Of a DNA stretch of 48,712 bases, positions 1 to 48,712 are shown piece by piece. The DNA lies in the UHGV virus genome UHGV-1370921; one strand, 5' to 3'. How positions within the stretch are numbered: the stretch's first letter is position 1; every line of letters begins with the position of its first letter. A model generated the notes under the pieces. The model was not told the origin of the DNA. It did no database searches and was given only the letters and a program-made list of their open reading frames with translations. Source of the stretch: a virus. A program made the translations under genes and the position numbers.

Positions 1-10
1 GTTTTTTTTT

Positions 11-661
11 TTATAAATCCAAAAGTGTCGTAACCTGGCTGGCAACATTCGTTGCGGCTGTCTTCACATTGATGTAACCACGCTCAATCAGTCCTGATAT
101 GGATGTACTGGAAACATCGTTACTGTTCAGCTGATACTGTGCCGGTTGTGAACCGTTCGCCACACGGTCAAGCGTGACAATCTGCTGTAGTTCAGCAACA
201 AATATCAGTCCATTCTCATTCTCAGGGTCTTTAGAGCGCCCGATACGCCGAATGACCATATTGTTCAGCGTGATTTCGCCCGTATCCACTGTGAATACCT
301 GACCGGAGTACATGAAATCGAGCAAAGTGTTCAGTGTTGTACTGGAACGAGTTTCATTTGAGCCGCTCAACCACCCTGCGAATAGACCAGCACCTGCGGC
401 AATAAACGGATTGTCATCGACGAGATTCGTCAACGCCCCGGTAAAATCAGTGATACTAACTTTCAGTGGGTTGTTCGATACCGCACCCGTCATCGTGTAA
501 CGAATAGGTTGGTAAATGATATGGTCCGCAATTGGCGTACCTGTTTCAATAGGGTACTGCACGATATCCACGCTGGCATCAAGGTCATCAGACAGGACGG
601 CATCGAACTGAAGCGACCCAAGCTGTGGACCGCGCTTTACCAGAAGGTTAATTAAACTCAT
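11..661 (-). CDS. tail/baseplate hub-region protein (hypothetical structural)
   Basis: 216-aa ORF at the distal end of the tail operon, after the tape measure and transglycosylase genes. Stop TAA at 11-13. Role inferred from position only. Confidence 0.4.
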   Translation of the reverse strand: MSLINLLVKRGPQLGSLQFDAVLSDDLDASVDIVQYPIETGTPIADHIIYQPIRYTMTGAVSNNPLKVSITDFTGALTNLVDDNPFIAAGAGLFAGWLSGSNETRSSTTLNTLLDFMYSGQVFTVDTGEITLNNMVIRRIGRSKDPENENGLIFVAELQQIVTLDRVANGSQPAQYQLNSNDVSSTSISGLIERGYINVKTAATNVASQVTTLLDL

Positions 662-2082
662 AACATGTACGCCTTACCTTGTCTGAATCGTTCCTCAACA
701 CGCCGCCACACGTCACCGACAGTAATGTAACCTTTATGGTCCGTGTCAAGTCCTGCGTTCTGATTGTACGCTCTGGAAGGTGATGTGTACATCACGGTAG
801 TGGAAGGTTTACCGATGAATGCCGGACTAAATACAGCCATGTACACATCACCCATTGTTTTGTAACGCCCTTTGTACTGATTGAGATAATCAGTAATCGG
901 ACCCTTCACCTGTTCGGCTGCAGTCATTGACAGGATGATATTTTTATTACGACCATACTTACTCTGAAACGCACTCGTCCAGCCGGCATTAGTAAACTGA
1001 ATCAGTCCTACCGCGCCGGATTTGCTGTTTTTTGACTGTGGGTTGAAGTTAGACTCAGCAGAGATTACAGCCATAATCCAGTTAGGACTGATACCCAGAC
1101 TTTGCCCAAGTTTACGCACCTCAGTACGGAAATCCTGTTGCTGACTGGCATCCTCACCCTGCACACCCACGCGACCGTAAATAAGACGATTACCAACGTC
1201 AGCATTTGCCGTGGTGGTATCCATTGACCCGGCGCGCACAGCTTTGACAAATGTGTACCAGTCGGGACCGTGTGTATCGCCGGTATGCTGAATGGTCTGA
1301 ACGTTCCAGTCACCTTCCAGTTTAGCGTCGACGGTTGTCTGGAACTCCACCGCGCCGAAATCGAATTTAGGCCATTTTGACTCGATATTGAGCACCGATG
1401 CGGGTGTCATACGGGGGTCAAGACGCATTTTAACGTCACAGAATACGCCATCAATGCCGCCGTGAAGCGTGGGTGCGTCAATCATCCCGGTGGCGGAACT
1501 GATTTTGATGGGCGTGGCTTTACGGTCATCAGATGGAAATCCGACGAACACCTGTCCGGCGTACAGATGCCATTCGAAGCCATATGCTTTGGCCAGAATG
1601 TCAAGTTCCTTACTGATATCGGAGCTGACGTTATAGCCCCCAGCCATGACAATAGAGGTAAATTTATCCACACTATTGACAAGATATAGTGGTTTCGACC
1701 AGTCCTGTGCGAGACTGGTCAAGACGTCAAACAATGTCACCCCCTTACCGAAACTCGCACTCGTTGTCCCACCGTCGAGCACGTTGCTACCGCTGCGACA
1801 CGTCACACGTGTGATAATATCGGTACCGTCACGAATAGTGAAAACATTGGTGACAAATCCGGTAAAAATCTGACCCATACGCGACTGATACCCGGCGCGA
1901 AAAACAACGGTCTGGTTCGGTTCAATCTTCGTTGTCGGTGCGAGGTTCCACAAGCGAAACTCACAGGTGCTCAGGCTGTCGCCGGTATACGTTGTTACAT
2001 CGAACGAGCACCGGAGCATCGGGTACGACTGCGTAATGAAATTCTTCGTATCAATGAGTATTTCATACTGGCGCAAATCCAT
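658..2082 (-). CDS. tail protein with lytic transglycosylase (SLT-like) domain
   Basis: 474 aa. Contains ISAESNFNPQSKNSKSGAVGLIQFT, matching the SLT catalytic-Glu motif. Lies directly downstream of the tape measure gene. 4-nt overlap with the next ORF. Confidence 0.55.
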   Translation of the reverse strand: MDLRQYEILIDTKNFITQSYPMLRCSFDVTTYTGDSLSTCEFRLWNLAPTTKIEPNQTVVFRAGYQSRMGQIFTGFVTNVFTIRDGTDIITRVTCRSGSNVLDGGTTSASFGKGVTLFDVLTSLAQDWSKPLYLVNSVDKFTSIVMAGGYNVSSDISKELDILAKAYGFEWHLYAGQVFVGFPSDDRKATPIKISSATGMIDAPTLHGGIDGVFCDVKMRLDPRMTPASVLNIESKWPKFDFGAVEFQTTVDAKLEGDWNVQTIQHTGDTHGPDWYTFVKAVRAGSMDTTTANADVGNRLIYGRVGVQGEDASQQQDFRTEVRKLGQSLGISPNWIMAVISAESNFNPQSKNSKSGAVGLIQFTNAGWTSAFQSKYGRNKNIILSMTAAEQVKGPITDYLNQYKGRYKTMGDVYMAVFSPAFIGKPSTTVMYTSPSRAYNQNAGLDTDHKGYITVGDVWRRVEERFRQGKAYML

Positions 2083-2084
2083 TG

Positions 2085-3437
2085 TCAGTAACTCCTTTGC
2101 CGGGTCTGGTCAATTGCCTGTGGATACACCTGTGTCTCAAGATGATTCACGGTATAACGACCAATTGCATTACCGTCCAGTATCACGTCACCCTGTGTGG
2201 TGAAATTGCCGTTAAGCTGAATCGGACGGTTTATGGACTCCATAATCTGAGTCAGTTGCTGACTTTGCTGTGCGTAATTGTTGGTCACCGGACTTGCTTC
2301 GGCACTGTATGAACCGTCGTTGGTTATACTTTTATCTTTCGTCGGTTGCTGCCACACAAATGATTGATACGGTTTATCTTCCGGCTTCCGGGTGTAGTCG
2401 TAATCTGGTTTTGATGGATTATTCTCGGCGCTAAAAGACCTCCCAATATCACGGGTATCGAATCCTGTTTTCTCCTTGATCCACTCCGCTGTATTATTGG
2501 CACTACCAACAATATATTTATCATACCAGTTACCACTTATGATATCCGTCGGTAAATCAGGGTGTGCTTTCAGCCAGTTTGTAAAACCCGTGGCAGCAGA
2601 CAGGAAACTATCGGACAAGGTTTTGATGCTGGGTGCGAGAACATCTGCAATAGTGTTACCCAGTCCTTCCATTTTCTGTTGAGTGTCAATTATGGTCTGA
2701 TTGATCGCATCCAGTGCCGCATTATGTTTCTCGGTGTAACCCAGTTCAGCGGCACGGGCTTTTGACACTTCCAGCGTTGTAGCGCCGAACTCCTGCCACA
2801 CTCTGACGGTAGCCGGGTCGAGACCTAAAATATCCGCTACGTTGCTCTGACGCGTCGTATCGAGGCGCTGGAACTGCCCGGCGATGTCGCTGTAAATATC
2901 TTCGCGTGTACGCCCGGTGGGATTATCGACACGAATTCCCGCAACCGCCAGTTGCTGAATCATCCCGGCATCACCGGTCTGAATACGGTTAATCCCACGC
3001 TCGATATTTAAAAGGCTATTTGTCGTTGCTTGCCGGTCACCTCCACGCTGTTCAGCCAGTGCGCCAAGTCCGTAAACCTCAGATGGTCCGAACTGACTGG
3101 TTGCAAGCTGGTTGTTCAGGTCGTAAGCCTGTTGTGCTTTCTTCGATTCAAACGCCCACGCTGCGCCGACACCCGCAGCAACACCGGACATCGCAAGTCC
3201 GGCACCTTTGAATGTGGCGACCAGACTCATGATGCGTGATTTTGAATTTTCTACACCGGTTTTAACACCCTGGTCGAGCGACTTGCCGACATCGTCCATC
3301 TGACCACCGGTTTTCTCCGCCGATTTGCCGAGATTGTCAATGTCTTTTTCAGCCTGTTCAGCACCTTTACCATCGTAAGAGATGCCGAGACCGATGAGGA
3401 ACTGAGTGATGATATTAGCCATTATTCGGGCACCCAC
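2085..3437 (-). CDS. tail tape measure protein (short)
   Basis: 450 aa with Ala/Gly/Gln-rich low-complexity helical regions and an N-terminal hydrophobic segment. Sits after the chaperone pair, the canonical tape measure position. Confidence 0.5.
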   Translation of the reverse strand: MGARIMANIITQFLIGLGISYDGKGAEQAEKDIDNLGKSAEKTGGQMDDVGKSLDQGVKTGVENSKSRIMSLVATFKGAGLAMSGVAAGVGAAWAFESKKAQQAYDLNNQLATSQFGPSEVYGLGALAEQRGGDRQATTNSLLNIERGINRIQTGDAGMIQQLAVAGIRVDNPTGRTREDIYSDIAGQFQRLDTTRQSNVADILGLDPATVRVWQEFGATTLEVSKARAAELGYTEKHNAALDAINQTIIDTQQKMEGLGNTIADVLAPSIKTLSDSFLSAATGFTNWLKAHPDLPTDIISGNWYDKYIVGSANNTAEWIKEKTGFDTRDIGRSFSAENNPSKPDYDYTRKPEDKPYQSFVWQQPTKDKSITNDGSYSAEASPVTNNYAQQSQQLTQIMESINRPIQLNGNFTTQGDVILDGNAIGRYTVNHLETQVYPQAIDQTRQRSY

Positions 3438-3718
3438 AGAAGATGGTTGTCGACGCCGAGGTTGTCAATGGTTACCTCATCGCCCACAAAGAAGAAGCGA
3501 CCCAACCCGGCGCGGTATGCTTTACTGACCTCAGCATTTGGGACAAGCATTGCACCTGTGATGTAGTTGATACCATCCTGTGAGACAGTCATTGTCCACG
3601 CGGGCTTGTCGGTATAGCTGATGTAATCCAGCGCAAAGTCGAGAACGTTATCGCCCAGCTTGACCGTGAAGGTCTGATGAGCGTTAGCCGCGCCATTATT
3701 TAGGGGAATTTCTTGCAT
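3422..3718 (-). CDS. hypothetical tail-associated protein
   Basis: 98-aa ORF between the chaperone pair and the tape measure gene. Its start overlaps the end of the frameshift extension. Confidence 0.35.
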   Translation of the reverse strand: MQEIPLNNGAANAHQTFTVKLGDNVLDFALDYISYTDKPAWTMTVSQDGINYITGAMLVPNAEVSKAYRAGLGRFFFVGDEVTIDNLGVDNHLLWVPE

Positions 3719-4279
3719 TGTTCATCGCCTCGATATACTTACCCTGCAATTCATCCATCGCAAAGTGAAATTGTTCGACTTCAGCAAGCGATATTGTACC
3801 ATCTTTTAACTGCGCCCATGTACAAAGAGGTGGACACACTCCCTCGATACCCGTGCAAACCCGCATAAAGTACCAGTTAACCGGGCTGGGCCGCCCGGTG
3901 TCCCTTACTCGTCTTTGTTTGCGTTTTGCACGTAATCGAAAAAATCAGCATAAACCCACAGGAACAATTCTGCCAGCAGAGTGTTTAGCGTCATCATCTT
4001 ACCAGGAAAATCATTCACTGTGATTTTAGTGTTAGTACCAGCCGTCATTGCTTTACTCAGAAGTACATCGGTAATACGTTGCTTGATGTGATGCGGTACA
4101 GCAGTGAGCAACAGGGTTACATCTTTGACACCGAGTTCGCCGCCGTTTTTGTAAACGTTGGCGGCATGTGCGATAAACTGTGCGCTCACCAGGGATAATA
4201 GTTCGTCCTGCTCGATTGCGGAAGGCATCGCGGCGTTTACGGTGATGTCGCCAGCGGTAAAAGTTTTAATGAGTGACAT
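3696..4279 (-). CDS. tail assembly chaperone -1 frameshift fusion product (GT/E'-like)
   Basis: The -1 frame is open from 3944 to the stop at 3696-3698. Slippery site T_TTT_TTC lies on the minus strand at 3938-3944, with zero-frame codons gat ttt ttc. The extension translates as FFRLRAKRKQRRVRDTGRPSPVNWYF...AEVEQFHFAMDELQGKYIEAMNNARNSPK. Confidence 0.5.
3905..4279 (-). CDS. tail assembly chaperone (G/E-like), zero-frame product
   Basis: 124-aa acidic protein upstream of the tape measure gene. RBS GGAGAAATAAG precedes the ATG. Contains the slippery heptamer T_TTT_TTC near its 3' end. Confidence 0.5.
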   Translation of the reverse strand: MSLIKTFTAGDITVNAAMPSAIEQDELLSLVSAQFIAHAANVYKNGGELGVKDVTLLLTAVPHHIKQRITDVLLSKAMTAGTNTKITVNDFPGKMMTLNTLLAELFLWVYADFFDYVQNANKDE

Positions 4280-4307
4280 TCTTATTTCTCCGGTTGTTAG
4301 TCGTTAC

Positions 4308-4336
4308 AGTGTACCCCTGACGAAATCATCAATCAA
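4308..4336 (-). promoter_or_regulatory. sigma70-like promoter for the downstream tail genes (TTGATT-N17-TACACT)
   Basis: Minus-strand reading: TTGATT, a 17-nt spacer containing TGATGATTTCGTCA (a degenerate palindrome), then TACACT. Back-to-back with the plus-strand promoter at 4340. Confidence 0.35.
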
Positions 4337-4339
4337 TTA

Positions 4340-4368
4340 TTGACGGACTCGTCAAGGTGGGTTATAGT
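4340..4368 (+). promoter_or_regulatory. sigma70-like promoter with palindromic -35 (TTGACGgactCGTCAA-N-TATAGT)
   Basis: TTGACG at 4340-4345, 17-nt spacer, TATAGT at 4363-4368. Member of the recurrent TGACG-N4-CGTCA promoter family. Confidence 0.55.
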
Positions 4369-4399
4369 TATCCTAGCAGAACAACAGGAGAGTAGAGAA

Positions 4400-4648
4400 A
4401 TGATTCACAAATTTAAAATTCAGTTAGCAGTCATCATGGCTGCGACAATTTACTGCAGCGGTGCCCACGCTGCACAAGGTGATCAGTTCCAGATTTATGA
4501 CGGACAGACCGACACGATTTGCACATATCATGAAAACGAATTTGGTTATGCGGAAAGTGATGACCCAGCATATATGGGTACTGGCGTTTGCTGGCGTAAA
4601 GATATGATGGATAAAGCAGACTTTCACATTCGGAGCAAAAGAAAATGA
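4400..4648 (+). CDS. small secreted Cys-containing protein (moron-like)
   Basis: 82 aa starting MIHKFKIQLAVIMAATIYCSGAHA|AQGD, a typical signal peptide with AHA-A cleavage. RBS AGGAG is 8 nt upstream. Driven by the promoter at 4340. Confidence 0.5.
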   Translation: MIHKFKIQLAVIMAATIYCSGAHAAQGDQFQIYDGQTDTICTYHENEFGYAESDDPAYMGTGVCWRKDMMDKADFHIRSKRK

Positions 4649-4794
4649 AAGTAAAAATCTTGCAGCAAGAATTAAAGGAAGACGGCGTTTTAACAACGTA
4701 CTCTAATGGTCATGTTGAAATGCTTCCGTATCTAATTGACGAAAACGGGGAAGAGTACGTTGAGATGTTCCCCAACGACATTGAACAACATTAA
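4645..4794 (+). CDS. small hypothetical protein (49 aa)
   Basis: ATGA overlap with the upstream gene. Sequence MKVKILQQELKEDGVLTTYSNGHVEMLPYLIDENGEEYVEMFPNDIEQH. Ends just before a terminator. Confidence 0.3.
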   Translation: MKVKILQQELKEDGVLTTYSNGHVEMLPYLIDENGEEYVEMFPNDIEQH

Positions 4795-4805
4795 GTATTT
4801 AGCAA

Positions 4806-4834
4806 ATAACTAAGGGGCCTGATGGCCCCTTTTC
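4806..4834. terminator. bidirectional rho-independent terminator
   Basis: aaGGGGCCtgatGGCCCCtttt. It sits between convergent units: the plus-strand genes end at 4794 and the minus-strand tube gene ends at 4837. Confidence 0.6.
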
Positions 4835-4836
4835 AT

Positions 4837-5253
4837 TTAGCTTGCCGGACCCTTACTTGGCGTCCAACTATTAAACTCGAAAATCCACTGGTCATCGGTA
4901 ATTGTCTGACCACCGCGCCCGCGCGGCCCATCGTTCACAATCACACCTTCTGCGCCGACAGCAGCATCGAGTGTGCCAATCTGAGTATAGGTCAACTCGA
5001 TATTGGCCTTACTCAGAAACAGCCCGTTGATGTACGCAGAGTCAGCCGAGCCGGGGTTGAGGTTCAGCGTGACACGACGACCCGGGTTGATGCGGTCCAG
5101 ACGAATAGCATTACCACCCAGACCACGACGTAACGCCGTGGATGCGTCAATCGGCTCGTCGGTATACGGCGGGTCAGACTCCCCGAAATCAGTAATGATT
5201 CGGCCATTAATTGTGATGACCGTGTTACTTGTGGAAAAGTTTTCTAATGACAT
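4837..5253 (-). CDS. tail tube-like protein
   Basis: 138 aa, immediately downstream of the sheath-like gene. Gly-rich beta-type composition. Role assigned by position. Confidence 0.45.
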   Translation of the reverse strand: MSLENFSTSNTVITINGRIITDFGESDPPYTDEPIDASTALRRGLGGNAIRLDRINPGRRVTLNLNPGSADSAYINGLFLSKANIELTYTQIGTLDAAVGAEGVIVNDGPRGRGGQTITDDQWIFEFNSWTPSKGPAS

Positions 5254-5266
5254 CGGTCATTCTCCA

Positions 5267-6403
5267 TTAATAAACGTCAACTGTGACATCACAGATGCGG
5301 ATGCTGCCAGCTTTGAACACACGCATGTTAATCGGTGCAGACTTGCGTGCCGCGCGGTCAGAATCGGACAGGTCGAGAATATCCGTCGCTTTGGTCAGTA
5401 CTTCAAAGCCATCGGTGTACGCTTCCAGACCGGTGTCAGGACTGGTGTATTTGCGCGGACCGAGATAACGGTTACGGATGTACTGTTTACCGACACGTTT
5501 AGCCGCACCGATGAGCGCTTCCTGACCGACCGGAGTCTGCGGAAGTTTGGTGGTCTGGTTAACGATGGTGTTGTACAGTTCCACGCGCAGAGAGTTCACA
5601 AATGCGTCCAAATCGACGATATCGGAAATAGACTCGCCGTAGGTACTGTGCGACCACGTTTGCAGCCAGCGACCGCTGTCGGTGCTACCTTGCAGGTCCA
5701 GCATGCTGTAGAATGCGCAACGTTTGGTGACCATCGCGTTCTGTTCGGTGTCGGACAGGTCTTCGGCAGCAACACCAGGAGATTTCTTGAACTCGGTATC
5801 AATGGTGCTGTTGTCAGCGCTGTAATTGACCGAGGCAGAATGCTTGATGAGCGCATAGGCTGCATACGGGTCGGTTGCATGAGCAACGGTAAACGCGTGA
5901 CGATAGCCCAGCGTGTTCAGCTTCGAACAGATGTCATCTTCGGCGTCCGGGTTGCGAATTTTAGCCACAGCCTCACCGGTCTGACTGTTCGGGAACATGA
6001 CACTGTTCTCTTCACACCAGGATGCAATCAACAATACGTTTGCCTCTGTTGCCAACACGTCTTTGGTAACGAGGGTCCAGTACCAGTAATGCTTATCGAA
6101 CGCCTTAACCAGCGTTGCTTTGATATCGGCATCATCGTCCGCGGTGGCCCATACGGTGAGTTTTGGTACCGCGGGGGTGGAGCCGAGGAATTTGGCACCG
6201 GCCTTGTACGTCTCGGTCGTGGGAGCAAAGTCAGCGGCGAGAGAAGAGGTGGAATAGTAGGTACGAACCGTGTCTTTGGTGAAACCGCTCGGGAGTTCGG
6301 AGTTTTTAGCAAACAACATCGCGGAAGCGAAGTTCGCCGTACCCAATCCCGCCGGAGAAATCCGGGTTGTGATTGGGATGATTTGTTCAACTGGAAAAGA
6401 CAT
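5267..6403 (-). CDS. tail sheath-like major tail protein
   Basis: 378 aa, the largest non-fibre tail ORF. Lies upstream of the tube-like gene and the chaperone/tape-measure block. Contractile-tail interpretation is supported by the V/W/J baseplate genes. Confidence 0.45.
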   Translation of the reverse strand: MSFPVEQIIPITTRISPAGLGTANFASAMLFAKNSELPSGFTKDTVRTYYSTSSLAADFAPTTETYKAGAKFLGSTPAVPKLTVWATADDDADIKATLVKAFDKHYWYWTLVTKDVLATEANVLLIASWCEENSVMFPNSQTGEAVAKIRNPDAEDDICSKLNTLGYRHAFTVAHATDPYAAYALIKHSASVNYSADNSTIDTEFKKSPGVAAEDLSDTEQNAMVTKRCAFYSMLDLQGSTDSGRWLQTWSHSTYGESISDIVDLDAFVNSLRVELYNTIVNQTTKLPQTPVGQEALIGAAKRVGKQYIRNRYLGPRKYTSPDTGLEAYTDGFEVLTKATDILDLSDSDRAARKSAPINMRVFKAGSIRICDVTVDVY

Positions 6404-6443
6404 TTACGAGTCCTCGTAAGTTACAGTGTGCACACGTTAACCA

Positions 6444-7037
6444 TTATATCGAAATTTCACCGGATTGATAGTTCACGCCGGGTTCGGTATCAACATATCT
6501 TAGCTGAAGCGTACCATTTTCGAAATATACCTGGTCCATACCCTCACCAATAGTGAAAGGAACGTGCATAATGTTATTCACTGTCACCGTATTCACCGCT
6601 TCGTAAAGTAGTTTAACGATGATTTGAGCACGCTGTTCGAAGTTGCTCGCCTGCAGTGCTGTCAGGTTATTAACAGGTTCAGTGCCACCCCAGCCAATCC
6701 CCTTTTGCCACAGGGGCCAGCACACGTCCGGGCGCTTGTGGCATTCCTTCAGCATTTCGGCGTACTGCATTGCCTCACCGCGGAAGAAATTAATTTCACA
6801 GGATGCGACAATCTGCGCGCGGACTTCGTACACGATAGTGTTGTTTGTACCGTCGGTCATAACGATATTTGCCTGGCCGCGTTCACGGATGCTCTGACGT
6901 GGGCGCACAGACGCGTATGGTCCGTCCGGAGACGGTCCGTTGGGGTCGGCAAGAATACACTCGCTGACGCCCGTCACGTTGAGTATATGCGGCCTGAGAG
7001 CCGCAAAGATTTCATTGTTGGTCATAGCGGTCCACAA
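6444..7037 (-). CDS. neck/tail-completion structural protein (hypothetical)
   Basis: 197-aa ORF in the neck region between the head and tail modules. Confidence 0.4.
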   Translation of the reverse strand: MWTAMTNNEIFAALRPHILNVTGVSECILADPNGPSPDGPYASVRPRQSIRERGQANIVMTDGTNNTIVYEVRAQIVASCEINFFRGEAMQYAEMLKECHKRPDVCWPLWQKGIGWGGTEPVNNLTALQASNFEQRAQIIVKLLYEAVNTVTVNNIMHVPFTIGEGMDQVYFENGTLQLRYVDTEPGVNYQSGEISI

Positions 7038-7365
7038 TTACCTTACAGTATTTACGCCACGGACGATTGTCAGTGCGAATGACTTTCCAGCGCTGACCCA
7101 GGAATACCCATTCACCATCGAGCGCGATTGAGTCGAGGTCACCATTGTTAACGTATATTTTACGTGGGTCAACGATGCGCTGACCGCCCTGACGCAGGAA
7201 ATCAATTTCCTTGTCGCTCAGTGGTTGAATGTTCACCGTGAATGCAACCGGTCCGGATGTCACGGGGGTCCAGATACCGTCCACGTATGAGCCAGATTTA
7301 CCCACGTGTGTCGCCGGTACAGATTTAAACACGTTGTCAATATGACCACGCATTGACAGACTCAT
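7012..7365 (-). CDS. neck/head-tail joining protein (hypothetical)
   Basis: 117-aa ORF overlapping its neighbours within the operon. Confidence 0.4.
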   Translation of the reverse strand: MSLSMRGHIDNVFKSVPATHVGKSGSYVDGIWTPVTSGPVAFTVNIQPLSDKEIDFLRQGGQRIVDPRKIYVNNGDLDSIALDGEWVFLGQRWKVIRTDNRPWRKYCKVIVDRYDQQ

Positions 7366-7865
7366 AAGATACCCTCATCAGGTTTTTCGTTGCTGACCTT
7401 ATACGTCACGCTTGCACGTAAAGCACCAGTGTCGATAAGTGGATTACTGGAACCCTTCCGAGCAATAGTATAAGGGCTGTTTGGGGGTTGCTGTAAATCA
7501 GTCATGTATTGCTGAACTGCACCAGCTGCAAACGCACCTACTTGCTCCAGCACCTGTTCAAGCGGCAAATCATTAGCTACACCGTGAGCAATGGTGTCCA
7601 CGATATCCTGTTTACCACTCTCCACTCCGGGGACGAGCCAGGGACGAGGAGGGATAGGTGCAGGATTACCGTACAATTTGTTATTCGGGTTACCGTAATT
7701 CAGCAATGCGCCCAGCTGTGCGTTAGTAATTCCCGAGTCAGGATGTTCACCCGCGTCCTCATGTATCCCAACAGTAACTACGCGATTACTGGCTTTAACA
7801 AATCGCCCTAGCCTGTCGCGGATGATACCTTTAGCTTTTTGCAATTCTGTAATGTTGACTGACAT
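7362..7865 (-). CDS. virion morphogenesis / tail completion protein (first gene of the tail operon)
   Basis: 167 aa ending ...LIDTGALRASVTYKV, resembling phage virion morphogenesis proteins. A TGTGATAAT extended -10 lies about 25 nt upstream on the minus strand. Confidence 0.4.
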   Translation of the reverse strand: MSVNITELQKAKGIIRDRLGRFVKASNRVVTVGIHEDAGEHPDSGITNAQLGALLNYGNPNNKLYGNPAPIPPRPWLVPGVESGKQDIVDTIAHGVANDLPLEQVLEQVGAFAAGAVQQYMTDLQQPPNSPYTIARKGSSNPLIDTGALRASVTYKVSNEKPDEGIL

Positions 7866-7915
7866 GGTGTGCCCTCATTTGTCAAGACATTATCACACAA
7901 CGTTGCACCGGTATC

Positions 7916-8203
7916 CACATACCCCGTTGAAACTCGTTCGGGGTACTTCATCGGGGTATCAAAAACTCTTTAGTTTTCTGTTACTTACTACTTATTACCC
8001 TTATACCCTTATAAAATAGTAATTAGTATAGTAGTAAGATAGTAAAAGAATGTATATAGACAATATACAAACGGTAATAAGAGGGAAGAGGGAATATAGC
8101 AGGAATGTACGGGGTTTTCGGTTATGCTCGTAAGCCTATGATTGTGAAAGCAAATTCGCCACCCCTATACCTGGGGTATTTTGGGGTAAAATGAGGTATT
8201 GAC
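7916..8203. repeat. 288-bp intergenic element copy A (hairpin + GGGGTA iterons + AT-rich core + promoter)
   Basis: About 90% identical to 21089-21376. Contains ACCCCGttgaaactcgttCGGGGT, CGGGGTA repeated at 11-bp spacing, an AT-rich TAGTA-repeat core, and ends at the TTGAC -35 box. Confidence 0.75.
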
Positions 8204-8227
8204 GAACGCGTCAGCTACTGCTACACT
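8199..8227 (+). promoter_or_regulatory. sigma70-like promoter TTGACGaacgCGTCAg-N-TACACT
   Basis: -35 at 8199-8204, 17-nt spacer, -10 at 8222-8227. RBS AGAGAGGA precedes the ATG at 8259. Confidence 0.55.
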
Positions 8228-8258
8228 AATTTTGTAAATTACAGAGAGGAATAACACC

Positions 8259-8657
8259 ATGTCATTTGCAGCTTATATTTTAAAAAAAATAAATTCTGTT
8301 CCAGAAGAGAGTGTCCCTCAAGATGTCGCACAGCCATCACAGAGACTGATACGAATTACAAAAAGTGGAAAACCAGATGGTCGAAGTCTGGCACGAGGGA
8401 AGCCCAAAACCCGGAGACGCGTATCACGTGGGGTAAGGTCGTATGAGCGTATCATCCTCCTTGACGCCCTTGAAAGAGCAAAACCAGGCGATGAATTCAC
8501 ATGGAACTGGAGAACGAAAGCAACATATTCGGACATTAAATTGCGAACTGCACAGTTAACATATGTATACAAAACCGCGTGGATATACGGACACAAGGTC
8601 TCACTTTCCGCCAGACCGGGATACATGGTGATTAAATATGTGGGCAGTAATGCATAA
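8259..8657 (+). CDS. hypothetical early protein
   Basis: 132-aa basic protein and first gene of a plus-strand island. Good RBS. Confidence 0.45.
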   Translation: MSFAAYILKKINSVPEESVPQDVAQPSQRLIRITKSGKPDGRSLARGKPKTRRRVSRGVRSYERIILLDALERAKPGDEFTWNWRTKATYSDIKLRTAQLTYVYKTAWIYGHKVSLSARPGYMVIKYVGSNA

Positions 8658-8736
8658 GTCCGGAACAGTTTTGTTCACAACGAAAGATGAATTTATCGCG
8701 CTTAACCGCGCACAACATGGCTGGAGAGTTGAAGAA

Positions 8737-9186
8737 ATGAGTGAAATGAACATTTATCTGTCACGTCCTGGTGCACGTATCCCAACGTATGCAACGTCAG
8801 GAAGCGCGTGCTTCGATATTTATGCCGTACTCGATGAACCAGTGCCAGTTTGCAACGGTGAGCCTGTAATCATTCCTACAGGGCTTAAATTTGATATACC
8901 AGTTGGGCATGCTTTGATGATTTACTCACGCAGTGGTCACGGATTTAACAGCGATGTCCGTCTGTCAAATTGTACCGGTGTCATCGACAGTGACTACACT
9001 GGTGAATTAATGGTTAAGTTGACGCAGGATGTTGACCATCATGAAGGTGTGTTCTGGGTTAATCACGGTGACCGGATTGCACAGGGGATGCTGATTCCAG
9101 TCGAACAAGTGACGTTTAAGAAAATCAATGAACCTCCCCAACAGAAAACTAACCGTCATGGTGGTTTTGGGAGTACCGGAAGTTAA
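8737..9186 (+). CDS. dut: dUTP diphosphatase
   Basis: Motifs SRSGHGF, GVIDSDYTGEL and GDRIAQ are visible. The long ORF begins at 8638 but the ATG at 8737 gives a canonical ~150-aa dUTPase, with GGAGAG RBS. Confidence 0.85.
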   Translation: MSEMNIYLSRPGARIPTYATSGSACFDIYAVLDEPVPVCNGEPVIIPTGLKFDIPVGHALMIYSRSGHGFNSDVRLSNCTGVIDSDYTGELMVKLTQDVDHHEGVFWVNHGDRIAQGMLIPVEQVTFKKINEPPQQKTNRHGGFGSTGS

Positions 9187-9287
9187 CTCACGATACCACC
9201 CTGGTGGAACGCTTGCTGTTTGGCACGGTGAGTGTTACAGTCTCCACACGGGCAACATTAAAGTTACGGATGTAGCGCCTTCACAGG

Positions 9288-10250
9288 TTGGTCCGCCCGG
9301 TATCATTTAACTCCACAGATACCGGATTCACAGAAATGGCCACACGCATTCCACAAGAAGTAAGAGAGAAACAAATCGCCGAACTTTGCGAGGGTACGGT
9401 TTATTCCTTTGTCAGGTGGGTCGGTAAGTTTAAGGGTGTCAGGTCAAAATTCATATACACATGCGAAAAGCACGGTGAACAAACTGGTAAAGTTGAACAT
9501 TTCATGAACGGTACCAGATGTCCGATGTGCGGCGTAAGTAAACGCATGTTCAGTCAAGAAGAAAGACAGAATCAATTCGAAAAAGAACTGCAAAACACTA
9601 TCTATAGTTTCGCCCAGTGGTCACATTACGACGGCAAGAATACAAGCAGAGTCGTTTTCAACTGTCAAAGACATGGGGAATGGGAGACGTCTGTCAGGTC
9701 ATTTGTTGGAGGTTCTCGATGTCCAAAATGTTCTAGAGAGGCATCATCAGAAAAACAAAGATATGACGTAGAGAAACGAACTGAGCAGATTGTTCAGATG
9801 TGTAATGATTCTGGGTACGCCTTCGAAGGCTGGTGTGAAGGTTACAATAACGCCCGTAGTAATTTCAACTGCAGATGTCCAAAGCATGGTGTATGGAAGG
9901 TTGAATTCTCCGCTTTTAAACACGGTACCCGTTGTCCAAGTTGTGCTAAGACAGGTTTTAATCCCGATAAACCCGCATGGCTATACTGCCTAATTTCAGA
10001 AGACAACTTGTTAAAAGTCGGTATCACCAACGATATTGAAACCAGAATTTCACAGTTAAGAACTTATACTCCGTTCAGTTTTGAAGTTTTGGAGACGTTT
10101 AAAAATGTTGATGGTAACTTAATTCGAGAATTGGAAAGACAAGTTCATTTACAATTTGAGAGTGCGAATCTGAAAGGGTTTCAGGGGTGTACCGAATGGT
10201 TGAAGTGGAACCCAAAGATTCCACTATGGTTCAGATTTTTAAACGGCTAA
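9288..10250 (+). CDS. homing endonuclease, T5orf172/GIY-YIG-like C-terminal domain with three CxxHG...CPxC zinc-ribbon repeats (HEG1)
   Basis: C-terminus [37 protein letters not shown]...[12 protein letters not shown]-terminal repeats of the form CEKHGEQ...GTRCPMCG. Paralogous to 27110-27853, 32891-33658 and 37960-38850. Confidence 0.7.
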
Positions 10251-10667
10251 AGCCCCCATTCCGATTTTCTTACGTAGTGAGTAGAACTCCTGTCCGAATA
10301 TAGTATAGGTGAGAAAATCGTTGTTAACTTCCATCATTTGTGGAACTCGATACGCAATTGATTCGTCCCCTACGGATTTTGAGGCAACGTTTAGTCTAGC
10401 TTCCGTGTTCGCATCTCCCCCCATACCGTCCGGGTAATACATAGATAGCCAGGCTGCTGCATAGAGAAACATTCCCACCATCTTGTTGGAATGACAGTCC
10501 GATTGATATTCCCCCCATCGACGAGAGCCAGTCGCAACATCCCCACGACAAAGCGCATATTGGAGTAATGCATCCGGGAATTTAACGGTATCCTCGAAAA
10601 TACCCATTCCGCCGGACCAGATGCGAAAATCTGCGATAACTTCAGTGGTGATATTCATATTACACAC
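10239..10667 (-). CDS. hypothetical head-tail connector region protein
   Basis: 142-aa ORF following the head completion gene. Converges on HEG1 with overlapping 3' ends. Confidence 0.35.
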
Positions 10668-10690
10668 TCACAGTCAATACGGAGACGGCT

Positions 10691-10740
10691 TGAAAACATA
10701 CCCCCGCCTCAACTCCGTGGTATCCGGGAGAGACGGGGGC
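10691..10740 (-). terminator. putative intrinsic terminator (10-bp stem with one G-U, then UAUGUUUUCA)
   Basis: On the minus RNA: CCCCCGUCUC...GAGGCGGGGG followed by a U-rich tract. Lies between genes 10768-11085 and 10239-10667. Confidence 0.4.
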
Positions 10741-10767
10741 CGGAAAAGTTATTTATACCTGTGTTAA

Positions 10768-11085
10768 TTAAGAGGCGGCTTTTACTGCCTCAATTTCTTG
10801 CTGAAGTCGTGACTTCTTCCAGCGCGCGTCGACTTTGATGCCCAGTTCTTCGGCTTCTGCACGAAGTCCATCGATACTCACATCCTCGACGTCCGATTCA
10901 GGGTTCTTCAGTTCGCCCGAAATGACAACCAGTTCACCTGCTTCCTGATATGCACTGACCAGGCTGTAAATTGCCGGAGTAACTTCGAACTCTTTCGAAT
11001 CACCTGGTGCCAGCATACGTTTCATCACATCTTCTTCACCCGGCATCATGAACGGGCGCGCGGAAATATTTTTTACAGTAATCAT
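10768..11085 (-). CDS. head-associated protein with C-terminal Rho_N/SAP-like motif
   Basis: 105 aa. The C-terminus IDGLRAEAEELGIKVDARWKKSRLQQEI resembles the Rho-N/SAP helix-extension-helix. Immediately follows the major capsid protein terminator. Confidence 0.4.
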   Translation of the reverse strand: MITVKNISARPFMMPGEEDVMKRMLAPGDSKEFEVTPAIYSLVSAYQEAGELVVISGELKNPESDVEDVSIDGLRAEAEELGIKVDARWKKSRLQQEIEAVKAAS

Positions 11086-11138
11086 AAAATCACCTTTAGT
11101 TGCAATACTTACCCGTTGTCATTCTACATCCTTGAACG

Positions 11139-11167
11139 AGTAAAGAAAAGCCCTCCGAAGAGGGCTT
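11139..11167 (-). terminator. rho-independent terminator directly after the major capsid gene
   Basis: Minus RNA AAGCCCUCuucgGAGGGCUU followed by UUCUUUACU. A classic partial terminator after a capsid gene. Confidence 0.55.
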
Positions 11168-11189
11168 GGGATGTCGCTGAGGGTAGGTA

Positions 11190-12224
11190 TTACAGCATGT
11201 CGAGGTAGATTGCACTCAGAGGATAGCGAATTTCAGTGCCCGAAATCTTATACTCTGCCGGTACAGTTACGGCCAGACCTTTATTCTGCGGTGCCAGCAT
11301 GCGGAACGGAATCGGCTTGGCAACACCCAGGTTGCGGTCGTTCTTCTCGTAAATGAGAACACGGTCTTTCGAACTGTTGGACACACCGCCCGCAGCCAGT
11401 TCCGCAGCGGTCAGCTGGTAACGAACCTGAATATCAATTTCCTGCCCGGTCATCAGGGTGAAGGAGTTATTGATTTTAAAATGCTCCATAACGGTACGGT
11501 CGGTATACCCAGTCATCAGCGTGCTGTTCATGCGTTTCCACAGGTCCGGGAATACGCGAATGGTATTCGGCAGGTGGAAGTTTTTGGACAGTTTGATGAT
11601 GTCGAACAGCGGGTCGTTGAGCATGTTGAACAGCTCCTGACCGGTGGCGGTGGTGTAGTCGACGGTCGCCTTAGTCACGGTCACATTGCCGTTATTGAAC
11701 AGACCAGCCATTCCCAGTTGTGAGTCACCGAAGTAAGCCACTTTCTGACTGTGTTCTTCATAGCCACGATATGCCAGCTGCTGCTGCATGGTGTCAATCG
11801 GCATATTCTGAGACGCAGTGGTGCGCAGCTCGTCGATGCTATAGTGACACTCGATGCCGCCGTAGTTCAGCGGTACAGTGTGGAGTTTTGCAGACTGAGC
11901 AACGCGTGGCAAGTCCATAGCGTTTGCGCCGATAAACCGGCCAACAGTCACTCCATCATAGCTCCGGTATTGCCAAGTCGTTGAAAACTCAGGAATGCCG
12001 GATACAACCGGGATGTCCTGCAGATAGGTGATATCCGCATACGGAGTTGCATAGATGGTCTGCTCAATCTGTGCCAGCTGAGAGATGTAGAACGCGATAC
12101 CACCGTCAGCATCACGGAATTCAGCCGGAACGTTGATAGCGTTCTGACCATCCAGATACTGTTTTACCCACGGGTTACCCGCGATAGTCTGTGCGTCAAG
12201 TACAACGCTGTTTAACTTATCCAT
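11190..12224 (-). CDS. major capsid protein
   Basis: 344 aa, positioned after the scaffold/protease and decoration genes and followed by a terminator. Size and position are typical. Confidence 0.6.
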   Translation of the reverse strand: MDKLNSVVLDAQTIAGNPWVKQYLDGQNAINVPAEFRDADGGIAFYISQLAQIEQTIYATPYADITYLQDIPVVSGIPEFSTTWQYRSYDGVTVGRFIGANAMDLPRVAQSAKLHTVPLNYGGIECHYSIDELRTTASQNMPIDTMQQQLAYRGYEEHSQKVAYFGDSQLGMAGLFNNGNVTVTKATVDYTTATGQELFNMLNDPLFDIIKLSKNFHLPNTIRVFPDLWKRMNSTLMTGYTDRTVMEHFKINNSFTLMTGQEIDIQVRYQLTAAELAAGGVSNSSKDRVLIYEKNDRNLGVAKPIPFRMLAPQNKGLAVTVPAEYKISGTEIRYPLSAIYLDML

Positions 12225-12226
12225 TA

Positions 12227-12715
12227 TTAACCCCCAACAACCAGAGACAGTTTAGCCAGACCACCGGCTGTCGCGGCAGTGAGGAATTTAGCGCCAGGAA
12301 TGGCAACCGACAGAGTTGCTGCGGAACCCTCTGTCTTAGCGAAATCGCCGGTCTGAGTTGCGCCAACACGCAGGAATGCGGCGTCACCAACGGCAACATC
12401 CTCCGCTACGGTTACCCAGATTACGCCAGCAGTGAGCACAGATGCCGGACGGTCAACCGGAGCACCGAAAGTTGCGCCGTCAGCGTATGAGCGGTTCAGT
12501 TCACGAACCAGTACGCCCACGAAGTCATTAGCTGTGGAGCTGGCAGTTGCAGCCTTAAAGCCTTTCTCGCCGCTACGTACAACACCTTTACCATATGCGA
12601 CGGTTGCGGTGTCATCGTTAATTTTGGAAACGATATTCGCTACTTGTCCGTCGGCGACCATCCCGGTAAAGGCTGCGTCGTGATTCAGACCGTAGCTGGT
12701 TGCAGTAATAGCCAT
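12227..12715 (-). CDS. head decoration-like protein
   Basis: 162-aa Ala/Gly/Thr-rich beta-type protein between the scaffold and the major capsid protein. Confidence 0.4.
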   Translation of the reverse strand: MAITATSYGLNHDAAFTGMVADGQVANIVSKINDDTATVAYGKGVVRSGEKGFKAATASSTANDFVGVLVRELNRSYADGATFGAPVDRPASVLTAGVIWVTVAEDVAVGDAAFLRVGATQTGDFAKTEGSAATLSVAIPGAKFLTAATAGGLAKLSLVVGG

Positions 12716-12726
12716 CTATGTCACCC

Positions 12727-13869
12727 TTATTTAAGTTTACCAGTCTGACGCAGCAGTGCTTCTTGTGCGCGGGACAGTACAGGTTTTGCGTCGGCTACCG
12801 GCTGTTTGATGTCTTTAGCGCCATCTTTAGCCAGTTGCTCAAGCTGTGAGTCTACCACAGGTTTCACCGGTTCTTCCACAGCCATGTCGAAAGCGGCTTC
12901 AACATAGGCGGCAGATTTTTCAGCCCAGTCAACAGACGGACGTTTAACAGCAAGAGCGGCACGTTTGATTACAACCGGGTCCATGCTGTCACAGGTGAAT
13001 TCATCGCCAGCAACTTTACGCGCTGAGGTAGTAACACGTGCAATTGCTTCCACGCGTGCTTTCAGGGCTTCGTCGCTGCATTTGGTAGTCAGGTCGGCAA
13101 CCTGTTCCATTGCTGCGTCGAGTTGAGCCTGTACGGTTTCTTTGGCGGCTTCGGCGTCACTGACACGCTGTTCCAAGCGTTTGAACGCGTCTACTACCGC
13201 AGCATCCGCCACATCAACTTTTAGCCCGGTGTCAGTGGTGATTTGATACATGGGTTTTTTCTCCATATTATCGAAGATACGCGCCATTGCACCCGCACGA
13301 GCACGGTCAACAATTGCAACGTGGTTAATTTTAATCTGAGTCTGTCGGAAGTCGTATGGTTCACCTTCCGGCGTTGTCCCTGGTGTATCATCATACACCG
13401 CCGTGTAACCCGCTGACAACTCACACTTGCCGGTTTCGACAGCCTTAATCGCGTCTTTATCCTTAATAACCATATCCACAATGACGAAATCGCCGTCCTG
13501 ACGACCGACACTCGTCACAACACCGACAGAAGTATTGCGGTACGTGGAAGCATTGACAAGCGTAGGAGGATGGTTATTCGTGACATCTGCGCCGAGATAG
13601 CTCTGAAGTGATTCATCGTTAAACACTTCTTCGGCGGGACGGTACACACGGATAATGTCATTCGGTGCGCGACCTTTTAACCCCAGTTCCGAAGCGAGAT
13701 ATTCCTGAATACCAGTGCGAGCTGCTTTACCCGGCACACGCAGAAATCCCTCATCCGTGTAAACACGTTGGGAATTCAGTGCGAAACTTTTACGGTCATT
13801 GTGTGTTACGGTGATTTGCATGTTGACGAGTCCGTCAGAATATGCCATAGTGATAATCGTTAAACACAT
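12727..13869 (-). CDS. prohead protease / scaffolding fusion protein
   Basis: 380 aa. The N-terminal half is globular (GFLRVPGKAARTGIQEY...). The C-terminal half is a charged coiled coil (AEAAKETVQAQLDAAMEQVADL...), typical of a scaffold. The start codon is ambiguous (13869, 13848 or 13821). Confidence 0.5.
   Translation of the reverse strand: MCLTIITMAYSDGLVNMQITVTHNDRKSFALNSQRVYTDEGFLRVPGKAARTGIQEYLASELGLKGRAPNDIIRVYRPAEEVFNDESLQSYLGADVTNNHPPTLVNASTYRNTSVGVVTSVGRQDGDFVIVDMVIKDKDAIKAVETGKCELSAGYTAVYDDTPGTTPEGEPYDFRQTQIKINHVAIVDRARAGAMARIFDNMEKKPMYQITTDTGLKVDVADAAVVDAFKRLEQRVSDAEAAKETVQAQLDAAMEQVADLTTKCSDEALKARVEAIARVTTSARKVAGDEFTCDSMDPVVIKRAALAVKRPSVDWAEKSAAYVEAAFDMAVEEPVKPVVDSQLEQLAKDGAKDIKQPVADAKPVLSRAQEALLRQTGKLK
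13822..13850 (+). promoter_or_regulatory. sigma70-like promoter TTGACGagtcCGTCAg-N-CATAGT, embedded in the 5' end of the antisense scaffold gene
   Basis: -35 at 13822-13827, 17-nt spacer, -10 at 13845-13850. AGGAG RBS, then ATG at 13898. Confidence 0.45.
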
Positions 13870-13897
13870 AATACATATATTTCACAGGAGATACAAC

Positions 13898-14125
13898 ATG
13901 ACCGACATGGTCAATCACCCATCACACTATACACAAGGTAGTATCGAGTGTATTGATGCTATTAAGGCTGCCACCGTCGGTAAAACCGGTATCGAGGCGG
14001 TATGCGTGGCAAATGTCATTAAATATCTGTGGCGCTACGAAGAGAAGAATGGCCCGGAAGATGTGAAAAAGGCCCGTTGGTATCTGGAGCGTCTGATTAA
14101 TGAACTGTCGGAGAGCGACAAATGA
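13898..14125 (+). CDS. DUF3310-like small phage protein
   Basis: 75 aa, MTDMVNHPSHYTQGSIECIDAIKAA...KYLWRYEEKNGPEDVKKARWYLERL. Strong RBS. Confidence 0.45.
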   Translation: MTDMVNHPSHYTQGSIECIDAIKAATVGKTGIEAVCVANVIKYLWRYEEKNGPEDVKKARWYLERLINELSESDK

Positions 14126-14253
14126 ACACGCCATACGCATACGAAGTGACAACCAACCGTGGTACGACATATCTGGTCCGCGCGGGCAGTGTGGCGCATA
14201 ACAACGCTGTTATGTTTGGGTATCAACTAAAACCGTTGTACGAGGGTGAGTGA
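14122..14253 (+). CDS. small hypothetical protein (43 aa)
   Basis: ATGA overlap with the upstream gene. Translationally coupled. Confidence 0.3.
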   Translation: MNTPYAYEVTTNRGTTYLVRAGSVAHNNAVMFGYQLKPLYEGE

Positions 14254-14450
14254 TTATGACAACCATCCCACGCTACCCAACCGGGACACTTGTGAAGTCG
14301 TTCCCCAACGGTGTCGTTACGGGTGTTGTTGCAAACGTAATAACTGATGAGCCACCGCGCTACTATGTACAGTGGGACGATGGTACTTACAGCTGTCACG
14401 CACAGCGCGATTTGAAACGAGTGGGGACATTGTATGGCAGACTGGATTAA
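14250..14450 (+). CDS. small hypothetical protein
   Basis: 66-aa ORF with a GTG/ATG start and a GAGGGTGAG RBS. Confidence 0.4.
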   Translation: MIMTTIPRYPTGTLVKSFPNGVVTGVVANVITDEPPRYYVQWDDGTYSCHAQRDLKRVGTLYGRLD

Positions 14451-14637
14451 GTGTAGTGAGCGGATGCCACCACTTGGGTGGTTCATCTGTTATAACACCG
14501 ATATTTGTGAAGTCGCCGAGCACTTCTATGACCCAGTGAAAAACACGTTCACATACACAAATTATGAGGGTGAGCAGGTAGTTGACGCCGAATATATCAC
14601 ACACTGGCAACGATTGCCCGAGCCGCCGCAGGAGTGA
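14434..14637 (+). CDS. small hypothetical protein
   Basis: 67-aa ORF overlapping the upstream gene. Confidence 0.4.
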   Translation: MADWIKCSERMPPLGWFICYNTDICEVAEHFYDPVKNTFTYTNYEGEQVVDAEYITHWQRLPEPPQE

Positions 14638-14643
14638 TTTAAT

Positions 14644-14673
14644 TTGACGAGTTCGTCAGGGATGACGTATAAT
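14644..14673 (+). promoter_or_regulatory. sigma70-like promoter TTGACGagttCGTCAg-N-TATAAT
   Basis: -35 at 14644-14649, 18-nt spacer, consensus TATAAT at 14668-14673. Followed by RBS GAGGGTGAG and ATG at 14706. Confidence 0.55.
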
Positions 14674-14705
14674 CAGTTCATCAACAGCAGAGAGGGTGAG
14701 ACAAA

Positions 14706-14858
14706 ATGAATAACACATTACTTCCAGGCTACAACCGTCCCGTATCAGAGGCGCATATTGCCGATAAAGAACTGTTAAAGGCCGCACAACAGCTTGCACG
14801 CAAGCATGAAGATTGGGCGCTCGCTAACGCTGCATTACGTGAGGCGTATGGAAAATGA
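14706..14858 (+). CDS. small hypothetical protein (50 aa)
   Basis: MNNTLLPGYNRPVSEAHIADKELLKAAQQLARKHEDWALANAALREAYGK. Good RBS. Confidence 0.4.
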   Translation: MNNTLLPGYNRPVSEAHIADKELLKAAQQLARKHEDWALANAALREAYGK

Positions 14859-15052
14859 ACTGTAAACCAATCAAGGCGGTAATGCTCCGCAACAATGACA
14901 AATTTATCGATGTGGACGGTGTTATCACCGTGACAAACTTCAAAATGAACTTCCTCGAAGATATTGTGACATTTACCGCTATCAAAGAGGATGGTTCAGT
15001 ATCTCAGCGCTGGGTCGAGATGAATCAACTTGTTAATAAGGTGGTGGGCTAA
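14855..15052 (+). CDS. small hypothetical protein
   Basis: 65-aa ORF with ATGA overlap. Confidence 0.4.
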   Translation: MNCKPIKAVMLRNNDKFIDVDGVITVTNFKMNFLEDIVTFTAIKEDGSVSQRWVEMNQLVNKVVG

Positions 15053-15231
15053 TGGACATTATTAAAGGTGTACTGATTATCCTGCTTACAGGGTGGGTAA
15101 TTATAGTAACAATCAACACGCTACCTATGGAACTGGAATACAAGTGGCAGGCATGGACAATTGTTGCATTTGGTCCGGTTGCCGTATTTGCCGGACTGTG
15201 GGAGGTATGTGTGAGGGTGTTCAAGAAATGA
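15052..15231 (+). CDS. small membrane protein (2 predicted TM helices, 59 aa)
   Basis: MDIIKGVLIILLTGWVIIVTINTLP...AFGPVAVFAGLWEV. Start overlaps the upstream stop. Confidence 0.35.
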   Translation: MDIIKGVLIILLTGWVIIVTINTLPMELEYKWQAWTIVAFGPVAVFAGLWEVCVRVFKK

Positions 15232-15385
15232 CTGTAATCATGTGGTTTCTGTGGCGTCGTTGGCAGTTTAAAAGGTATGCCGGAAAAGACATCAGTTTGA
15301 CAGCGTGTCACAACAATAATCTATGCGGTTGCCGCAAACACCCTATTATCTATAACGATATGTGCCGCATTGTGAGAGGTGGGAA

Positions 15386-15580
15386 ATGAGTAGAGAGGAA
15401 AGATTACGAAAAGTACTTCACGATAATAAAGACCATTTCGACATTGATGAAGACGGTCGACTTATCCCTAAACCGCCCGAACCACCAAAAAGCGGAATGG
15501 AGTACAATCCCGAACCACCCGCATTAAACATTGTGATAGGGCTACTCGTTCTTCTGTGGATAATTTACGTATTTACTTAG
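15386..15580 (+). CDS. small C-terminally membrane-anchored protein
   Basis: 64 aa with C-terminal IVIGLLVLLWIIYVFT. RBS GAGGTGGG. Confidence 0.35.
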   Translation: MSREERLRKVLHDNKDHFDIDEDGRLIPKPPEPPKSGMEYNPEPPALNIVIGLLVLLWIIYVFT

Positions 15581-16331
15581 CCTTATACCGCTCCACTGCT
15601 GCCGCTGTAACTGGTCTCGCCACACAGCGGCAATTTATTGGCTGACCTGGAAATGTTGGCACACCATCCACAACTGGCAAATCATCCCAACGAAACACAC
15701 CTTCACCGAATCCCACATCGCGTTTGGCAACTTCAACATGACTGTGACGTACCCGCTCATCCTGTGACGTCACCCATTTGAAATACTCAATACCACTGTT
15801 CGTCTGACGAATGCGGTTCATGTCGCCCTGTATCTTGCTCGTCTGGTCCCGGGCGATAAGTTTAGCGCGACGTTCCGTGATACCAAATTGCTTAACAAGT
15901 GCCTGCTCAATGTAGCTGGGGCGCATACCGTTACGCATGTTGGTCATGACGATGTTCTGCACCTGCTCCAGATACTGGGCCGGGATAGACTGAATGAGTT
16001 TAGCGTTCTGATACGATGCGGCGCTCAGATATTCCTGCAGCTGTGTATCACCCCCGTACAGGTTGATAGCGAATGAGCGGGCGTTATCCTTTGCCGCAGT
16101 CTGTACAAACTGTGACGCGATGGTTTCGGCCTGACGACGAGCAAACGCGCCGAGCCACCGTGTAAGCAACTGGTTAATCGCCGAGGTGATAGTGTCGCTC
16201 CAGCCGTCGGCGGTGTACTCCGGCGCAAGCTGTTTCACCAGTGGTACGATGTTGGCGTCCACATCCTCACGAACAAGCCGTGCAACCTGTTTCAGCTGGC
16301 GATAATAATTTAACTCTGTTTGTCGTGACAT
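15573..16331 (-). CDS. head morphogenesis protein, phage Mu F / SPP1 gp7-like
   Basis: 252 aa with the conserved C-terminal ...GQPINCRCVARP motif typical of Mu-F-like minor head proteins. Lies in the head module. Confidence 0.65.
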   Translation of the reverse strand: MSRQTELNYYRQLKQVARLVREDVDANIVPLVKQLAPEYTADGWSDTITSAINQLLTRWLGAFARRQAETIASQFVQTAAKDNARSFAINLYGGDTQLQEYLSAASYQNAKLIQSIPAQYLEQVQNIVMTNMRNGMRPSYIEQALVKQFGITERRAKLIARDQTSKIQGDMNRIRQTNSGIEYFKWVTSQDERVRHSHVEVAKRDVGFGEGVFRWDDLPVVDGVPTFPGQPINCRCVARPVTAAAVERYKAK

Positions 16332-16333
16332 GC

Positions 16334-16362
16334 TTGACGACCTCGTCAGTATGGTGTAGAGT
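16334..16362 (+). promoter_or_regulatory. sigma70-like promoter TTGACGacctCGTCAg-N-TAGAGT, abutting the divergent MuF-like start codon
   Basis: -35 at 16334-16339 begins 3 nt from the minus-strand ATG at 16329-16331. 17-nt spacer. -10 at 16357-16362. Confidence 0.5.
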
Positions 16363-16399
16363 GTACGTGTTAGTTAAATATTATCACAGGAGAAGAGAG

Positions 16400-16636
16400 A
16401 TGACACGTAAGCTCATATACACGCAAGATAGCGTTGGTGAATATACCATTGCGGACGAAACAGAAAAATGGGTAACGGTTGTTGGTCAAGTAGAATCCGA
16501 ATCTGACGCCAGGCTGTTCTGCGCCGCTCCGGAACTGCTGGAAGCGTTACGGGATTTGCAAGCTCGCGCATGTATTTACGTCAACACTTCGAAAGCTAAA
16601 GCAGCCATCGCAAAAGCAACAGGAGAGACAAAATGA
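16400..16636 (+). CDS. hypothetical protein
   Basis: 78 aa. RBS AGGAGAAGAGAG upstream of the ATG at 16400. Confidence 0.4.
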   Translation: MTRKLIYTQDSVGEYTIADETEKWVTVVGQVESESDARLFCAAPELLEALRDLQARACIYVNTSKAKAAIAKATGETK

Positions 16637-17130
16637 CATTACTTGAACTATTGCGTCAGGAATTACCGAAGCGTGGCGGTTGGCCGGAGGGTGCGGTAAA
16701 AATTCATCAAGACTACGACGGTGAAACTTGGGCGTGGTTAAATCATGATAGTGTAGAGCCGCTATTCACGCTGGGTCAGGTGGCAACAAACGCAAGGAAA
16801 TTTGGTGAGTATGAGAAATGTGAAAACATGGTCACCCGTGCCCAATACGAATCCGCACTCGCCACATCGCAAAATCCAGCATGGAACGGCGATGGCCTGC
16901 CCCCAGTTGGCGTTGAGTGTGAATATTCATGGGCCGGTGAGCCGTGGGCCAGTGGCGTAATTCGTTACATCAGCAAGCATACAATAATCGTTGAAATACA
17001 GGCTGATTCCACTGGAGATACTGAGTGCGCCTACCACCCGACAGATATCAAGTTCCGCCCACTCCGCACCGAAGCGGAACGCGCGATTTTTTTAACTTCA
17101 GCATTATCACAGGTGGCACAGCATGACTAA
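16633..17130 (+). CDS. hypothetical protein
   Basis: 165-aa ORF with ATGA overlap. Confidence 0.4.
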   Translation: MTLLELLRQELPKRGGWPEGAVKIHQDYDGETWAWLNHDSVEPLFTLGQVATNARKFGEYEKCENMVTRAQYESALATSQNPAWNGDGLPPVGVECEYSWAGEPWASGVIRYISKHTIIVEIQADSTGDTECAYHPTDIKFRPLRTEAERAIFLTSALSQVAQHD

Positions 17131-17743
17131 ACCAAAGCAAAAAGAAACTGAAACAGACAGCGAGTATGCTCTTAGAATTTCAGAATGGAAAGAGATGAGA
17201 AAAGAGTACAAGAGAAAGTGGAATGAGCAGAATCAATCACATACTTCCCAATACAACAAGAAATGGCAATCCGAGAACGTAGAAAAAGTTTCACGATATA
17301 GAGAAGAGTATTACAAACAAAACAAACACGTCATTATTGAAAGGGTGATTGATTGGCAAAGAAAAAACCCCAAGAAGTATGCTGATAAATCAAAAAGGCA
17401 TTATCTTTCCAACAAGGATAAGTTCGCAACCAGAGTGGTCAAAAGAAGAGCGAACTTAACGCAGGCCTCAATCGGTAAAGATGTGGAAAAAGTCTATTCG
17501 CAACTTTACCGATACGCGAAGCTACTTGGCGGTAATCTCGAAGTAGACCACATCATTCCGTTGCGCGGCGTGGATGTCAGAGGGTTGCATACCTCAGAAA
17601 ATCTCTGTCTATTACCGAGAGAAATAAATCGTTCGAAAGGTAATAAATTCGACCAAGAAGCATACTTCTACTTTTTCAAAAGATACCCGAGATGTACCGC
17701 TTCGAGACTGTACGCGAGGTACATCTCGGGTAGGTTAGGATAG
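17123..17743 (+). CDS. HNH endonuclease
   Basis: EVDHIIPLRGVDVRGLHTSENLCLLPREINRSKGNKF is an HNH motif. The N-terminus is Lys-rich. Located between the portal and MuF-like genes of the packaging/head module. Confidence 0.75.
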   Translation: MTKPKQKETETDSEYALRISEWKEMRKEYKRKWNEQNQSHTSQYNKKWQSENVEKVSRYREEYYKQNKHVIIERVIDWQRKNPKKYADKSKRHYLSNKDKFATRVVKRRANLTQASIGKDVEKVYSQLYRYAKLLGGNLEVDHIIPLRGVDVRGLHTSENLCLLPREINRSKGNKFDQEAYFYFFKRYPRCTASRLYARYISGRLG

Positions 17744-19147
17744 TTTTGCCATTATCTCATCATGAGACAACCCATCAGTCGCGTACTGGTTATAACGTAT
17801 CCAGAATGCGTCCTGTTGTTCCGTGAGTTTCGGTTCGTCATCGGGCGGAGACGCGATGTAATCCAACTCAACTGAAGCTTGTTTATCTATCTCACCATCT
17901 TCAAACTGATATTCTTCAGATGATTCGAGATTGCGCATGATTTGTGACGGCTTCACTATCCCCTCGGCAAGATACAGCATATCCTTATCAGCGCGGATTT
18001 TGGCGGCCTGTGCGATCTGTAATTCGTTAGGTTGAGCGAGTGGTCGCCACTCATAGTTAAAGTCGTCAGGCCAGTAACCCAGCGCGCTACGTACCAGCAC
18101 CTCATCAAGCTGACGCAACCCCGGGTCAACCTGCGTTAACTGTTTAGAACGGATGGAGTTGTTATAGTTGTTCATGTCCCCTTCACCCGTGGCGTTTAAA
18201 CCTTTGGCTGAAGTACCGAACAGACGAGTAACAGGAATGTCAGCCGCACCACTAATCCACGTCATGAACGTCTCAAGCACTGGTGCAACACCGCCCAGGT
18301 CGAGCGTCTTGCGCTCATACGATTCGTCACCGTCCAGCAGGGCCATCTGCACCAGTGATTTCATCTGACTGAACAGGGTGTAACGCGACACAATTGCATC
18401 GTCCTGGTCACTGGCTAACTCATCGGACAACCCTTCACGTTTGACCACATCGACGTTCGCTTCCTGCATCAGTTCCGCGATACCGTCCTTCGAGGCAACC
18501 ATGTCCATGATGTCATCAAGGCACACGCGTAACTCACTGTCACCCCATCCCTGAGTCTGGACCATCTGGCGACGAGGGATACGCTTACCACTAAAACGCG
18601 CAAAATGGGTCCAGTGGATTTGTTGCCCGCCACCGGTGATGGTGTAATACTCCGGCATCATGTAGTTAGGTGCCAGAATGTCCCAGGTGTTCATAGTGAG
18701 CGGTGACATATCGTGACGGTCAAACACGATACAACGCTTCAAATCACCTTTGCGAATACGGCGCACGTCGAGCGGCTTTGACAGGTCCTGACCGGTCAAC
18801 ATGAGAATACCACCGCCACCGTACAGACGCGCCCATGTGACAGCCTCCTGCACGATGGCAGGTATCATCAGTCGGTCCTCTTCGATACGGATGTCATCAG
18901 CTTCCTTGCACTTGATGGTGCGCCACTCACGGCACATGTCTTCGGCGGGGATTTCCACAATCTGACGAGCCAGCCAGTTAGTCTGGTAAGCTGCGTCAAG
19001 TTGTTGCCAGTTGGACAGCGCGGCATACTGGAACGCGTTGTGAGAGCGTTTCGCTTTCCACGTTCCAAGACCAGATACGACGTTTACCAGCCCGTCGGCT
19101 GTTGTAGCTGGCATGAGATGAAGGTTTGTTTTAGCAGCCTTAGCCAT
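17735..19147 (-). CDS. portal protein
   Basis: 470 aa, immediately downstream of the large terminase. Acidic C-terminus. Size and position are typical. Confidence 0.6.
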   Translation of the reverse strand: MAKAAKTNLHLMPATTADGLVNVVSGLGTWKAKRSHNAFQYAALSNWQQLDAAYQTNWLARQIVEIPAEDMCREWRTIKCKEADDIRIEEDRLMIPAIVQEAVTWARLYGGGGILMLTGQDLSKPLDVRRIRKGDLKRCIVFDRHDMSPLTMNTWDILAPNYMMPEYYTITGGGQQIHWTHFARFSGKRIPRRQMVQTQGWGDSELRVCLDDIMDMVASKDGIAELMQEANVDVVKREGLSDELASDQDDAIVSRYTLFSQMKSLVQMALLDGDESYERKTLDLGGVAPVLETFMTWISGAADIPVTRLFGTSAKGLNATGEGDMNNYNNSIRSKQLTQVDPGLRQLDEVLVRSALGYWPDDFNYEWRPLAQPNELQIAQAAKIRADKDMLYLAEGIVKPSQIMRNLESSEEYQFEDGEIDKQASVELDYIASPPDDEPKLTEQQDAFWIRYNQYATDGLSHDEIMAKLS

Positions 19148-19149
19148 GT

Positions 19150-20598
19150 TTATAAAATCTCCGAAACGGTTGCTTTGCCATTGTGGAGCATTTGACTAAT
19201 TGCATCACACATTGGGTCAATCTGGTCATCGTGAGCGTGTGTATCATCGGCAGTGAACGCTTCACACTCCGTAACGAAGTCATGAACCCATGGGGCATCT
19301 TCGGGTATCTTAACATATCCTGACTCAATGTAACCCTGTACATCCATCACGCGGGTTAATTTATTTGCCGCCGGTCCACGTGGTATTTCCCTCACGGGTA
19401 TCACGGGCTTAATTTTGCGGCGAATCTTCTGGATAAGTTCTGTGCCGGATGATTTATCTTCAACAGCCATGTAACGCAAACGACCGTTTTTGTCATTGCG
19501 GTGCTTGTTCCAGAAGTCGGGAATTTTTACCTCAAGCTCATACGCTTCGAACTTGTCACGCATGACGTCGAGGAGATACAGATACCCATCCTCACCCAGT
19601 CCCCACAGTTCGGCGACCTGATAGTCGTTATGCTCTTTGGCTTTCTGCGCCGTATCGATAAACACCGCTCTGTATTTCAGCTTTGGCACAACGGTGTAAC
19701 GTCCGAACCATGACCCCTTCAGAATGCCGCCCCCGAGCGGTGAGGGACGTTGCTGCATCTGACCGGAGAACATGTACGAGTTTTTCTTCTGCATCGCTTT
19801 GAGGGCTTCCAGAGAGTGTTTCTGGGGCCACAATGCACGCTCCGTCGGTAAACCCTCGTCCACAATGGCAGGAAGCACCAGGTGACGGAAATTATACTCC
19901 TCGTCCTTCAGCAGTGTGCCGCAGAAGTCCTCTTCGTGGAGACGCTGCATGATAACGATGCAGGGAGTCTTCGTGGAGTTAAAACGTGATTTGATGGTTT
20001 CATCCCAGCGACGGTTAACACCGTTACGTTTTGGGTCAGAATACGCGTCATCTGGTTTTAACGGGTCATCGATGATAATCGCACCGCCAAAGCCGTTACC
20101 GTTCTCAAAGTCGTCAAGTTTACCAGCACCGAAACCAGTGATAGGACCACCCGCAGCCGTCGCATAGAATACACCACCCTGGTCAGTGCCCCACGCTTTC
20201 TTCGAATCCTTGTTCGCCTTAATGGTCACATGAGGCCAGAGTTTTTGAAACTCTTCGGACTTCAAAACTGATTTAATTGATTCGGAGTTATCCAGCGCGA
20301 GAATATCAGCGTACGACAGATGAATAAATTCACACTTTGGATTTTTAACGTAACACCATGCGGAAAATAATTTAACAGCCAGTTCGGTTTTTGAATAACG
20401 CGGCGGCATGTTAATTATTAAATGAGTGGTGCGACCGTAAAATACATCCATCAATGCATCACAAATTACATGATGGTGGTCACTGAATACAAATTTAGTC
20501 CCTTTTAAAACTTTAAAGAAGAAACGAGCGAATAAAGTAAAATCTTCCTCAAGTGCGAGGCGCAGTAATTTTAATTCTTTTGGGGAATTAAAATTCAT
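19150..20598 (-). CDS. terL: terminase large subunit
   Basis: 482 aa. The N-terminal ATPase region has PRYSKTELAVKLF. The C-terminal nuclease region carries Asp-rich motifs. 11-nt overlap with the small subunit gene. Confidence 0.8.
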   Translation of the reverse strand: MNFNSPKELKLLRLALEEDFTLFARFFFKVLKGTKFVFSDHHHVICDALMDVFYGRTTHLIINMPPRYSKTELAVKLFSAWCYVKNPKCEFIHLSYADILALDNSESIKSVLKSEEFQKLWPHVTIKANKDSKKAWGTDQGGVFYATAAGGPITGFGAGKLDDFENGNGFGGAIIIDDPLKPDDAYSDPKRNGVNRRWDETIKSRFNSTKTPCIVIMQRLHEEDFCGTLLKDEEYNFRHLVLPAIVDEGLPTERALWPQKHSLEALKAMQKKNSYMFSGQMQQRPSPLGGGILKGSWFGRYTVVPKLKYRAVFIDTAQKAKEHNDYQVAELWGLGEDGYLYLLDVMRDKFEAYELEVKIPDFWNKHRNDKNGRLRYMAVEDKSSGTELIQKIRRKIKPVIPVREIPRGPAANKLTRVMDVQGYIESGYVKIPEDAPWVHDFVTECEAFTADDTHAHDDQIDPMCDAISQMLHNGKATVSEIL

Positions 20599-21040
20599 CG
20601 TTAAACGCCTTTTTAAATATTTTCACATCTTCGGCGGTAATGTTGATATTCGTATTCACATTATCCAGACCGCCGGACAACTGAACCAGTTGCTTATCCA
20701 GTCCCATCAATTTCGCTTTACCGAGCACTGCTGCCACAGCTGCGGATGATTGCGGCGTCTCGGCAGACAGTGCGACGTTTTTAATTTCTTCCAGTTCTGC
20801 AACGAGCGAATCAACCGTCACATTGTGGCGCTTCTGGTGAACCTCGCGCAACTGTCGCAGTCTTACCGAAATATTATCCTTGTTGAGCATTTCAGATGCT
20901 TTCACGGCGATGGTGTTCTGCCCCATGTTCTTCGCATCATACGAGCGACGATATGCCTCGCTTGCGTTACCCGTTTCCACAAACGCGCGGCAAAATGCTT
21001 CCTGTTTCTCAGTCAGAGGTCTTGTCATGATAGCCCCCAC
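20588..21040 (-). CDS. terS: terminase small subunit
   Basis: 150 aa. LTEKQEAFCRAFVETGNASEAYRRSYDAK is the HTH region typical of small terminases. First gene of the late head operon. Confidence 0.65.
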   Translation of the reverse strand: MGAIMTRPLTEKQEAFCRAFVETGNASEAYRRSYDAKNMGQNTIAVKASEMLNKDNISVRLRQLREVHQKRHNVTVDSLVAELEEIKNVALSAETPQSSAAVAAVLGKAKLMGLDKQLVQLSGGLDNVNTNINITAEDVKIFKKAFNDEF

Positions 21041-21088
21041 GCTATTGTCTCTAATGCCACGATTCTACCATGACTGACCCGTCATTGC

Positions 21089-21376
21089 CACATACCCCGT
21101 TAAAACTCGTTCGGGGTACTTCATCGGGGTATGAAAAACTCTTTACCTTTCAATACTATACTACTTATTACCCTTATACCCTTATAAAATAGTAATTAGT
21201 ATAGTAGTAAGATAGTAAAAGAATGTATATATACAGCATACAAACAGTAATAAAAGAGAAGGGAGAATATAGCAAGAATGTACGGGGTTTTCGGTTATGC
21301 GCGTAAACCTATGATTGTGAAAGTAAATTTGCCACCCCGATAGCTCGGGTATTTCGGGGTAAAATGAGGTATTGAC
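21089..21376. repeat. 288-bp intergenic element copy B
   Basis: About 90% identical to 7916-8203, with the same hairpin, GGGGTA iterons and AT-rich core. It likewise ends at a TTGAC -35 box and lies upstream of a late operon (the terminase operon). Confidence 0.75.
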
Positions 21377-21400
21377 ACGGCAAACAACTCATGTAACAAT
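21372..21400 (+). promoter_or_regulatory. sigma70-like promoter TTGACA-N17-AACAAT
   Basis: In a position homologous to the promoter at 8199 in repeat copy A. The -10 is weaker. Confidence 0.4.
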
Positions 21401-21437
21401 GTATAAATCAAATATACAGTATGCGGGGTTTATACAA

Positions 21438-22025
21438 ATGTACCATCTTAGAGAAAATTGTGATTGCAAAACGTTTCATGAAGACACGGGTCTTTGTACG
21501 CTTTGTGCCCGATACAATCATGAGGACTTCGTGAGACATTTCAAAAACAGAACTAATTCTGACGATGAGCACGAGCAATGGTTACTGGACCAGTTATGGA
21601 ACAACCCGAATAACGGCCTCAGAATCGGCACCAAACGCATGTCAAAATGCGGTCATCCGGGCGTCTACCGCGGTAGTAAATGTGCGATATGTTGTAAGAT
21701 TAGTAAAGACGCTAAAGCCTCTCAGGCGCTTCAAAAAAGCACTAACCATGTAGACACAATGCGTTTCACTCTTGAACAATTAAACGCAACTATTGAGGAA
21801 ATGAAGCGCCAACGGAAAACACTGGAACAGGCCATACAGTTGGCTGAGATGGGATTGAATATCGGCAACATCACTTTAACCACTGTCAAGATGAAAACAC
21901 CACGTCAAATAGCTATTGAGGCGGGTCAGAAGTGGTACATGCCTTATGAACCCTGTAAAAACTGCAATACAATATCTGAACGTTATGTAGCAAATGGTCG
22001 CTGCCGCAATTGTGGAGGTAAATAA
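21438..22025 (+). CDS. Cys-rich zinc-finger protein (early)
   Basis: Multiple CxxC pairs: CDCK...CTLC, CGHPGVYRGSKCAICC, CKNC...CRNCGG. The track ORF starts with TTG inside the -35 box. The first in-frame ATG after the predicted transcription start is 21438. Confidence 0.45.
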   Translation: MYHLRENCDCKTFHEDTGLCTLCARYNHEDFVRHFKNRTNSDDEHEQWLLDQLWNNPNNGLRIGTKRMSKCGHPGVYRGSKCAICCKISKDAKASQALQKSTNHVDTMRFTLEQLNATIEEMKRQRKTLEQAIQLAEMGLNIGNITLTTVKMKTPRQIAIEAGQKWYMPYEPCKNCNTISERYVANGRCRNCGGK

Positions 22026-22026
22026 G

Positions 22027-22266
22027 ATGGGTAATGAAAAGTTTCTGATAATGGTTGGACGTATCCTTGTTGCTGGGTTTAAGCTCGACGATATTAAAAT
22101 AGAACTGCACAAATATGACTCTACAACTGGAACGGGGTTCATTGCGCTACGAGCGCCGGATGGTTTATTCGAAGTTATTGCCGATAACACTGGAGACAAA
22201 CCTGTCAGCTACGTTTTAAAAAAGAAAGGTATTTATGAATCGCTACTCATGCAATTACGAGACTAA
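22027..22266 (+). CDS. small hypothetical protein
   Basis: 79 aa. GGAGG RBS. Followed by a terminator. Confidence 0.4.
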   Translation: MGNEKFLIMVGRILVAGFKLDDIKIELHKYDSTTGTGFIALRAPDGLFEVIADNTGDKPVSYVLKKKGIYESLLMQLRD

Positions 22267-22279
22267 CCCCAAATAATAA

Positions 22280-22316
22280 TAATAAAAACAAAGCCCGCTA
22301 AATGCGGGCCTTTTAA
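22280..22316. terminator. bidirectional rho-independent terminator
   Basis: GCCCGCtaaatGCGGGC, with a T-run on plus and an A-run on the other side. Sits between convergent genes. Confidence 0.6.
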
Positions 22317-22321
22317 TTTCC

Positions 22322-23476
22322 TTATTCCCCTTTTCCTTCCAGTCCATACTGGTCCTTAATCATTTCCACGGGGATTGATATTCTACCAATCTCACCGTAA
22401 TTCCGATGATACGTTATGACTGTAGCACTTCTTCCGGAGTCGTAACCTCCGTTACTTGAATACTCGTCTTTGGCTGCCAGAGTTTGATGCATCTCAGTAA
22501 TGAACATGTTGCTCTCTGCTACTTTCCGATGATGATAATGCCCCATGTGTAGGTAGCCAAACTTAGTACGACCGTAAATTTCCCGGAACTTACTGGCAAA
22601 TACTGCGTCCAGCTTTTCCATCCTGGAGCAGTGCCCATGATGTACACCAATCATTACTTTTCCAAATTCGATTGCGTAGTAGGGACTCTGTTCGTCTACA
22701 ATGGTCACGCGGGGATTATCGCAATACACCTCTTTAAACATCTCTCTCAACCACACGGTAGACGCAAGGTCGTGGTTACCCGTGGCGATTAGTAGCGTCA
22801 CTTTCCGATGCTTCTCCAGACACATGTTCACGGCTCGCTTAATCACACGGATAGCAGTCTGGACCACTTTGAAGAAACGCGTATCGGAGTCGAGAATATG
22901 TCCGGATGTTGGTGTAACCGCCTTCAGGCCGTCGAAGTGCAGGAAATCCCCCTGAAGGTTAATCAGACACTCTGTTGCGTTGGGTGCCAATGCTGTCGCT
23001 GATTTGAACCACGACGATATGAGATGTTCCGCAATGTTGGTGTCGTAATCGTCTCCACCCTCTTCTTCACATGCCAACATACCGATGTGTGCATCTGTTA
23101 CTGTGTACATGTTCAAGAGAGTGGCATCCTCATCACGGGATATTAAATTAATTTCCTCTAGTGGGGATAAGCACTCTGTAAGCGCCACAATCGCTTCCTG
23201 CATCATTTTCAGCTGGCGCTCAGCATCCACATCGGTCTTGACCCATTGCAGCGCTACAGTCCCGTCCTCCTTCACCAGTGACGATGTGCCTTTCACCTTG
23301 TAACCGTCTGGTACAAAGCGGGACACATTACCACCGTGACCCAGACCGCGCGCACCGAGACGTTTGATGCGGCGGTTAATGTTACCGGGGGTCATACCGT
23401 ACTTTCTGGCAATGGCGTGACCACTCATTCCCGCAGCCACGTCTGTCAGTAATTGTTCTTCAGTCAGTACAGTCAT
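22322..23476 (-). CDS. HTH + calcineurin-like metallophosphoesterase
   Basis: N-terminal MSGHAIARKYGMTPGNINRRIKRLG (HTH). Phosphoesterase motifs DAHIG, GDFLHFDG, GNHD, GVHHGH and GHYHH. Confidence 0.6.
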   Translation of the reverse strand: MTVLTEEQLLTDVAAGMSGHAIARKYGMTPGNINRRIKRLGARGLGHGGNVSRFVPDGYKVKGTSSLVKEDGTVALQWVKTDVDAERQLKMMQEAIVALTECLSPLEEINLISRDEDATLLNMYTVTDAHIGMLACEEEGGDDYDTNIAEHLISSWFKSATALAPNATECLINLQGDFLHFDGLKAVTPTSGHILDSDTRFFKVVQTAIRVIKRAVNMCLEKHRKVTLLIATGNHDLASTVWLREMFKEVYCDNPRVTIVDEQSPYYAIEFGKVMIGVHHGHCSRMEKLDAVFASKFREIYGRTKFGYLHMGHYHHRKVAESNMFITEMHQTLAAKDEYSSNGGYDSGRSATVITYHRNYGEIGRISIPVEMIKDQYGLEGKGE

Positions 23477-23772
23477 TATGCTTTGCTCCGGTTTTTAACT
23501 AACTGGTCAATAACAACTGTGAAGAACTGGTTACATCCGACGTTCGGGTAATCGATTGCAAATTTATAACCCTGCTTCAGCAGATTGCCCTGACGCACAC
23601 TACCCGTGGGGTTAGTAATTCGTTGCACGTGTTCCAGTGTCATACCCATACGCTGCCCGTCACAACCGTTGAACAGCATGTTAGCGACCTGTGCTTCATC
23701 ACTCACTGCAATCACACCCGCGTGAGCCTGAGCGCCCACCAGGAGCGCTACAAGTGGTAAATATTTAATCAT
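23476..23772 (-). CDS. secreted small protein
   Basis: Signal peptide MIKYLPLVALLVGAQAHA followed by two Cys residues. Confidence 0.45.
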   Translation of the reverse strand: MIKYLPLVALLVGAQAHAGVIAVSDEAQVANMLFNGCDGQRMGMTLEHVQRITNPTGSVRQGNLLKQGYKFAIDYPNVGCNQFFTVVIDQLVKNRSKA

Positions 23773-23990
23773 GGTTTACGCTCCAACAATTCAATGTACT
23801 CTTTCAGTACGTCCGCGCGATGTTTACCCCAGGGTAATAAAATGTCAAAGCGTGAATCCTTCTGCACCCATTCTGTTTTGTCTTGCCACGTTATAAATGC
23901 AGCTTTATATTTCTCCAGTTCCACCACCCGAGCCTCAGCTGCCAAACAGCGCTCCATCAACTGGCAATAACTTAGTGTTTCCATATCCAC
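23769..23990 (-). CDS. hypothetical protein
   Basis: 73-aa ORF with ATGA-type overlap. Confidence 0.35.
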   Translation of the reverse strand: MDMETLSYCQLMERCLAAEARVVELEKYKAAFITWQDKTEWVQKDSRFDILLPWGKHRADVLKEYIELLERKP

Positions 23991-24154
23991 ATCTCCCGTA
24001 CTTTACCCCCAACAATGAGACGAGTGACACACAGTCCTTCCCGGTCAGCCTGTGTACGCATACGTGACAGCATGGTCAGCGCCTGAACCTCGGTCATATT
24101 ACCCAGCATGTCAGACAATTTGTGATGACTAATAATGTTTTTCATTTGTTGCAC
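23972..24154 (-). CDS. hypothetical protein
   Basis: 60-aa ORF. Confidence 0.3.
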   Translation of the reverse strand: MQQMKNIISHHKLSDMLGNMTEVQALTMLSRMRTQADREGLCVTRLIVGGKVREMWIWKH

Positions 24155-24332
24155 TCCTTTTTCATTAAACCCGCCGAAGCGGGTCGTATTTTATTTATTT
24201 ACCCTGCGTTGCCAGGTAGCGCTCTTTGAGTTTCTGCCAGTGCCAGCGCATGACGTGCTCGTTATGGTAGTTGCTTACTGAAAATTGTGTTTTCTTGCTC
24301 ATCTTCATCACCTCTCTGTTGTCGATGAACTA

Positions 24333-24361
24333 ACTATAACCCACCTTGACGAACTCGTCAA
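24333..24361 (-). promoter_or_regulatory. sigma70-like promoter TTGACGagttCGTCAaggtgggt-TATAGT (minus strand)
   Basis: Near-identical to the 4340 promoter, including the spacer and the TATAGT -10. Drives the early minus-strand operon 24304 down to 22322. Confidence 0.55.
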
Positions 24362-24371
24362 TATTGATCGC

Positions 24372-24395
24372 AAAAAAAAAGCCCCGAAGGGCTTA
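24372..24395 (-). terminator. rho-independent terminator after the primase-helicase gene
   Basis: Minus RNA AAGCCCuucgGGGCUU followed by U9. Overlaps the TAA stop of gene 24393-26750. Confidence 0.6.
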
Positions 24396-26750
24396 TTTAG
24401 TTTCTGCAAAGGCCATTGCACTTGTATCACCCTGTGCCGCTGCGTAATGACGTGCTACGTCCGCCGCATTTGTGAGGTTAGCGTGAATGTGTCCAATCTT
24501 GATATAGAGACGTGGTTTACCACCATCAATCATTATTACATTGTTCACACGCCCATCCTTGAGTGCCGGGTGCCAGTCGTAACCCAGTTGACGCATCATG
24601 TCACGACGTTTACCCACTGGTACGGCTCTGTCAGCACGCATCTGGCGTAACAGGTTGTCCAGTGCCTTACTGCTCACCCAACCACCCGCAAAACCCTGTC
24701 GACCCTCGTCGATCGCTTCCATAATTTCCTGTTCGACGCTGCCGAGTGATGCTGTCACAGCTTCGTGTGTACTGCTTGTCTCTGGTGCACGCTGGCAATG
24801 TGTCGCCGGGTTAAATTGTGCGGGGATGTCGTAGTTCTCCAGATAATGTGTTACGGCCGCAAAACCACCACCGCGTTTGAGCCAGTCGTACAGGTTGGGG
24901 AAGTAGTCACCACCCATACCGTCGCGCACTATGTCGATATGCTCCTGCTGCGCCGTGTAGAAAATAGCGAACCGGCGGTCATTAGCCGTCTTGCGCACGG
25001 CGTTCTTGTGGTTACTGTTAAACATGAAGTTAGCACACAGTCGGTGCATTACCTGGTCCTGTTGCATCGCACGTTTAGCGAGGTACTCACCAGTAATCAT
25101 AGGCTTGAGTGTTTCAATCAGCTCAAGTTTCTGCTCAGGAACGTAAATATCCTCCACGCCGATAAATATTTTATCGAACAACCAGGCGTTAAACTTCTCG
25201 CCAATTTCCTGTGCTGGCGGCATGTGGCTGTAGCGTGAACCGACCGCTTCCATTACGCACAGTGTGAACAGTGTTTTACCGTTGCCTTCAACGCCCTGCA
25301 ACAATGGTGCCCACTTGAACTTGGTTCCTTTGTACTGGACACACGCTGCCATGTAGGATAGCAGAATGTCGCGGTCACGCTCGACGGGTAAAAGTTTAGC
25401 CAGATGAGTGAGGAAAGGTGCCACATCGCCCGGGACGCTCGCCACCGTCACCGGTACATATGCGTTGACATGACGCAGACCGTCTTCTTCGATAATGGCA
25501 CCCTGCGGCAGGTCCGGACGGAATGTTGAGCGGTCAACTTTCGGAAACATGATACACTGGTTCTCGGTGAACGCTTCGAAAGCCTTTTTGGTGGTCTTCT
25601 CATTACCGTCATCCAGTGCAAACACATAGCCACCGTACATCGCGTTAAACTGCTCAGACTTCAGCATCTGACCGTTGGGCGTGAGAATACGGTGGCTGTC
25701 TGCCACATATACGCAGCCTTTGAAGTGGTCAACAAGCTGCGAGCCGCCAATAAACTGATACCCACTGCGGATAACCGGTGCACCTGTCTCAATGACCTGA
25801 GCAGGGGTCACCAGTTCAATCGGTGCGCCGACGTTGTAGTAGGTAGTCTGACGTGCGCAAGCGCCCAGAATGGAACGTCGCATGTACGATTTGTGACTGT
25901 CCCATTTAGGACGTGCCAGCGCAGACAGACGCATCAGGCGTTCAATACGTTCACAGTTACCACCGGTCCAGAACGCTAAATGCTGGGCTAATGCGGCGTC
26001 AGCACTTGACCCGTCATACTCGCGGTCCTCATCCGGATACGCATCACTCAGTACCTCGACATTGCGCGTCCACAGGTCTTTAAATGTTGCTTTACCACCG
26101 AATACAGCCGCAACACCACCTTTACTTGAACAGGCTTTTTCGATGAGTTTCGCATCATCTTCAATCGGGCATGAGCCTTCAGCGTGAGTTGTGGTCCATT
26201 CCGTCGCCGTAACTTGCTCGGTCTGCGGGAAATACCGGGCAACCGTGGTGTTGAGCGGCACAGACGCGTTAAACATCATGTCACCCCGTGCACCACTTCC
26301 CAGACAGATAAAACGGTCAGACGTGTACAGTTCAATGTGCAGCGGAATATTTTTACAGCTATGCTCGGGGATGGACGGACTGTAACCAAAAATGTGCAAG
26401 CCTTTACCGCTGTTGCTCACTTCCACATAACAACCGGCAAAAGTGGTGCACAACTCCAGCGCGAGCGGTGACCAGGTATTATCGTCCTGCAGTGCCCCGT
26501 CGATATCCACGCAGAAACGACCGTCACCCGTAAGAATGACTGCAGGACGATATGACTCACCCAGTGCAGAAGCCGCCGCAACCGCCTGAGCGTGAGTCAT
26601 ACGGTCCGCAACGTGCAGACTGACCACATCGCCAGCAGCGTTACACGGCATCTTCTCCGTGCGCCCGGGCTTCTTCTGTGAAGGCACTGTTTTGCAGACG
26701 ATAAAGTGCAGGGAATCAGCCCCCTGCACCGGGGGATTCATATGTGTCAT
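24393..26750 (-). CDS. DNA primase-polymerase / SF3 helicase (PrimPol-D5N-helicase type)
   Basis: N-terminal region with SNSGKGLHIFGY (primase-polymerase-like). Central and C-terminal region with Walker A GVEGNGKTLF. 785 aa. Confidence 0.65.
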   Translation of the reverse strand: MTHMNPPVQGADSLHFIVCKTVPSQKKPGRTEKMPCNAAGDVVSLHVADRMTHAQAVAAASALGESYRPAVILTGDGRFCVDIDGALQDDNTWSPLALELCTTFAGCYVEVSNSGKGLHIFGYSPSIPEHSCKNIPLHIELYTSDRFICLGSGARGDMMFNASVPLNTTVARYFPQTEQVTATEWTTTHAEGSCPIEDDAKLIEKACSSKGGVAAVFGGKATFKDLWTRNVEVLSDAYPDEDREYDGSSADAALAQHLAFWTGGNCERIERLMRLSALARPKWDSHKSYMRRSILGACARQTTYYNVGAPIELVTPAQVIETGAPVIRSGYQFIGGSQLVDHFKGCVYVADSHRILTPNGQMLKSEQFNAMYGGYVFALDDGNEKTTKKAFEAFTENQCIMFPKVDRSTFRPDLPQGAIIEEDGLRHVNAYVPVTVASVPGDVAPFLTHLAKLLPVERDRDILLSYMAACVQYKGTKFKWAPLLQGVEGNGKTLFTLCVMEAVGSRYSHMPPAQEIGEKFNAWLFDKIFIGVEDIYVPEQKLELIETLKPMITGEYLAKRAMQQDQVMHRLCANFMFNSNHKNAVRKTANDRRFAIFYTAQQEHIDIVRDGMGGDYFPNLYDWLKRGGGFAAVTHYLENYDIPAQFNPATHCQRAPETSSTHEAVTASLGSVEQEIMEAIDEGRQGFAGGWVSSKALDNLLRQMRADRAVPVGKRRDMMRQLGYDWHPALKDGRVNNVIMIDGGKPRLYIKIGHIHANLTNAADVARHYAAAQGDTSAMAFAETK

Positions 26751-26776
26751 CTCCGTCTCTCTCTCTGTTTTGGTTA

Positions 26777-27055
26777 TTAAAGCAGGGTTGTCAGCGCGCG
26801 GGTGCGTAGCTCCAGTGGCGCAGATTTGGCAACGCTATCACCTAGCGCCATCCCCTGCCCAATCAATTCGAGGTTTTCTTCTTCCACTGCTCGTTGCATC
26901 ACTGCTTCACGAAGTGCGGACATCTTACCCCAGTGATGGTTAACACTTCCCATTGCCACGCCTGCTTCGGCTGCGACACCATCGCGTGTTAGACTGCCAA
27001 AGCCATCACGCTGTGCCATTACATATGCGACTTCTAAAATATTATCTTTGCTCAT
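26777..27055 (-). CDS. short TetR-N-like HTH DNA-binding protein
   Basis: ILEVAYVMAQRDGFGSLTRDGVAAEAGVAMGSVNHHWGK matches the TetR_N helix-turn-helix pattern. Only ~92 aa, so it lacks a ligand-binding domain. The track's GTG start lies inside its own promoter, so ATG at 27053-27055 is used. Confidence 0.45.
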   Translation of the reverse strand: MSKDNILEVAYVMAQRDGFGSLTRDGVAAEAGVAMGSVNHHWGKMSALREAVMQRAVEEENLELIGQGMALGDSVAKSAPLELRTRALTTLL

Positions 27056-27084
27056 GAGTTCGATTCCATTAGGTAATTTGTTGC

Positions 27085-27113
27085 AGTATGGCACAGGTTG
27101 ACGGAGTGGTCAA
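27085..27113 (-). promoter_or_regulatory. sigma70-like promoter TTGACCactcCGTCAa-N-CATACT (minus strand)
   Basis: Variant of the palindromic -35 family. 17-nt spacer. Upstream of the TetR-like gene. Confidence 0.45.
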
Positions 27114-27853
27114 CTACTGAGAAGTCTTAACCAGTATTGAATCTCGGGTGTCCATTTTAACCACTCTGTAGAACCTTTGAACCCAGTTAACTTCGCCGAT
27201 TCAAATTCTTTATGAAACATTTGTTCAAATTCGGAAACTGTTTTTCCGTCTGCCACAATTGTCTCAACTAAGAAAAAATTGAAAGGTGTACTTTTGACCA
27301 ACTCTTTGATTCTTCTTTCCAAACAGTTTGTTATGCCGATTTTGATGAGTCCGCCGTTTTCGGAGCGCAGCGCATAAAGTGTCCCTTCCGCTGTTTTCTG
27401 ATAACCGAAACCCGCACACTTTGGGCACCGTGTCCCACTATAGATGAAATGCCTCACCTTTAAATCCCATTCCAAATCATGAAGTTCGCAGTAGCAAGTA
27501 AATAGACTGTCCGAATTTTCATAAACTCCCTTCCATTTTACAAAACGATATGGGCTATCTTTGCATAGTTCGACAATTTCTCTTCGCCTATCGTCTTCGG
27601 GTGTTCTTAGTCGAATGCTGGCCTTTTCTACCGCACACTTTTTACATCGTTTTCCAGACCATAGGAAACGGTGCACGGTGGTTATCCAATCACCATGTTT
27701 TTCGCAGTTACATTTGAATTTACTTTTGCAATTTTCATAATTATCCACCCAACCGTTGAAACTGTATTGAGTCCCTGCACACAATGAATTTATTTCATCG
27801 ATGACCGTGAATTCACTTCTTGCGAGTTTCATAATGGACCTTCTCCTGACCAA
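27110..27853 (-). CDS. homing endonuclease, T5orf172/GIY-YIG-like with two Zn-ribbon repeats (HEG2)
   Basis: C-terminus LYALRSENGGLIKIGITNCLERRIKELVKSTPFNFFLV...GFKGSTEWLKW. Repeats of the form CEKHGDW...GKRCKKCA. Confidence 0.7.
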   Translation of the reverse strand: MVRRRSIMKLARSEFTVIDEINSLCAGTQYSFNGWVDNYENCKSKFKCNCEKHGDWITTVHRFLWSGKRCKKCAVEKASIRLRTPEDDRRREIVELCKDSPYRFVKWKGVYENSDSLFTCYCELHDLEWDLKVRHFIYSGTRCPKCAGFGYQKTAEGTLYALRSENGGLIKIGITNCLERRIKELVKSTPFNFFLVETIVADGKTVSEFEQMFHKEFESAKLTGFKGSTEWLKWTPEIQYWLRLLSS

Positions 27854-28302
27854 AACCGGAAATCACCGCCCAGCCCGATAATGAGTGTCCCAAATGCAAG
27901 CTGTGCCTTTTCGTGTTCCGTACCTTTATACTTCCACCCGGCTTTTTTTACCTCACGCGCCACAAACTGACCAATGGTTGACCCGACCATATCAGGCGTG
28001 ATAACCACGGGGCGGATACCGATAAGGTCACTCGACTTGATACGTTTGTTCATCGCCGGTGAGTCGTTTGCGATACCGTAACGTACCGGTACACCCCGCT
28101 CATCCTTCAGTACCCCGACGTTATTGCGAAAAAGTCGCCAGCCCATCTTACTTGCCAGCAGTCGCGCTTCATCCTGCACACGCGCTTCGGGCGTATTTTT
28201 AGTTGAGCGTGGGACATCCAGTCCCACCATTGTCACAAGGTCAGCCAGCGCCTCAGCCGTGATACCATGCTTGCGTTGCCATTCGAGAAGTGTGGGGGTC
28301 AT
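27829..28302 (-). CDS. VRR-NUC-like PD-(D/E)xK nuclease
   Basis: SDLIGIRPVVIT...GQFVAREVK is a D...E-x-K pattern. 157 aa. Confidence 0.4.
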   Translation of the reverse strand: MTPTLLEWQRKHGITAEALADLVTMVGLDVPRSTKNTPEARVQDEARLLASKMGWRLFRNNVGVLKDERGVPVRYGIANDSPAMNKRIKSSDLIGIRPVVITPDMVGSTIGQFVAREVKKAGWKYKGTEHEKAQLAFGTLIIGLGGDFRFWSGEGPL

Positions 28303-28484
28303 TGAGACTTCTCCCGACGTAAAATTCTGCGACTCTGACGCAATAGAACAGTGTACGTAAATTTAGAAATTTCTTCCCAATATGTACCATCGTAATTTTC
28401 AATACCCCAATAATATTTGACATCTTCTTCTTTTACTTCTAAACCACCGTAGTAGTTACCAATATTCCCAATTGGTGTACTCAT
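28299..28484 (-). CDS. small hypothetical protein
   Basis: 61 aa, Tyr/Trp-rich. Confidence 0.3.
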   Translation of the reverse strand: MSTPIGNIGNYYGGLEVKEEDVKYYWGIENYDGTYWEEISKFTYTVLLRQSRRILRREKSQ

Positions 28485-31153
28485 GACCCAATCCTCTCTC
28501 TTAATTTATCCGCATCAGCCGCTTTGAGCGCCTGCGCCTCCAGCCATGACACACCGTATGTCAGATAGAACTTGCGAAATATTTCACTGTCGCTCAGACC
28601 TTCCGCACGGCGATACCCGGCCCACTCCGCTAATTTTAGGTCCAATTTGACGAGCGCGTCAAGACGGTTTTCATGTAATTTAACGTTTCTCTTCACAGCA
28701 TGAGGCGGTAAACCGTGACCAATCATCTTATCTCGGTACTGGTTGACATCCTCGCGTGCAGCAACAACTTCATTGCGCATTTGTGCCAGTACGTCCGGGT
28801 CAAGCTCGTACAAGTCACCGTCCACAAACTCCGGGCCACTACGTTGCGCAGGTTTAGGTACAGGCTCACCGCAGTCAGGACATGCGTCACGGAATCGTTC
28901 GTACACTGCCGCGCAAGCTGTACACACGCGCACCGTCGATGTTTCACTTTTACCTGTGCGACGCTCCCGGCGGTCAAGACTCCACTCACGCGGTGCATCC
29001 GGTAAACCGTGGCGCATGACGTTGCCCACATGGTCAATAATAATCGCGTGGGTTTTACCTGGTAACGGTCTGAGGGCGCGGCCAAACATTTGACTGTACA
29101 TACTGTACGATTCAGTTGGACGACCAAATGAAACAACCTCAATGCCGGGACAATCGAAGCCCTCGGTCAGAATTTCCGAGTTAACTAATTGTAATATCTC
29201 TTTATTTTTAAATTTTCGCACCGCTGCGAATCGTTCAAGGTCGGGAGTATTACAGCTTATTGCCGCCGCCGGGACACCTGCTTTATTATACTGTTCCGCG
29301 ATTTCCTCAGCACTTGCCACATCGACGGTGAATGTCACGCCTGATTTACCACGGGCAATTTTCAGATATTGAGCAACAACATCGCCAGTGATGGTTTTCT
29401 CATCGTGTGCCACCAGTGATGAACCGTTAACGACTTCGCGCATCTGGTTCAGGTTAAAGTCCCCCGTGGAATCGCTGACCTTAATTTGTTCACGTGAGAA
29501 ACTACTTGGAGGTGCAAAAATTTTGTAATCGGTCAGATACCCATCTCGTATGAGTTCCCCCATTGCCACGCCTTCGAACATTGTGTCAAACACGCCATCC
29601 GCGTTACTTCCCAGGCCGTTACCATCCGCACGACACGGCGTAGCTGTAACCCCCAGCCCGCGAGCATTGGGGAACATCTGTACAGCTTTACCCCATTTGT
29701 TATCTTTAAGCACATGGTGTGCCTCATCGATAACCCACAGACGAACAGACGGTAACCAGTTAGCAAGTTGCTCTCCACGCCGGATGATTGTGTCCACGCT
29801 GGCGACCGCGTGTTTACTTCCTGCGTCGTAAAATGTCTTACCCAGTTCATCCATGTGAATCTTCACACAGTTTTTCACGGTTTTATTCGAACCGACAATG
29901 CGGTGATAGATGCCGTTTTTGGCAAGCGTGAGACTCATCTGACTGACGAGTTCCTGGCGGTGTGCAATGGCACATGTCGCACCTTGTTCGGCAGCGATGA
30001 TGGACGAGAAAATTACCGTGTTATGCGTAACAGTGAAATCACCCAACATGAACAATCTGTCACCATCTATTTCAAATCCGTAATAATCGTCCACTTCAAG
30101 TGGTTCAACTTTAATTCCAGTGACTAAAACAGATTTCTTCTGTTTCCTTTCCGCGACATTGTCTTTGTGTCGATTGCGCACGAATGGTAAACCAGAGAAA
30201 TCACCGCTAATGGTCATGCGCCAGTAATCACCAGTAAACCCGTTTTGACAGCTTTTTTTACACGGTTTCATGTAGCACGCGAACCCGAGAGAGCGCGCGA
30301 TAAAAGTTAAATCGTCAGCGAGTTGCTTCACTTTCAGCGTCACTTCGAAATAACCTTTGGATAGATGCCCGTCACTATCTAGTAACCCTGCGAGAACTTG
30401 TTCTCGAACCCGACGAGAAGTGGTTTTATAAACCTCAGGGATATGTTTATTGAGATACAAATTGTATTTTCTTAACGCTGAAAGCATTGACCCCGTGTGC
30501 TTACCATCACGCGGTAAAAAGTAAGTCCACGCTTTGTTATCTGGTCGATTATGATATTTCCTGACCCTGTGTCCCGTCTCACTTGCGTAACTGTGGATAT
30601 ATTCGACTATTTCGTCGTCGGCTGTTGTTATTGCTGCTGCGTTGGAGTTTCCATCACCTAACCACAGACCTAACATGTACGGCGGTAAAATTGGGTCGAA
30701 ATCTTTCTCCTCCCAGTCAACAGGCGCTCTCCACCCTTTGTAAAGATGTTTCCAGTGTTTTCCTTTATTGAGGTAATCACGCACTGAGATGTTTTCTATC
30801 TCACCAGCGCGGTCATCCTTGCCGGTATTGGTGCGCTTTAAACTTAGGATGTGACTCTCATTGACAACATATGGGTCGCCTTTTACCGGTGTCACCCTGT
30901 ACATTTTCTCCCGCCCCCGTGCAAGCGACAACACGCGCCGAGGTTTACTGTCGGGTCCCATTAGCAACTCACCTTGCACAATATCTTCTACGGGTTTAAT
31001 CGAACCGTCATACATTAAAACGGGTGTACCTTTACCTAGACACTTCCCCCCGCCTGTAGCGAGTACCGCCAGGATTTTCCCTTGCGGCTTTTGTTGCCAG
31101 TAGTCATTCAGCTGACTAACCAATGTTTGCTGATATGGTCGTAACTGCATCAT
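28481..31153 (-). CDS. SF2 DEAH-box DNA helicase containing an intein
   Basis: The extein has Walker A LATGGGK|T split by the intein. Also DEAH (VIDEAHH), TAT (motif III) and QxxGRxxR (motif VI). The C-terminus has a CxxC...CxxC zinc ribbon. Confidence 0.8.
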   Translation of the reverse strand: MMQLRPYQQTLVSQLNDYWQQKPQGKILAVLATGGGKCLGKGTPVLMYDGSIKPVEDIVQGELLMGPDSKPRRVLSLARGREKMYRVTPVKGDPYVVNESHILSLKRTNTGKDDRAGEIENISVRDYLNKGKHWKHLYKGWRAPVDWEEKDFDPILPPYMLGLWLGDGNSNAAAITTADDEIVEYIHSYASETGHRVRKYHNRPDNKAWTYFLPRDGKHTGSMLSALRKYNLYLNKHIPEVYKTTSRRVREQVLAGLLDSDGHLSKGYFEVTLKVKQLADDLTFIARSLGFACYMKPCKKSCQNGFTGDYWRMTISGDFSGLPFVRNRHKDNVAERKQKKSVLVTGIKVEPLEVDDYYGFEIDGDRLFMLGDFTVTHNTVIFSSIIAAEQGATCAIAHRQELVSQMSLTLAKNGIYHRIVGSNKTVKNCVKIHMDELGKTFYDAGSKHAVASVDTIIRRGEQLANWLPSVRLWVIDEAHHVLKDNKWGKAVQMFPNARGLGVTATPCRADGNGLGSNADGVFDTMFEGVAMGELIRDGYLTDYKIFAPPSSFSREQIKVSDSTGDFNLNQMREVVNGSSLVAHDEKTITGDVVAQYLKIARGKSGVTFTVDVASAEEIAEQYNKAGVPAAAISCNTPDLERFAAVRKFKNKEILQLVNSEILTEGFDCPGIEVVSFGRPTESYSMYSQMFGRALRPLPGKTHAIIIDHVGNVMRHGLPDAPREWSLDRRERRTGKSETSTVRVCTACAAVYERFRDACPDCGEPVPKPAQRSGPEFVDGDLYELDPDVLAQMRNEVVAAREDVNQYRDKMIGHGLPPHAVKRNVKLHENRLDALVKLDLKLAEWAGYRRAEGLSDSEIFRKFYLTYGVSWLEAQALKAADADKLRERIGS
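30020..31042 (-). mobile_element. LAGLIDADG-type intein (341 aa) inserted in the helicase P-loop
   Basis: Starts with Cys1 (CLGKGTPVLMYDGS). Block B is NESH. Two LAGLIDADG motifs: LGLWLGDGN and LAGLLDSDGH. Ends ...FTVTHN with a +1 Thr that restores GGGKT. Confidence 0.8.
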
Positions 31154-31208
31154 GTTTTCCTCATCCTGTTGTAATAACCGCTCACATTACCAGAACCCGT
31201 TCCCATCT

Positions 31209-31379
31209 CTACATCTCCCACACTTTGCGCACGTGGTTCGACTCAACCATACGTGCCTTTCTGATTAGTTTACGTGCCACATACATCGGTATCTGCACAT
31301 CGTCGAGGAACCATTTGTCCTTCTTACTGACCGAGTTGTACCAGCCATAAGAAGGTCGGAGCAGTTGTTTAATTTTCAT
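31209..31379 (-). CDS. small hypothetical protein
   Basis: ATGA-coupled to the upstream small ORF. MKIKQLLRPSYGWYNSVSKKDKWF... Confidence 0.25.
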   Translation of the reverse strand: MKIKQLLRPSYGWYNSVSKKDKWFLDDVQIPMYVARKLIRKARMVESNHVRKVWEM

Positions 31380-31596
31380 GCAGCACCTCAACATGACACG
31401 CCTGCAATATAGCGCTCTCCAGTTCACCTGTTTTGTAATAGGGGTGTAATAAGTACCCGTGACGTTGACCATCAATCTCAATGATTGACCAGTCCGTACG
31501 AACACCACCCGGCACGGTGCGTACGGCTATAAAAGTACGGTCGCCACATTGATATTCGCGGTTATCACGGGTTATTTTTACGCATTTGATGCTCAT
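31369..31596 (-). CDS. small hypothetical protein
   Basis: ORF 31369-31632. Its first ATG overlaps a putative promoter -10, so the start at M13 (31596) is preferred. Confidence 0.3.
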   Translation of the reverse strand: MSIKCVKITRDNREYQCGDRTFIAVRTVPGGVRTDWSIIEIDGQRHGYLLHPYYKTGELESAILQACHVEVLHEN

Positions 31597-31673
31597 CTCT
31601 CTACTCTCCCCAACTATTGACGATAGCGTCATTGTGCATCACCACCCTCCCCGTGTCAAATTTAAAATTAGTG

Positions 31674-31702
31674 TTGACGAGTGCGTCAGACTGGTATAGA
31701 GT
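31674..31702 (+). promoter_or_regulatory. sigma70-like promoter TTGACGagtgCGTCAg-N-TAGAGT
   Basis: -35 at 31674-31679, 17-nt spacer, -10 at 31697-31702. RBS AGGAGGACAGAGAG, then ATG at 31736. A second TGACGatagCGTCA copy without a -10 lies at 31617-31631. Confidence 0.55.
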
Positions 31703-31735
31703 TCACCACATCGACAACAACAGGAGGACAGAGAG

Positions 31736-31948
31736 ATGGGCGCAAAAGTAAACGAATCGATACCTGCTGTAAAAGTCGAAAACGAATATTCACCGGGATT
31801 CCACACTTATGAAGAAGTGAAAATCGAATTCAACTCGGTGAGCGACATTCTGATTCTGTCCCAAAACGGAAACGAAATCACTATGGAAATGGGGCAGGTA
31901 TTTGACTTTCTGGAAGTCATGCTCCGTTTAAAAGATAAACTTAACTAA
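31736..31948 (+). CDS. hypothetical protein
   Basis: 70 aa, acidic. Confidence 0.4.
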   Translation: MGAKVNESIPAVKVENEYSPGFHTYEEVKIEFNSVSDILILSQNGNEITMEMGQVFDFLEVMLRLKDKLN

Positions 31949-31967
31949 CCGAACAGGAGTCCGAATA

Positions 31968-32885
31968 ATGACCAACCTTATCACCTTAACCATCCCGAAC
32001 GACGACCACATTGCATTGCGTGCGTTTGGTAAAGCACTGGAAGAAATGGCACTGGCGCACGGTGCTGAGCCGCGTAAGACCATCGGTGAACTGTCGTACA
32101 AATTGAACATTGACACTACTGACGCAACTGAGACGCTGGAGCGTCTCAATGACGCCACTGGTGAATTAATGCAAGCAGCGCCGCATATGCCGGATGAGTT
32201 GCGTTTCGAAGGTGAGGGACTACACGGTAAACGTAAAGAGCCAGAAGTCGATACCACCGCTCAACAGGTTGAGTCACTGGTCCCCCGTGACGGAAGAAGT
32301 ATTGAAGTAACTCGCGAAATGGTTGAATTGTGCATACCAGTTAAACCGGATATCGACCCACCCACCACCGACTCAACTGGTACACCGTGGGACGAGCGTA
32401 TCCACTCCACCAGCAAAGCGCTCAATGCGGACGGCACGTGGCGTCTGCGTCGTAAGCCGAAGGACATGGGTGAGGAGCAGTGGGCGGCATTTGTTGAGTC
32501 GATTAAAAATGAACTGATGGGTATCGACGCGCAAGACCTGAAAGAATTTGAAGAAAGTAAACAGGCAATTCTTGAACCACCCGTAACACCACCGGGCGAT
32601 GATTTCCACACTGATACCGGTGTGGTGACGGAGCAAACTGTTGCGGGTATTCCGCCAATTCCGGTACCGCCGCCGGTAGTTGTTGCACCACCTGTACCGG
32701 AAGTAACCGAGTGGGACTTCCCGCGCCTCATGACCTTCCTGACCGAGCGTCACGGTAAGATTGATGTGACAACTGTGAACACACTACTAGCGCAGGACGG
32801 TATGTCGTCGGTGCAGGAACTGAACGCCCACCCGGATAAAATTGGTCTGTTCGTGGCACGTGTTAAAGCGCATTTGGGGGAGTAA
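31968..32885 (+). CDS. hypothetical replication-module protein with Pro-rich linker
   Basis: 305 aa. Contains DSTGTPWDERIHSTSK, a peptide shared with ORF 38840-39424. Pro-rich PPVTPPGDD...IPPIPVPPPVVVAPPVP linker. Confidence 0.4.
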   Translation: MTNLITLTIPNDDHIALRAFGKALEEMALAHGAEPRKTIGELSYKLNIDTTDATETLERLNDATGELMQAAPHMPDELRFEGEGLHGKRKEPEVDTTAQQVESLVPRDGRSIEVTREMVELCIPVKPDIDPPTTDSTGTPWDERIHSTSKALNADGTWRLRRKPKDMGEEQWAAFVESIKNELMGIDAQDLKEFEESKQAILEPPVTPPGDDFHTDTGVVTEQTVAGIPPIPVPPPVVVAPPVPEVTEWDFPRLMTFLTERHGKIDVTTVNTLLAQDGMSSVQELNAHPDKIGLFVARVKAHLGE

Positions 32886-32890
32886 CAATA

Positions 32891-33658
32891 ATGCCTGCGA
32901 AACTGACCACCGACAAATTGATTGACAAATTCATAAAAATACACGGTAAGCGGTATGACTATTCTAAGGTCGTGTATGTCAACCAGTGGCAACGGGTGAT
33001 TATAAAATGCAGGCAACACGGTGAATTCACGCAAACGCCTAACCAACATTCAAGAGGGGCGAACTGTCCCTCTTGCTCAATAATCACAGCATCGAGAAGT
33101 AGAACCGGTGAATTTGACAGATGGGTCGCTAAATGTAATGCCGTACATAATTTCAAATATTCTTATAACCACTCTGGAAAATTTAAATCTACCCGAATGG
33201 TGGACATACGTTGCCCTGAACATGGTCGTTTCTTACAGGTAGCATATGACCATGTCAGAGGGGCGGGTTGTCCGATGTGTTCCGATTCCGGATTCAACAG
33301 GTTGGCGTTAGGTTATCTTTATGTGCTGATATCCAATGACCTACGATTTTTCAAAGTGGGTATAACTGGAAACATACCTAAAAGGTTAAGAAGATTGTCG
33401 TACAATACCCCGTTTCACTTTCATCTCATATCTTCTTACCAGTCAACGGGTAAAAGTGTTGAGGAAATGGAAAGGTCAATCCACGCTCGTTTTAAATCTG
33501 CCGGAATGGAAGGTTTCGACGGCGCTACAGAATGGTTGAAAACAAATAACCAAATAGAGGAAGTGCTTCATGAATTATCCGAAAGTAAGTGCATCAAACC
33601 AGTGGATGAGGTGTCACGGGTCGTTCAATGCCCAAAATATATATCCTCCGATCACTAA
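32891..33658 (+). CDS. homing endonuclease, T5orf172/GIY-YIG-like with two Zn-ribbon repeats (HEG3)
   Basis: C-terminus LYVLISNDLRFFKVGITGNIPKRLRRLSYNTPFHFHL...GFDGATEWLK. Repeats of the form CRQHGEF...GANCPSC. Confidence 0.7.
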   Translation: MPAKLTTDKLIDKFIKIHGKRYDYSKVVYVNQWQRVIIKCRQHGEFTQTPNQHSRGANCPSCSIITASRSRTGEFDRWVAKCNAVHNFKYSYNHSGKFKSTRMVDIRCPEHGRFLQVAYDHVRGAGCPMCSDSGFNRLALGYLYVLISNDLRFFKVGITGNIPKRLRRLSYNTPFHFHLISSYQSTGKSVEEMERSIHARFKSAGMEGFDGATEWLKTNNQIEEVLHELSESKCIKPVDEVSRVVQCPKYISSDH

Positions 33659-34691
33659 CGAATTATCTCAATCGAGATTAGAGGGCAGAACATGTCACGA
33701 AATCGTTCAGAAGTTGTTTAAGAATGAACCATTTAGTGACCTCATTGGCTCAGTATCGAAAGAAGGGATTGTGATCACTGATGAATTATTCGATGCCGCC
33801 AGAGAAGTTTTCAATGTGATATGGGGCGAGTGTAACAGATTAAACAAATTACAATCTTTAAAAATTGAACAACCTTGTAATGTTCCCGGATATGATGGAT
33901 GGGTATGCATACCCGACGCATGGTTTTATGATAAAAGCTCCAATACTTTACATGTTTACGACGCTAAATTCGGTCATCGCATTGTTGACCCGTTTGAAAA
34001 CTGGCAGTTGTTAATTGAAGCATTCAGCATTTGCGAACAGTTTCAGTCGCCGCCGGACATTATTGAACTGGTTATTGTACAACCCCGTGGATTCACCAGT
34101 GACGGTACGGTGCGCAAATGGGCGCTCACATACGATGAACTGTGCGTGTACCGGCAGCAGGTGAACGAGACGATGCCCCGCGTACTGGACGCCGTCCCAC
34201 TGTGTATACCAGGACCACACTGTCTCGACTGTAGCGCACGTGCACACTGTGACACGCTGAAGCAACAAAGTTACGCAGGTATTGACTACGTGACATCGCT
34301 GCAGACACACAATCTGTCCGGTCATGCACTGGGTGTTGAACTGCGACTTCTGCAGCGTGCACAGGAGATGATTAAAATGCGTCTCAGTGGTCTGGAGGAA
34401 CAAGCGCTACACGAGATTAAACAGGGACAACACGTGACATTCTACAGCGCTAAAACCACATACGGTCGTAAGCGTTGGAAGAAAGATGTCCCGGTTGACC
34501 AGGTGATTATGATGGGGGATTTACTCGGTCAGAATTTGCGTAAACCGCAGGAACTGGACACGCCTGCACAGTGTGTCAAAAAAGGTATCGACCCGTCCAT
34601 TATTGAGCAGTACGCCGAAACACCTGTCACGGGTGTCAAGCTGGAACAGGTCGACGAACGTGCAATTAAAAATGTATTTTCCCGAAAATAA
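33570..34691 (+). CDS. Cas4/RecB-like PD-(D/E)xK exonuclease with 4-Cys cluster
   Basis: GWVCIPDAWFYD...LHVYDAKFG carries the D/E...D-x-K motifs. C-x5-C-x2-C-x5-C (LCIPGPHCLDCSARAHC) is an Fe-S-type cluster. The 5' end overlaps the HEG3 3' end by 89 nt. Confidence 0.5.
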   Translation: MNYPKVSASNQWMRCHGSFNAQNIYPPITNELSQSRLEGRTCHEIVQKLFKNEPFSDLIGSVSKEGIVITDELFDAAREVFNVIWGECNRLNKLQSLKIEQPCNVPGYDGWVCIPDAWFYDKSSNTLHVYDAKFGHRIVDPFENWQLLIEAFSICEQFQSPPDIIELVIVQPRGFTSDGTVRKWALTYDELCVYRQQVNETMPRVLDAVPLCIPGPHCLDCSARAHCDTLKQQSYAGIDYVTSLQTHNLSGHALGVELRLLQRAQEMIKMRLSGLEEQALHEIKQGQHVTFYSAKTTYGRKRWKKDVPVDQVIMMGDLLGQNLRKPQELDTPAQCVKKGIDPSIIEQYAETPVTGVKLEQVDERAIKNVFSRK

Positions 34692-34694
34692 TTA

Positions 34695-34723
34695 TTGACG
34701 CACCCGTCAAACTAACGTAGTAT
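34695..34723 (+). promoter_or_regulatory. sigma70-like promoter TTGACGcaccCGTCAA-N-TAGTAT
   Basis: -35 at 34695-34700, 17-nt spacer, -10 at 34718-34723. Followed by a 7-bp 5'UTR hairpin GGGAGACagagGGTCTCCC at 34733-34752. Confidence 0.55.
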
Positions 34724-34777
34724 TCAAATCACCGGGAGACAGAGGGTCTCCCACACTTAGCAGAGAGGATTTACAAG

Positions 34778-35590
34778 ATGGCTCAATTTACTTTCGTTAC
34801 CCCTGTTGCTCGCCTGATTCACGGTCACCCGCTGAAACAAAATGTACGCACCGATGATGTTACAAAGCAACCGGTTATCGGTAAAGATGGTCAGCCGGTT
34901 AAAGAAATTTATATCGGTATCGCAATTCCTAAAACTGGTGAAACAGACTGGAAAGATACCGAATGGGGTAAACAAATCGTAATGGCGGCACTGGACGCTG
35001 AAAACGGTTATGATGCTGGCACTACTCGCCGCGCTGACTTCTCATGGAAAGTAGTTGATGGTGACAGCGACATCCCGAACAAAGCCGGTCATGCACCGAA
35101 CAGCGACCCGCACAAACGCGGCCACTGGGTCTTGCACCTGAACACCCGCATTCCGTACAACTGTTATCATGTCGGCAAATATAACCCGCTCGATGCGATT
35201 CAGGACGTAAATGCTATTAAACTCGGCGATTACGTTCGTGTGAATATCGTGGCGAAAGGTAATAAGCCGTCCAAAACTCCGGGTGTGTATCTGAACCCGA
35301 ATCTGCTCGAACTGTCACGTGTGGGTGAAGCAATTATTCGTGAAGGTAGCGGTCCGGATGCTGCAAGTGTGTTCGGTGGTAGTGCACCGGCGCAGGTAGC
35401 ACCAACCCCGGCCCCAGCTGCTCCGGCCCCAGCAACACCTCCGCCAGCAACTGACCTGCTGGTAACACCGCCGACGGTTGTTGAAGAGAAGTACAGCTAC
35501 AACGGCACGGTGTATACCAAAGCACAACTGCTCGGTATGCCCGGGTGGAGCGAAGAGTTAATCGCACAACACTGTCAGAAAGTAGCATAA
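34778..35590 (+). CDS. putative ssDNA-binding protein
   Basis: 270 aa: a globular N-terminal domain, then a Pro/Ala-rich linker (PTPAPAAPAPATPPPA) and a C-terminal tail, SSB-like in architecture. Strong promoter, RBS and downstream terminator indicate high expression. Confidence 0.35.
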   Translation: MAQFTFVTPVARLIHGHPLKQNVRTDDVTKQPVIGKDGQPVKEIYIGIAIPKTGETDWKDTEWGKQIVMAALDAENGYDAGTTRRADFSWKVVDGDSDIPNKAGHAPNSDPHKRGHWVLHLNTRIPYNCYHVGKYNPLDAIQDVNAIKLGDYVRVNIVAKGNKPSKTPGVYLNPNLLELSRVGEAIIREGSGPDAASVFGGSAPAQVAPTPAPAAPAPATPPPATDLLVTPPTVVEEKYSYNGTVYTKAQLLGMPGWSEELIAQHCQKVA

Positions 35591-35597
35591 TCACAAC

Positions 35598-35624
35598 GCC
35601 CCGGTGTGAGCCGGGGTAATTTAA
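35598..35624 (+). terminator. putative intrinsic terminator
   Basis: CCCCGGtgtgagCCGGGG followed by TAATTTAA, a weak U-tract. Confidence 0.35.
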
Positions 35625-35636
35625 CAGAGGAAACCG

Positions 35637-35888
35637 ATGATGATGAGATTAACAGCGCGACAAAATGCAATAATTGAAGAAATACAGCGGGATAGAAATG
35701 CCGCCGAAGCTACTTTAAATATAGCATTGAAACACCATCACAATGTGGTTGTTGAACTGGATAAACGAAATTCGGAGTTGTGGTCTGAATTGGCGGAAAT
35801 CCACAATTTGGACTTATCGGAGACGATCTATCAAACGAAAACCATCGATGGGATAGTTCAAATCGTGCCGAAAGAGGAATCCAAATGA
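35637..35888 (+). CDS. hypothetical protein
   Basis: 83-aa helical protein. Confidence 0.4.
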   Translation: MMMRLTARQNAIIEEIQRDRNAAEATLNIALKHHHNVVVELDKRNSELWSELAEIHNLDLSETIYQTKTIDGIVQIVPKEESK

Positions 35889-36033
35889 CCGAACAAGACC
35901 AACGACTGAAACAGTTTGATGAAAAGTTAGCCGAACTGGAAAAGGCTATTAAACAGGTGCAGGAACAACGTCGGGAATATATCAACCAGAATGGGTTAAA
36001 TAAAACAAATGATGTGGAGTATACACGGGGATG
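35885..36033 (+). CDS. small coiled-coil protein (49 aa)
   Basis: ATGA overlap with the upstream gene. MTEQDQRLKQFDEKLAELEKAIKQVQEQRREY... Confidence 0.3.
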
Positions 36034-36210
36034 AATACTCTTGATGCAACGGTAACCAAAGTGGAAGAACCGATGTGGGATGAAGAATATCAAACATACC
36101 GCGTCAAGATTGAATACAACTGCTGGGGAAGTGTTTCAAATACAGAAAGATGGTTCAAAGACCGAAATGAAGCCTACGCTTTAAAAGCAGGTGACACCAT
36201 TATCGTTTAG
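36030..36210 (+). CDS. small hypothetical protein (59 aa)
   Basis: ATGA overlap. Ends at a terminator. Confidence 0.3.
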
Positions 36211-36233
36211 CCCCTTAATTGGGGCTTTTCTTA
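36209..36233 (+). terminator. rho-independent terminator
   Basis: AGCCCCttaattGGGGCT followed by TTTTCTT. Confidence 0.55.
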
Positions 36234-36248
36234 CGGAGAGGAACAGAG

Positions 36249-36440
36249 ATGCAAAACGTATACCTAGTGATTCGTCATCCGCAAAACTACCGTTACTTAG
36301 GTATAGTGCAGATTTCTCGGTTTTATGAAATTGTGAAATCTGTAAAATCGAGAAAAGAAGCAAAAGAATTTTGCGATAACAAAAATAAAAACTCAAATAC
36401 CGAATACCATTACGCGGTAAAAATTCTGAGGGTCGAATAA
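36249..36440 (+). CDS. small basic hypothetical protein
   Basis: 63 aa. RBS GGAGAGGAACAGAG. Immediately precedes the polymerase gene. Confidence 0.35.
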   Translation: MQNVYLVIRHPQNYRYLGIVQISRFYEIVKSVKSRKEAKEFCDNKNKNSNTEYHYAVKILRVE

Positions 36441-37963
36441 TGCACTATTTATCAAAATGCGAGGATGCAACCTGCGGCAAAAATTATCCCGCTGACCTCC
36501 ACAATTGCCCTCACTGTGGGGCCGATTCGGCATTCTCCAGTGTTGCGCCACTGGACCCGCGGGACTGGGGATACGATTTGGAGACATACAAGAACATCTT
36601 CACCGCCTCATTTATTCACGCTGCGACGGGTATGGAGTTAGTCTTTGAAATCAGTGACCGCAAAAACGAGCAGCTGCAATTAATCGAATTTGTGTTCAAC
36701 CTGGGACGTAGTAAGGCCCGTGGGATTGGATTTAATAACCTGGCATTCGACTATCCGGTGCTGCACTACGTGGTCAATGCACCGGGTTGTACACTGGAAC
36801 AGATTTACGCAAAAGCGCAATCACAGATTAAGCCCGAAGGTCAGTGGCCAGAAATTATATGGGACCGCGATCAGATTTTCGAGCAGATTGACCTGTACAA
36901 GATAAACCACTTCGATAATAAAGCCCGACGCACTAGTCTGAAGGCGTTGGAAGTGGGTATGCAGTCCCCTAACGTAAAAGACCTACCATTCCCGGTCGGA
37001 ATGATGCTGGACGATACACAGAAAGACATTCTCATCGCATACAACAAGCACGATGTTCGTGAAACACTTAAATTCTTTGTACGTTCACTCGACAAAATTC
37101 ATTTCCGCGAGGAACTGACAAAGCAATACGGTCGTAACTTTATGAACCACGCCGACACTAAAATCGGCAAAGATATATTTGTTCACGAACTGGAGAAGGC
37201 TGGGGTGGATTGCTCAGGGGTAACTATTCGTGAACGTATTGCGCTCGCAGATTGCATACCTCCTTATATCAAATTCGAACGACCGGAGTTCAATCAAATT
37301 CTGGAACGTATTCGTGGGGTTGTACTCACGAAGAAACAGCAGGACGAATTACTGACCACAAAAGGTGTATTTAGTGATATGACCGTCACAGTCGATGGTG
37401 TCGAATATTCGTTCGGATTGGGAGGTATTCACAGTAGTATTCCAAACTACATTGTGCATTCTACCCAAACACACAATTTACAAAACAAAGACTGTACAAG
37501 CATGTATCCATCTATTAGTATAAAGAATAGATACTATCCGGAACACCTTAGTGAAACTTTTTGCGACGTATATGAACAACTGTTCATTCGTCGTCGTGAT
37601 GCAAAACGAGCGGGAGATAAAACGGTCGATGCAGCATTGAAACTTGCTCTCAATGGAACATTTGGAAACATGGGAAGTAAATTCAGCCCATTTTGTGACC
37701 ATAAGTGCCTCCTGAGTATTACCATTACGGGTCAACTCTGTTTGGCAATGTTGGTGGACCAACTCATAACTCGCGTACCCGGATTAATAGTACCGCAAAC
37801 TAATACTGACGGACTCGTCATTTTTTATGAAAACAAATATGAAAATTTGGTGGAATCCATATGTCAGTCTTGGGAAAAAACAACAATGTTGAATCTGGAG
37901 ACTGACATTGTGAAATCTCTCTATCAGCGAGATGTGAATAATTACATAATGGTAATAGAATGA
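36440..37963 (+). CDS. family-B DNA polymerase, N-terminal fragment (3'-5' exonuclease + palm motifs A/B/C)
   Basis: Exo I WGYDLETY, Exo II GFNNLAFDYPVL, Exo III YNKHDVRETL. Pol motif A DCTSMYPSI, motif B KLALNGTFGNMG, motif C-like QTNTDGLVI. The ORF stops about 50 aa after motif C, with a TGA overlapping the HEG4 ATG. Confidence 0.6.
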   Translation: MHYLSKCEDATCGKNYPADLHNCPHCGADSAFSSVAPLDPRDWGYDLETYKNIFTASFIHAATGMELVFEISDRKNEQLQLIEFVFNLGRSKARGIGFNNLAFDYPVLHYVVNAPGCTLEQIYAKAQSQIKPEGQWPEIIWDRDQIFEQIDLYKINHFDNKARRTSLKALEVGMQSPNVKDLPFPVGMMLDDTQKDILIAYNKHDVRETLKFFVRSLDKIHFREELTKQYGRNFMNHADTKIGKDIFVHELEKAGVDCSGVTIRERIALADCIPPYIKFERPEFNQILERIRGVVLTKKQQDELLTTKGVFSDMTVTVDGVEYSFGLGGIHSSIPNYIVHSTQTHNLQNKDCTSMYPSISIKNRYYPEHLSETFCDVYEQLFIRRRDAKRAGDKTVDAALKLALNGTFGNMGSKFSPFCDHKCLLSITITGQLCLAMLVDQLITRVPGLIVPQTNTDGLVIFYENKYENLVESICQSWEKTTMLNLETDIVKSLYQRDVNNYIMVIE

Positions 37964-38850
37964 GAAGATTGAACACTGAAGAATGGATCGAGAAAGCCCG
38001 CGCAGTACATGGAGATGAGTATGATTATTCGAAGGTTGAGTATCGTACTTCAAAACATAAAGTGACCATCGTTTGTCGATTACATGGGGATTTCCGACAA
38101 GAACCCACATCTCACTGTTCTGGTTCCGGCTGCCCAGTTTGTGGTGGGACAAAAAAATCCAGCACAGAAGAATGGATTGAGAAAGCCCACGCAGTACATG
38201 GAGATAAGTATGATTATTCGAAGGTCGAGTATAAAAAACGACATTCAGAAATAATAATCATTTGTCGAGAGCATGGGGAATTCCTCCAATTAGCCGGTAA
38301 TCATCTGAAAGGTCACGGATGTGCGAAATGCGCGGGAGGTCCCGGAAAAGGACGGCTTCCTCTTTATAACACAGAAGAATGGATTGAGAAAGCCCGCGCA
38401 GTACATGGAGATAAGTATGATTATTCGGAATCTCAATATAAAGGTAATCATCATAAAATAAAGATAATTTGCCCTGTTCATGGTAGTTTTGAAAAATTGG
38501 CTATAGATCACGTATCCGGTGGACAAGGATGTCAAGACTGTTCTAAGAGTGGATTTAAACGTAACCAGATGGCTTCCCTTTATGTACTTGCTTCCGAAGG
38601 TGGGGAATATATGAAGGTCGGTATCAGCAATAATTATAAATATCGCTTGAGGAAATTGAAAAGAAGTACGCCATTTGATTTTCACTTACTCCGAGTTTTA
38701 TCTGGCATAGGTGGAAAAATGGAATTTATCGAAAAATTAACCCATTCTTCTTTCGTTAATGCTGGACTATCTGGTTTTGATGGTTGTACCGAATGGTTGA
38801 AATGGGACAATCGAATTTTAGAAATGCTGGAGGCAACCCGTGAAAATTAA
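37960..38850 (+). CDS. homing endonuclease, T5orf172/GIY-YIG-like with three near-identical tandem Zn-ribbon repeats (HEG4)
   Basis: C-terminus LYVLASEGGEYMKVGISNNYKYRLRKLKRSTPFDFHLL...[11 protein letters not shown]. Three 192-198-bp tandem DNA repeats begin at 37975, 38167 and 38365, each encoding TEEWIEKA(R/H)AVHGD(E/K)YDYS. Confidence 0.7.
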   Translation: MRRLNTEEWIEKARAVHGDEYDYSKVEYRTSKHKVTIVCRLHGDFRQEPTSHCSGSGCPVCGGTKKSSTEEWIEKAHAVHGDKYDYSKVEYKKRHSEIIIICREHGEFLQLAGNHLKGHGCAKCAGGPGKGRLPLYNTEEWIEKARAVHGDKYDYSESQYKGNHHKIKIICPVHGSFEKLAIDHVSGGQGCQDCSKSGFKRNQMASLYVLASEGGEYMKVGISNNYKYRLRKLKRSTPFDFHLLRVLSGIGGKMEFIEKLTHSSFVNAGLSGFDGCTEWLKWDNRILEMLEATREN

Positions 38851-39424
38851 AAGAAAAGGGTGTTACGAGTACAAATACCAGTGGCATCAAGACCCATCGG
38901 CGATGATTGTTGCCCGCGCCGCCGAAGCCGCCCTCGTACACGGTGAGGACATCCGCACGTTCATCACGCAGCACCGTGACCCGTTCGACTTCATGCTGCG
39001 CGCTAAAGTACCGCGTTCTGCACGCCTGGTGATGCGCTGGCCGGAGTGGGGCGCTGAACAGGAGATGCAGAATACCACACGTGTGTTTATCTCGCGTAAT
39101 GGTGGGTCACTGGTCAAGCTGTTACCACCAACCGGCACACCCGGTACATGGAAGCGTAAGAACGGTGTCAAAGACGATGTGTATAATGCTGTAATACGTG
39201 AGATTACTGGTCAACCGGGAGACCTCGACAGCATCGGTACACCGTGGGACGAGCGCATCCACACGAAGAGTCGCAGCAAGCATGATGCAGTGCGTGAAAC
39301 CGGGATGTATGTAGGATGGAAGGTGACAGAGTGTGCCGACGCTAAGGACTTCGACTGGGGCAGTCTGGACTATGAGTATTATGTGAAAGAAGCGGAAAAG
39401 TTAGTTCTACCGTTATTGGGGTAA
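38840..39424 (+). CDS. possible C-terminal (thumb) fragment of the split family-B DNA polymerase
   Basis: GTG start with GGAGG RBS 6 nt upstream. Begins MKIKRKGCYEYKY. Contains DSIGTPWDERIHTKSR, shared with ORF 31968-32885. Assignment as a polymerase remnant is positional. Confidence 0.3.
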   Translation: MKIKRKGCYEYKYQWHQDPSAMIVARAAEAALVHGEDIRTFITQHRDPFDFMLRAKVPRSARLVMRWPEWGAEQEMQNTTRVFISRNGGSLVKLLPPTGTPGTWKRKNGVKDDVYNAVIREITGQPGDLDSIGTPWDERIHTKSRSKHDAVRETGMYVGWKVTECADAKDFDWGSLDYEYYVKEAEKLVLPLLG

Positions 39425-39431
39425 CAAACTA

Positions 39432-39451
39432 CCGGCGCGTCACTGCGCCGG
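39432..39451. terminator. hairpin between convergent genes (weak terminator)
   Basis: CCGGCGCgtcactGCGCCGG. Overlaps the stop of the minus-strand gene 39440-39751. Confidence 0.3.
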
Positions 39452-39751
39452 ATTCGATACACGCCGACGCAATTCATCAAGTTCAAGTCGTACTCGTTCA
39501 GCCTCCAGACGAGCAATAATTTCCTTCTCCTTACGCTCGGCGGACTCATTACGAATTCGCCGTATGTGACCGTAAATCATAATGATGGTCAACAGAATAC
39601 CACATAAGGTAGCAAAGATACCGATGGTTTCCGGAGTGATACCGTACTTAGTCATCAACCCCGTTATCGTCGTCCCGCTTGCTACCAGTGTTCCTGCTTG
39701 TGTGTTTCCAGTGAAGCTCATAGTATTTTCTCGCTTTGATGTACCACTCAA
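39440..39751 (-). CDS. pinholin-like lysis protein
   Basis: A weak Gly/Thr-rich TMD1 (AGTLVASGTTITGLM), a strong TMD2 (IGIFATLCGILLTIIMIYGHI) and a charged C-terminal tail. Adjacent to a SAR endolysin. Confidence 0.4.
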   Translation of the reverse strand: MSGTSKRENTMSFTGNTQAGTLVASGTTITGLMTKYGITPETIGIFATLCGILLTIIMIYGHIRRIRNESAERKEKEIIARLEAERVRLELDELRRRVSNPAQ

Positions 39752-40158
39752 CGACCTGCACCAGCATAAGGATGATGACCAGAGTCGTCGATATGAACCG
39801 CAATACCTCCAGCATCGACACTATCCTTTTTCAGTACCGTGAGGATTGCCGCGCAGTATAACATCACGAACATTGCCACATAGACATCAAGTGGTTGATA
39901 GAAAAACCACAGAAGCCAACCTATCAGATTAATCGACATAGAAACAATGCTAATAAGCATCATATCGAGAGACTTTCGGGATGTTCCGAACCGGTAGAGA
40001 ATGCCGGCTACGATGAAATCACAAAATGCGGCGAGGAAAAAATAAATAGAACCGTCCAGATTACCACATAACTCATGGAAAATAGTCGTCGTCACCACGA
40101 AGAGAAACGAGGCTCTCCGGGGTCTGACGATTACTGAGGTAATCAGGAAGGTATACAT
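39748..40158 (-). CDS. multi-pass membrane protein (holin/antiholin candidate)
   Basis: 136 aa with 3-4 predicted TM helices. Lies divergently to the endolysin. Confidence 0.35.
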   Translation of the reverse strand: MYTFLITSVIVRPRRASFLFVVTTTIFHELCGNLDGSIYFFLAAFCDFIVAGILYRFGTSRKSLDMMLISIVSMSINLIGWLLWFFYQPLDVYVAMFVMLYCAAILTVLKKDSVDAGGIAVHIDDSGHHPYAGAGR

Positions 40159-40272
40159 TGTTTATTTGGTCCGACGTTTTACTTCGGCACCAGTTTTACC
40201 TGCTTTAGTCTTGTACATTTTATCGCCCTTGTATGTTAGGATTAAGCCTAATTGTACAGCAGGTGTAACAAA

Positions 40273-40824
40273 ATGAAAAATCCTTTAAGTAAACAGATGA
40301 CCGCCCTTCTCACCGCATTTGCGATGGGCGGTACGGGCACTGTGGTAGTCACACAGACGGACATCCTCAACCAGTTCCTGAACGAGAAGGAAGGTAACCG
40401 CACCACTGCGTACCGGGACGGTAAAGGTATCTGGACCATCTGTCGCGGTATTACCCGTATAGATGGAAAACCGGTGACAAAGGGTATGCAGCTTACCGAA
40501 AAGCAATGTGACCTTCTGAACGATAAGGAAGCGCAGAAGTCACTCGAATGGGTACGTGAGAATATTCCGGTAAAACTGAACCCGGTGCAACAGGTCGGTA
40601 TTGCATCGTTCTGCCCGTACAACATTGGACCTACTAAATGTAAGGGGTCAACATTCTTTAAGTTGCTGCAAAAAGGCGACTGGAAGAATGCGTGCAAACA
40701 GATTCCACGTTGGGTTTTTGATGGCGGTAAAGACTGCCGCATCAAAAGCAACAACTGTTCCGGACAACCAATTCGCCGGGAGCAGGAAGAGTATTTGTGC
40801 CTGTATACACTGGGGGAGAAATGA
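40273..40824 (+). CDS. SAR endolysin (T4-lysozyme-like glycoside hydrolase)
   Basis: N-terminal MKNPLSKQMTALLTAFAMGGTGTVVV is a Gly/Ala-rich signal-anchor-release segment. The catalytic region EKEGNRTTAYRDGKGIWTICRGIT has the E-D-T triad pattern. AGGTG RBS. Confidence 0.8.
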   Translation: MKNPLSKQMTALLTAFAMGGTGTVVVTQTDILNQFLNEKEGNRTTAYRDGKGIWTICRGITRIDGKPVTKGMQLTEKQCDLLNDKEAQKSLEWVRENIPVKLNPVQQVGIASFCPYNIGPTKCKGSTFFKLLQKGDWKNACKQIPRWVFDGGKDCRIKSNNCSGQPIRREQEEYLCLYTLGEK

Positions 40825-41147
40825 TGCGCAACGTGATGCTCGCCGGGGTAATCGGTAGCATAATGGTTGGGGTGTACGCTATGGGTTATTTTTCGGGTAA
40901 AAATGCGGTCAAGCTGGACGATTTCAAGGAATATAAGACAGCCGTCGAAGCCCGTGACGTGCTGCAGGAAAAACTCAATGCTTCCGATGTGGAATTGCAG
41001 AAAAAGCAACAGGAACTGAAAGAAGCACGTTCCAAAAAAGTCGTTGAAAAAGTCATCGTCTACCGTGACCGAATCAAAGACTCCGCCACCGCTCAGTGTG
41101 TCAAAGATAGCGGTATCCTCGACCTGTATGATGCGACCGTAAAATGA
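40821..41147 (+). CDS. i-spanin (Rz-like)
   Basis: ATGA overlap with the endolysin stop. N-terminal TM (VMLAGVIGSIMVGVYAMGYF), coiled coil, and a C-terminal Cys. Confidence 0.6.
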   Translation: MMRNVMLAGVIGSIMVGVYAMGYFSGKNAVKLDDFKEYKTAVEARDVLQEKLNASDVELQKKQQELKEARSKKVVEKVIVYRDRIKDSATAQCVKDSGILDLYDATVK

Positions 41148-41380
41148 AAAAACTTATCCTGCTGATATCTGTACTTGCTTTAACCGCGTGTGCTCAGGAA
41201 GTGCGTAAATGCCCGCCGCCATCTAACGACCTGCTTACACCGAGTGGTGAACTGTGGACAACTGACGGTGACCCCGAAAAGGCCGCTACGGTAATTCCAC
41301 ATAACGGGGAAGTTCTGATGTCCGACCGGGACAGAGTGTCCCGGTGGCAAAACTGGTGGGAAGGTTGTAAAACCTTATGA
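41144..41380 (+). CDS. o-spanin (Rz1-like lipoprotein, separate gene)
   Basis: ATGA overlap. Lipobox LALTAC|AQ. Pro-rich mature region with a C-terminal Cys. Confidence 0.65.
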   Translation: MKKLILLISVLALTACAQEVRKCPPPSNDLLTPSGELWTTDGDPEKAATVIPHNGEVLMSDRDRVSRWQNWWEGCKTL

Positions 41381-42244
41381 GTATTCCCACACGATAACCA
41401 GACCGTTACCACCACTGCCGCCGGTCTGTGCTGTACCACCGCCGCTGGAAATGGCACCCGTACCACCTGAACCAAACGTACCTGCTACACCTGCACCGGT
41501 ACTCCCAGATGGAGGAATACCTGTTGCTGAGAAATAGGACGCACCACCTTCACCACCAATCAGGTTGCCCGATGTGGTCAGAACTGTAGAGCCACCATTA
41601 CCACCACGGAGATTAACCGAACCATTAGTACCAATGCCCCCCGCACCACCAACAAATTGACGAATGGTGTTGTCTGGGAAAGCAGTGGCCCCACTACTAC
41701 CACCACTTCCACCTAAACCAATGACTGTTCCAAAGCTGGATTGACCACCGCTCGACGCTGCCGACCCACCATTACCAACTACAACTGTTTGGCTGGCGGG
41801 AATGGTTGTAAGATACCCCAGAGCGTAACCACCTGCTCCACCACCCGAACCAGCCGACATTGTACCTGAGGATGTGGTAACAGTCGACCCGCCACCGCCG
41901 CCCGCACCTTGTACTTCGACAATGATTAGTTTGGTGTTGGATTGTGGGACAAAAAGGCCACTACTTGTGAAAACGGTTCGCTTAATCAATCGTCCCGGTG
42001 TTGCTGCCATTAATGCATCATACAACTGACTAGCCGACCCCGTGTCAATTACACCGTTAGGTGTGACACCCGCCACGTTGAGAATACGTGCAAAAAAACC
42101 ATCCCAATCATTAGCCCAGTCTGCTTCAAAGTAAGAACCATCTTCCGCCGTCGGTGATGTGCGGTTCTTAAATGCGCCCTGTGGTTGCTCCGTCGTGGGA
42201 TTTTCAAACCGCCCTGGATAACGGTTGCTACGGTCTAAAGCCAT
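41375..42244 (-). CDS. tail fibre protein with Gly-rich C-terminal domain
   Basis: 289 aa. The C-terminal half is dominated by GGxGG runs, typical of phage tail fibre distal domains. Confidence 0.5.
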   Translation of the reverse strand: MALDRSNRYPGRFENPTTEQPQGAFKNRTSPTAEDGSYFEADWANDWDGFFARILNVAGVTPNGVIDTGSASQLYDALMAATPGRLIKRTVFTSSGLFVPQSNTKLIIVEVQGAGGGGGSTVTTSSGTMSAGSGGGAGGYALGYLTTIPASQTVVVGNGGSAASSGGQSSFGTVIGLGGSGGSSGATAFPDNTIRQFVGGAGGIGTNGSVNLRGGNGGSTVLTTSGNLIGGEGGASYFSATGIPPSGSTGAGVAGTFGSGGTGAISSGGGTAQTGGSGGNGLVIVWEYS

Positions 42245-42247
42245 TGT

Positions 42248-42961
42248 TCAAACTCCTATAAATCCGGTCGCTTGCGCCAGTGAGTCACCAAACTGAGTCG
42301 ATGAGTCACCTGCCTGTACGTAATCGTAAGCCTCAAGGAAACCATTGAATCTTACACCCTGTGGCTTCGGAACGAAAGAGGCATTGAGAAGTGCCCATCG
42401 TTCGAGGTCTGTGATTTGCCCGTAGAATTCCACGGAGAAACTCATATCCTCGCCGTCAACCAGACGGGTGACCTGTGCGTTAGGCAACAGGAAGTTCAAC
42501 CCACTGATAATATCTTCAATGGTTGAGTATGAATTATTTTTTAAAATCTTAGATTTAATTGCCAGACGATACAAGTTGTCCGACATCAACATTGACTGGT
42601 CAACGGATGGCGCACTACACATTGCTGAAGTATCACCAAATTCAGCCGGACCATTGACATCGCTGGCGCACATCGCTGTTTCCATCGTGACTTCACCCAT
42701 GAAGTCACGGGGTATCACTACAATACGACCAATAACGTCGAGTTGTTCACCTTGTGCGTAATCAATCGAATACATGATGCGCACAGCTGTGGCCACGTCT
42801 GCAATCTGTGCGGCCAGTCTACGTGTGATGTTATACCACGCGACAGCCTTTGGCTTGTTACGATACTGAGCATAGATGCGATTTGGAGCATCTGACTCAT
42901 TTGCGACGTAGCCGCTGACAATTGTCAGCGGTACGAAGTAGGGAGCGGGGAAGAAGTTCAT
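42248..42961 (-). CDS. baseplate/tail-fibre associated protein
   Basis: 237-aa ORF between the tailspike-region genes and the fibre. Confidence 0.35.
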   Translation of the reverse strand: MNFFPAPYFVPLTIVSGYVANESDAPNRIYAQYRNKPKAVAWYNITRRLAAQIADVATAVRIMYSIDYAQGEQLDVIGRIVVIPRDFMGEVTMETAMCASDVNGPAEFGDTSAMCSAPSVDQSMLMSDNLYRLAIKSKILKNNSYSTIEDIISGLNFLLPNAQVTRLVDGEDMSFSVEFYGQITDLERWALLNASFVPKPQGVRFNGFLEAYDYVQAGDSSTQFGDSLAQATGFIGV

Positions 42962-43283
42962 CAGTATTCACATGATTTCACGGGGGCTACATCGATGATA
43001 CTCCATGAAATCATCGACAGTCAAATTAATGGTTGCCGCAGAGTGTTAACTCCGGTTGAAATATACATACGGATGGCCGAAATTGGTGGTGTTATTATTA
43101 ACGCCCGAAACCATGGCGACAGCGTTGTATCGGCTGGCTTTGTTCGGGATCTTCTGCTACCTCGGCGTAGGCCGAGGTAGCTTGATGCGTATCTCTTCAT
43201 TCTTCATAAAATGAGTTTTGGCTCACGACGCCAGGCATACAGTATTCAGAAGGAAGCCCCGCATTGACGGGGCTTAACATGTC

Positions 43284-43589
43284 TTACTGAGCAACCCCGG
43301 GGAGGGTCACCCCCTTATCAACAAGGTACTGAGCCAGTCCACTACTGTCCCCATCATACTCGGAAATCAATTTTTGGATTTTGCTCTCATTCGTTTCGAC
43401 CGTGAACTGAACCAGTTCATCAGCGCGAACCTTGATACAGTAGCCATTGTTAGCATTCTCAATAACACAGAAGCCACTTTCTGACCATCTTACAATCGAC
43501 TTTTCGGATGAATAACTGACAATATCTCCTACTTCGATAGGAGATTGTCCATCCCACAATTTTACGTCTGCCATTCTCAAATGCCTCAT
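43284..43589 (-). CDS. small protein translationally coupled to the tailspike
   Basis: ATG at 43587-43589 overlaps the tailspike TGA (ATGA). About 101 aa. Confidence 0.35.
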   Translation of the reverse strand: MRHLRMADVKLWDGQSPIEVGDIVSYSSEKSIVRWSESGFCVIENANNGYCIKVRADELVQFTVETNESKIQKLISEYDGDSSGLAQYLVDKGVTLPGVAQ

Positions 43590-46153
43590 GAAGCGGCTAT
43601 CGAGCCGAAAGTTAACCATCCCACTGATGTATACACTATGCCCTCAGCACCTCCTGCCTGTGGTCGCAGATAAGGTACTTTCTCCCCTTGGGCTGGCTTA
43701 TAGGATGCATAGATATTGGCTGCGGTGTTTATCTCAGAGCTATATGTCTGTGTCCAATCGTTTCCAGAAACGAACCAAGGCCCTCTATGAGAATACATTG
43801 TGAACATCTGCCGAGTTGCATTATCTGTGCTATTCCCTCGGCATTCCAAAACCATTGCCCCTGATGAACCATCGAAAAGAGTAAAACCAAATGTAGCACT
43901 ACTATCACCAACAACCCTGTTGTTAAGGATCCGAGTGTAAAAGCACGTACCAAATGTTTTGATTACCGGGATGCTCTTCGTTCTCCCCGCACCAGTCGCC
44001 GCATCATAGTTTATGATGTTGTCTTCGATGACCGTTCTCGCGGCCTTTGACAAGAAGATTATCTGATCTTCATCGTCCACATTATATTTTGTAATCTGGT
44101 TCCTGCGGATAATGCAGTCATCCGCCGATGCCGCCTGGATTACTAACCCCTTATTATTAGTAGGGTCGGTAGCTGTGTTCTCTTCAACTATACTGCCAGC
44201 CGATGACAGGTATAATTGCACCCATCCTTTGAATGTATTATTACGTATTACAGGATTTACCATCTGCACTGACAAACGGGCGGTGGTACTTTTATTTTCT
44301 ATAAAGTTGGCTTCCATCACAACCTTAGAACAATTAGTAACACGCATAGGAACAGTCTGTGTGCAATTTTCAGACATCAGGAGCTTGTTCCCTCTCATCT
44401 CCAACAAGTCTACATTGAAGGAAGTCACCGAGTTTATAAACCTGGCTGACCCCGTGATCGTGAACTGGTTATCATCAATTGTGGCGTAAGCCTTACCAAT
44501 AGAAATGCAATTGTACGCAGCAGAATAAACATAGTTTTGAGCTACATAATGTCGGTGATCCTGTACAGATGATGCCCACCAGGAAAGCATAATCCCACCG
44601 CGCTGCAATTCAAATCCGTTCTGTGGGCATTTTTGTAAATCAGCCTGTAGACCATTGATGTAGTTACCTACAACATCGGCTGATGCCTGAACAGATACAC
44701 CGATATAGTGATTCAGCAGTGTATTATTAATGATTCGAGCTGAGGTGGTTGCCTCAGCCTTAATGGACATGGTGTAACCCCATACGAGGTTATCTTCCAT
44801 GGTAATGTAAGTTCTCTTATCAGCAGATTCATCTGCCTGCCATTCAAAGTCCGGTGGGTAGATGGTGGAAGTACCACCATTACTCCCGTACTCTGCGAAA
44901 ATACCGATATATCCACAAAGAGTACCGTTATACACCACGTTGTTGTTAGGAGATGTAAGTGCTGGGTCGCATACAAAAACGCGCTTATTAATCGCAGTGT
45001 TACGCCGGATAATCGTTTTTGGGCTTGCACCAGACCAGATAGCCCAACCAAAATGATCGACAGACTCATTGCCACTGGAACCTAAAGGTTGGTTAGCTGA
45101 AACGTTGTACAGATAAATGTTCTCTGCCAGAGCCATAGAACATTTCCAGAACTGGATACCTGAGCCATAAATCTCGTTCATCCTAACATTTCGTACTACT
45201 GGCGAACGGCAGTAACTAAAACGCAGACCAAGGGTGCCATCTGAATATGGTGTAGGATGTGCGCCTACCCCCATTGTTTCATAGGTGGGGCCACCTTTAT
45301 TAACTTGACGGGTATAGTCGATATTAAGATTTTCAACAGTTACTGACTCCACAAAGACGCCTTGTGTGGTCGGCTGCCCCCCAAATTCAACAAGGAACGG
45401 TTCACTGAACGGCCATGATGCACCGGGAGCATTAGCAACCGGATCAACGTTATCGAATGTCCAGGTGGTTCCACCATCGGAGCCTCTGATAGTGCAAGGC
45501 TTACCATTATAGATAGCAAATTTATGGCGAGTAGTTCCCCAATTCACCTCACCTTTAGGGAACACTAGCGTTCCACCATTCTGCATAATATATTCAATAG
45601 CCGCCACACATGCAGAACCACAGGCGACACCGTCTCCAGTCACGCCAAATTTTGAAGCAGGGATTTCCGTTAATACGTCCTGGACTGTGCCACCCTGAAA
45701 CAATCCTATAGAGGATGCCCCAGCACTTGAAGCCAGGTTTGAGCGAAGAGGGAGGTCGGTATCACATGCCCAAAAACCAACGCCTAATCCACCGGTGCTA
45801 TCCACAGTGGAATCAGCGGGTACGGTTACGGGGTATGTGCCCGTCCAGTAATACAGATAGGTGCCGTCACTGATGCGGTCAAGGTTACTATTTAAAGTAC
45901 CACCAGTAGTAAATGATACCGTACTCTTAACAGCGCTCACGATTGCTGTAGCCGCGTTAGCTGCGGAGTTAGCCGCATCTGTGGCACTGGTTGCGGATGC
46001 AGTCGCGCTGGTTGCGGCAGCTGTGGCAGAAGCCGATGCACTTGATACAGCCGCCGATGCGGAGGCTCTCAACTCATCAACCTGCCGGAAATTATCATCC
46101 AGTTCGTCCCACGTTAAGGGTCGACCCAGGTCTGCGCGTTTGATAATGTTCAT
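43586..46153 (-). CDS. tailspike / receptor-binding protein with right-handed beta-helix (depolymerase-like)
   Basis: 855 aa. N-terminal anchor MNIIKRADLGRPLTWDELDDNF and an Ala/Ser/Thr-rich coiled segment. The central region has repetitive N/G/S/T-rich beta-helix-type turns. Confidence 0.65.
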   Translation of the reverse strand: MNIIKRADLGRPLTWDELDDNFRQVDELRASASAAVSSASASATAAATSATASATSATDAANSAANAATAIVSAVKSTVSFTTGGTLNSNLDRISDGTYLYYWTGTYPVTVPADSTVDSTGGLGVGFWACDTDLPLRSNLASSAGASSIGLFQGGTVQDVLTEIPASKFGVTGDGVACGSACVAAIEYIMQNGGTLVFPKGEVNWGTTRHKFAIYNGKPCTIRGSDGGTTWTFDNVDPVANAPGASWPFSEPFLVEFGGQPTTQGVFVESVTVENLNIDYTRQVNKGGPTYETMGVGAHPTPYSDGTLGLRFSYCRSPVVRNVRMNEIYGSGIQFWKCSMALAENIYLYNVSANQPLGSSGNESVDHFGWAIWSGASPKTIIRRNTAINKRVFVCDPALTSPNNNVVYNGTLCGYIGIFAEYGSNGGTSTIYPPDFEWQADESADKRTYITMEDNLVWGYTMSIKAEATTSARIINNTLLNHYIGVSVQASADVVGNYINGLQADLQKCPQNGFELQRGGIMLSWWASSVQDHRHYVAQNYVYSAAYNCISIGKAYATIDDNQFTITGSARFINSVTSFNVDLLEMRGNKLLMSENCTQTVPMRVTNCSKVVMEANFIENKSTTARLSVQMVNPVIRNNTFKGWVQLYLSSAGSIVEENTATDPTNNKGLVIQAASADDCIIRRNQITKYNVDDEDQIIFLSKAARTVIEDNIINYDAATGAGRTKSIPVIKTFGTCFYTRILNNRVVGDSSATFGFTLFDGSSGAMVLECRGNSTDNATRQMFTMYSHRGPWFVSGNDWTQTYSSEINTAANIYASYKPAQGEKVPYLRPQAGGAEGIVYTSVGWLTFGSIAAS

Positions 46154-47358
46154 ACGATAGTCACCGTGATGTTTGATGTTGTCCAGCGGGATAATTCGTT
46201 AAACTTAATGGTAACATTCGCAGTACCGCTATTCAACGTCATGCTGTTGACGTAACTGTTACCGTATGAACCAATGACTTTGTTAATAGGTGTGTAAAGT
46301 GAACTATATGGGACTGTTTCACCGATATCAAACCCGTCGGGCTTAAAGCCGTACTCCGTCGGAATCAGGCCACCCGCGGCATATTCCATGATTGCGTCCC
46401 GAATAAGTGGTTCGAGAGTTGCCTGAGACGGTAGAGAACCATCATCTTTGATTTCGATGACCACGACCATATCCACATATACGGGGCGACTGAATTTGAT
46501 ATTTTTGGTCATCGTGGGGTAAGTAGGCGACGTGACCGTGACCGTTACTGGTGTACCAGCCTGATAAAGTGTAACACCCGGATTCTTTTTGAGGTAGATA
46601 GCCATTGCTACGTCGTCATCCGTACCACCATCGACGATAGGTGCAATACTGTGACCGGGCTGACCATTGCTGTCGGTTGTGGCTTCGTCGTTCTCATAGA
46701 CACGTACTCGACGTACACCATCCACATTGAACAGTTGACCCAGCATTGAATCGACCTGGTTACTACCCGGCAGACCTACTGCCGTCGCTCGTTTAAGGCG
46801 TAATGATCCATCCGATTCGGCAGATGTGCCGGGTGTTGCGGGAGTGGGGTTATTAACTGATACCAGTCCAGCAACCGTGTCCACAATGGTTGTAATGGTG
46901 TTGGCGTCCGCTTCAATTTCGCCAACTGTGGTACATGTGATATCGACCGTTGCGGTGCCTGAACTATCCAGTGTCCACGTCTGGTCGAGCGTGAATCGAT
47001 AACCTGTCACAGATGATTCAAAGCGTGTGCCCGCAGGAACCTGAGTACCAGCAACACCCTTCAACACAAATCCTGTAACAGTCGACGCAGTACCTTCACT
47101 CCTGACGGTACCTGTCAGCGCGCAAATTACATCGAGGTCATAGCCGCTGGCTTTATTCGGGTCTTTGGAGTTGTACGCCTGTTGCAACACTTCGTCGAGC
47201 GCGGAGAAGATTTCAGCATCGTGAGCTATCTTCAACCCATCGGGGGTAGACGGGTCAAGATTCCAGTTACTGTCAATATCCAGATATAACTGTTTTTCTT
47301 CGTCAAACCAGTCATTCTGTGACTTTACACTATAGCCGGTACTGGTTAATTCAGCCAT
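46150..47358 (-). CDS. baseplate J-like protein
   Basis: 402 aa. Position and size match the gp6/J family, following W-like and V-like genes. Confidence 0.55.
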   Translation of the reverse strand: MAELTSTGYSVKSQNDWFDEEKQLYLDIDSNWNLDPSTPDGLKIAHDAEIFSALDEVLQQAYNSKDPNKASGYDLDVICALTGTVRSEGTASTVTGFVLKGVAGTQVPAGTRFESSVTGYRFTLDQTWTLDSSGTATVDITCTTVGEIEADANTITTIVDTVAGLVSVNNPTPATPGTSAESDGSLRLKRATAVGLPGSNQVDSMLGQLFNVDGVRRVRVYENDEATTDSNGQPGHSIAPIVDGGTDDDVAMAIYLKKNPGVTLYQAGTPVTVTVTSPTYPTMTKNIKFSRPVYVDMVVVIEIKDDGSLPSQATLEPLIRDAIMEYAAGGLIPTEYGFKPDGFDIGETVPYSSLYTPINKVIGSYGNSYVNSMTLNSGTANVTIKFNELSRWTTSNITVTIV

Positions 47359-47698
47359 TCTCGGTCACCGTTAATAATCCGTAGGAGGTCAACACGCTGG
47401 CGGTGACCGTATAAGTTTTGTTGTCGATGTCGAAATCGGTACTAAAACTGGTTAACTGCAGGACACCAGGAGTACCAGAGATACGTTCACGAAGGCGTGC
47501 TTCGCGGACATCCATAGAAGTTTGTTTGTTGAGTATCTCCTGAAACCACGGTGTGCCGTCGGTAACATCCCGGAAATACTCACCCAAAAACAGACGCAGA
47601 CGGGTACGTATCGTCTGTTCTATTTCCAGTTGTTCAGCGATGAACATCGAACCCTGGGTAACAATGTCACCGTCTTCATCTAATTTACGTACTGTCAT
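47351..47698 (-). CDS. baseplate protein in the W/gp25 position
   Basis: 115-aa ORF between the spike and J-like genes. No lysozyme-like motif was seen, so the role is positional only. Confidence 0.4.
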   Translation of the reverse strand: MTVRKLDEDGDIVTQGSMFIAEQLEIEQTIRTRLRLFLGEYFRDVTDGTPWFQEILNKQTSMDVREARLRERISGTPGVLQLTSFSTDFDIDNKTYTVTASVLTSYGLLTVTENG

Positions 47699-48399
47699 CA
47701 GTTATTCGGCCCCGTATTAGAACCACCGGAAGCAACGCCACCATGAGTGTGACCATTGAGTTCTTTACCATCCAGCACCAGAGAGTTCAGTGCGGTGATG
47801 TTCCCGTCTTTATCGATAGTCACACCATTGATACTCACTGTGCCGTTCGCAAGAAGTTGGACGTTGCCGTTCCCATTAGCCATTATGCACGAACCATCAC
47901 CCTTTAACCAGACGTACTGCGACGCGTCAACATTGCGCAAGCGTATCCCATCGTTAGAAAAACTTGCAATCAGGTTATCAAGTGAACGAATTCCCGGTAC
48001 AAACATTGCGTCCTGTTTGTGGTGAAAGCGTTTAACGGGGTTAGCAGCAATGCCGCCGGTCTGCTTCCATCCATCGATACAACGTTGACTGAAATGTACC
48101 ATACCTTCACAACCCGGATTGACGGCGAATTCCAGTACGAAGTCATCGCCCGGGAAACTTACGGGAACGTCCACGATGGGTGGCGGGTCGAACGTAGTTT
48201 TAGCGACATCATCAGTCCGGGTGATTCCCAGTTGAATCTGCGCACGTTGAGTATCCGGGTCGAACGTCAGCACGTAACCCGGGATACACGTGTACACGTC
48301 CTTCATGTTCTCGAAAAACGTGTCATTGGTGACGTTCTGTAAAAACGAGCGGCGCTGGTTAATGTCGGTCATGTCGCCCTCCTGTGAAAATAATGTCAA
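47698..48399 (-). CDS. baseplate spike protein (gpV/Mu gp45-like)
   Basis: 233 aa. The C-terminal GTVSINGVTIDKDGNITALNSLVLDGKELNGHTHGG has an HxH apex-like motif. RBS AGGAGGG. Confidence 0.5.
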   Translation of the reverse strand: MTLFSQEGDMTDINQRRSFLQNVTNDTFFENMKDVYTCIPGYVLTFDPDTQRAQIQLGITRTDDVAKTTFDPPPIVDVPVSFPGDDFVLEFAVNPGCEGMVHFSQRCIDGWKQTGGIAANPVKRFHHKQDAMFVPGIRSLDNLIASFSNDGIRLRNVDASQYVWLKGDGSCIMANGNGNVQLLANGTVSINGVTIDKDGNITALNSLVLDGKELNGHTHGGVASGGSNTGPNN

Positions 48400-48407
48400 G
48401 TATACTA

Positions 48408-48436
48408 TTGACAGTTACGTCAAACAATGTAATTAT
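48408..48436 (+). promoter_or_regulatory. promoter-like element TTGACAgttaCGTCAA-N-TAATTA (variant of the family)
   Basis: One mismatch from TTGACG-N4-CGTCAA. The downstream ~260 nt contain no ORF longer than 12 codons and end at the terminator that spans the window junction. Confidence 0.35.
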
Positions 48437-48694
48437 TCATTCACAGGCATATAGCACATGTGTCTTTAGCGGTCCGGGGTGTCCTATTCCTTCGCATCAG
48501 CGGGTAGCCGAAATGTGTAGCCATCGACTGGAGGTGGTCCAATCTTGCTGACGGGTAAGCCGTAAGTGACTAGAGTAATGTTGTGAAACATAACAACAGT
48601 TGCGAAACATGACAATGATAGCGAGATAGTTGAGTTAAGGGGCAGCCTTTACCTGAACTACTCAGCCCGCTGTATCATCTCTCTGTAGCGTTCA

Positions 48695-48712
48695 CCCGCC
48701 CTCCGTGGCGGG
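48695..48712 (+). terminator. intrinsic terminator hairpin completed by the T-run at window positions 2-12
   Basis: CCCGCCctccgtGGCGGG lies at the very end of the window. The window begins G + T11. Joined head-to-tail, the two ends form a textbook terminator. Confidence 0.5.

Follow-up and report, generated by a model that had tools for sequence, protein, structure and literature searches.

The early promoters of this phage carry a sequence in the -35 and spacer region that is more symmetrical than a promoter requires. Is it an operator, and if so, which protein reads it? The window, the whole stretch of 48,712 nucleotides analyzed here, is a near-complete Jedunavirus genome (JD001/ZCEC13-like) of a Klebsiella/Escherichia phage. 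An initial annotation had described a recurring promoter with the inverted repeat TGACG-N4-CGTCA and had proposed that a dimeric protein binds it.

Number and placement of the palindrome

An exact search of the whole window returned 11 matches to TGACG-N4-CGTCA, compared with 0.07 expected, and none of 100 shuffles of the window reached 11. The N4 gap is unique: with gaps of N0 to N3 or N5 to N12, the same arms gave 0 or 1 match each. When all 5+5 palindromes with gaps of 0 to 10 were counted without bias, TGACG/N4 was the commonest in the genome, with 11 copies, and the next unrelated palindrome had 3. The exact copies start at 4341, 8200, 13824, 14645, 16335, 24347, 28648, 31618, 31675, 34696, and 37807. 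Two further copies, at 27099 (TGACC..CGTCA) and 48409 (TGACA..CGTCA), have one mismatch. Intergenic DNA makes up 7.7% of the genome and yet holds 10 to 11 of the 13 copies; 9 to 10 of the 13 form TTGACG-17/18-TAnnnT promoters. These data establish the site set and its placement in promoter-like sequences, and the recurrence reported for the window is real.

A consensus scan for -35 and -10 boxes recovered every promoter listed in the initial annotation, with the one given at 13822 being genuine but starting at 13823. The -35 box, said to be TTGACG throughout, is so at the other listed promoters but reads TTGACC at the TetR-like gene and TTGACA at 48408. The earlier list also lacked two exact copies inside genes, 28648 (helicase) and 37807 (DNA polymerase). 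The sites, with putative operators in parentheses, and the features that they head are as follows.

4340..4368, plus: promoter TTGACG-17-TATAGT (4341-4354, TGACGGACTCGTCA); heads island 1
Small ORFs to 4794, then bidirectional terminator 4812-4831, plus: island 1
8199..8227, plus: promoter TTGACG-17-TACACT (8200-8213); heads island 2
8259-10250, plus: island 2, an ORF of no known kind, a dUTPase, and a GIY-YIG/T5orf172 endonuclease-like gene
13823..13851, plus: promoter TTGACG-17-CATAGT (13824-13837); heads island 3, DUF3310 and DUF551 ORFs on the plus strand
14644..14673, plus: promoter TTGACG-18-TATAAT (14645-14658); heads island 4
14706-15580, plus: island 4, four small ORFs
16334..16362, plus: promoter TTGACG-17-TAGAGT (16335-16348); heads island 5 (16400-17743)
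24333..24361, minus: promoter TTGACG-17-TATAGT (24347-24360); heads the operon from 24145 down to 22322
26777..27055, minus: mini-TetR gene (92 aa), the proposed binder; TetR_N at residues 6-52, then three short helices
27085..27113, minus: mini-TetR promoter TTGACC-17-CATACT, with TG before the -10 (one-mismatch operator 27099-27112)
28633..28662, minus: internal promoter-like site TTGACG-18-TAAAAT (exact palindrome 28648-28661)
31618..31631, unstranded: operator copy without a plus-strand -10, at about -7 to +7 of a minus-strand promoter
31659..31631, minus: promoter TTGACA-17-CACAAT; heads the helicase operon
31674..31702, plus: promoter TTGACG-17-TAGAGT (31675-31688); heads the replication/recombination operon (31736-34691)
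34695..34723, plus: promoter TTGACG-17-TAGTAT (34696-34709); heads the ssDNA-binding protein and DNA polymerase operon (from 34778)
37807..37820, unstranded: exact palindrome without a -10 in the DNA polymerase coding sequence (amino acids T-D-G-L-V)
48409..48422, unstranded: one-mismatch copy TGACAGTTACGTCA (minus strand TTGACGTAACTGTCAA) upstream of the minus-strand baseplate operon (ATG 48372)

The promoter at 8199..8227 sits at the right end of a 289-nt repeat, D1. Operator 13824-13837 is 2 nt from the ATG (13821) of a minus-strand protease gene, and operator 16335-16348 is 3 nt from the ATG (16331) of a minus-strand head-morphogenesis gene. On the minus strand, promoter 24333..24361 directly follows the primase terminator (24379-24394), and the mini-TetR operator reads TGACCACTCCGTCA. 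The copies at 4340 and 24333, described earlier as identical, are so from the right arm through the -10 (CGTCAaggtgggtTATAGT), and the N4 is their sole difference. Site 28633..28662 falls within the helicase gene (28481-31153), toward its 3' end, and most related loci have an exact palindrome upstream of the mini-TetR gene at a distance corresponding to that of the 28648 copy.

The copy reported at 31617 as lacking a -10 does so on the plus strand; it covers the start region of the minus-strand promoter 31659..31631, and both are conserved in orthologues. The next copy is 57 bp away. Located on the predicted divergent start site, the palindrome behaves here as a -35-independent operator. The copy at 37807 is probably incidental, and its arms change at synonymous positions in relatives. 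At 48408 the scan gave TTGACA-17-AATTAT; Pantoea phage AAM22 has the identical variant of the 48409 copy in the same place, and the role of this copy is uncertain.

Constraint on the arms and occurrence among phages

As an operator, the 14-bp TGACG-N4-CGTCA would be built into nearly all of the sigma-70-type early promoters at about -34 to -21, with its left arm forming bases 2 to 6 of the -35 (TTGACG) and its right arm forming spacer positions 5 to 9. The right arm is not a sequence that sigma-70 recognizes. Among 168 distinct sites from 36 loci, the -10 spacing was 17 nt in 119 and 18 nt in 23, and the information content was approximately 2 bits per position in either arm and approximately 0 bits in the N4. 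The right arm was conserved more strongly than the -10 hexamer. In 17 to 29 distinct orthologues per site, both arms were invariant, whereas the N4, the remaining spacer, and parts of the -10 drifted. When the window's ten paralogous promoters were compared, the only invariant positions were TTGAC, CGTCA, A at -11, and T at -7. Constraint on both arms is thus observed directly. The base 5' of the left arm is T in 98% of sites, while A occupies the mirror position 3' of the right arm in only 70%, so the needs of the polymerase can be separated from those of a symmetric binder. These patterns support the view that sigma-70 alone would not account for a right arm conserved above the -10 and that a dimeric binder would fit, as had been proposed from the spacer CGTCA.

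The palindrome extends well beyond this genome. Jedunavirus-like loci (654 kb) contained 198 exact copies compared with 0.7 expected, and distant loci (282 kb) contained 32 compared with 0.1 expected; de novo counts in the distant loci ranked TGACG/N4 or TTGAC/N6 first among palindromes. The mini-TetR family was observed together with TTGAC(G)-N4-(C)GTCAA sites down to about 30% protein identity, in phages of Pantoea, Shewanella, Vibrio, and Edwardsiella and in metagenomic phages of 44 to 67% GC. The gene lists of distant loci share only a helicase, a primase, a DUF2800 nuclease, a polymerase, and mini-TetR, and the co-occurrence could reflect common ancestry of the whole replication module.

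No feature is more consistent across the clade than a site before the mini-TetR gene; such a site is present in nearly every relative examined. It occurs in all Jedunavirus-like loci, always as TTGACC-N4-CGTCAA; in Shewanella phage SppYZU01, as TGACG..CGGCA within TTGACG-17-TAGTAT; and also in AAM22, MSW-3, and distant loci L036 to L039 and L042. In some distant phages (L038 and L042), sites in general take the form TTGACC..CGTCAA, so the imperfect site at the mini-TetR gene may not be weaker. Homology between genomes begins exactly at the TTGACC of this promoter. In the searchable literature we found no description of the palindrome-promoter arrangement and no binding, transcription-start, or expression data for these phages.

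The candidate binder and competing explanations

The 92-aa TetR-like protein, named as a candidate in the initial annotation, is favored by its own promoter site, by its co-occurrence with the motif, and by its predicted domain. Its gene is directly upstream of the primase gene (24393-26750). It matches Pfam TetR_N at 31.7 bits (curated cutoff, 24), which establishes the HTH domain, and a confident structure model (pLDDT 96.8) has seven helices and matches only TetR-family chains in the PDB. A family search of the window proteins placed no other protein above a DNA-binding family cutoff. The ligand-binding domain is absent, and no inducer would be expected; the canonical TetR dimerization domain is also missing, so dimerization is assumed. 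Family members are either single (about 90 to 120 aa) or tandem (about 165 to 172 aa) forms, and two HTH domains seem to be needed. The N-terminal half of the tandem proteins is only 27% identical to the mini-TetR of the window, and the Shewanella phage sites are palindromic despite this. Recognition-helix residues vary among members (VAMGSVNHHW, VSMGLVTRYF, and VAHGCVNAAF) while the motif stays nearly unchanged, and covariation therefore lends no support to mini-TetR as the binder.

A host protein, either RutR or another TetR-family or dimeric regulator, could bind the palindrome instead and tie early transcription to host physiology. RutR binds TTGACCAnnTGGTCAA (PMC2475637), which shares TTGAC-N6-GTCAA with the phage motif, and it binds chromosomal sites matching only 9 to 13 of 14 consensus positions (PMC2475637). 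By our own count, the TetR-promoter copy TTGACCACTCCGTCAA fits this consensus at 12 of 14 positions, and a host TetR-family protein like RutR could read many phage sites at about that level. However, the motif persists in the phages of all the hosts named above and in the metagenomic phages of 44 to 67% GC, so a single host factor would need to be conserved across all of these hosts. Each such phage also encodes a TetR-type HTH protein, and a site nearly always precedes the gene. RutR does not appear among the top 60 PDB matches by sequence to the phage protein family. We consider a host binder improbable.

We give similarly little credence to another phage protein as the binder, with mini-TetR acting elsewhere. 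Many small early ORFs have no family match, and the 384-aa nuclease-like protein (22322-23476) has a weak N-terminal winged-helix match, to HTH_24, below the cutoff. The 195-aa Cys-rich protein (21438-22025), which the initial annotation had also put forward, contains several CxxC pairs but is not supported as the binder: it matches no DNA-binding family, and the promoter that drives it is the one paralogue without the right arm. No such candidate is kept beside the motif in distant loci, and the site before the mini-TetR gene is the steadiest feature of the whole clade.

Mini-TetR might also bind the palindrome and activate or protect the promoters, for example, by recruiting polymerase or keeping promoters open late. 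Sequence alone does not reveal whether regulation is positive or negative, and several -10 boxes are imperfect (TAGAGT, CATAGT, and TACACT), such that some promoters might need help. Activators, however, bind at about -41.5 or farther upstream or, for the MerR type, within 19- to 20-nt spacers. The site here is centered at about -27.5 over the -35 hexamer and a 17-nt spacer, a classic repressor position; the 31618 copy lies on a start site, and the -35 boxes are near consensus. Activation is accordingly quite doubtful. Least probable is an origin without any protein, as a by-product of duplicated promoter cassettes, back-to-back divergent -35 boxes, or an RNA/DNA hairpin: promoters 4340 and 24361 share identical sequence through the -10, the leader CATCGACAACAGAGAGG is common to several promoters, four copies give TTGACG on either strand, and 37807 and 34696 scan as weak hairpin-plus-T sites, but common descent predicts even conservation and yet the N4 and flanks have fully diverged around invariant arms, most copies have no opposite-side -10, and copies at -34 to -21 lie outside their own transcript, with only a weak 5-bp stem.

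A proposed early regulon and its known counterparts

The best reading, and in our judgment a probable one, is that mini-TetR is an autoregulated phage repressor of an early regulon, acting through the palindrome over the -35. When DNA enters the cell, host polymerase would fire the near-consensus early promoters, and one early transcript would encode the 92-residue mini-TetR. We infer that its dimer would occupy the palindrome and repress by keeping sigma region 4 off the -35, except at the divergent minus-strand promoter, where it would cover the start site (31618). The promoter set would presumably act at early/middle times.

Like TetR/tetO, QacR, and Escherichia coli RutR, mini-TetR has a TetR_N-type N-terminal three-helix HTH, and its putative operator is a palindrome in the 14- to 16-bp class with half-site centers about 10 bp apart; the RutR box has its outer TTGAC...GTCAA half-sites and spacing in common with it. 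As in that family, the operator lies over core promoter elements, and the gene of the regulator seems to be among its targets. Mini-TetR differs in length (92 aa versus about 190 to 250 aa), with three short helices in place of the whole ligand-binding and dimerization domain, in that it would control about 10 promoters spread over a viral genome instead of a lone pair of divergent genes, and in having tandem-duplicated relatives.

Temperate phages also disperse operators, as seen with P1 C1, the gp71 "stoperators" of mycobacteriophage L5, and the conserved inverted repeats at phiC31 early promoters. There too, one phage repressor has many near-identical sites genome-wide, at or inside early promoters, its own included. 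Those repressors maintain lysogeny, whereas Jedunaviruses are regarded as virulent, and the annotated relatives showed neither integrase nor partition genes. Protein folds, site sequences, and site symmetry also differ, the P1 and L5 sites being asymmetric. Aca (anti-CRISPR-associated) proteins are HTH autorepressors on strong phage early promoters. Like the proposed mini-TetR, they are small HTH proteins that act as dimers. The gene follows a strong promoter of constitutive type, and the protein binds an inverted repeat spanning the -35/-10, damping a burst of early transcription that would otherwise do harm. Aca proteins, however, come from different HTH families and control one operon only; in this phage the same operator recurs at essentially every early promoter.

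T4 middle promoters, with a MotA box at -30 and sigma appropriation by AsiA, likewise place a phage-specific element in the -35/spacer region of a temporal promoter class. The MotA box is asymmetric and replaces the -35, whereas the element in this phage forms a perfect dyad and leaves a near-consensus -35 intact; no homologue of AsiA or MotA was seen. PeSL (promoter-early stem-loop) cassettes of T4-type phages, proposed recombination substrates, are alike in that early promoter cassettes of nearly identical sequence border small islands of variable genes at mosaic junctions, comparable to the homology that starts at the TTGACC of the mini-TetR promoter. No operator role is proposed for PeSLs, and in this phage it is the symmetric 5+5 core that is constrained rather than the cassette as a whole.

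A single regulon that includes the promoter of the TetR-like gene, as first proposed, agrees with all of the computational evidence here. Judged by sequence, the palindrome-in-promoter arrangement is conserved over a wide group of phages of about 45 to 50 kb. In this phage, mini-TetR would turn the entire early set down or off, including the five plus-strand islands, which run opposite to the late structural genes, the two replication operons, and, through its conserved imperfect site, the mini-TetR gene itself.

Genome layout and the palindromic promoters

By megablast against the phage collection, the window matched ~200 records, with 88-93% identity across most of its length to Jedunavirus genomes; relatives included Klebsiella phages JD001, pKp383, and the RCIP series and Escherichia phage ZCEC13. 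The length of 48.7 kb makes the window essentially a complete genome of this ~48-kb myovirus group. The gene layout, based on the ORF map of the window and the annotations of JD001 and ZCEC13, is as follows.

11-21040 and 41375-48372, minus strand: late structural genes (ORF map, JD001/ZCEC13 annotation)
Within the late structural genes, which they break up, plus strand: five islands of small genes (ORF map)
22322-39424, both strands: replication region with divergent operons (ORF map)

The five island promoters are predicted to be aimed head-on at the late structural operons. Integrase, excisionase, and partition genes are missing from the JD001 and ZCEC13 annotations, the scanned part of the window ORFs gave no Pfam match to these families, and an Rfam scan of the window returned no family match.

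The palindrome TGACG-N4-CGTCA (operator duplex, TTGACGAGTTCGTCAA) occurs 11 times in the window, versus 0.07 expected, and two additional copies carry one mismatch. No other spacing between the TGACG and CGTCA arms is enriched. When all 5+5 palindromes with gaps of 0 to 10 were ranked, TGACG with N4 came first with its 11 copies, and the next unrelated palindrome reached 3. Intergenic DNA, which makes up 7.7% of the genome, holds 10 or 11 of the 13 copies. The initial annotation had placed a family of promoters at these sites, and its coordinates were correct within one base. At each promoter position that it named, a consensus scan found a downstream -10 hexamer at a spacing of 17 nt or, in two cases, 18 nt, and the -35 and -10 hexamers match 9 to 11 of the 12 sigma-70 consensus positions at all listed sites. 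The sites are intergenic and oriented to downstream ORFs with Shine-Dalgarno sequences, as in sigma-70 promoters. The reported identity of the 4340 and 24333 copies through the -10 holds on sequence comparison. The claim of a uniform TTGACG -35 was slightly overstated, since the promoter of the TetR-like gene reads TTGACC and the 48408 copy reads TTGACA. The named promoters were all recovered, and two exact intragenic copies, at 28648 and 37807, had been missed.

The intragenic 28648 copy forms TTGACG-18-TAAAAT on the minus strand and is therefore probably an internal promoter. Its arms are near-invariant among 17 distinct orthologues, and most related loci have an exact copy at an equivalent distance upstream of the gene for the TetR-like protein. 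The 37807 copy was considered as a promoter or operator of the endonuclease gene that splits the polymerase gene and was rejected, as it lies in true polymerase coding sequence and has no -10. Its arms degenerate at synonymous positions in relatives, and this copy is probably incidental.

The endonuclease gene in question is one of a set of four GIY-YIG/T5orf172-type endonuclease-like paralogues.

9336-10250, plus strand: endonuclease-like gene
27110-27832, minus strand: endonuclease-like gene
32891-33658, plus strand: endonuclease-like gene
37960-38850, plus strand: endonuclease-like gene

All four contain CapR or treble-clef zinc-finger repeats and have 79-nt and 36-nt DNA repeats in common. 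They look like homing endonucleases because their presence varies between related genomes. The DNA polymerase gene is split (36440-37963 and 38840-39424) around the gene at 37960-38850, so that the part matching residues 1-504 of the intact ZCEC13 polymerase lies on one side of this gene and the part matching residues 509-701 on the other. The gene is split in JD001 too and unsplit in ZCEC13.

Further observations concern the surroundings of individual copies. The palindromes at 13824 and 16335 adjoin start codons of opposite-strand late genes: at 13821-13837 and 16331-16348, the palindrome ends 2-3 nt from the ATG of minus-strand genes for a protease and a head morphogenesis protein. In late mRNA, the 5-bp hairpin of these palindromes would cover the ribosome-binding region, and at 16335 the N4 supplies a GAGG Shine-Dalgarno sequence. 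A one-mismatch variant, TTGACGTnACTGTCAA, precedes the baseplate operon both in the window (48409-48422) and in Pantoea phage AAM22 (locus L043, 24860-24873). From this conservation, the regulator of the palindrome may act on one late operon as well. After the -10, a shared leader, (a)GTTCATCGACAACAGAGAGG, runs into the Shine-Dalgarno sequence at about 4369-4400, 14674-14705, 24295-24332 (minus strand), and 31703-31735, and it is also found in AAM22 (from about 43870). The leader may represent either recently copied cassettes or a conserved 5'-UTR element.

Constraint on the palindrome arms

Across the window's ten paralogous promoters, every column varies except TTGAC, CGTCA, the A at -11, and the T at -7. 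The window, JD001, ZCEC13, a Shewanella phage, and 32 IMG/VR loci together yielded 168 distinct sites, in which the information content was ~2 bits per arm position and ~0 bits for N4, with the -10 clearly below the right arm. Comparison of orthologues, with 17-29 distinct sequences per site, likewise revealed invariant arms, while N4 and the spacer from the palindrome to the -10 varied freely; the only bias within N4 is weak (not-T, not-T, not-A, not-A). Of the promoter-oriented sites, 98% have the T that precedes the left arm and completes the -35, whereas only 70% have its mirror, an A following the right arm. This difference indicates that the polymerase needs TTGACG and that a symmetric binder would need TGACG/CGTCA. 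Sigma-70 does not read the right arm, and yet the right arm is invariant and the position of the palindrome is fixed at about -34 to -21. From these alignments, the right arm is under a constraint of its own. The element thus has the properties of an operator laid over a promoter, being symmetric, fixed in position, and conserved beyond the needs of the polymerase.

The copy at 31618 has no plus-strand -10. Instead, it directly follows the -10 of a minus-strand promoter (TTGACA-17-CACAAT, 31659..31631) and spans roughly -7 to +7 of this promoter, which is predicted to head the helicase operon. The minus-strand promoter, the 31618 site, and its 57-bp distance to the 31675 copy are kept in nearly all related loci. 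The conserved pair therefore points to a divergent replication control region, in which a -35 would be covered by one operator and a start site by another. By its placement, the 31618 copy behaves as an independent operator, which makes the palindrome more than a long -35. We regard the palindrome as very probably an operator for a symmetric DNA-binding protein.

Two known promoter elements were compared with the palindrome. In T4 middle promoters (MotA/AsiA), an asymmetric MotA box at -30 replaces the -35; in the window, by contrast, every site has a -35 of TTGACG, TTGACC, or TTGACA together with a dyad element. A CRP/FNR-type site is dismissed on spacing, since the FNR site is TTGA-N6-TCAA and the phage sequence is TTGA-N8-TCAA.

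The 92-residue TetR-like protein and its association with the motif

Pfam or PHROG scans of 40 window ORFs, nearly all of them early or island genes, identified one clear DNA-binding protein; it has 92 aa, is encoded at 26777-27055 on the minus strand, and is here called mini-TetR. Residues 6-52 match TetR_N (PF00440) with 31.7 bits against a cut-off of 24, identifying a TetR-family helix-turn-helix (HTH); the PHROG assignment is phrog_8723, "unknown function." A profile search of the PDB returned TetR-family chains only. An AlphaFold model built on an 86-sequence alignment was confident (pLDDT 96.8) and has seven helices, the four of the TetR HTH and helix 4 at 3-17, 24-31, 35-42, and 45-58 and then three short ones at 62-70, 74-77, and 81-89. 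This model replaced one from a shallow alignment of 24 close homologues (pLDDT 72, HTH region below 50). All fold matches in the PDB were TetR-family chains and covered their N-terminal part only, with target-normalised TM scores of 0.23-0.37 and no match at E<=1e-3.

Members of the TetR family carry a C-terminal ligand-binding/dimerisation domain of ~six helices and total ~190-250 aa. In the model, mini-TetR ends at residue 92 and the usual six-helix domain is absent. Since it has the HTH of the family and lacks the C-terminal domain, mini-TetR is a TetR-like minimal variant rather than a canonical TetR member. Ligand-triggered release from DNA is unlikely because the model contains no ligand domain. 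An all-against-library HMMER search found 629 related clusters at E<=1e-10, all spanning the full 92 positions and consisting of proteins either of ~90-120 aa or of ~165-172 aa, the latter being tandem duplications. The protein of Shewanella phage SppYZU01 is a tandem form, whose C-terminal half is 43% and N-terminal half 27% identical to mini-TetR. Tandem forms (~165-172 aa) with a diverged N-terminal copy make up about a third of the distant family members listed (P0131, P0134, P0135, P0141, and others; L003 38065-38565). These forms look like natural single-chain pseudo-dimers and suggest joint action of two HTH units, which is what a dyad operator calls for. Homodimeric binding of mini-TetR to the palindromic operator is inferred from the tandem fusions, the perfect dyad, and half-sites spaced 10 bp apart.

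The initial annotation had also put forward a Cys-rich protein (ORF 21438-22025) as a binder. This candidate was not supported by the Pfam/PHROG scans, and its own promoter lacks the right arm.

The gene for mini-TetR is regularly accompanied by the motif. In 29 of 29 Jedunavirus-like IMG/VR loci, it is preceded by TTGACC-N4-CGTCAA-...-CATACT (in the window, TTGACCACTCCGTCAA), and upstream of the first T of this site the DNA is unrelated between genomes. Elsewhere, the site before the gene usually has one mismatch. SppYZU01 and its relatives have TGACG-AACC-CGGCA within TTGACG-17-TAGTAT, and a site also precedes the gene in metagenomic loci L036, L037, L038, L039, and L042, in AAM22, and in Edwardsiella phage MSW-3. 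No site lies directly upstream of the gene in L041, and L040 has only a diverged one. In the seven metagenomic phages, the protein is 40-54% identical at a GC content of 44-67%, and in five of these phages a de novo search gave TGACG/N4 or TTGAC/N6 as the most frequent palindrome. AAM22 contains ten exact palindrome copies, and TTGAC-N6-GTCAA is among the top palindromes of MSW-3 and Vibrio phage CP-T1. Overall, 654 kb of Jedunavirus-like DNA contained 198 exact copies, where 0.7 would be expected, and 282 kb of distant loci contained 32, against an expectation of 0.1.

The evidence linking protein and motif is all association, and shared ancestry of the replication module could explain why the two occur together. 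In all seven metagenomic phages, the gene lies between a DEAD-box helicase and a primase, facing an operon of a DUF2800 nuclease and DNA polymerase. Covariation of recognition helix and operator across the family gave no support for a direct contact, as the helix varies and the motif barely changes; the only changed arm (TAACG), in L040, occurs together with a T23-to-R change and is a single case. Alternatively, many of the phage sites could be read by host RutR. This Escherichia coli TetR-family protein binds TTGACCAnnTGGTCAA (PMC2475637), whose outer half-sites and spacing equal those of the phage palindrome, and its consensus agrees with many phage sites at about 12 of 14 positions. RutR is also a precedent for the proposed link, as it shows a dimer with a TetR-type HTH reading such a geometry. 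Mini-TetR itself lacks the canonical dimer interface.

A separate observation concerns the mini-TetR promoter. Homology between genomes starts exactly at its TTGACC (27113 in the window and the equivalent position in L004-L032), marking this promoter, on genome comparison, as a mosaic junction; in this it recalls the promoter-early stem-loop cassettes of T4-type phages.

Proposed early repression, candidate late promoters, and significance

Late genes appear to use a different device from the palindrome promoters. A 289-nt direct repeat of 91% identity (7915-8203 and 21088-21376) fills, in each copy, a divergent intergenic region between the start of a minus-strand late operon (the neck gene at 7865; terS at 21040) and a plus-strand promoter. 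The repeat is kept in JD001 (96%) and in ZCEC13 and is absent from AAM22; the 100% identity between the two ZCEC13 copies suggests gene conversion. Within it, the dyad ACCCCG-N12-CGGGGT (7921-7944 and 21094-21117; 2 copies versus 0.01 expected) is centred ~50 bp upstream of minus-strand, promoter-like extended -10 sites, TGtGATAAT ending at 7889 and TGgTAGAAT ending at 21062. The dyad looks like an activator site for late promoters, in a layout similar to that of the Ogr-dependent late promoters of P2. The second repeat copy ends TTGACAcggcAAACA...AACAAT, forming the promoter P21372 (21372-21400), a paralogue of the promoter at 8199 that has lost the right arm. P21372 precedes the ORF at 21438-22025, which encodes 195 aa with several CxxC pairs (phrog_20468, unknown function). 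The Cys-rich gene would escape the proposed repression, and its product is a candidate late activator.

For the early genes, we favor, with somewhat better than even confidence, a model of repression and autoregulation by a mini-TetR dimer. The near-consensus host-type promoters would fire on phage entry, and mini-TetR would be made from one early operon, backed by its own promoter. By occupying about -34 to -21, it would exclude sigma region 4, and at the helicase promoter it would sit on the start site. Early transcription, that of the mini-TetR gene included, would then be damped or shut off. Since the island promoters point head-on into late operons, the layout suggests why early silencing matters: with the islands silent, late transcription would be free to proceed.

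The logic of a negatively autoregulated repressor that sits on the -35 is textbook, and Aca proteins are small HTH dampers of strong early promoters. Many dispersed operators are found in temperate phages (P1 C1, L5 gp71, phiC31 c), where they serve prophage maintenance, a role for which the JD001 and ZCEC13 annotations and the scanned window ORFs give no indication. The palindrome/mini-TetR system is accordingly an extension of known biology and not a new kind of system. We found no description in the open-access literature of the motif, the regulon, or a target for phage "tetR-like" genes, nor of the Jedunavirus transcription programme; an earlier account elsewhere is possible. "TetR-like cellular regulators" of the related phages phiPLPE, CP-T1, and 138 were listed without a target (Comeau et al. 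2012).

CP-T1 (L044) has both mini-TetR and TTGAC-N6-GTCAA sites. It was reported to be temperate, yet no known lysogeny genes were found (PMC3391216), and the pair could bear on this puzzle. A far-reaching and rather improbable extension is that mini-TetR founds a distinct class of ligand-free master regulators, comprising hundreds of single and tandem clusters, which would control the switch from early to late genes throughout a large and widespread clade of ~45-50 kb phages via operators in the -35/spacer of host-type promoters and, in phages such as CP-T1, might be the missing repressor sustaining a carrier or pseudolysogenic state.

The protein is of interest in itself as a minimal TetR, an HTH with a ~40-residue tail that must supply dimerisation, and for its natural tandem fusions. 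A single purified protein of 92 residues and a 16-bp oligonucleotide would suffice for a direct test of the model. A compact, ligand-independent repressor whose short operator fits into a consensus -35/spacer could also serve as a synthetic-biology part. Of the Klebsiella phages isolated for therapy, jedunaviruses rank among the most frequent. If true, the model would provide a map of essentially all their early promoters and a single small protein controlling them, and it would give a rationale for the odd layout of these genomes, in which five islands running head-on into late operons need silencing for late transcription.

Follow-up and report, generated by a model that had tools for sequence, protein, structure and literature searches.

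A conserved pair of 289-bp multi-site elements upstream of the two apparent late promoters of a Jedunavirus-type phage genome

The window analysed here, the whole 48,712-nucleotide sequence UHGV-1370921, is a complete Jedunavirus-type myophage genome, that of a Klebsiella phage. It carries two ungapped direct repeats of 289 nt (Table 1), identical at 262 of 289 positions by our own count (90.7%; 91% according to the repeat finder). Sigma-70-like promoters with a TG extension point outward at both edges of both copies. A sequence-only reading of this DNA had described a direct-repeat pair of about 90% identity, each copy upstream of a minus-strand late operon and beside a plus-strand promoter, and the present analysis bears out all of these points: the operons begin with the Neck1 and small terminase subunit (TerS) genes, and the plus-strand -35 hexamers are TTGACG at 8199 and TTGACA at 21372.

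Table 1. Window coordinates of the two element copies, their parts, and the adjoining promoters and genes
Feature	Position	Strand	Description
Repeat copy 1	7915..8203	.	Divergent intergenic region, neck/tail operon (minus) versus accessory-gene island (plus)
Left arm, copy 1	7920..7958	.	TACCCCG 7920-7926 inverted, N12, CGGGGTA 7939-7945, N6, CGGGGTA 7952-7958
Core, copy 1	7996..8019	.	Inverted TACCC 7996-8000 and 8004-8008, then TATAAAATAG
AT-rich variable spacer, copy 1	8020..8105	.	Purine-rich tract at its end
Middle degenerate direct pair, copy 1	8110..8124	+	CGGGGT-N3-CGGTTA (8110, 8119)
Right arm, copy 1	8160..8198	.	CACCCC 8160-8165 inverted, TGGGGTA 8172-8178, TGGGGTA 8182-8188, GAGGTA 8193-8198
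Repeat copy 2	21088..21376	.	289 bp, between terminase operon (minus) and gene 21438-22025 (plus)
Left arm, copy 2	21093..21131	.	TACCCCG 21093-21099, CGGGGTA 21112-21118, CGGGGTA 21125-21131
Core, copy 2	21169..21192	.	TACCC 21169-21173 and 21177-21181, then TATAAAATAG
AT-rich spacer, copy 2	21193..21278	.	
Middle site pair, copy 2	21283..21297	+	
Right arm, copy 2	21333..21371	.	CACCCC 21333, TCGGGTA 21345-21351, CGGGGTA 21355-21361, GAGGTA 21366-21371
Neck/tail late promoter	7889..7917	-	TGGATA-17-(TG)GATAAT; -35-like hexamer overlaps left edge of copy 1
Terminase/head late promoter	21062..21091	-	GTGGCA-18-(TG)TAGAAT
Rightward promoter, copy 1	8199..8227	+	TTGACG-17-(TG)TACACT
Rightward promoter, copy 2	21372..21400	+	TTGACA-17-(TG)AACAAT; without palindrome
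Tail-completion/Neck1 gene	7362..7865	-	First of tail unit
Terminase small subunit (TerS) gene	20588..21040	-	First of packaging/head unit
Candidate factor 1	21438..22025	+	195 aa, three Cys4 modules, long coiled coil; C-terminal module almost invariant
Candidate factor 2	24393..26750	-	Primase-helicase: NrS-1-type prim-pol and DUF5906 SF3 helicase, PriRep-like
Candidate factor 3	26777..27094	-	105 aa, TetR_N helix-turn-helix only

Eleven GGGTA-type sites occupy identical offsets in the two copies and follow a single grammar: a left arm (- N12 + N6 +), two inverted core sites, an AT-rich spacer, two direct sites and a right arm. The core block is the deepest-conserved part of the element and is found in all clades, and the spacer is conserved in composition only, differing among genomes in length and sequence while retaining a low G+C content. 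Nowhere is the genome richer in A+T than at the centres of the two copies, with a G+C of 0.23 over the 100 bp at 7957-8056 and of 0.22, the genome minimum, at 21134-21233, against 0.479 genome-wide. The middle pair, which reads CGGGGTATTCGGGTA in clade 2, was at first taken for the start of a micro-ORF, a view since replaced by that of a degenerate site pair.

The GGGTA/TACCC pentamer occurs 111 times in 48.7 kb, so that 0.66 are expected per 289 bp; each copy holds seven exact sites (P about 6e-6). Elsewhere in the genome, no 120-bp window contains four or more, and no other iteron-like cluster was found. None of the 27 differences between the copies falls within the seven exact pentamers, where 3.3 would be expected. 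An assembly duplication was rejected, as 27 differences separate the copies and 71 independent phage records carry the pair.

In its details, the sequence-only reading requires revision. Its iterons one helical turn apart are inexact, the actual spacings being 13, 10 and 11 bp: the left pair, given as 11 bp apart, is 13 bp from start to start, and the right-hand sites are present but spaced by 10 bp rather than 11, with the degenerate GAGGTA following 11 bp on. The reported hairpin exists, but its inner inverted repeat is 7 bp (TACCCCG/CGGGGTA), and it is the second site, CGGGGTAT, that forms the partner of the 8-bp arm ATACCCCG. The right pair reads TGGGGTA twice in copy 1, and TCGGGTA and CGGGGTA in copy 2. 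Four sites per copy had been overlooked, in copy 1 the inverted TACCC at 7996 and 8004 and the degenerate direct CGGGGT at 8110 and CGGTTA at 8119.

On the late-operon side, the proximal CGGGGTA (7926-7920 in copy 1, 21099-21093 in copy 2) ends 25 nt before the -10 hexamer of the neck/tail and the terminase/head late promoter, respectively. The promoter-proximal site is centred near -41, and the promoters combine an extended -10 with a weak -35. The composite GGGTA-N21-24-TGnKAnnnT (4 matches versus 0.7 expected) is restricted in this genome to the two late promoters and one intragenic match. No sigma-70-like minus-strand promoter was found before the head-morphogenesis or protease genes, and the late units consequently appear to be just two, each headed by one copy. 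At the opposite edge of copy 1, the terminal GAGGTA abuts the -35 of the rightward promoter, which lies within TTGACGAACGCGTCA, a palindrome belonging to a promoter/operator class found genome-wide.

Comparison with relatives revealed two copies in 71 of 71 related GenBank phages, in every case one before terS and the other before the neck/tail-completion gene. Both positions and their orientation are kept in Jedunavirus, in Peatvirus PEAT2 and in a second clade (clade 2) with identities of about 45% for Neck1, about 48% for MCP and 45-64% for the primase, and further metagenomic relatives show the same grammar upstream of terS. Across these genomes the sites are conserved and the hairpin loops and spacers variable. 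Copy 2 lacks the right half in PEAT2, 051106 and 066185, which retain the left arm and core beside the late promoter, and at least one complete copy is present in every genome examined. In clade 1, gene conversion homogenises the two copies. This late-promoter element layout is previously undescribed.

The distance from the proximal site to the -10 is likewise maintained. It measures 25 nt in clade-1 copy 1 (TGTGATAAT), clade-1 copy 2 (TGGTAAAAT/TAGAAT) and clade-2 copy 1 (TGGTATTAT), 26 nt in L036, and 26-27 nt, judged by eye, in L111 and L183. Clade-2 copy 2 has a distance of either 26 or 36-37 nt (about one helical turn extra), and its -10, GACAAT without a TG extension, follows a good -35 (TTGACT/TTGACC). 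The sequences between site and -10 are unrelated, and no fewer than four unrelated promoter sequences keep the 25-27 nt distance.

Three phage genes encode candidate trans factors (Table 1). The Cys4/coiled-coil gene divergently adjoins copy 2 in most clades, the classic layout of a regulator next to its target, and its product is a plausible candidate regulator; no such protein was found beside copy 2 in clade 2, and a fold search returned coiled-coil matches only. In the primase-helicase, the primase part matches SaPI5 PriRep (7OLA), and the fold matches of the C-terminal model are mostly winged-helix domains, including MCM8, ORC and Cdt1, although the resemblance is weak. The 105-aa TetR_N protein is more likely to bind the TTGACG-N4-CGTCA palindromes than the GGGTA sites.

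We interpret each 289-bp copy as a multi-site control region upstream of one of only two late promoters, a reading that we consider about evenly balanced between right and wrong. The two units under such control would be terminase-portal-head and neck-tail-baseplate. A protein that binds DNA sequence-specifically, and is probably encoded by the phage, would recognise the pentamer GGGTA and fill about 11 sites per copy; the proximal site, facing the late promoter from near -41, could place a class-II-type activator in contact with RNA polymerase where the promoter has an extended -10 and a poor -35. The remaining sites and the bendable AT-rich spacer may support cooperative assembly of a higher-order complex, potentially producing a sharp late switch, and in clade 1, where the last right-arm site adjoins the -35 of the rightward promoter, this complex might extend to that promoter as well. 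Protein binding at the sites, activation (as opposed to repression or anti-silencing), late timing and any assignment of a binder are inferred.

Several features fit late-promoter control poorly. Eleven sites in 289 bp, with opposed pairs on either side of an AT-rich centre, exceed what a simple activator needs and constitute an iteron-origin grammar. Clade-2 copy 2 keeps its entire right half without a divergent promoter, so control of a rightward promoter does not explain that half, and the good -35 hexamers of clade-2 late promoters (TTGTCA, TTGACT) make the need for an activator less obvious. The leading alternative is that of replication origins, alone or combined with promoter control, which we regard as possible but rather unlikely. 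The SF3 primase-helicase or another initiator would bind the iterons flanking the spacer, melt it and load itself; the copies would be two origins, as are oriL and oriR of SPP1, or one origin with a cis-acting partner. If the two roles are combined, the initiator, once bound, would also gate the adjoining late promoter, as T antigen, the SV40 initiator protein, does at the SV40 origin/regulatory region. In keeping with an origin, 10-12 penta- or heptamer sites per copy form inverted (-)(-) and direct (+)(+) pairs around a 50-90-bp spacer whose G+C stays at 0.16-0.26 despite varying sequence and length, and these spacers are the genome's AT-richest stretches in its only iteron-like clusters. 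The grammar matches that of the SaPI ori (PMC9371898), the phage encodes the PriRep-like primase with its predominantly winged-helix C-terminal matches, and SPP1 offers a precedent of two origins about 13 kb apart (PMC6316719). In the distant contig L114 a mirror-symmetric element lies 1.5 kb away from the primase gene, and the retention of a complete copy by every genome points the same way. Yet a pure origin leaves unexplained why the copies head late operons in one orientation at a fixed distance from the -10; they lie 3 kb and 16 kb from the primase gene, which adjoins the origin in SaPIs, and right-hand site clusters are absent from some copy-2 elements. The cumulative GC-skew minimum, at 31652, falls in the early divergent promoter region and in neither copy, a weak argument as skew follows transcription here. 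The sequence-only reading preferred an origin and named a late-promoter/activator module as its alternative; that alternative is the better supported, because the copies head both late units, keep position and orientation, and preserve the 25-27 nt distance, while the origin retains support.

The other explanations are weaker. A host factor might bind the array (NarL/NarP at the sites, or the silencing protein H-NS on its AT tract), letting host physiology gate the late genes, which we think improbable: TACCCCG agrees at 6 of 7 positions with TACYYMT, which we take to be the NarL/NarP heptamer, none of the phage's proteins could be assigned as the binder, and the motif is constant among phages of different hosts, but the N12 inverted and N0-6 direct arrangements are unlike the typical 7-2-7 NarL layout, and the motif is also retained in environmental relatives. 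More improbable still is a pac site, at which the small terminase would bind GGGTA arrays beside its own gene, much as repeated hexamers flank the cleavage region of P1 pac. Copy 2 does lie directly upstream of terS in every clade; the unrelated contig L140 has a TACCCCG/CGGGGTA/GGGGGTA/AGGGGTA cluster and a promoter right before a terS of the same PHROG family; and the relative IME346 is reported to lack fixed termini (PMC9007800), in agreement with headful packaging. This weak reading nevertheless gives no role to the second full copy, equally long conserved, upstream of the neck gene, the sites are unchanged where TerS belongs to a different family (L114) or has no detectable similarity (clade 2), and the site-to-promoter spacing suggests RNA polymerase rather than terminase. 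Least credible, and largely refuted, is a transcribed element, whether a structured leader or small RNA (for instance an antitermination signal of the put/nut type, of which both late operons would have a copy) or a micro-peptide. Same-orientation copies at operon heads do recall nutL/nutR and putL/putR, and clade 1 has a frame of 21-33 codons, starting at the ATG at 8106, with several apparently synonymous substitutions. Against the RNA, the late promoters lie between element and genes, downstream of the element, so that late transcripts would exclude it; no Rfam family match was obtained, folding z-scores are -1.27 and -0.45, hairpin loops vary, and one arm is broken in PEAT2 copy 1. The peptide fares no better: its length varies from 20 to 33 aa (7 aa in L036), and the clade-2 block encodes a different peptide while retaining the DNA motif CGGGGT-N3-CGGKTA. 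Structured RNA, micro-ORF, pac and assembly artefact all proved weak readings when tested.

Known systems share parts of this design. In the SaPI ori, 6-12 penta- or hexanucleotide iterons surround an AT-rich centre, two or more on either side and oppositely oriented, and are bound by the C-terminal winged helix of the SF3 Rep/PriRep (PMC9371898). Short iterons, an AT-rich centre with opposed flanks and a genome-encoded prim-pol/SF3 helicase of the same general type recur here; however, the SaPI ori is single and immediately downstream of rep, whereas the two copies here are distant from the primase gene and each joined to a late promoter, and ori binding by the helicase C-terminal domain is only putative here, with a weakly supported winged-helix model. 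The two SPP1 origins, separated by about 13 kb, both combine direct repeats with an AT-rich DNA-unwinding element, and moron genes adjoin the one that lies in the late region (PMC6316719). The resemblance extends to two similar elements at about that distance in a genome of roughly 44-49 kb, with repeats, an AT-rich region and one element inside the late region adjoining moron genes. Unlike here, SPP1 uses the unrelated initiator gp38 and DnaB-type helicase gp40, its oriL lies inside gene 38, and no fixed relation to late promoters is described.

Class-II activator promoters, such as those of lambda cI at PRM and of CRP/FNR at -41.5, share with the late promoters here a site centred near -41, an extended -10, in clade 1 a weak -35, and a site distance conserved or shifted by about one helical turn, but they have one or two dyad sites rather than 11 non-dyad pentamer sites in 289 bp. 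In phage P4, iterons are likewise split between two separate cis elements, ori and crr, to which a primase/SF3-helicase binds through a protein that ends in a C-terminal winged helix; the iterons are TGTTCACC octamers, crr is itself a 120-bp tandem duplication, and neither element is known to be linked to a late promoter. Functional analogies may also be drawn with the phi29 p4/p6 early-late switch and the SV40 origin/regulatory region; in the latter, GAGGC pentamers and an AT tract serve as origin for T antigen, an SF3 helicase, and regulate both the early and the late promoters. The phi29 and SV40 regions would resemble the present element, by functional analogy only, as compact multi-site nucleoprotein regions between differently timed transcription units, although each of those regions is single-copy.

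The window, the complete genome of a Jedunavirus-type Klebsiella myophage, carries two direct, ungapped copies of a 289-bp element, located with a repeat finder and identical at 262 of 289 positions. Each copy holds 11 GGGTA-type sites at offsets identical between the two. Exact pentamers number 7 per copy against 0.66 expected (P about 6e-6), and no other 120-bp window of the whole genome contains four or more GGGTA/TACCC. No 100-bp stretches of the genome are richer in A+T than the centres of the two copies (G+C 0.22-0.23 versus 0.479 overall). An earlier sequence-only reading had described this repeat pair and its main motifs, and these are present where it placed them, although several details required correction. 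The left CGGGGTA pair, given as 11 bp apart, measures 13 bp from start to start; the right pair, given the same spacing, measures 10 bp, with a degenerate GAGGTA 11 bp further on. The reported hairpin exists, but its perfect inner repeat is 7 bp (TACCCCG/CGGGGTA), and the "AT-rich core" is indeed AT-rich but also includes TACCC twice in inverted orientation (7996, 8004). Absent from that description is another degenerate pair of direct sites, at 8110-8124. An assembly duplication, which the same reading had named as grounds for discarding the element, was ruled out by the 27 differences between the copies and by the presence of the pair in 71 independent genomes.

Both edges of both copies bear outward-facing sigma-70-like promoters with a TG extension, and the repeat boundaries on both sides are -35 hexamers. 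No comparable minus-strand promoter precedes the head-morphogenesis and protease genes; from this, the virion genes appear to be organised as two late units, one running from terS to the head-tail connectors and the other from Neck1 through the tail and baseplate, each headed by one copy. Within the proposed head unit, the major capsid gene is immediately followed by a strong terminator-like hairpin (AAGCCCTC-TTCG-GAGGGCTT, then a T-run) that may weaken transcription of the connector genes beyond it. Gene content to the right of copy 1 varies: the position of the plus-strand island of the window is taken by two hypothetical genes in KpV52 (L002, 13135-13984) and by a DNA methyltransferase gene in PEAT2 (L003, 33096-33764), so that this boundary behaves as a hotspot or exchange point for accessory genes.

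Coordinates of the element copies and associated features in the window
Feature	Position	Strand	Description
Element copy 1	7915-8203		heads neck/tail unit
Element copy 2	21088-21376		heads terminase/head unit
Tail-completion/Neck1 gene	7362-7865	minus	one side of copy 1
Plus-strand island	8259-10250	plus	across copy 1; hypothetical gene, dUTPase, HNH endonuclease
terS	20588-21040	minus	one side of copy 2
Cys4 protein gene (candidate 1)	21438-22025	plus	across copy 2 from terS; 195 aa, three Cys4 modules and a long coiled coil
Primase gene (candidate 2)	24393-26750		C-terminal domain
TetR_N protein gene (candidate 3)	26777-27094		105 aa, TetR_N domain only
Late promoter, neck/tail unit	7917..7889	minus	TGGATA-17-TG-GATAAT
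Late promoter, terminase/head unit	21091..21062	minus	GTGGCA-18-TG-TAGAAT
Rightward promoter at copy 1	8199..8227	plus	TTGACG-17-TACACT
Rightward promoter at copy 2	21372..21400	plus	TTGACA-17-AACAAT
Terminator-like hairpin	11148-11167	minus	after major capsid gene
TTGACG palindromes	4318, 4340, 8199, 13823, 14644, 16334, 24346, 27098, 28647, 31617, 31674, 34695, 37806, 48408		TTGACG-N4-CGTCA(A)
phrog_681/HNH-type endonuclease genes	9288-10250, 27110-27853, 32891-33658, 37960-38850		four paralogues
DNA polymerase gene, split	36440-37963, 38840-39424		interrupted by endonuclease ORF (phrog_681)
Helicase ORF	28481-31153		890 aa

Two copies of the element occur in all 71 related phage records. 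Some records seemed to show it in three places; a third copy was ruled out, since these records are linearised inside copy 2. Pectobacterium phage PEAT2, although of another genus, carries the element in the same two places; it is absent from more than 40 TerS relatives that are more distant. Scanning IMG/VR with a pattern (TACCCCG-N10-14-CGGGGTA-N4-9-GGGTA) recovered a second, far diverged clade of phages of 43-50 kb (clade 2; clade 1 comprises the window and its Jedunavirus-type relatives), with protein identities of about 45% for Neck1, about 48% for the MCP, 45-64% for the primase and about 82% for TerL. This clade, too, has one copy upstream of Neck1 and another upstream of the terminase operon, with orientation unchanged. 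Additional relatives reached through a neighbouring gene show the identical grammar upstream of terS.

This grammar opens with a left arm (TACCCCG, N12 or longer in some relatives, CGGGGTA, N5-6, CGGGGTA), followed by a variable stretch of about 40 nt and a core of two inverted sites leading into TATAAAATA or TAATAAATA; three inverted sites are found in the distant contig L114, and one site is degenerate in some relatives. Then come an AT-rich spacer of 50-90 nt, constant in composition and variable in sequence and length, a purine-rich tract, two direct sites (CGGGGTATTCGGGTA in clade 2, CGGGGTTTTCGGTTA in clade 1) and a right arm that repeats the left-arm pattern. Across the clades the sites are conserved while loops and spacers vary, and no other non-coding DNA of the Jedunavirus group and its relatives is as conserved as the element. 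In genome 032061 every site has changed jointly to (A)GGGTA, and PEAT2 copy 1 has a degenerate hairpin arm. From these variable loops, the joint site shift and the degenerate arm, we infer that the arms behave as protein sites, and we rejected a hairpin or cruciform as the functional unit.

Other repeats were noted as well. In clade-2 copy-1 loci (L105, L126, L139, L144), the interval from the element to the TTGACG palindromic promoter contains several GTGAC-N14-16-GGTCAC-type palindromes, at about 20-190 nt to the right of the right arm, and clade-2 copy-2 loci carry runs of AAATAAATTA-like repeats in their place. Arrays of CGGGGTAA(C/T)-type direct repeats occur in unrelated, mostly G+C-rich viral contigs (L106, L122, L130, L116/L146, L138, L109/L150), with ACGGGGTAAT three times in L130 and CGGGGTAAC three to four times in L106 and L122; some of these may be chance matches to the pattern.

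Several further readings of the element were considered and rejected. Copy 2 lies upstream of terS in every clade, and an unrelated contig has a similar site cluster in front of its terS, as might be expected of a pac site in a headful-packaging phage; against this reading stand TerS family replacement, the site-promoter spacing and the presence in all clades of two full copies, the second at the neck gene, rather than one packaging-initiation site per genome. A micro-ORF at 8106 (MYGVFGYARK...) has a coding look in clade 1, with third-position changes, but its length ranges over 20-33 aa and falls to 7 aa in L036, and the peptide read from the unchanged DNA motif in clade 2 is a different one. 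A structured cis-acting or small RNA, including a leader of the nut/put kind, was discounted on the basis of no Rfam match, no tRNA and folding z-scores of -1.27 and -0.45.

The most likely function, which we hold with about even confidence, is that of a multi-site upstream control region switching on the two late promoters. The sequence-only reading had placed a duplicated late-promoter or activator-binding module second to an origin; the location at late-operon heads and the fixed site-promoter distance lead us to favour it. The proximal CGGGGTA, the site nearest the late promoter, lies exactly 25 nt from the -10 hexamer in clade-1 copy 1 (TGTGATAAT), clade-1 copy 2 (TGGTAAAAT or TGGTAGAAT) and clade-2 copy 1 (TGGTATTAT), and 26 nt from it in L036; in clade-2 copy 2 the distance is 26 or 36-37 nt, the latter about one helical turn more. 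The sequences between proximal site and -10 are unrelated among these contexts. In two further relatives with rearranged upstream sites, read by eye, the promoter-facing proximal GGGTA is 26-27 nt from TGGTATCAT. A distance of 25-26 nt centres the proximal site near -41, a helically phased position abutting or overlapping the -35, as at an activator-dependent promoter. Both late promoters of the window combine a sub-optimal -35 with a sigma-70 -10, and those of clade 2 have better -35 hexamers (TTGTCA, TTGACT). The composite GGGTA-N21-24-TGnKAnnnT gives 4 matches in the window versus 0.7 expected, confined to the two late promoters and one intragenic match, and no other operon start of the window has the same site cluster. 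To the right in clade-1 copies, the rightward promoter has its -35 directly adjacent to the final site. The proximal site would thus occupy a class-II-activator-like position, and the remaining sites would support cooperative assembly. No transcriptome was found for this phage group. In clade 2 (e.g. L126 10227-10272, L105, L144), the neck-operon -10, TATTAT, ends 7 nt before the Neck1 ATG without a Shine-Dalgarno sequence, which suggests that this late mRNA may be leaderless or near-leaderless.

A replication origin, alone or combined with promoter control, is a possible but clearly less probable function. The iterons and AT-rich stretch that led the sequence-only reading to call the element origin-like are present, with the cluster of short repeated sites that an iteron-type origin requires also found in clade 2 (10-12 per 300 bp). 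Site pairs of opposite orientation, (-)(-) in the core and (+)(+) in the middle, flank an AT-rich spacer conserved in composition alone (G+C 0.16-0.26), an arrangement also expected of SaPI/P4-like origins; SaPI origins have such an iteron grammar, bound through the C-terminal winged helix of SF3 Rep/PriRep helicases (PMC9371898). The "primase" of the window combines an NrS-1-type prim-pol helix-bundle domain with a DUF5906 SF3 helicase domain and matches NrS-1 primase and SaPI5 PriRep (7OLA) in the PDB. [quoted passage not shown] Moreover, clade-2 copy 2 sits in a tandem order of early operon, terminator, whole element and late promoter, so a divergent promoter cannot explain its right half, and in L114 divergent operons are separated by a mirror-symmetric element, at a distance of 1.5 kb from the primase gene. 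Against a pure origin, both copies are invariably at late-operon heads in one orientation, and the proximal site keeps its distance from the promoter. A SaPI/P4-like origin would lie immediately downstream of or inside its initiator gene, whereas the primase gene is 3 kb and 16 kb from the copies, and the 240-bp gap downstream of it (24155-24392) contains a promoter palindrome and no iterons. The cumulative GC-skew minimum falls elsewhere, at 31652, but is weak evidence because skew here tracks the direction of transcription. A more speculative proposal, to which we give a rather low probability, is that the element serves both as an origin and as a switch for late transcription: by binding the GGGTA pentamers and melting the AT-rich spacer, the SF3 primase-helicase would start replication, and it would also activate the late promoter from about -41.

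At the -35 of the tail promoter, GTATCCACA (7911-7919) matches 8 of 9 positions of the DnaA-box consensus TTATCCACA and is kept at copy 1 in clade 1 and PEAT2; its copy-2 counterpart, ATTGCCACA (21084-21092), matches 6 of 9. The DNA polymerase gene contains the 8-mer TTCACGAA three times in about 200 bp (37051-37376).

Three proteins of the window are candidates for binding the element. The C-terminal module of the Cys4 protein is almost invariant, and its gene adjoins copy 2 in clade 1, PEAT2, L036, L041, L165 and L181-185; L114 has a one-module version beside the element; no such protein was detected next to copy 2 of clade 2. A fold search with it returned coiled-coil matches alone. The second candidate is the C-terminal domain of the primase. 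The third carries the sole DNA-binding domain, a TetR_N helix-turn-helix, detected in Pfam scans of 30 ORFs, mostly small and unannotated, and is more plausibly a binder of the TTGACG-N4-CGTCA palindromes. These 15-16-bp palindromes, whose left half is a -35 hexamer, recur at about 14 positions, most of them operon starts (27 strand-matches allowing one mismatch at most, versus 1.5 expected), and are present in clade 2 too. They look like a genome-wide promoter/operator class for early or moron genes.

Comparison of the copies revealed different modes of evolution in the two clades. In clade 1, copies within a genome are at least as similar to each other (1611E-K2-1, 100%; 034683_17, 94%; JD001, 92%; window, 91%) as orthologous copies are between genomes (72-94%), which indicates gene conversion; the window phage encodes a Gp2.5-like annealing protein and exonucleases. 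Clade-2 copies are position-specific, and the features still common to both reflect selection, not homogenisation. The right half has been lost from some copy-2 elements (PEAT2, 051106, 066185) and the left arm replaced in some copy-1 elements. In the genomes examined, the core and at least one adjacent site are always retained beside the late promoter, and every genome has at least one complete copy.

Elsewhere in the window, the split of the DNA polymerase gene resembles a homing-endonuclease or intron-type insertion, and the four endonuclease paralogues account for repeat family D2 returned by the repeat finder. The helicase ORF is longer than the 556-aa protein of KpV52 and may represent an insertion or fusion: its helicase match spans residues 337-872, with a resemblance to a terminase-large-subunit-type ATPase over residues 30-394.

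Jedunaviruses and related phages have been isolated widely for therapeutic use against Klebsiella. The literature searched, on Jedunavirus repeats and promoters and on PEAT2, yielded neither a description of the element nor an account of gene-expression timing or replication start sites in these phages; the KpV52 GenBank record annotates merely two predicted promoters inside it. Marking the heads of both late units, the element offers an obvious handle on expression timing and replication start, and it supplies defined mutable sites, probes for finding the regulator and the three candidate proteins. Two practical consequences follow from its duplication. Many metagenomic contigs (L084, L085, L087, L088, L091, L100-L102, L029, L033, L035) end inside or beside the element because the 289-bp repeat breaks short-read assemblies. 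The repeat also recombines, with gene conversion observed here, and engineering of these phages calls for care, since the head module would be lost if the direct copies recombined.

The element is related to known kinds of regulatory DNA, namely activator arrays and iteron origins. Its inverted and direct site pairs around an AT-rich spacer match the published description of SaPI origins (PMC9371898). Should origin and promoter functions prove to be combined, virion-gene expression would be tied directly to occupancy by the initiator and to replication at two loci, a new phage route for coupling late transcription to replication. The element would then be the phage equivalent of the polyomavirus origin/regulatory region, present by duplication at each late operon.

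Follow-up and report, generated by a model that had tools for sequence, protein, structure and literature searches.

The helicase gene examined here lies in the 48,712-nucleotide genome of a Klebsiella phage (UHGV-1370921; the window, in what follows) and is interrupted in the middle of its Walker A motif by 341 in-frame codons. Is this insert an intein, is it intact, and does it move between phages, or is it a part of the helicase?

A helicase gene interrupted in its Walker A motif

The gene is encoded on the minus strand. The initial annotation had the coordinates and the sequence of the locus right and left the strand unmentioned; we rejected a plus-strand reading of the interval because its translation is stop-ridden throughout. 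The features discussed below are the following:

28481..31153, minus strand: complete precursor ORF (890 aa, 99.7 kDa), made of N-extein, intein and C-extein; SF2 RadD-like helicase
31043..31153, minus strand: N-extein, 37 aa, ending in LATGGGK (Walker A), with Lys37 as the -1 residue
30020..31042, minus strand: predicted intein, 341 aa, CLGKGTPV...FTVTHN; LAGLIDADG endonuclease domain set within a Hint splicing domain
30713..31042, minus strand: N-terminal Hint part, intein aa 1-110, with Cys1 of block A and N61-E-S-H64 of block B
30143..30712, minus strand: LAGLIDADG endonuclease domain, approximately intein aa 111-300, with motifs L124-G131 (LGLWLGDG) and L217-G225 (LAGLLDSDG)
30020..30142, minus strand: C-terminal Hint part, intein aa 301-341, with blocks F and G and the end T-H340-N341
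28481..30019, minus strand: C-extein, 512 aa plus stop, beginning with the +1 nucleophile Thr (TVIFSS)
24393..26750, minus strand: primase-polymerase/DUF5906 (D5-like) protein, matching phrog_1829 'DNA primase' (5.5e-180)

The insert covers residues 38-378 of the precursor and separates Lys37 from the Thr that completes Walker A (GGGK|T). Its removal restores GGGKT, and the spliced junction reads ATGGGK-TVIFSSIIAAEQGATCAIAHR. The limits of the insert, the peptides at its edges (LATGGGK, CLGKGTPV, FTVTHN and TVIFSS) and the motifs given in the initial annotation are all present at 30020-31042 and in the flanking exteins: NESH at precursor residues 98-101, LGLWLGDGN at 161 and LAGLLDSDGH at 254, followed in the helicase by DEAH at 476, TAT at 503 and QMFGRALR at 688-695. 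The C-extein also carries a CxxC...CxxC zinc-ribbon-like motif. By calculation, the precursor has a mass of 99.7 kDa, the helicase left after splicing 60.7 kDa and the excised intein 39.0 kDa, in agreement with the precursor of ~100 kDa and the spliced product of ~60 kDa first proposed. Pfam detects ResIII, Helicase_C, Hom_end_hint and Hom_end on the precursor, which also matches PHROG 16 'DNA helicase' (3.6e-85). The GC content is 45.0% in the intein versus 50.7% in the C-extein.

The host protein has motifs I (GxGKT), II (DEAH), III (TAT) and VI (QxxGRxxR) and two RecA-like domains, as do SF2 helicases. The spliced extein matches NCBIfam RadD/YejH (4.3e-42) and the RadD structure 6jde in the PDB (1.2e-28 over aa 3-372), with a score of 144 bits versus an NCBIfam RadD equivalog cutoff of 720. 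Judged by these matches, it is RadD-like in its core and no RadD orthologue. Neither a DnaB_C nor a D5/primase-helicase domain was found in the extein with Pfam and NCBIfam. D5-like primase-polymerase/DUF5906 proteins, such as the one encoded nearby, are the usual candidates for the replicative primase-helicase. Hence, the term 'replicative' that had been applied to this helicase was rejected as unsupported. The term 'essential' is likewise unsupported; the extein is most similar to the DNA-repair helicase RadD.

Fold and catalytic residues of the insert

Taken alone, the insert matches the Pfam families Hom_end_hint (E=4.4e-20, spanning intein aa 1-70) and Hom_end (3.1e-11), the latter together with LAGLIDADG_3 in the endonuclease region. 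By sequence similarity, its match to the intein families is far beyond chance. It also matches PI-SceI by sequence (E=2.9e-22). An AF2 model of the intein (pLDDT 96.1, pTM 0.93) has PI-SceI as its best Foldseek match (1vde, E 8.7e-26, TMq 0.83), with further matches to the TliVMA and PhoVMA inteins, PI-PfuI, Prp8 inteins and I-DmoI. The model, Foldseek and Hom_end_hint agree on a Hint (horseshoe beta) fold, with beta-strands across aa 7-105. The modelled endonuclease domain consists of alpha-beta-beta-alpha-beta-beta-alpha repeats in a pseudo-dimeric fold, which Foldseek matches to domain II of PI-SceI and to I-DmoI.

PI-SceI (the S. cerevisiae VMA1 intein and archetype of the bifunctional LAGLIDADG inteins; PDB 1vde, 1lws) is the closest solved structure in both sequence and fold. 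The two proteins share a Cys1 start (CLGKGTPVLMYDGSI here versus CFAKGTNVLMADGSI in PI-SceI), a pair of LAGLIDADG motifs whose Asp residues align, an aligned Lys (the K301 equivalent) and the ...HN terminus. Block B of PI-SceI is also Asn-x-x-His, in a region outside the sequence alignment made here. The differences are nonetheless considerable: PI-SceI has 454 aa versus 341 aa here, overall identity is only about 23%, its +1 residue is Cys instead of Thr, and its host is a V-ATPase subunit instead of the P-loop of a phage SF2 helicase. Its DNA-recognition region (aa 52-205) is mostly replaced here by ~65 residues (query aa 52-117). Because this region is largely missing, target recognition may differ from that of PI-SceI.

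We then compared the catalytic residues across 87 aligned family members. Cys1 (Cys38 of the precursor) is present in 86 of them, as are both C-terminal residues, H340 and N341; in block B, N61 is found in 85/87 and H64 in all 87. The C-terminus aligns with that of PI-SceI (...VVHN). Both LAGLIDADG motifs end in an acidic residue (LGLWLGD130G and LAGLLDSD224G); D130 and D224, each conserved in 86/87, align with the corresponding Asp of the PI-SceI motifs, as does K199 (85/87) with K301 of that protein. Full-length relatives (n=101) invariably start with Cys and nearly always end in HN (99/101); 65 have Thr and 35 have Ser as their +1 residue, and the insertion site is GK|T/S in nearly all. The residue set of class 1 inteins is thus complete in the insert, with a nucleophile at position 1 (Cys1), the Asn-x-x-His of block B (N61/H64) and a terminal His-Asn (H340, N341) followed by a +1 Thr. 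One position stands out. In block F we found Arg329 where PI-SceI has, and the intein of Salmonella phages retains, a His. As this position is variable across the 87 members (H in 33, R in 19, G in 14, K in 8 and N in 8), we rejected Arg329 as a disabling defect; it is probably tolerated, and could slow Asn cyclisation.

Altogether, we estimate a probability of roughly 0.85 that the insert is a canonical (class 1) intein in which a homing endonuclease of the PI-SceI type, with two LAGLIDADG motifs, is embedded. The proposal of a LAGLIDADG intein in the Walker A motif of an SF2 helicase is upheld by Pfam, by the sequence and fold of PI-SceI and by the empty site described below. Its splicing and its cleavage of DNA are activities that we infer from the sequence.

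The course of both would follow from established intein chemistry. With its P-loop split, the 99.7-kDa precursor would be unable to bind ATP properly. Splicing would begin at the bond between Lys37 and Cys38 with an N-S acyl shift by Cys1, which Asn61 and His64 of block B would assist; the hydroxyl of the +1 Thr would then attack the thioester (transesterification). Cyclisation of Asn341, with the help of His340, would free the 39-kDa intein, and an O-N shift would leave a native GGGK-T peptide bond and an active 60.7-kDa helicase. Upon co-infection with an intein-free relative, the free intein or the precursor would cut the uninterrupted P-loop codons (approximate predicted target: ...GCGACAGGTGGTGGGAAG|ACTGTTATTTTCTCG...), and repair off the intein-bearing copy would bring in the intein with adjacent extein sequence, i.e. 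homing with co-conversion.

Empty sites, selection and mobility

The insert is missing from the same helicase in no fewer than 15 close Jedunavirus relatives, among them KpVB3, Geezett, 1611E-K2-1 and RCIP0045, where GGGKTVIFSS is unbroken. The junction of these intein-free helicases is ...LATGGGKTVIFSS..., encoded in KpVB3 and Geezett by ...GTACTGGCAGTGCTTGCGACAGGTGGTGGGAAGACTGTTATTTTCTCGTCTATTATC.... Among helicases at least 85% identical, we counted ~12 distinct intein-plus and ~15 distinct intein-minus phages. Two alignment programs set the short N-extein of the protein without intein in the wrong place: MAFFT put it against the intein C-terminus, and tblastn produced '14-547' alignments. 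Direct inspection resolved both cases. As in class 1 inteins, the insert is in frame, is absent from orthologues (with precise boundaries in orthologues 92% identical) and restores a motif of its host when removed.

These empty sites bear directly on another reading, in which the helicase would work as a 100-kDa protein and keep the insert for good, either as an accessory domain of its own or as a Hint/BIL-type domain that does not splice. Some Hint-fold domains do cleave without ligating, and splicing is here deduced rather than seen. Yet the insert splits GGGK|T, so the unspliced protein should not bind ATP; the 92%-identical orthologues do precisely without it; the class 1 residues are all there, terminal HN and +1 nucleophile included; and the nearest structures are bona fide splicing inteins. 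The initial annotation had itself named alignment of the insert as an integral helicase domain in homologues as the outcome that would speak against an intein. We checked the close homologues for it and, as they lack the insert precisely, rejected the integral domain; the reading as a whole is extremely improbable.

The canonical intein is also under selection. Compared with the allele of phage JD001 (dS about 0.8-1.1), dN/dS is 0.06 for the whole intein and 0.06 for the endonuclease domain alone, which indicates strong purifying selection on the intein, endonuclease included. The first six nucleotides of the C-extein are ACG GTA in intein-plus alleles (junction with these markers: ACGGTAATT) versus ACT GTT in all intein-free alleles. 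Nucleotides 3 and 6 of the C-extein are thus fixed synonymous differences between the groups; only 4 of 1290 other sites in this extein are fixed between them, and their linkage is inconsistent. A long C-side co-conversion tract was rejected, since only nt 3 and 6 are linked and the remaining C-extein is a mixed pool. On the other side, the N-extein (111 nt) is 65-67% identical in nucleotides to the intein-free alleles, versus 94-96% for the C-extein, and its haplotype is perfectly linked to the presence of the intein in the 17 sampled alleles. This divergent N-extein could result from ordinary mosaic phage recombination and not from homing-associated co-conversion.

The spread of the intein is patchy among phages that share a freely mixed pool of C-exteins. 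Patchiness alone cannot tell current mobility from an older acquisition that was then inherited vertically and recombined. Together with the junction-proximal markers and the linked N-extein haplotype, it makes up a signature of mobility that is compatible with homing, short of proof. The dN/dS of 0.06 and the synonymous markers next to the junction point to an element that is maintained and probably mobile.

If the intein still spliced but its endonuclease were inactive, it would be carried along without mobility of its own, passed on vertically and reshuffled only by general phage recombination. Such recombination does act here: the inteins of the window type and of the JD001 type are 66-80% identical in the 5' 600 nt and 95-99% identical in the last 400 nt, a pattern that shows mosaic lineages. 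The strong reduction of the PI-SceI-type DNA-recognition region would also fit an inactive enzyme. However, the two catalytic Asp and the Lys of the active site are intact here and hardly vary across the family, the intein is patchy among phages with freely mixed C-exteins, and the dN/dS of 0.06 in the endonuclease domain equals the purifying selection on the splicing domain. Decaying endonucleases normally gather replacements and deletions. We thus regard an inactive endonuclease as improbable. The endonuclease had been called 'active' from the outset; intact catalytic residues, purifying selection and patchiness suggest as much.

Strong purifying selection would also fit an intein co-opted as a conditional-splicing switch, which would delay or gate helicase activation during infection through, e.g., Cys1 redox or metal ions, as reported for mycobacterial DnaB inteins. 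Since the intein sits in the P-loop, the helicase can be active only after splicing, and conditional splicing of P-loop inteins is documented for DnaB (PMC6195587, PMC7360933). But related phages without the intein are numerous and just as fit, which argues against a required regulation, and mobility explains the selection on the endonuclease domain more simply. We consider such a switch very unlikely.

Relatives of the intein and its place in Jedunavirus

The relatives of this maintained and probably mobile intein number more than 100; they share 40-57% identity with it and occupy the GK|T/S position of P-loop NTPases of many unrelated kinds. Insertion at the K|T site of the P-loop has been described as 'classic' (Kelley et al. 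2016, PMC5050341), and inteins cluster in the P-loop of ATPases that serve replication, recombination and repair (Novikova et al. 2016, PMC4760082). To call the element 'notable', as was done at first, was an overstatement given this classic site (PMC5050341) and the same-site inteins already annotated in Salmonella phages.

The latter, found in helicases of Salmonella Jerseyvirus (e.g. vB_SalS_ABTNLsp11241), are 49-51% identical across the full 341 aa and have the same architecture, the same ...LGDFTVTHN terminus and a phage helicase as host, with Walker A reading GSGK|TSS. That helicase, with 821 aa and an N-extein of 33 aa, is not the protein studied here, and it comes from another phage group, siphoviruses of the Guernseyvirinae. 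The record of vB_SalS_ABTNLsp11241 says 'intein containing helicase precursor', whereas Jedunavirus records have no intein annotation. A second relative, in Pseudomonas phage Touem01 (XAI70625.1), is 48% identical and lies at the equivalent site (TGAGK|TVVFSA) of the same type of helicase, with a 37-aa N-extein and the Asp-Arg-Leu-Phe variant of block F, but in an unrelated phage of 91.6 kb with a Pseudomonas host; the protein is labelled only 'putative helicase'. The mycobacteriophage intein TerL1-a likewise separates the invariant Lys of Walker A from a nucleophilic Thr (PMC5050341). Like other classic P-loop inteins, it follows class 1 chemistry, contains a LAGLIDADG endonuclease and is patchy among related phages. 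In contrast, its host is a terminase ATPase of actinobacterial phages, and the relatives retrieved with tblastn are only 26-30% identical.

The public protein identical to the one in the window (DAI64921.1) bears no intein annotation, and no public record of this protein mentions an intein. Its protein cluster has 171 members. The labels in use are 'hypothetical protein', 'putative helicase', 'terminase large subunit' and 'Type I site specific restriction modification protein'. Since the intein region matches terminase PHROGs, the 'terminase' label was probably transferred through the intein. Our literature search found no paper joining 'Jedunavirus' with 'intein', and the lone co-occurrence of JD001 and intein was unrelated. 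The intein is real and apparently intact; inteins of this kind are well known, and this new one had escaped annotation until now. For protein engineering, it is one more Cys1/Thr+1 intein among hundreds, with no evident special property.

Its interest lies in the phages that carry it. Klebsiella Jedunavirus phages are candidates for phage therapy. Genomes with and without the intein co-circulate at about 95% identity, and such near-identical genomes are a ready pair for homing tests in a Gram-negative lytic phage. A broader scenario, which we hold to be rather unlikely, is that this intein clade (40-57% identity) hops among non-orthologous genes through the DNA of their Walker A motifs, with Jedunavirus as a tractable system in which the intein may also time the helicase. 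If P-loop hopping is true, co-infection with Jedunavirus phages would allow homing, co-conversion and marker exclusion to be measured.

The interrupted helicase gene

An insert separates the lysine from the threonine of the helicase P-loop, and the precursor is organized as follows.

28481..31153, minus strand: precursor ORF, 890 aa
Residues 1-37 of the precursor, minus strand: N-extein, ending in LATGGGK
30020..31042 (residues 38-378), minus strand: intein, from CLGKGTPV to FTVTHN
From residue 379, minus strand: C-extein, beginning with TVIFSS

The calculated masses are 99.7 kDa for the precursor, 60.7 kDa for the ligated exteins and 39.0 kDa for the intein. The initial annotation had the coordinates of the insert exactly right; the gene itself is on the minus strand. 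Plus-strand coding of 30020..31042 is ruled out by a stop-rich translation. The motifs listed at the time (NESH, LGLWLGDGN, LAGLLDSDGH, DEAH, TAT and QMFGRALR) were all found in their places.

The top match of the spliced extein is RadD, a DNA-repair helicase (NCBIfam 4.3e-42; PDB 6jde 1.2e-28), and the extein sequence has a CxxC...CxxC motif C-terminal to the second RecA-like domain. The NCBIfam score is 144 bits, below the cutoff of 720, and we therefore regard the protein as an SF2 RadD-like helicase, not as a RadD orthologue. It had also been called replicative, for which we found no identifying feature. A more usual candidate for this role is the following protein, likely the phage's primase-helicase; we therefore advise against the name 'replicative' for the SF2 helicase.

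24393..26750, minus strand: primase-polymerase/DUF5906 protein, 785 aa, combining DUF5906 with a helix-bundle domain like that of NrS-1 polymerase; phrog_1829 'DNA primase', 5.5e-180

The intein and its family

When searched alone, the insert matched the Pfam families Hom_end_hint (4.4e-20), Hom_end (3.1e-11) and LAGLIDADG_3. Among solved structures, the yeast VMA1 intein PI-SceI is closest in sequence (2.9e-22), in an alignment that spans both intein ends and the endonuclease core. PI-SceI was also the top match in the PDB when we used Foldseek (8.7e-26, TM 0.83 on query) with an AlphaFold2 model of the intein (87 sequences, mean pLDDT 96.1, pTM 0.93). It was followed by the homing-endonuclease inteins TliVMA, PI-PfuI and PhoVMA and, lower still, by Prp8 inteins, which are Hint-only, and by I-DmoI, a free LAGLIDADG enzyme. 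When 87 family members are aligned, the key residues prove near-invariant, and the window intein has them all.

Conservation of key intein residues in the family
Cys1: 86/87
Asn61: 85/87
His64: 87/87
Asp130: 86/87
Lys199: 85/87
Asp224: 86/87
His340: 86/87
Asn341: 86/87

The sole deviation from PI-SceI among key residues is at the block F His, where the window intein has Arg329; this column is variable in the family (n = 87: H 33, R 19, G 14, K 8, N 8). The window intein is also shorter, with ~65 residues in an aligned stretch where PI-SceI has roughly 150, and the PI-SceI-type DNA-recognition region is therefore mostly missing.

As long as the intein splits the P-loop, the helicase is expected to be inactive. 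Class 1 splicing would start with an N-S shift at Cys1, continue with transesterification onto the Thr+1 hydroxyl and cyclisation of Asn341 with the help of His340, and end with an O-N shift giving the native GGGKT loop. The freed 39-kDa LAGLIDADG enzyme would cut the P-loop codons of a co-infecting relative's allele that lacks the intein, and repair would copy the intein into it. We infer that the window intein splices, cleaves and homes in this manner.

By tblastn, the family extends to 723 phage records. Inteins 49-51% identical occur between GSGK and TSS in helicases of Salmonella Jerseyvirus, whose records already carry the annotation 'intein containing helicase precursor', and in Pseudomonas phage Touem01 the homologous helicase has one 48% identical between GAGK and TVVF. 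More distant ones (38-40%) are found in a Vibrio phage helicase (between VGK and TT) and in a protein of Segzyvirus with a terminase annotation (between GGRG and SGKT). A large protein collection contains 101 full-length relatives (40-57% identity), all starting with Cys; 99/101 end in HN, the +1 position holds Thr in 65 cases and Ser in 35, and almost all are inserted between GK and T/S. Their host proteins have varied P-loop NTPase domains, including ResIII, DEAD, DnaB_C and thymidylate kinase in precomputed Pfam matches, with further accessions that we take to be AAA, PhoH, thymidine kinase, ABC and SNF2. Clustering of inteins has been documented for the P-loops of ATPases that act in replication and repair (Novikova et al. 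2016, PMC4760082), and Kelley et al. 2016 (PMC5050341) regard insertion at the K|T position of the P-loop as 'classic'. The kind of element, its insertion site, its chemistry and its presence in phage helicases are established.

Annotation and neighbouring endonuclease genes

The window is a Jedunavirus genome (Klebsiella phage JD001-like), and the top nucleotide match of the gene is at 95.5%. The one new point is the Jedunavirus helicase intein, of which we found no mention in Jedunavirus records or the searchable literature. The identical protein is public (DAI64921.1, from a metagenome-assembled Caudoviricetes genome) as 'Type I site specific restriction modification protein'. The JD001 helicase (L004:448-3144) is named 'terminase large subunit' in RefSeq, and gp70 of the Segzyvirus phage Segz_1 (L014:1743-4262) is a terminase by annotation. 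The intein may be the cause of the annotation problems at these three loci. Its region matches terminase PHROGs (phrog_19299, 1.6e-20), and the 'terminase large subunit' label probably arose because it resembles terminase inteins.

Two other endonuclease genes lie nearby.

27110..27853, minus strand: free-standing endonuclease gene, 247 aa, CapR and T5orf172/MUG113 domains; phrog_681 'endonuclease', 4.4e-53
32891..33658, plus strand: a further gene for a T5orf172/MUG113 endonuclease, 255 aa, closely upstream of the gene for the DUF2800 exonuclease

The first is downstream of the helicase, between a nuclease gene and a TetR-like gene. Megablast matched only its flanks in 72/72 related phage records; judged by this collection, the gene seems to have been inserted in the window genome alone. 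The second is present in only 5/72 (RCIP0113, RCIP0054, RCIP0061, RCIP0068, RCIP0086). With the intein, there are therefore three patchy endonuclease elements in the replication module. In pKp383 (NC_071136.1), a close relative, an HNH endonuclease gene (L001:1535-2095) directly follows the intein-containing helicase gene, adding one more mobile endonuclease to this locus; the window has no HNH gene there.

Intein-plus and intein-minus alleles

At identities of at least 85% to the spliced extein, the helicases comprise 15 intein-plus records (~12 phages, including pKp383, KpTDp1, MEW1, JD001, Kpn112 and several RCIP isolates) and 18 intein-minus records (~15 phages, including KpVB3, phiYH65, Geezett, SBP and 1611E-K2-1). 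The intein-minus proteins have 548-562 aa and an uninterrupted junction (...LAVLATGGGKTVIFSSIIAAEQ...). Hence, the intein reading survives the refutation proposed in the initial annotation, i.e. an insert aligning as an integral helicase domain in homologues.

Relative to the JD001 allele, the intein as a whole has a dN/dS of 0.06, and its endonuclease domain taken separately has the same value (0.06); synonymous divergence is near saturation in the 5' part of the intein. The two inteins are 91.5% identical in amino acids. Window-type and JD001-type inteins are mosaic, with nucleotide identities of 66-80% in the first ~600 nt and 95-99% in the last ~400 nt, which by sequence comparison implies a recombination breakpoint within the endonuclease domain. 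Across 30020..31153 (minus strand), identity to JD001 is 66-80% in the N-extein and over the 5' ~600 nt of the intein, and 92-99% in the last ~400 nt of the intein together with the C-extein. The C-terminal ~90 aa of the helicase (28481..28750, minus strand) are a second mosaic region in the protein alignment: the window agrees with KpVB3 and Geezett, the tails of pKp383, KpTDp1, MEW1 and JD001 are divergent and differ in length, and blastn matches of intein-plus relatives end at 28751.

The first two C-extein codons are ACG GTA in all intein-plus and ACT GTT in all intein-minus alleles. Fixed differences between the groups occur at only 4/1290 other C-extein positions, where the window allies with either; the C-extein therefore behaves like a freely recombining pool. 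The entire N-extein (111 nt) is a separate haplotype, with 65-67% identity to intein-minus alleles versus 94-96% for the C-extein; in the 17 sampled alleles it goes with the presence or absence of the intein without exception. The GC content is 45.0% in the intein versus 50.7% in the C-extein. These patterns fit homing with co-conversion; a past intein invasion followed by ordinary recombination is compatible with them too. We think it improbable that the intein actively hops between P-loops, perhaps with a regulatory role, in a phage pair handy for homing experiments. The allele sequences suggest that the intein is likely mobile at present.

Follow-up and report, generated by a model that had tools for sequence, protein, structure and literature searches.

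Petrov, Ratnayaka, and Karam are said to have studied split gene 43 in 2010, and Friedrich reportedly described the nrdA genes in pieces of Aeromonas phage Aeh1 in 2007. According to PMC2988022, the two products that Aeromonas phage 25 encodes in its split gene 43 (43A and 43B) co-purify and are active as a polymerase. The nrdA gene of phage Aeh1 is split by mobE, and the split NrdA is active (Crona 2011, PMC3045599). These two systems are the nearest precedents for the locus that we describe here. PMC10448857 cites nrdA as the single known gene that is split into two functional peptides. Fission of phage family B DNA polymerases (PolB) and of NrdA by homing endonuclease genes (HEGs) has been described since 2007–2010, and the locus that we describe here does not overturn the current understanding. 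Its two-piece PolB adds a new case to a kind of gene fission that is already known, and the same split is common in related phages.

The window that we analyzed is the 48,712-nt virus genome UHGV-1370921, which is a Jedunavirus (the group of Klebsiella phage JD001). A sequence-only reading had described three ORFs in this region, and we found them at the same coordinates; our results also support its interpretation of them. We think it highly probable (roughly 85%) that the only replicative PolB gene of this Jedunavirus is split by a free-standing HEG, and that it is translated separately as a 507-residue body and a 194-residue thumb. We refer to the two pieces as polN and polC. The features of the locus are:

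36440–37963, + strand: polN (ATG start, 507 aa), the N-terminal piece of the family B DNA polymerase, with a putative Zn-ribbon and the 3'-5' exonuclease, palm, and fingers domains
36458–36520, + strand: putative Cys-rich zinc ribbon at the N-terminus of polN, CEDATCGKNYPADLHNCPHCG
36575–37066, + strand: 3'-5' exonuclease motifs
36575–36589, + strand: Exo I, DLETY (aa 46–50)
36734–36763, + strand: Exo II, NNLAFDYPVL (aa 99–108)
37040–37066, + strand: Exo III, YNKHDVRET (aa 201–209)
37490–37513, + strand: motif A, DCTSMYPS (aa 351–358), aligned with DFRSLYPS of archaeal PolB
37640–37666, + strand: motif B, KLALNGTFG (aa 401–409), aligned with KILANSYYG of archaeal PolB
37802–37813, + strand: motif C, NTDG (aa ~454–458), with Asn where DTDS has its first Asp
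37928–37960, + strand: last codons of polN, encoding the KxY-equivalent strand RDVNNYIMV and the tail IE
37960–38850, + strand: free-standing HEG (ATG start, 296 aa), a putative endonuclease by its sequence
38829–38842, + strand: start signals of polC inside the 3' end of the HEG (Shine-Dalgarno GGAGG at 38829–38833, 6-nt spacer, GTG at 38840–38842)
38840–39424, + strand: polC (GTG start, 194 aa), the C-terminal piece, which contributes the thumb domain as well as the second strand (KIKRKGCYEY) of the hairpin between palm and thumb

The three ORFs form a single, tightly overlapping unit. The TGA of polN overlaps the ATG of the HEG as ATGA and polC has the GTG start and GGAGG that had been proposed, but the overlap between the HEG and polC is 11 nt (38840–38850), not 10 nt. 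The insert is HEG coding sequence throughout, and non-coding sequence is absent. The two pieces of the polymerase share one reading frame, and the frame of the HEG differs from both. Between the three ORFs, a promoter and terminator scan of 35500–40200 found nothing that exceeds the shuffled expectation. The split polymerase gene lies in a replication module, with genes for SSB, a nuclease, a helicase, and a primase as its neighbors. The helicase of this phage contains a genuine intein, which was readily detected.

Both pieces match phrog_1252 ("DNA polymerase," 663 positions): polN covers positions 23–507 (E = 1.7e-164) and polC covers positions 512–650 (E = 5e-34). Because the two pieces tile the profile, the arrangement is not due to chance. 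Among the curated Pfam and NCBIfam profiles, none matched the split polymerase above threshold: DNA_pol_B_exo2 from Pfam had a weak match to polN (E = 0.0015, 18.7 bits, with a cutoff of 24), and the Pol II models from NCBIfam gave only 20–27 bits (with cutoffs of at least 570). As these matches are sub-threshold, we based the family assignment on two other searches, one with a profile against PDB sequences and one by fold. The profile search found Sulfolobus PolB1 (E = 3e-5), KOD-type PolB, Escherichia coli Pol II, and pol α, and these matches align motifs A, B, and C and KxY. The fold search matched the overall exonuclease/palm/fingers/thumb fold, as modeled, to solved PolB structures. By these searches the split enzyme belongs to family B, and the polymerases with NTDG at motif C are a divergent PolB clade outside the curated models.

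Exo I–III and motifs A–C are in polN, where they had been placed from the sequence. The exonuclease motifs fit the family B patterns (DxE for Exo I, Nx2–3[FY]D for Exo II, and Yx3D for Exo III), and D46, E48, N99, D104, Y201, and D205 are invariant in the alignment of homologs. Motifs A and B fit DxxSLYPS and Kx3NSxYG and were aligned with archaeal PolB, Pol II, and pol α; D351, S354, Y356, and P357 in motif A and K401, N405, and G409 in motif B are invariant as well. In the Cys-rich region, C23 and C26 are invariant across 38 homologs, and C7 is nearly so.

The Asn in motif C had been pointed out as a departure from the expected Asp. The motif does read NTDG instead of the two-Asp consensus [YF]xDTDS, with the second Asp retained and the first replaced by Asn, but this is not a peculiarity of this gene. 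Each of the four residues is invariant in the 38 homologs, where they align with DTDG or DTDS of PolB proteins from the PDB, and NTDG was present in all of the 50 split and intact loci that we examined, at identities as low as ~31%. Because the Asn is invariant in both split and intact loci, it is a trait of the clade, not decay. For RB69 and phi29, metal is bound by the Asp of motif A and the second Asp of DTD. The Asn should not be taken as a sign of inactivation.

polN terminates 49 residues past motif C, close to the ~50 that had been estimated. The sequence-only reading took the start of polC (KIKRKGCYEYKY) as a possible KxY region, but the profile alignment to archaeal PolB places the equivalent of KxY at the end of polN: KKKYAVIDEEGKITTRG pairs with VNNYIAVKEKGKVKRKG, so that VNNY of polN lies opposite KKKY. 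Across homologs the motif reads V-N-[NS]-Y, with the Tyr of KxY retained and Asn instead of Lys. In the intact allele, the sequence across the break site is ...RDVNNYIQV-GTDG-KIKRKG. The split allele has lost four of these residues (GTDG) and gained two (IE), which are derived from the insertion. AF2 models a hairpin at this point of the intact enzyme, with strands at 500–505 and 510–513 and a turn at 506–509. Thus, the break is predicted to fall within the hairpin turn after the KxY-equivalent motif, at the border of the palm and the thumb.

In the same model, polN stops on a β-strand of the palm and lacks a thumb. The suggestion that the 194-aa ORF supplies the thumb fits its position: polC maps after the KxY-equivalent hairpin, where the thumb of family B lies, and its first ~40 residues align with residues ~600–634 of archaeal PolB. 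When modeled alone, polC has a confidently predicted fold apart from its first 15 residues. In 24/25 split loci, polC begins with ATG or GTG immediately 5' of the codons for KIKRKG; in JD001, the start codon is one codon earlier. Most of the start codons have a purine-rich, Shine-Dalgarno-like run upstream, and intact alleles have GGN (Gly) at the position of the start codon. Recurrent fragment starts had also suggested split points near residue 400 (motif B) and near residue 425. We dropped these because, in the two contigs that we inspected, they were contig-end or gene-calling artifacts at a conserved internal Met.

As for HEG-free relatives, polN and polC are collinear with the uninterrupted 704-aa polymerase of Escherichia phage ZCEC13, in which the two parts are contiguous, and with that of P0001. 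The gene is also intact in KpV52, KsaM-C1, AAM22, and many metagenomic relatives. The two-piece gene is found in 29 GenBank records, which represent ~21 distinct cultured Klebsiella phages. More broadly, among the best 149 matches, about one third of the classifiable clusters at 50% identity (36/97) had a separate thumb protein that starts exactly at M-KIKRKG. Neighbor joining and parsimony gave at least 22 changes between split and intact; this is a rough figure, because recombination around the HEG breaks the assumption of a tree and the two samples were drawn differently. Our literature search found neither a description of the split Jedunavirus polymerase (the genome papers for FZ14 and IME346 are silent on it) nor proteomic or biochemical data on any Jedunavirus, and a term search of PMC10448857 found no description of the split.

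The HEG is predicted to encode three tandem treble-clef Zn-ribbon DNA-binding repeats, which start near 37960, 38160, and 38365 (with CxxC motifs at aa 58, 121, and 191), followed by a C-terminal nuclease domain of the T5orf172/MUG113 type, in the GIY-YIG superfamily (aa 207–287, from 38578). The predicted nuclease domain has a GIY-YIG-like core (LYVL...KVGIS...R...E(W)). The matches to Pfam are barely above the gathering thresholds (23.9 bits for MUG113, with a cutoff of 22.3, and 21.0 bits for T5orf172, with a cutoff of 20), and those to DUF4379 and DUF723 are sub-threshold. The match to phrog_681 ("endonuclease") is far stronger (E = 6.6e-67). There are three paralogs of the HEG elsewhere in the window, and these, as well as other HEGs at the same site, outscore it. 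In RCIP0033, the same HEG is fragmented into two ORFs, so it may be inactive in some carriers.

The HEG is sporadic among the jedunaviruses and is missing from ZCEC13 and other intact alleles. For ~700 nt on its 5' side, the polymerase gene matches HEG-less alleles at just 44–82% identity, and only one 90-nt window there reaches 80%; the remainder of the gene is mostly 80–99% identical. Sporadic presence together with this mosaic tract, which looks like a co-converted flank, is the pattern of a mobile HEG. Also, the same break site hosts three unrelated families of HEGs (T5orf172, HNH_3, and canonical GIY-YIG), in polymerases that are as little as ~35% identical. The GIY-YIG allele of KpTRp1 is on another background, which is ZCEC13-like.

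Among the split alleles, dN/dS was 0.03–0.13 across both halves (with dS of 0.25–0.74) and 0.04–0.09 for polC, in a set of comparisons that leaves out polC of JD001. These ratios indicate that both polN and polC are under strong purifying selection. The catalytic motifs are all intact in the split loci, and the annotation of KpV79 includes no further polymerase. Overall, the locus has the attributes of "genes in pieces": a contiguous, collinear gene in relatives; selection on both pieces, each with its own translation signals; and a HEG that stands free between the pieces, with start and stop codons of its own and no intron or intein.

Could polN be a working polymerase by itself, with a dispensable or repurposed polC, so that the gene is truncated instead of encoding a two-subunit enzyme? 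Every exonuclease and polymerase catalytic motif does lie within polN. We consider this unlikely, as polC is as constrained as polN and is 98% identical, over the aligned region, to the C-terminus of the intact polymerase of P0001. In family B, the thumb grips the primer-template duplex, and poor DNA binding would be expected of an enzyme that lacks it. In addition, the break would leave an unpaired edge strand on polN, and the 15 residues at the N-terminus of polC are predicted to be ordered only in the intact model.

The HEG might instead sit in a self-splicing (group I-like) intron of the sort found in polymerase genes (SPO1, Bastille, and Pf-WMP3) or in the tape-measure gene of ICP1, so that the spliced mRNA encodes one full-length polymerase. 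HEG-bearing introns are well known in phage polymerase genes (PMC2988022, PMC3428280), and PMC10448857 reports that a seemingly HEG-interrupted gene of ICP1 proved to be spliced. The shared frame of polN and polC would also fit, and an unrecognized class of self-splicing RNA would escape Rfam. Still, Rfam gave no intron match at this locus at E ≤ 10 (just two sub-threshold chance matches to snoRNAs) and no match at all in seven other split loci at E ≤ 1, and no conserved P3–P8 catalytic RNA core of a group I intron was recognized at the locus. An intron core would have no space in an insert that is all HEG coding sequence and runs into the ORFs on both sides, and the three unrelated HEGs, which have identical boundaries, share no RNA that might fold. 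All 25 split loci have their own start codon for polC, at KIKRKG or one codon before it, usually with a Shine-Dalgarno-like run, and no remaining sequence could encode the lost GTDG turn. Splicing, which had been ranked below a two-subunit enzyme from the outset, is therefore very improbable.

We give equally little credence to a dead pair of pseudogenes in a phage that is replicated by the host's polymerase. Apart from the unusual NTDG and the interruption itself, nothing specific points that way. Purifying selection on both halves appears to be strong, with dS up to ~0.7; the motifs are all intact, and NTDG is just as invariant in the intact alleles; ~21 cultured lytic phages have the split; and the gene is within a replication module.

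That a split intein ligates the halves after translation is the least credible of these alternatives: the gene order is that which Dassa et al. 2009 (PMC2677866) describe for "fractured genes," but polN ends two residues after the conserved sequence and polC has just an initiator Met, which leaves no room for intein halves (roughly 100 + 35 extra residues would be needed), the HEG is out of frame with stops in the polymerase frame, and a Pfam search of polN and polC for Hint/intein domains found no match. Stop-codon readthrough, which had already been considered less likely, and ribosomal bypass are ruled out by ~20 in-frame stop codons over the 876-nt gap between the halves.

Returning to the two-subunit polymerase, we infer, with indirect support from the viability of the phages and from selection, that polN and polC, translated as separate polypeptides, would come together through non-covalent contacts as an active polymerase. 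The N-terminal strand of polC, which is predicted to be disordered alone, probably pairs with the last strand of polN and so rebuilds the hairpin, and the normal interface between the palm and the thumb would assist assembly. During co-infection, the HEG would spread by cutting HEG-less alleles of the polymerase; the repair that follows would carry over not only the HEG but also the new stop and start signals along with adjoining polymerase DNA. The HEG would be stabilized because its cassette supplies the translation signals of polC: if the HEG were lost imprecisely, the result would be lethal.

Whether the turn of the palm/thumb hairpin is a general, fission-tolerant hotspot in the large NTDG clade seems to us evenly balanced. 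If so, then the split is created or maintained by T5orf172, HNH_3, and GIY-YIG HEGs that swap at one codon-level site; the cassette gives the thumb subunit its ribosome binding site and start codon, making the parasite hard to lose; and the pieces, without any insertion-derived interaction tails, would reassemble by β-strand complementation.

This would be a natural and apparently common replicative polymerase whose thumb is supplied in trans. It might be used to study how polymerases tolerate fission between the palm and the thumb, or as a guide for the design of split polymerases. Also, unrelated HEGs converge on a single conserved site in an essential gene, dragging flanking polymerase sequence with them, which explains the mosaic polymerase genes among therapeutic Klebsiella phages. 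In annotations of jedunaviruses, the pair of ORFs now labeled "DNA polymerase" or "hypothetical" should be labeled as subunits of one enzyme.

Among the described systems, the HEGs of the I-HmuI family in SPO1/SP82, I-BasI in Bastille, and I-PfoP3I in Pf-WMP3 also lie at highly conserved sites of polymerase genes, but within group I introns; here there is no intron RNA, and the polymerase stays as two proteins. The fractured genes (PMC2677866) have the same order of gene half, free-standing HEG, and gene half, but they carry split inteins, and the break here has no intein halves.

The HEG itself resembles the T5orf172 HEGs and "HEG islands" of ICP1, T5-like, and other phages as described by Barth, Dunham, and Seed 2023 (PMC10448857). 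Those HEGs also combine CapR/DUF723/DUF4379 Zn-finger repeats with a C-terminal T5orf172/MUG113 domain, and, in ICP1, T5-like, and other phages, they adjoin essential replication genes. There, as here, cognate positions are taken by different classes of HEG, and domains have been swapped between HEGs and the number of repeats has changed. Unlike here, however, the HEGs in that account are mainly between genes or in introns or inteins.

In nrdA of Aeh1, which encodes a different enzyme, a free-standing HEG is likewise inserted in an essential, conserved region and gives two polypeptides, and the pieces regain enzyme activity on reassembly, with neither RNA nor protein splicing (PMC3045599). There, tails derived from the insertion are essential for assembly and are found on both fragments (PMC3045599). 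Here the tails are just IE and the initiator Met, and assembly would have to depend on the native hairpin and the domain interface. Finally, PMC2988022 bears out the parallel that had been drawn with the split gene 43 of T4-like phages: in the T4-related Aeromonas phages 25 and 44RR, the replicative PolB is likewise encoded by two cistrons, and, in phage 25, a free-standing HEG, seg43(25), lies between them, as it does here.

By megablast, which matched 71 phage records, the window belongs to Jedunavirus, the group of Klebsiella phage JD001. The ORF list contains three tightly packed ORFs on the + strand:

36440-37963, + strand: polN, the N-terminal piece of a family B DNA polymerase (ATG start, 507 amino acids)
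37960-38850, + strand: the polymerase-site homing endonuclease gene (HEG; 296 amino acids), whose ATG overlaps the TGA of polN as ATGA
38840-39424, + strand: polC, the C-terminal thumb piece (GTG start, 194 amino acids, with GGAGG 6 nt upstream)

This is the arrangement that had been described from the sequence alone, except that polC and the HEG overlap by 11 nt instead of 10. The two polymerase pieces share a reading frame, and the HEG between them is in another.

A polymerase split by a free-standing HEG had been proposed, and the comparisons support this. In the PHROG profile phrog_1252 ("DNA polymerase", 663 positions), polN covers positions 23-507 (E = 1.7e-164) and polC covers 512-650 (E = 5e-34). 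In Escherichia phage ZCEC13, one uninterrupted gene of 704 amino acids is found in the same place. Where the intact protein has the sequence ...QRDVNNYIQV-GTDG-KIKRKGAYEY..., the window encodes ...QRDVNNYIMVIE(stop), then (M)KIKRKGCYEY.... At the DNA level, the cassette replaces about 12 nt (GGT ACG GAC GG). We give the reading that polN and polC work as a two-piece polymerase a probability of roughly 85%; their assembly and activity are predicted.

The break lies in a hairpin. In a model of the intact enzyme, residues 500-505 and 510-513 form the strands, and the GTDG that is lost on splitting forms the turn (506-509). In a profile alignment, KKKYAVIDEEGKITTRG of archaeal PolB is the counterpart of this hairpin, and the archaeal stretch that comes next (residues ~600-634) is that of the first ~40 polC residues. 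We take this region of archaeal PolB to be the end of the palm and the start of the thumb, as in the KOD and Tgo structures. Given a break in the palm/thumb hairpin, the final strand of polN belongs to the palm, polN lacks the thumb, and polC comprises the second hairpin strand and the entire C-terminal domain. The predicted structures are of single chains. When polC was folded alone, residues 17-194 were confident and residues 1-15 were not (pLDDT 42-52); the counterpart of residues 1-15 is confident in the model of the intact enzyme. These predictions suggest that the N-terminal strand of polC would be ordered only against polN. A possible KxY-type region had been placed at the start of polC, but in the profile alignment the KxY equivalent sits in polN.

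Several observations point to a working split enzyme. Both halves have been conserved as separate genes over a long divergence: comparison of split alleles gave dN/dS values of 0.03-0.13 (polN) and 0.04-0.09 (polC) at dS of 0.25-0.74, so both are under selection. The gene is in two pieces in 29 GenBank records, representing ~21 distinct cultured Klebsiella phages, and intact in ~30 records. No second polymerase is annotated in Klebsiella phage KpV79. polC also has its own start signals: an ATG or GTG directly precedes the KIKRKG codons in 24/25 split loci (one codon earlier in JD001), at a position taken by a Gly codon in intact alleles, and most split loci have a purine-rich, Shine-Dalgarno-like run upstream.

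In the 296-residue HEG protein, three tandem zinc-ribbon repeats (EEWIEKA...CxxC; residues 7-61, 70-124, and 139-194) accompany a T5orf172/MUG113 domain at the C-terminus, a member of the GIY-YIG superfamily. This combination is the architecture of T5orf172 homing endonucleases (PMC10448857).

The HEG is sporadic and replaceable, and its insertion site is a hotspot. Inserts at the split site in Jedunavirus include three T5orf172 HEGs with mutual identities of only 34-41%, an HNH_3 HEG of ~181 amino acids, and, in KpTRp1, a canonical GIY-YIG HEG. The same break is found in polymerases that are only ~35-50% identical, with HNH_3 HEGs at four homologous loci (L040, L045, L047, and L052), a GIY-YIG HEG at a fifth (L053), and a truncated GIY-YIG remnant in Yersinia phage fEV-1 (L051). 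A search with polC found 101 clusters, mostly of stand-alone proteins (35-95% identity), and nearly all of the 35 polC-like proteins that were aligned begin with M-K-[IV]-K-R-K-G. An exhaustive profile search gave 1716 matches; the best 149 representatives comprised 61 full-length proteins, 36 stand-alone proteins that begin at the split point, and fragments.

In fEV-1, the ORF between polN and polC (L051, 3436-4011; 191 amino acids) has no Pfam match. It is 43% identical to the GIY-YIG HEG of KpTRp1, starting from residue 34 of that HEG, and lacks the N-terminal GIY motif region. From its sequence, it looks like a degenerate HEG inside a persisting split. Klebsiella phage RCIP0033 (L054, 1821-2973) has the window's HEG at 98% amino acid identity, broken into ORFs of 161 and 232 amino acids by duplication of one zinc-ribbon repeat with a frameshift; its polN and polC are intact. 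This HEG may be decaying, or the break may be a sequencing error.

The ~700 nt on the 5' side of the window's HEG are 44-82% identical to HEG-less jedunavirus alleles, and below 80% except in one 90-nt stretch; the remainder of the polymerase gene is mostly 80-99% identical to them. The background of the GIY-YIG allele of KpTRp1 is a distinct, ZCEC13-like one, and divergence is confined to ~±90 nt around the junction. These patterns are consistent with gene conversion driven by HEGs and with at least two separate origins. Alternatively, instead of a second origin, the cassette could have been transferred along with a conversion tract that was very short.

Jedunavirus polymerase genes are strongly mosaic (window 36440-37963 compared with the homologous loci L001, L012, and L013; KpV52 compared with KpV79). 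KpV79 and KpV52 are filed as one species, yet the split allele of KpV79 is 84% identical to the intact homologue P0001 and the intact allele of KpV52 only 65%. This suggests that the whole gene, or large tracts of it, have been exchanged.

We also considered splicing and readthrough. An intron finds no support: Rfam gave no relevant match at this locus or at seven others with the split, and the insert contains no non-coding sequence. The ~20 stops in the polymerase frame across the insert rule out readthrough, and an intein is rejected since the ends of polN and polC leave no space for intein halves.

Pfam identified only DNA_pol_B_exo2 in this polymerase, below threshold, and the NCBIfam Pol II models scored far under their cutoffs. 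The family was assigned with a profile built from 38 intact homologues and searched against PDB sequences. The best match was Sulfolobus PolB1 (E = 3e-5), followed by KOD-type PolB, E. coli Pol II, and pol alpha, with alignments that span motifs A, B, and C and the KxY strand; the search found no solved structure for any close relative. Exo I-III, motif A, and motif B are invariant and follow the canonical pattern. Two others differ from the usual motifs: motif C, which is NTDG, and the KxY position, which has N-[NS]-Y. The sequence-only reading hinted that the Asn in motif C was an oddity of this gene. Instead, both motifs are invariant in 50/50 loci, split or intact, down to ~31% identity; judged by this conservation, they are markers of a clade, not decay. 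Over 6000 protein clusters match the intact enzyme, as do 836 phage records at E < 1e-20, including Nonagvirus, crAss-like, Rheinheimera "Barba", Vibrio, and Enterococcus phages.

Residues 7-27 of polN (window 36458-36520), 5' of the exonuclease domain, form a conserved Cys-rich extension that is a putative zinc ribbon, with C23 and C26 invariant. It is missing from more distant relatives, whose matches begin at about residue 40. In distant relatives (L041-L049), the tblastn matches are interrupted before motif A, between query residues 314 and 316, by a 220-310 nt gap that keeps the reading frame; this is probably a domain inserted relative to the jedunavirus enzyme. The match to the intact query stops at about residue 560-575 in some more distantly related phages (Acinetobacter phage vB_AbaS_D0, Pseudomonas phage Pavpe01, Escherichia phage SLUR75, and other Nonagvirus-type phages), where the annotation is "DNA polymerase subunit" or "elongation subunit 1". 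These lineages may have a different C-terminal arrangement or another split.

Counting the polymerase-site HEG and an intein in the helicase, the replication module holds at least five selfish elements. The others are three paralogues of the polymerase-site HEG:

9288-10250, + strand: T5orf172/MUG113 HEG paralogue
27110-27853, - strand: T5orf172/MUG113 HEG paralogue
28481-31153, - strand: helicase (890 amino acids, ResIII/Helicase_C) with an intein, including a LAGLIDADG homing endonuclease, near its N-terminus
32891-33658, + strand: T5orf172/MUG113 HEG paralogue

Two of the three paralogues have CapR zinc-finger repeats. One adjoins the primase-polymerase gene (24393-26750, - strand) on its upstream side, and the DUF2800 nuclease gene (33570-34691) is overlapped at its start by another. 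The intein domains are Hom_end_hint (residues 38-107, E = 1e-18) and Hom_end (residues 238-297, E = 3e-10). The helicase of KpV79 has only 557 amino acids, so this intein is sporadic.

We propose that polN and polC are translated as separate polypeptides, with translation of polC probably coupled to that of the HEG via their overlap. The two would then assemble non-covalently by restoring the hairpin together with the palm/thumb interface. To spread, the HEG would cut alleles that lack it and insert its own copy, along with new stop and start signals, and it may be stabilised because it carries the translation signals of polC.

GenBank annotates the jedunavirus pieces as "DNA polymerase" twice with "endonuclease" between, and our literature search found no paper that discusses this arrangement. 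Gene fission by a HEG with function retained is established for nrdA of Aeromonas phage Aeh1 (PMC2988022). The same is established for gene 43 of Aeromonas phage 25, which encodes a family B polymerase; its two products, 43A and 43B, co-purify and have activity (PMC2988022). Given these precedents, the jedunavirus split belongs to an already known kind of gene fission. What may be new is its breadth, with three HEG families at a single codon-level site and about a third of the sampled lineages in a large, uncharacterised clade of NTDG-type PolB. The Aeh1 system also differs in its tails: in split NrdA, the insertion-derived tails are essential for assembly (PMC3045599), whereas those of the jedunavirus polymerase are just two residues and the initiator Met.

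Follow-up and report, generated by a model that had tools for sequence, protein, structure and literature searches.

The window, that is, the whole 48,712-nucleotide stretch analysed here (UHGV virus genome UHGV-1370921), comes from a Jedunavirus, a Klebsiella myophage: the 413 bases around the feature under study have matches in 76 phage records, nearly all of them from Klebsiella Jedunavirus. Within the minus-strand tail/baseplate block of this genome lies an intergenic gap of 313 + 10 bases between the flanking open reading frames (ORFs), and the two ends of the record meet in it. On one side is a gpV-like baseplate spike gene, which starts with an ATG at 48372 served by an AGGAGG ribosome-binding site and is followed by the genes for a Baseplate_J protein and then a tailspike. 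On the other side is a Dit-like tail protein gene. Both flanking genes are on the minus strand, and a plus-strand RNA unit in the gap is therefore antisense to the tail genes and convergent with them. The features of the locus are as follows; the module names D1, D3, HA and TL were coined in this analysis.

1-12, plus strand: terminator tail, G + T11, overlapping the stop codon of the convergent Dit-like gene
11-661, minus strand: Dit-like tail protein gene (Pfam PF21821), converging on the RNA unit
47698-48372, minus strand: gpV-like baseplate spike gene, first of the baseplate block (Pfam PF18352 and the GpV Apex motif)
48399-48427, minus strand: predicted leftward baseplate promoter, TTGTTT-17-TATACT, a weak consensus match; the record of KpV79 (NC_042041) marks the homologous 29 nt as a promoter
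48408-48423, no strand: dyad TTGACA-N4-CGTCAA, arms present in 20 of 20 relatives bar one base in L016, central 4 nt variable
48408-48436, plus strand: predicted sigma-70-type promoter, TTGACA-17-AATTAT with an upstream TG, conserved; predicted start at about 48443-48445
48444-48523, plus strand: 5' two-thirds of D1, containing the core AGCGGTCCGGGG (covariance model R1, 64 bits, E 4e-14, match spanning 48444-48545)
48445-48465, plus strand: D1 helix P1
48498-48517, plus strand: D1 segment CAGCGGGTAGCCGAAATGTG, within the 5' two-thirds
48524-48606, plus strand: complete D3, about 85 nt (alignment A2 and pair counts)
48530-48540, plus strand: 16S-complementary segment of D3, GGAGGTGGTCC (motif statistics)
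48549-48566, plus strand: 18-mer core of D3, TGACGGGTAAGCCGTAAG (exact match)
48551-48563, plus strand: invariant hairpin H1 of D3 (alignment A2)
48578-48591, plus strand: GNRA hairpin H2 of D3, ATGTT-GTGA-AACAT, holding the first of two tandem boxes
48600-48605, plus strand: terminal TTGCGA of D3 (consensus YUGCGA), overlapped by the second box
48607-48668, plus strand: variable 3' region with a bulged hairpin, GAGTTAAGGGGCAGCCTTTACCTGAACTACTC, common to Geezett and L166, with compensatory inner-stem differences and present in the minimum free energy (MFE) fold
48675-48687, plus strand: CU-rich stretch ATCATCTCTCTGT, just before the terminator
48695-48712, plus strand: terminator stem-loop, CCCGCC-CTCCGT-GGCGGG, identical in L166 and L050

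The initial annotation had proposed that the ends of the record join into a terminator and that the record represents a closed or permuted genome. The joined ends do form a GC hairpin with a T-tract, in which a 6-bp GC stem with a predicted folding energy of -12.7 kcal/mol is followed by G + T11. In Geezett and LPKP33, whose records are opened elsewhere, the spike gene, the gap and a 216-aa gene follow one another unbroken, and the proposed adjacency of the tail gene at 11-661 to the baseplate block across the junction was thus found in the same order. In L166, an uncultivated relative, an identical hairpin (CACCCGCCCTCCGTGGCGGG) leads directly into C+T8+ACAAATCC, where ACAAATCC is the end of the Dit-like gene. 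For another Jedunavirus, IME346, a published analysis of the genome ends detected none that are fixed (PMC9007800), which is compatible with circular permutation. The records of 1611E-K2-1, KB2 and KLPPOU148 start or stop about 30 nt short of the gap end, near the same hairpin and T-run; these breaks suggest that a homopolymer gave rise to an artefact of assembly or of convention, and not that a physical end lies there. The JD001 record is opened 40 nt within the spike gene. The contiguity of the relatives across the junction, together with the IME346 result (PMC9007800), supports the proposal that the UHGV-1370921 record probably represents a closed or permuted genome whose sequence was cut open at a homopolymer. 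Its ends lie within a gene-like unit, and it ought to be handled as circularly permuted.

Predicted promoter and terminator, and variation of the gap

The promoter-like element noticed earlier at 48408-48436 has both hexamers at 17-nt spacing, scores 10/12 and is the best plus-strand site in the region. Promoter-type sites of at least 10/12 occur 14 times in the genome vs 7 in shuffles, and locally the figures are 2 vs 2.0. Matches of this kind do not exceed chance, and the case for the promoter rests on its conservation: 20 of 20 loci have it unchanged apart from the four middle nt of the dyad and a single spacer base that adjoins the -10 hexamer on its upstream side, and it is also retained in L050 and L082, relatives of 75-80% identity. 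The dyad at 48408-48423 may consist of two opposed -35-like hexamers or be the binding site of a dimeric protein. The leftward promoter predicted at 48399-48427 overlaps the rightward one. Two further sites of this type were observed in the window. A weaker promoter-like site (TTGTCA-17-TATGTT, 9/12) lies on the minus strand at 48615-48587, within the RNA unit, and TTGACA-17-AACAAT at 21372-21400 on the plus strand, the genome's one remaining case of a perfect TTGACA that has both an upstream TG and a 17-nt spacer, may be another host-type promoter.

The claim that the unit is terminated by the junction hairpin was supported by the relatives, as a GC hairpin followed by T6-11 is present at the same place in all 20 Jedunavirus-type loci that were extracted. 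Two unrelated hairpin sequences occupy this one position, indicating that terminator function rather than sequence is conserved. On the minus strand, a U-tract is absent after the junction hairpin. The comparison shows that the predicted promoter and the predicted terminator of the unit are conserved across Jedunavirus.

It had been stated that the region contains no ORF of more than 12 codons, which is correct for ATG starts (maximum 12) and incorrect for GTG starts, for which the longest ORF inside the unit has 15 codons. A 55-codon GTG ORF at 48384-48551 begins upstream of the promoter, and because relatives carry 1-nt indels within it, it cannot be conserved. A protein-coding moron was ruled out by the 15-codon maximum and the frame-breaking indels in relatives. 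The earlier view of a non-coding transcription unit of about 280 nt embedded in the tail operon as a small RNA or leader was supported in its first part, the gap being built like an autonomous plus-strand unit of about 278 nt, with a conserved predicted promoter and terminator and plus-strand covariation; a leader of the tail operon it is not, as it runs against the tail genes.

Among genomes that are otherwise 95-99% identical, the gap measures 290 bp, 353 bp (in the window), 460-600 bp or about 1000 bp, with 14 distinct lengths in 19 loci. Alignment of the loci showed conserved blocks with unrelated inserts between them, and in NC_071129 (BUCT_49532) and OR532827 an HNH endonuclease gene lies in the same gap, which is then about 1045 bp long. 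The minimal 290-bp version, with an intact D1 and the terminator, is found in many independent genomes. In the CU-rich stretch before the terminator, a motif of the TCTCTCTGT type is retained in most Jedunavirus variants despite differing flanks and is degraded in the distant L050. In L015, whose length equals that of phage PEAT2, some 50 nt (GTAACCATCGAGTGAGGGTATTTGATATGATTACTCTCACCTGTT) are duplicated in tandem within the gap at the HA/D3 boundary. These comparisons show the gap locus to be a hot spot of recombination.

Modules D1 and D3 and their relatives in other phages

Module D1 has a full length of about 130 nt and starts at the predicted transcription start. Its covariance model, R1, was built from diverse D1 copies and the search covered the extracted loci. 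In 30 diverse copies, 96% of the cells of the five-helix structure are paired vs 24-48% in slid controls, and at ten pairs both partners have changed. Read from the complementary strand, the conserved G.U pairs would become A.C, so the structured strand is the plus strand of the window. The window D1 is partial and has an incomplete set of the helices P1, P2, P4 and a long-range helix, its 3' third (P3/P4) being missing after GTAGCCA (48517-48523). By-eye comparison with LPKP33, in which the continuing sequence follows GTAACCA, suggests that a deletion between the short repeats GTAGCCA and GTAACCA may have produced the window copy, and D1 may be dead there, as it is without the 3' third that includes helix P4. 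L166 is without the other part of D1, and broken D1 copies are found in two natural genomes.

The 20-nt D1 core CAGCGGGTAGCCGGAATGTG is present in at least 120 viral contigs. It is also found in phages mEp390, epsilon15, phiV10, SPN1S, Stx2c phages and the P1-like D6, and in Klebsiella, Enterobacter and Kosakonia genomes. Most matches are in unannotated DNA, while in a few records an RNase III site or a "hypothetical protein" is drawn over them. Among temperate phages, 47-49 loci have D1 close behind the promoter that follows a cI-like repressor gene, with terminators and co-oriented genes beyond it, and it is sometimes repeated after reverse-oriented inserts. In the temperate phages of L026 and L042/L069, second, partly degenerate D1 copies follow reverse-oriented inserted genes, and each is preceded by a conserved CCACCGAGCCTGATGTGGTGAAAAGACAGGCA. 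A P5 hairpin after D1 has boxB-like GAAGA loops. In nine loci (L042, L074, L077, L097 and others) D1 and the P5 hairpin are followed, at about +134 from the core, by an rrn-type boxA (TTTGCTCTTTAACAATCTGGAT) that is nearly identical to the boxA of the E. coli rrn spacer. In Stenotrophomonas phage BUCT708 (L021, 1930-2620), 5-6 copies of a small hairpin, CCGGGAAAGACCGG, with a boxB-like purine loop surround the D1 unit.

In contrast to the window D1, the window D3 is complete: all invariant positions and hairpins are present and its row in alignment A2 fits the structure. The D3 core occurs in at least 120 viral contigs, and across 30 phages compensatory changes were found at five of the five pairs of H2. 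The tandem boxes reported earlier at 48584-48621 are real elements, the first lying in this covarying GNRA hairpin and the second overlapping the conserved YUGCGA end. At the 5' side of D3 is an anti-16S motif, GGAGGUG(A/G)UC, complementary to the 3' end of 16S rRNA; complementarity of at least 7 nt was found in 80 of 105 unique D3 copies vs 1 of 115 control windows. In other phages D3 precedes the ribosome-binding site of an accessory gene by 10-25 nt, and an ORF begins shortly downstream of it in 92 of 127 loci. These ORFs encode a 69-aa protein in 58 loci, Rha/KilA-type antirepressors and other small proteins, and their PHROGs matches are all of unknown function. Since ORFs directly follow D3 in other phages, D3 is elsewhere a 5'-UTR element. 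None follows in the window, where just a hairpin, the CU-rich stretch and the terminator lie downstream of D3.

Two further modules, HA and TL, occur in relatives and are absent from the window copy. HA is a hairpin with a conserved base, ACAAC...GUUGU, around 35-110 nt of unrelated sequence, and its stem covaries (90.6% paired vs 32-56% in slid controls). TL has a tRNA-derived frame consisting of an acceptor stem (UGUGGUG/CACCACA), a D arm and a T arm with a covarying stem, in which the anticodon arm is replaced by 30-110 nt of variable sequence; in some loci a real tRNA-Arg or tRNA-Met fills the TL slot. Individual inserts resemble host RNAs. The TL insert at 4600-4646 of L038, also found in L127, is like helix 11 of small-subunit rRNA (CUUAUCAGCUAGAUGGUGAGGUAAUGGCUCACCAUGGCGACGACGGG; Rfam SSU model, 33 bits, E 1e-7), and the HA insert of L050, just after D1, contains a canonical tRNA T-arm, GCAGAGTTCGATTCTCTGC.

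The modules recur in many unrelated enterobacterial phages and in varied positions. In epsilon15-like phages the unit is placed under a repressor operator and is flanked by genes for the head-tail adaptor (portal-region) on one side and terminase on the other. In D6 (NC_050154) D1 directly follows a tRNA with anticodon CAT (L146, 2331-2403) that is missing from the record annotation. Salmonella phage CF-SP1 has HA-TL-D3 upstream of a small membrane protein gene, and a Klebsiella lambdoid prophage has HA-TL after a tRNA array, between Q and the lysis genes. Context clustering identified no constantly linked protein gene; the neighbours (cI-like repressor, terminase, tail genes) differ by phage group.

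These comparisons show that the predicted RNA of the window comprises two modules under RNA-level selection, D1 truncated and D3 complete. Judged from the alignments, the predicted RNA is a chimeric, partly deleted member of a widespread family of modular structured phage RNAs, and the window copy looks like a deletion derivative.

Comparison with known RNAs and systems

Searches with Rfam 15 (including C4, GOLLD, ROOL, IsrK, AgvB, RNase P and tmRNA) returned nothing at the gathering score in the window or its relatives, and nothing credible at E <=10 in the window or the long relatives. A known RNA family was accordingly rejected, the hits being chance matches alone, such as mir-263 and TLS-PK1. 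ARAGORN found no tRNA or tmRNA in the window or the Jedunavirus loci. D1 showed no BLAST similarity to HK022 put, and R1 had no match in the HK022 immunity region. The RNA does not appear to be an antisense guide to its own genome, as the window RNA was no more complementary to the remaining genome than shuffles were; likewise, hypervariable inserts that target their own operons were rejected because cognate and non-cognate flanks were equal for 166 inserts. Exact complementarity of the window RNA to E. coli 16S, 23S and 5S rRNA was at chance level. Nor are the inserts general copies of rRNA, with one 16S-like case and, in BLAST against the E. coli rrn operon, the boxA match alone. An ERIC or other chromosomal repeat was also discarded, 8 of 5426 E. 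coli genomes having a match, each in a single copy. The folding energy of the whole RNA is unremarkable (z = -0.34), and the evidence for structure is therefore comparative, not thermodynamic. In the literature searched, no transcript or start-site data for any Jedunavirus and no paper on these RNA elements were found. Neither the modules nor the way in which they are shuffled, with tRNA-derived scaffolds around hypervariable inserts, were found in that literature or in Rfam, and most of the matching regions bear no annotation in GenBank and RefSeq records.

Several known systems share some features with the unit. Phage morons are autonomous insertions of promoter, gene and terminator between structural genes, as in HK97 and lambda. 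Like them, the window unit has its own predicted sigma-70-type promoter and intrinsic terminator, is placed between two late structural genes, and is a probably accessory element that varies between close relatives; unlike them, its cargo is a structured RNA and not a protein gene, and its RNA modules are common to unrelated phages. The C4 RNAs of P1 and P7 and the CI RNA of P4 are tRNA-like immunity RNAs with specificity loops that are processed by RNase P. The family resembles them in that its tRNA-like TL scaffold lies in early-operon leaders and has highly variable inserts and in that D3 often precedes antirepressor genes, and differs in that there is no Rfam C4 match, the inserts are without cognate complementarity to their own operons and the window is without TL. 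STAB-SD elements and ribosome standby sites are Shine-Dalgarno-like stabilisers in 5' UTRs, for example that of cryIIIA. D3 similarly has, ahead of the actual ribosome-binding site, a conserved, untranslated Shine-Dalgarno-like motif with complementarity to the 16S 3' end, but this motif is within a conserved multi-hairpin domain of about 85 nt and its ribosome binding is a prediction.

GOLLD and ROOL are large ornate RNAs of phages and prophages with variable regions, often beside tRNA genes and of unknown function (Weinberg et al., PMC5737381). By context, in prophages and near tRNAs, they are the nearest systems, and D1, HA and TL adjoin tRNA genes in other phages; in contrast to them, the present RNAs have no Rfam match, are found with Enterobacteriaceae hosts and have a modular, shuffled architecture instead of one fixed fold, and the window copy is without a nearby tRNA. 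The ncRNA arrays of UG27 reverse transcriptases in prophages are conserved in structure and diverse in sequence (bioRxiv 10.64898/2026.09.22.753630), as are the HA hairpins of the family, although here a linked reverse transcriptase is absent, the hosts differ and the window copy is without HA. Like HK022 put (PMC9378689), D1 is promoter-proximal in the early left operon of temperate phages, but it has no sequence or model similarity to put and differs from it in size and fold. A phage-borne non-coding RNA unit is an already known kind of thing, and the particular modules appear to be new.

Possible roles of the RNA unit

Our preferred reading, to which we give a little better than an even chance, is that the gap holds an autonomous plus-strand structured-RNA unit of about 278 nt without coding cargo, an "RNA moron", that acts in the following way. 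The host-type promoter at 48408-48436 would drive the structured RNA of about 278 nt, which would end at the hairpin and T-run straddling the record ends, so that transcription would not proceed antisense into the tail genes. The RNA would be made early, by host RNA polymerase, and it would be accessory rather than essential given the broken D1 copies in two natural genomes. At best guess, the unit would supply an accessory RNA early in infection, and this RNA would bind to machinery of the host. As for the mechanism, action in trans by engaging conserved host machinery is a tentative proposal that we rate well short of even. D3 would be its best handle, since the anti-16S GGAGGUG(A/G)UC beside the invariant and GNRA hairpins is predicted to pair with the 16S 3' end, and its placement upstream of accessory-gene ribosome-binding sites in other phages resembles a standby or stabiliser site. 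As no ORF follows the window D3, it would there hold 30S subunits or protect the RNA. Several results argue against this reading. A Shine-Dalgarno sequence that is vestigial or sequestered would account for the anti-16S motif just as well, the hypervariability is also expected from neutral decay, and D3 is elsewhere a 5'-UTR element and not part of a free RNA. Moreover, the promoter match alone is at chance frequency and the whole-RNA fold has z = -0.34, the window D1 is without its 3' third including helix P4, and complementarity to the rest of the genome and, by exact match, to E. coli rRNA is not above chance.

The same truncation of D1 in the window, together with the loss of the other part of D1 in L166, would also be expected of a decaying cassette, that is, a moron site that has lost its cargo (an ORF, a tRNA or a tRNA-like module) and yields a functionless by-product RNA. 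The absence of an ORF after D3, which normally precedes one, the widely varying gap lengths and breakpoints and the MFE z of -0.34 fit this explanation as well. We nevertheless consider it rather improbable, as promoter and terminator are kept in 20 of 20 loci, the minimal 290-bp version keeps an intact D1 and the terminator in many independent genomes, and the window D3 is complete with its invariant positions and hairpins. The overlap of the two promoters raises another explanation, in which the unit controls the late tail and baseplate genes in cis: a strong rightward promoter would compete with a weak leftward one, and the plus RNA would pair with minus-strand read-through, leading to interference or to RNase III cleavage between messages. 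The leftward promoter annotated at the overlapping position in KpV79 and the conserved dyad of opposed TTGAC hexamers are consistent with such control, and tail transcripts probably read into the gap because the minus-strand hairpin is without a U-tract. However, the same modules covary in unrelated phages with nothing antisense to them, an interference device needs no conserved RNA structure, and the leftward promoter is a weak consensus match, which makes cis control unlikely in our view.

The temperate loci bear on a third explanation, that D1 is a cis-acting RNA of processive antitermination like HK022 put and that the Jedunavirus unit is a relic or variant of it. In its favour, D1 in those 47-49 loci is the first element behind the promoter that follows a cI-like gene, and terminators and co-oriented genes come after it; further copies stand beyond reverse-oriented inserts, the rrn-type boxA follows D1 in nine loci, and the P5 hairpin after D1 has the boxB-like GAAGA loops. 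Against this stand the lack of similarity to HK022 put by BLAST or model R1 and the different design of put, which has two stem-loops in about 70 nt (PMC9378689), vs the different fold of about 130 nt in D1. In addition, the Jedunavirus and epsilon15 units end at a conserved terminator with nothing co-oriented beyond it, and the window copy is truncated; we regard a put-like role as quite unlikely. An element acting as DNA, either a pac site for packaging or a hairpin at which recombination takes place as at integron attC, is very unlikely. Four records, the window included, do break at or near the junction, the HA hairpins are attC-like (AAC...GTT bases, a bulge and a variable terminal structure) and the locus is mosaic, but conserved G.U pairs would be A.C mismatches on the opposite strand, the elements are always co-oriented with promoter, terminator and tRNAs, IME346 is without fixed termini (PMC9007800), a break at a T11 run is what an assembly artefact typically looks like, and a linked recombinase is absent.

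Beyond the preferred reading of an autonomous RNA unit lies a broader idea, that enterobacterial phages have an RNA system which has gone unrecognised and of which the window copy is a stripped-down extreme. HA and TL scaffolds, expressed early with D1 and D3, would display hypervariable inserts, and these RNAs would be decoys or baits for ribosomal components or for defence proteins of the host that bind or cleave RNA; some inserts would mimic stable host RNAs, namely the 16S helix-11 look-alike in L038 and the tRNA T-arm in L050. This idea is speculative and we think it unlikely to be correct.

Phage genomes are annotated almost wholly by their proteins, and in about 90 Jedunavirus records, several of which belong to therapy candidates, the gap is blank or filled with a doubtful "hypothetical protein". 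The covarying domains are also present in well-known phages, including epsilon15, phiV10, SPN1S, mEp390, the P1-like D6 and Stx phages. If expressed, they would constitute a new, tractable class of phage RNA located at early leaders, beside tRNAs and ahead of accessory genes.
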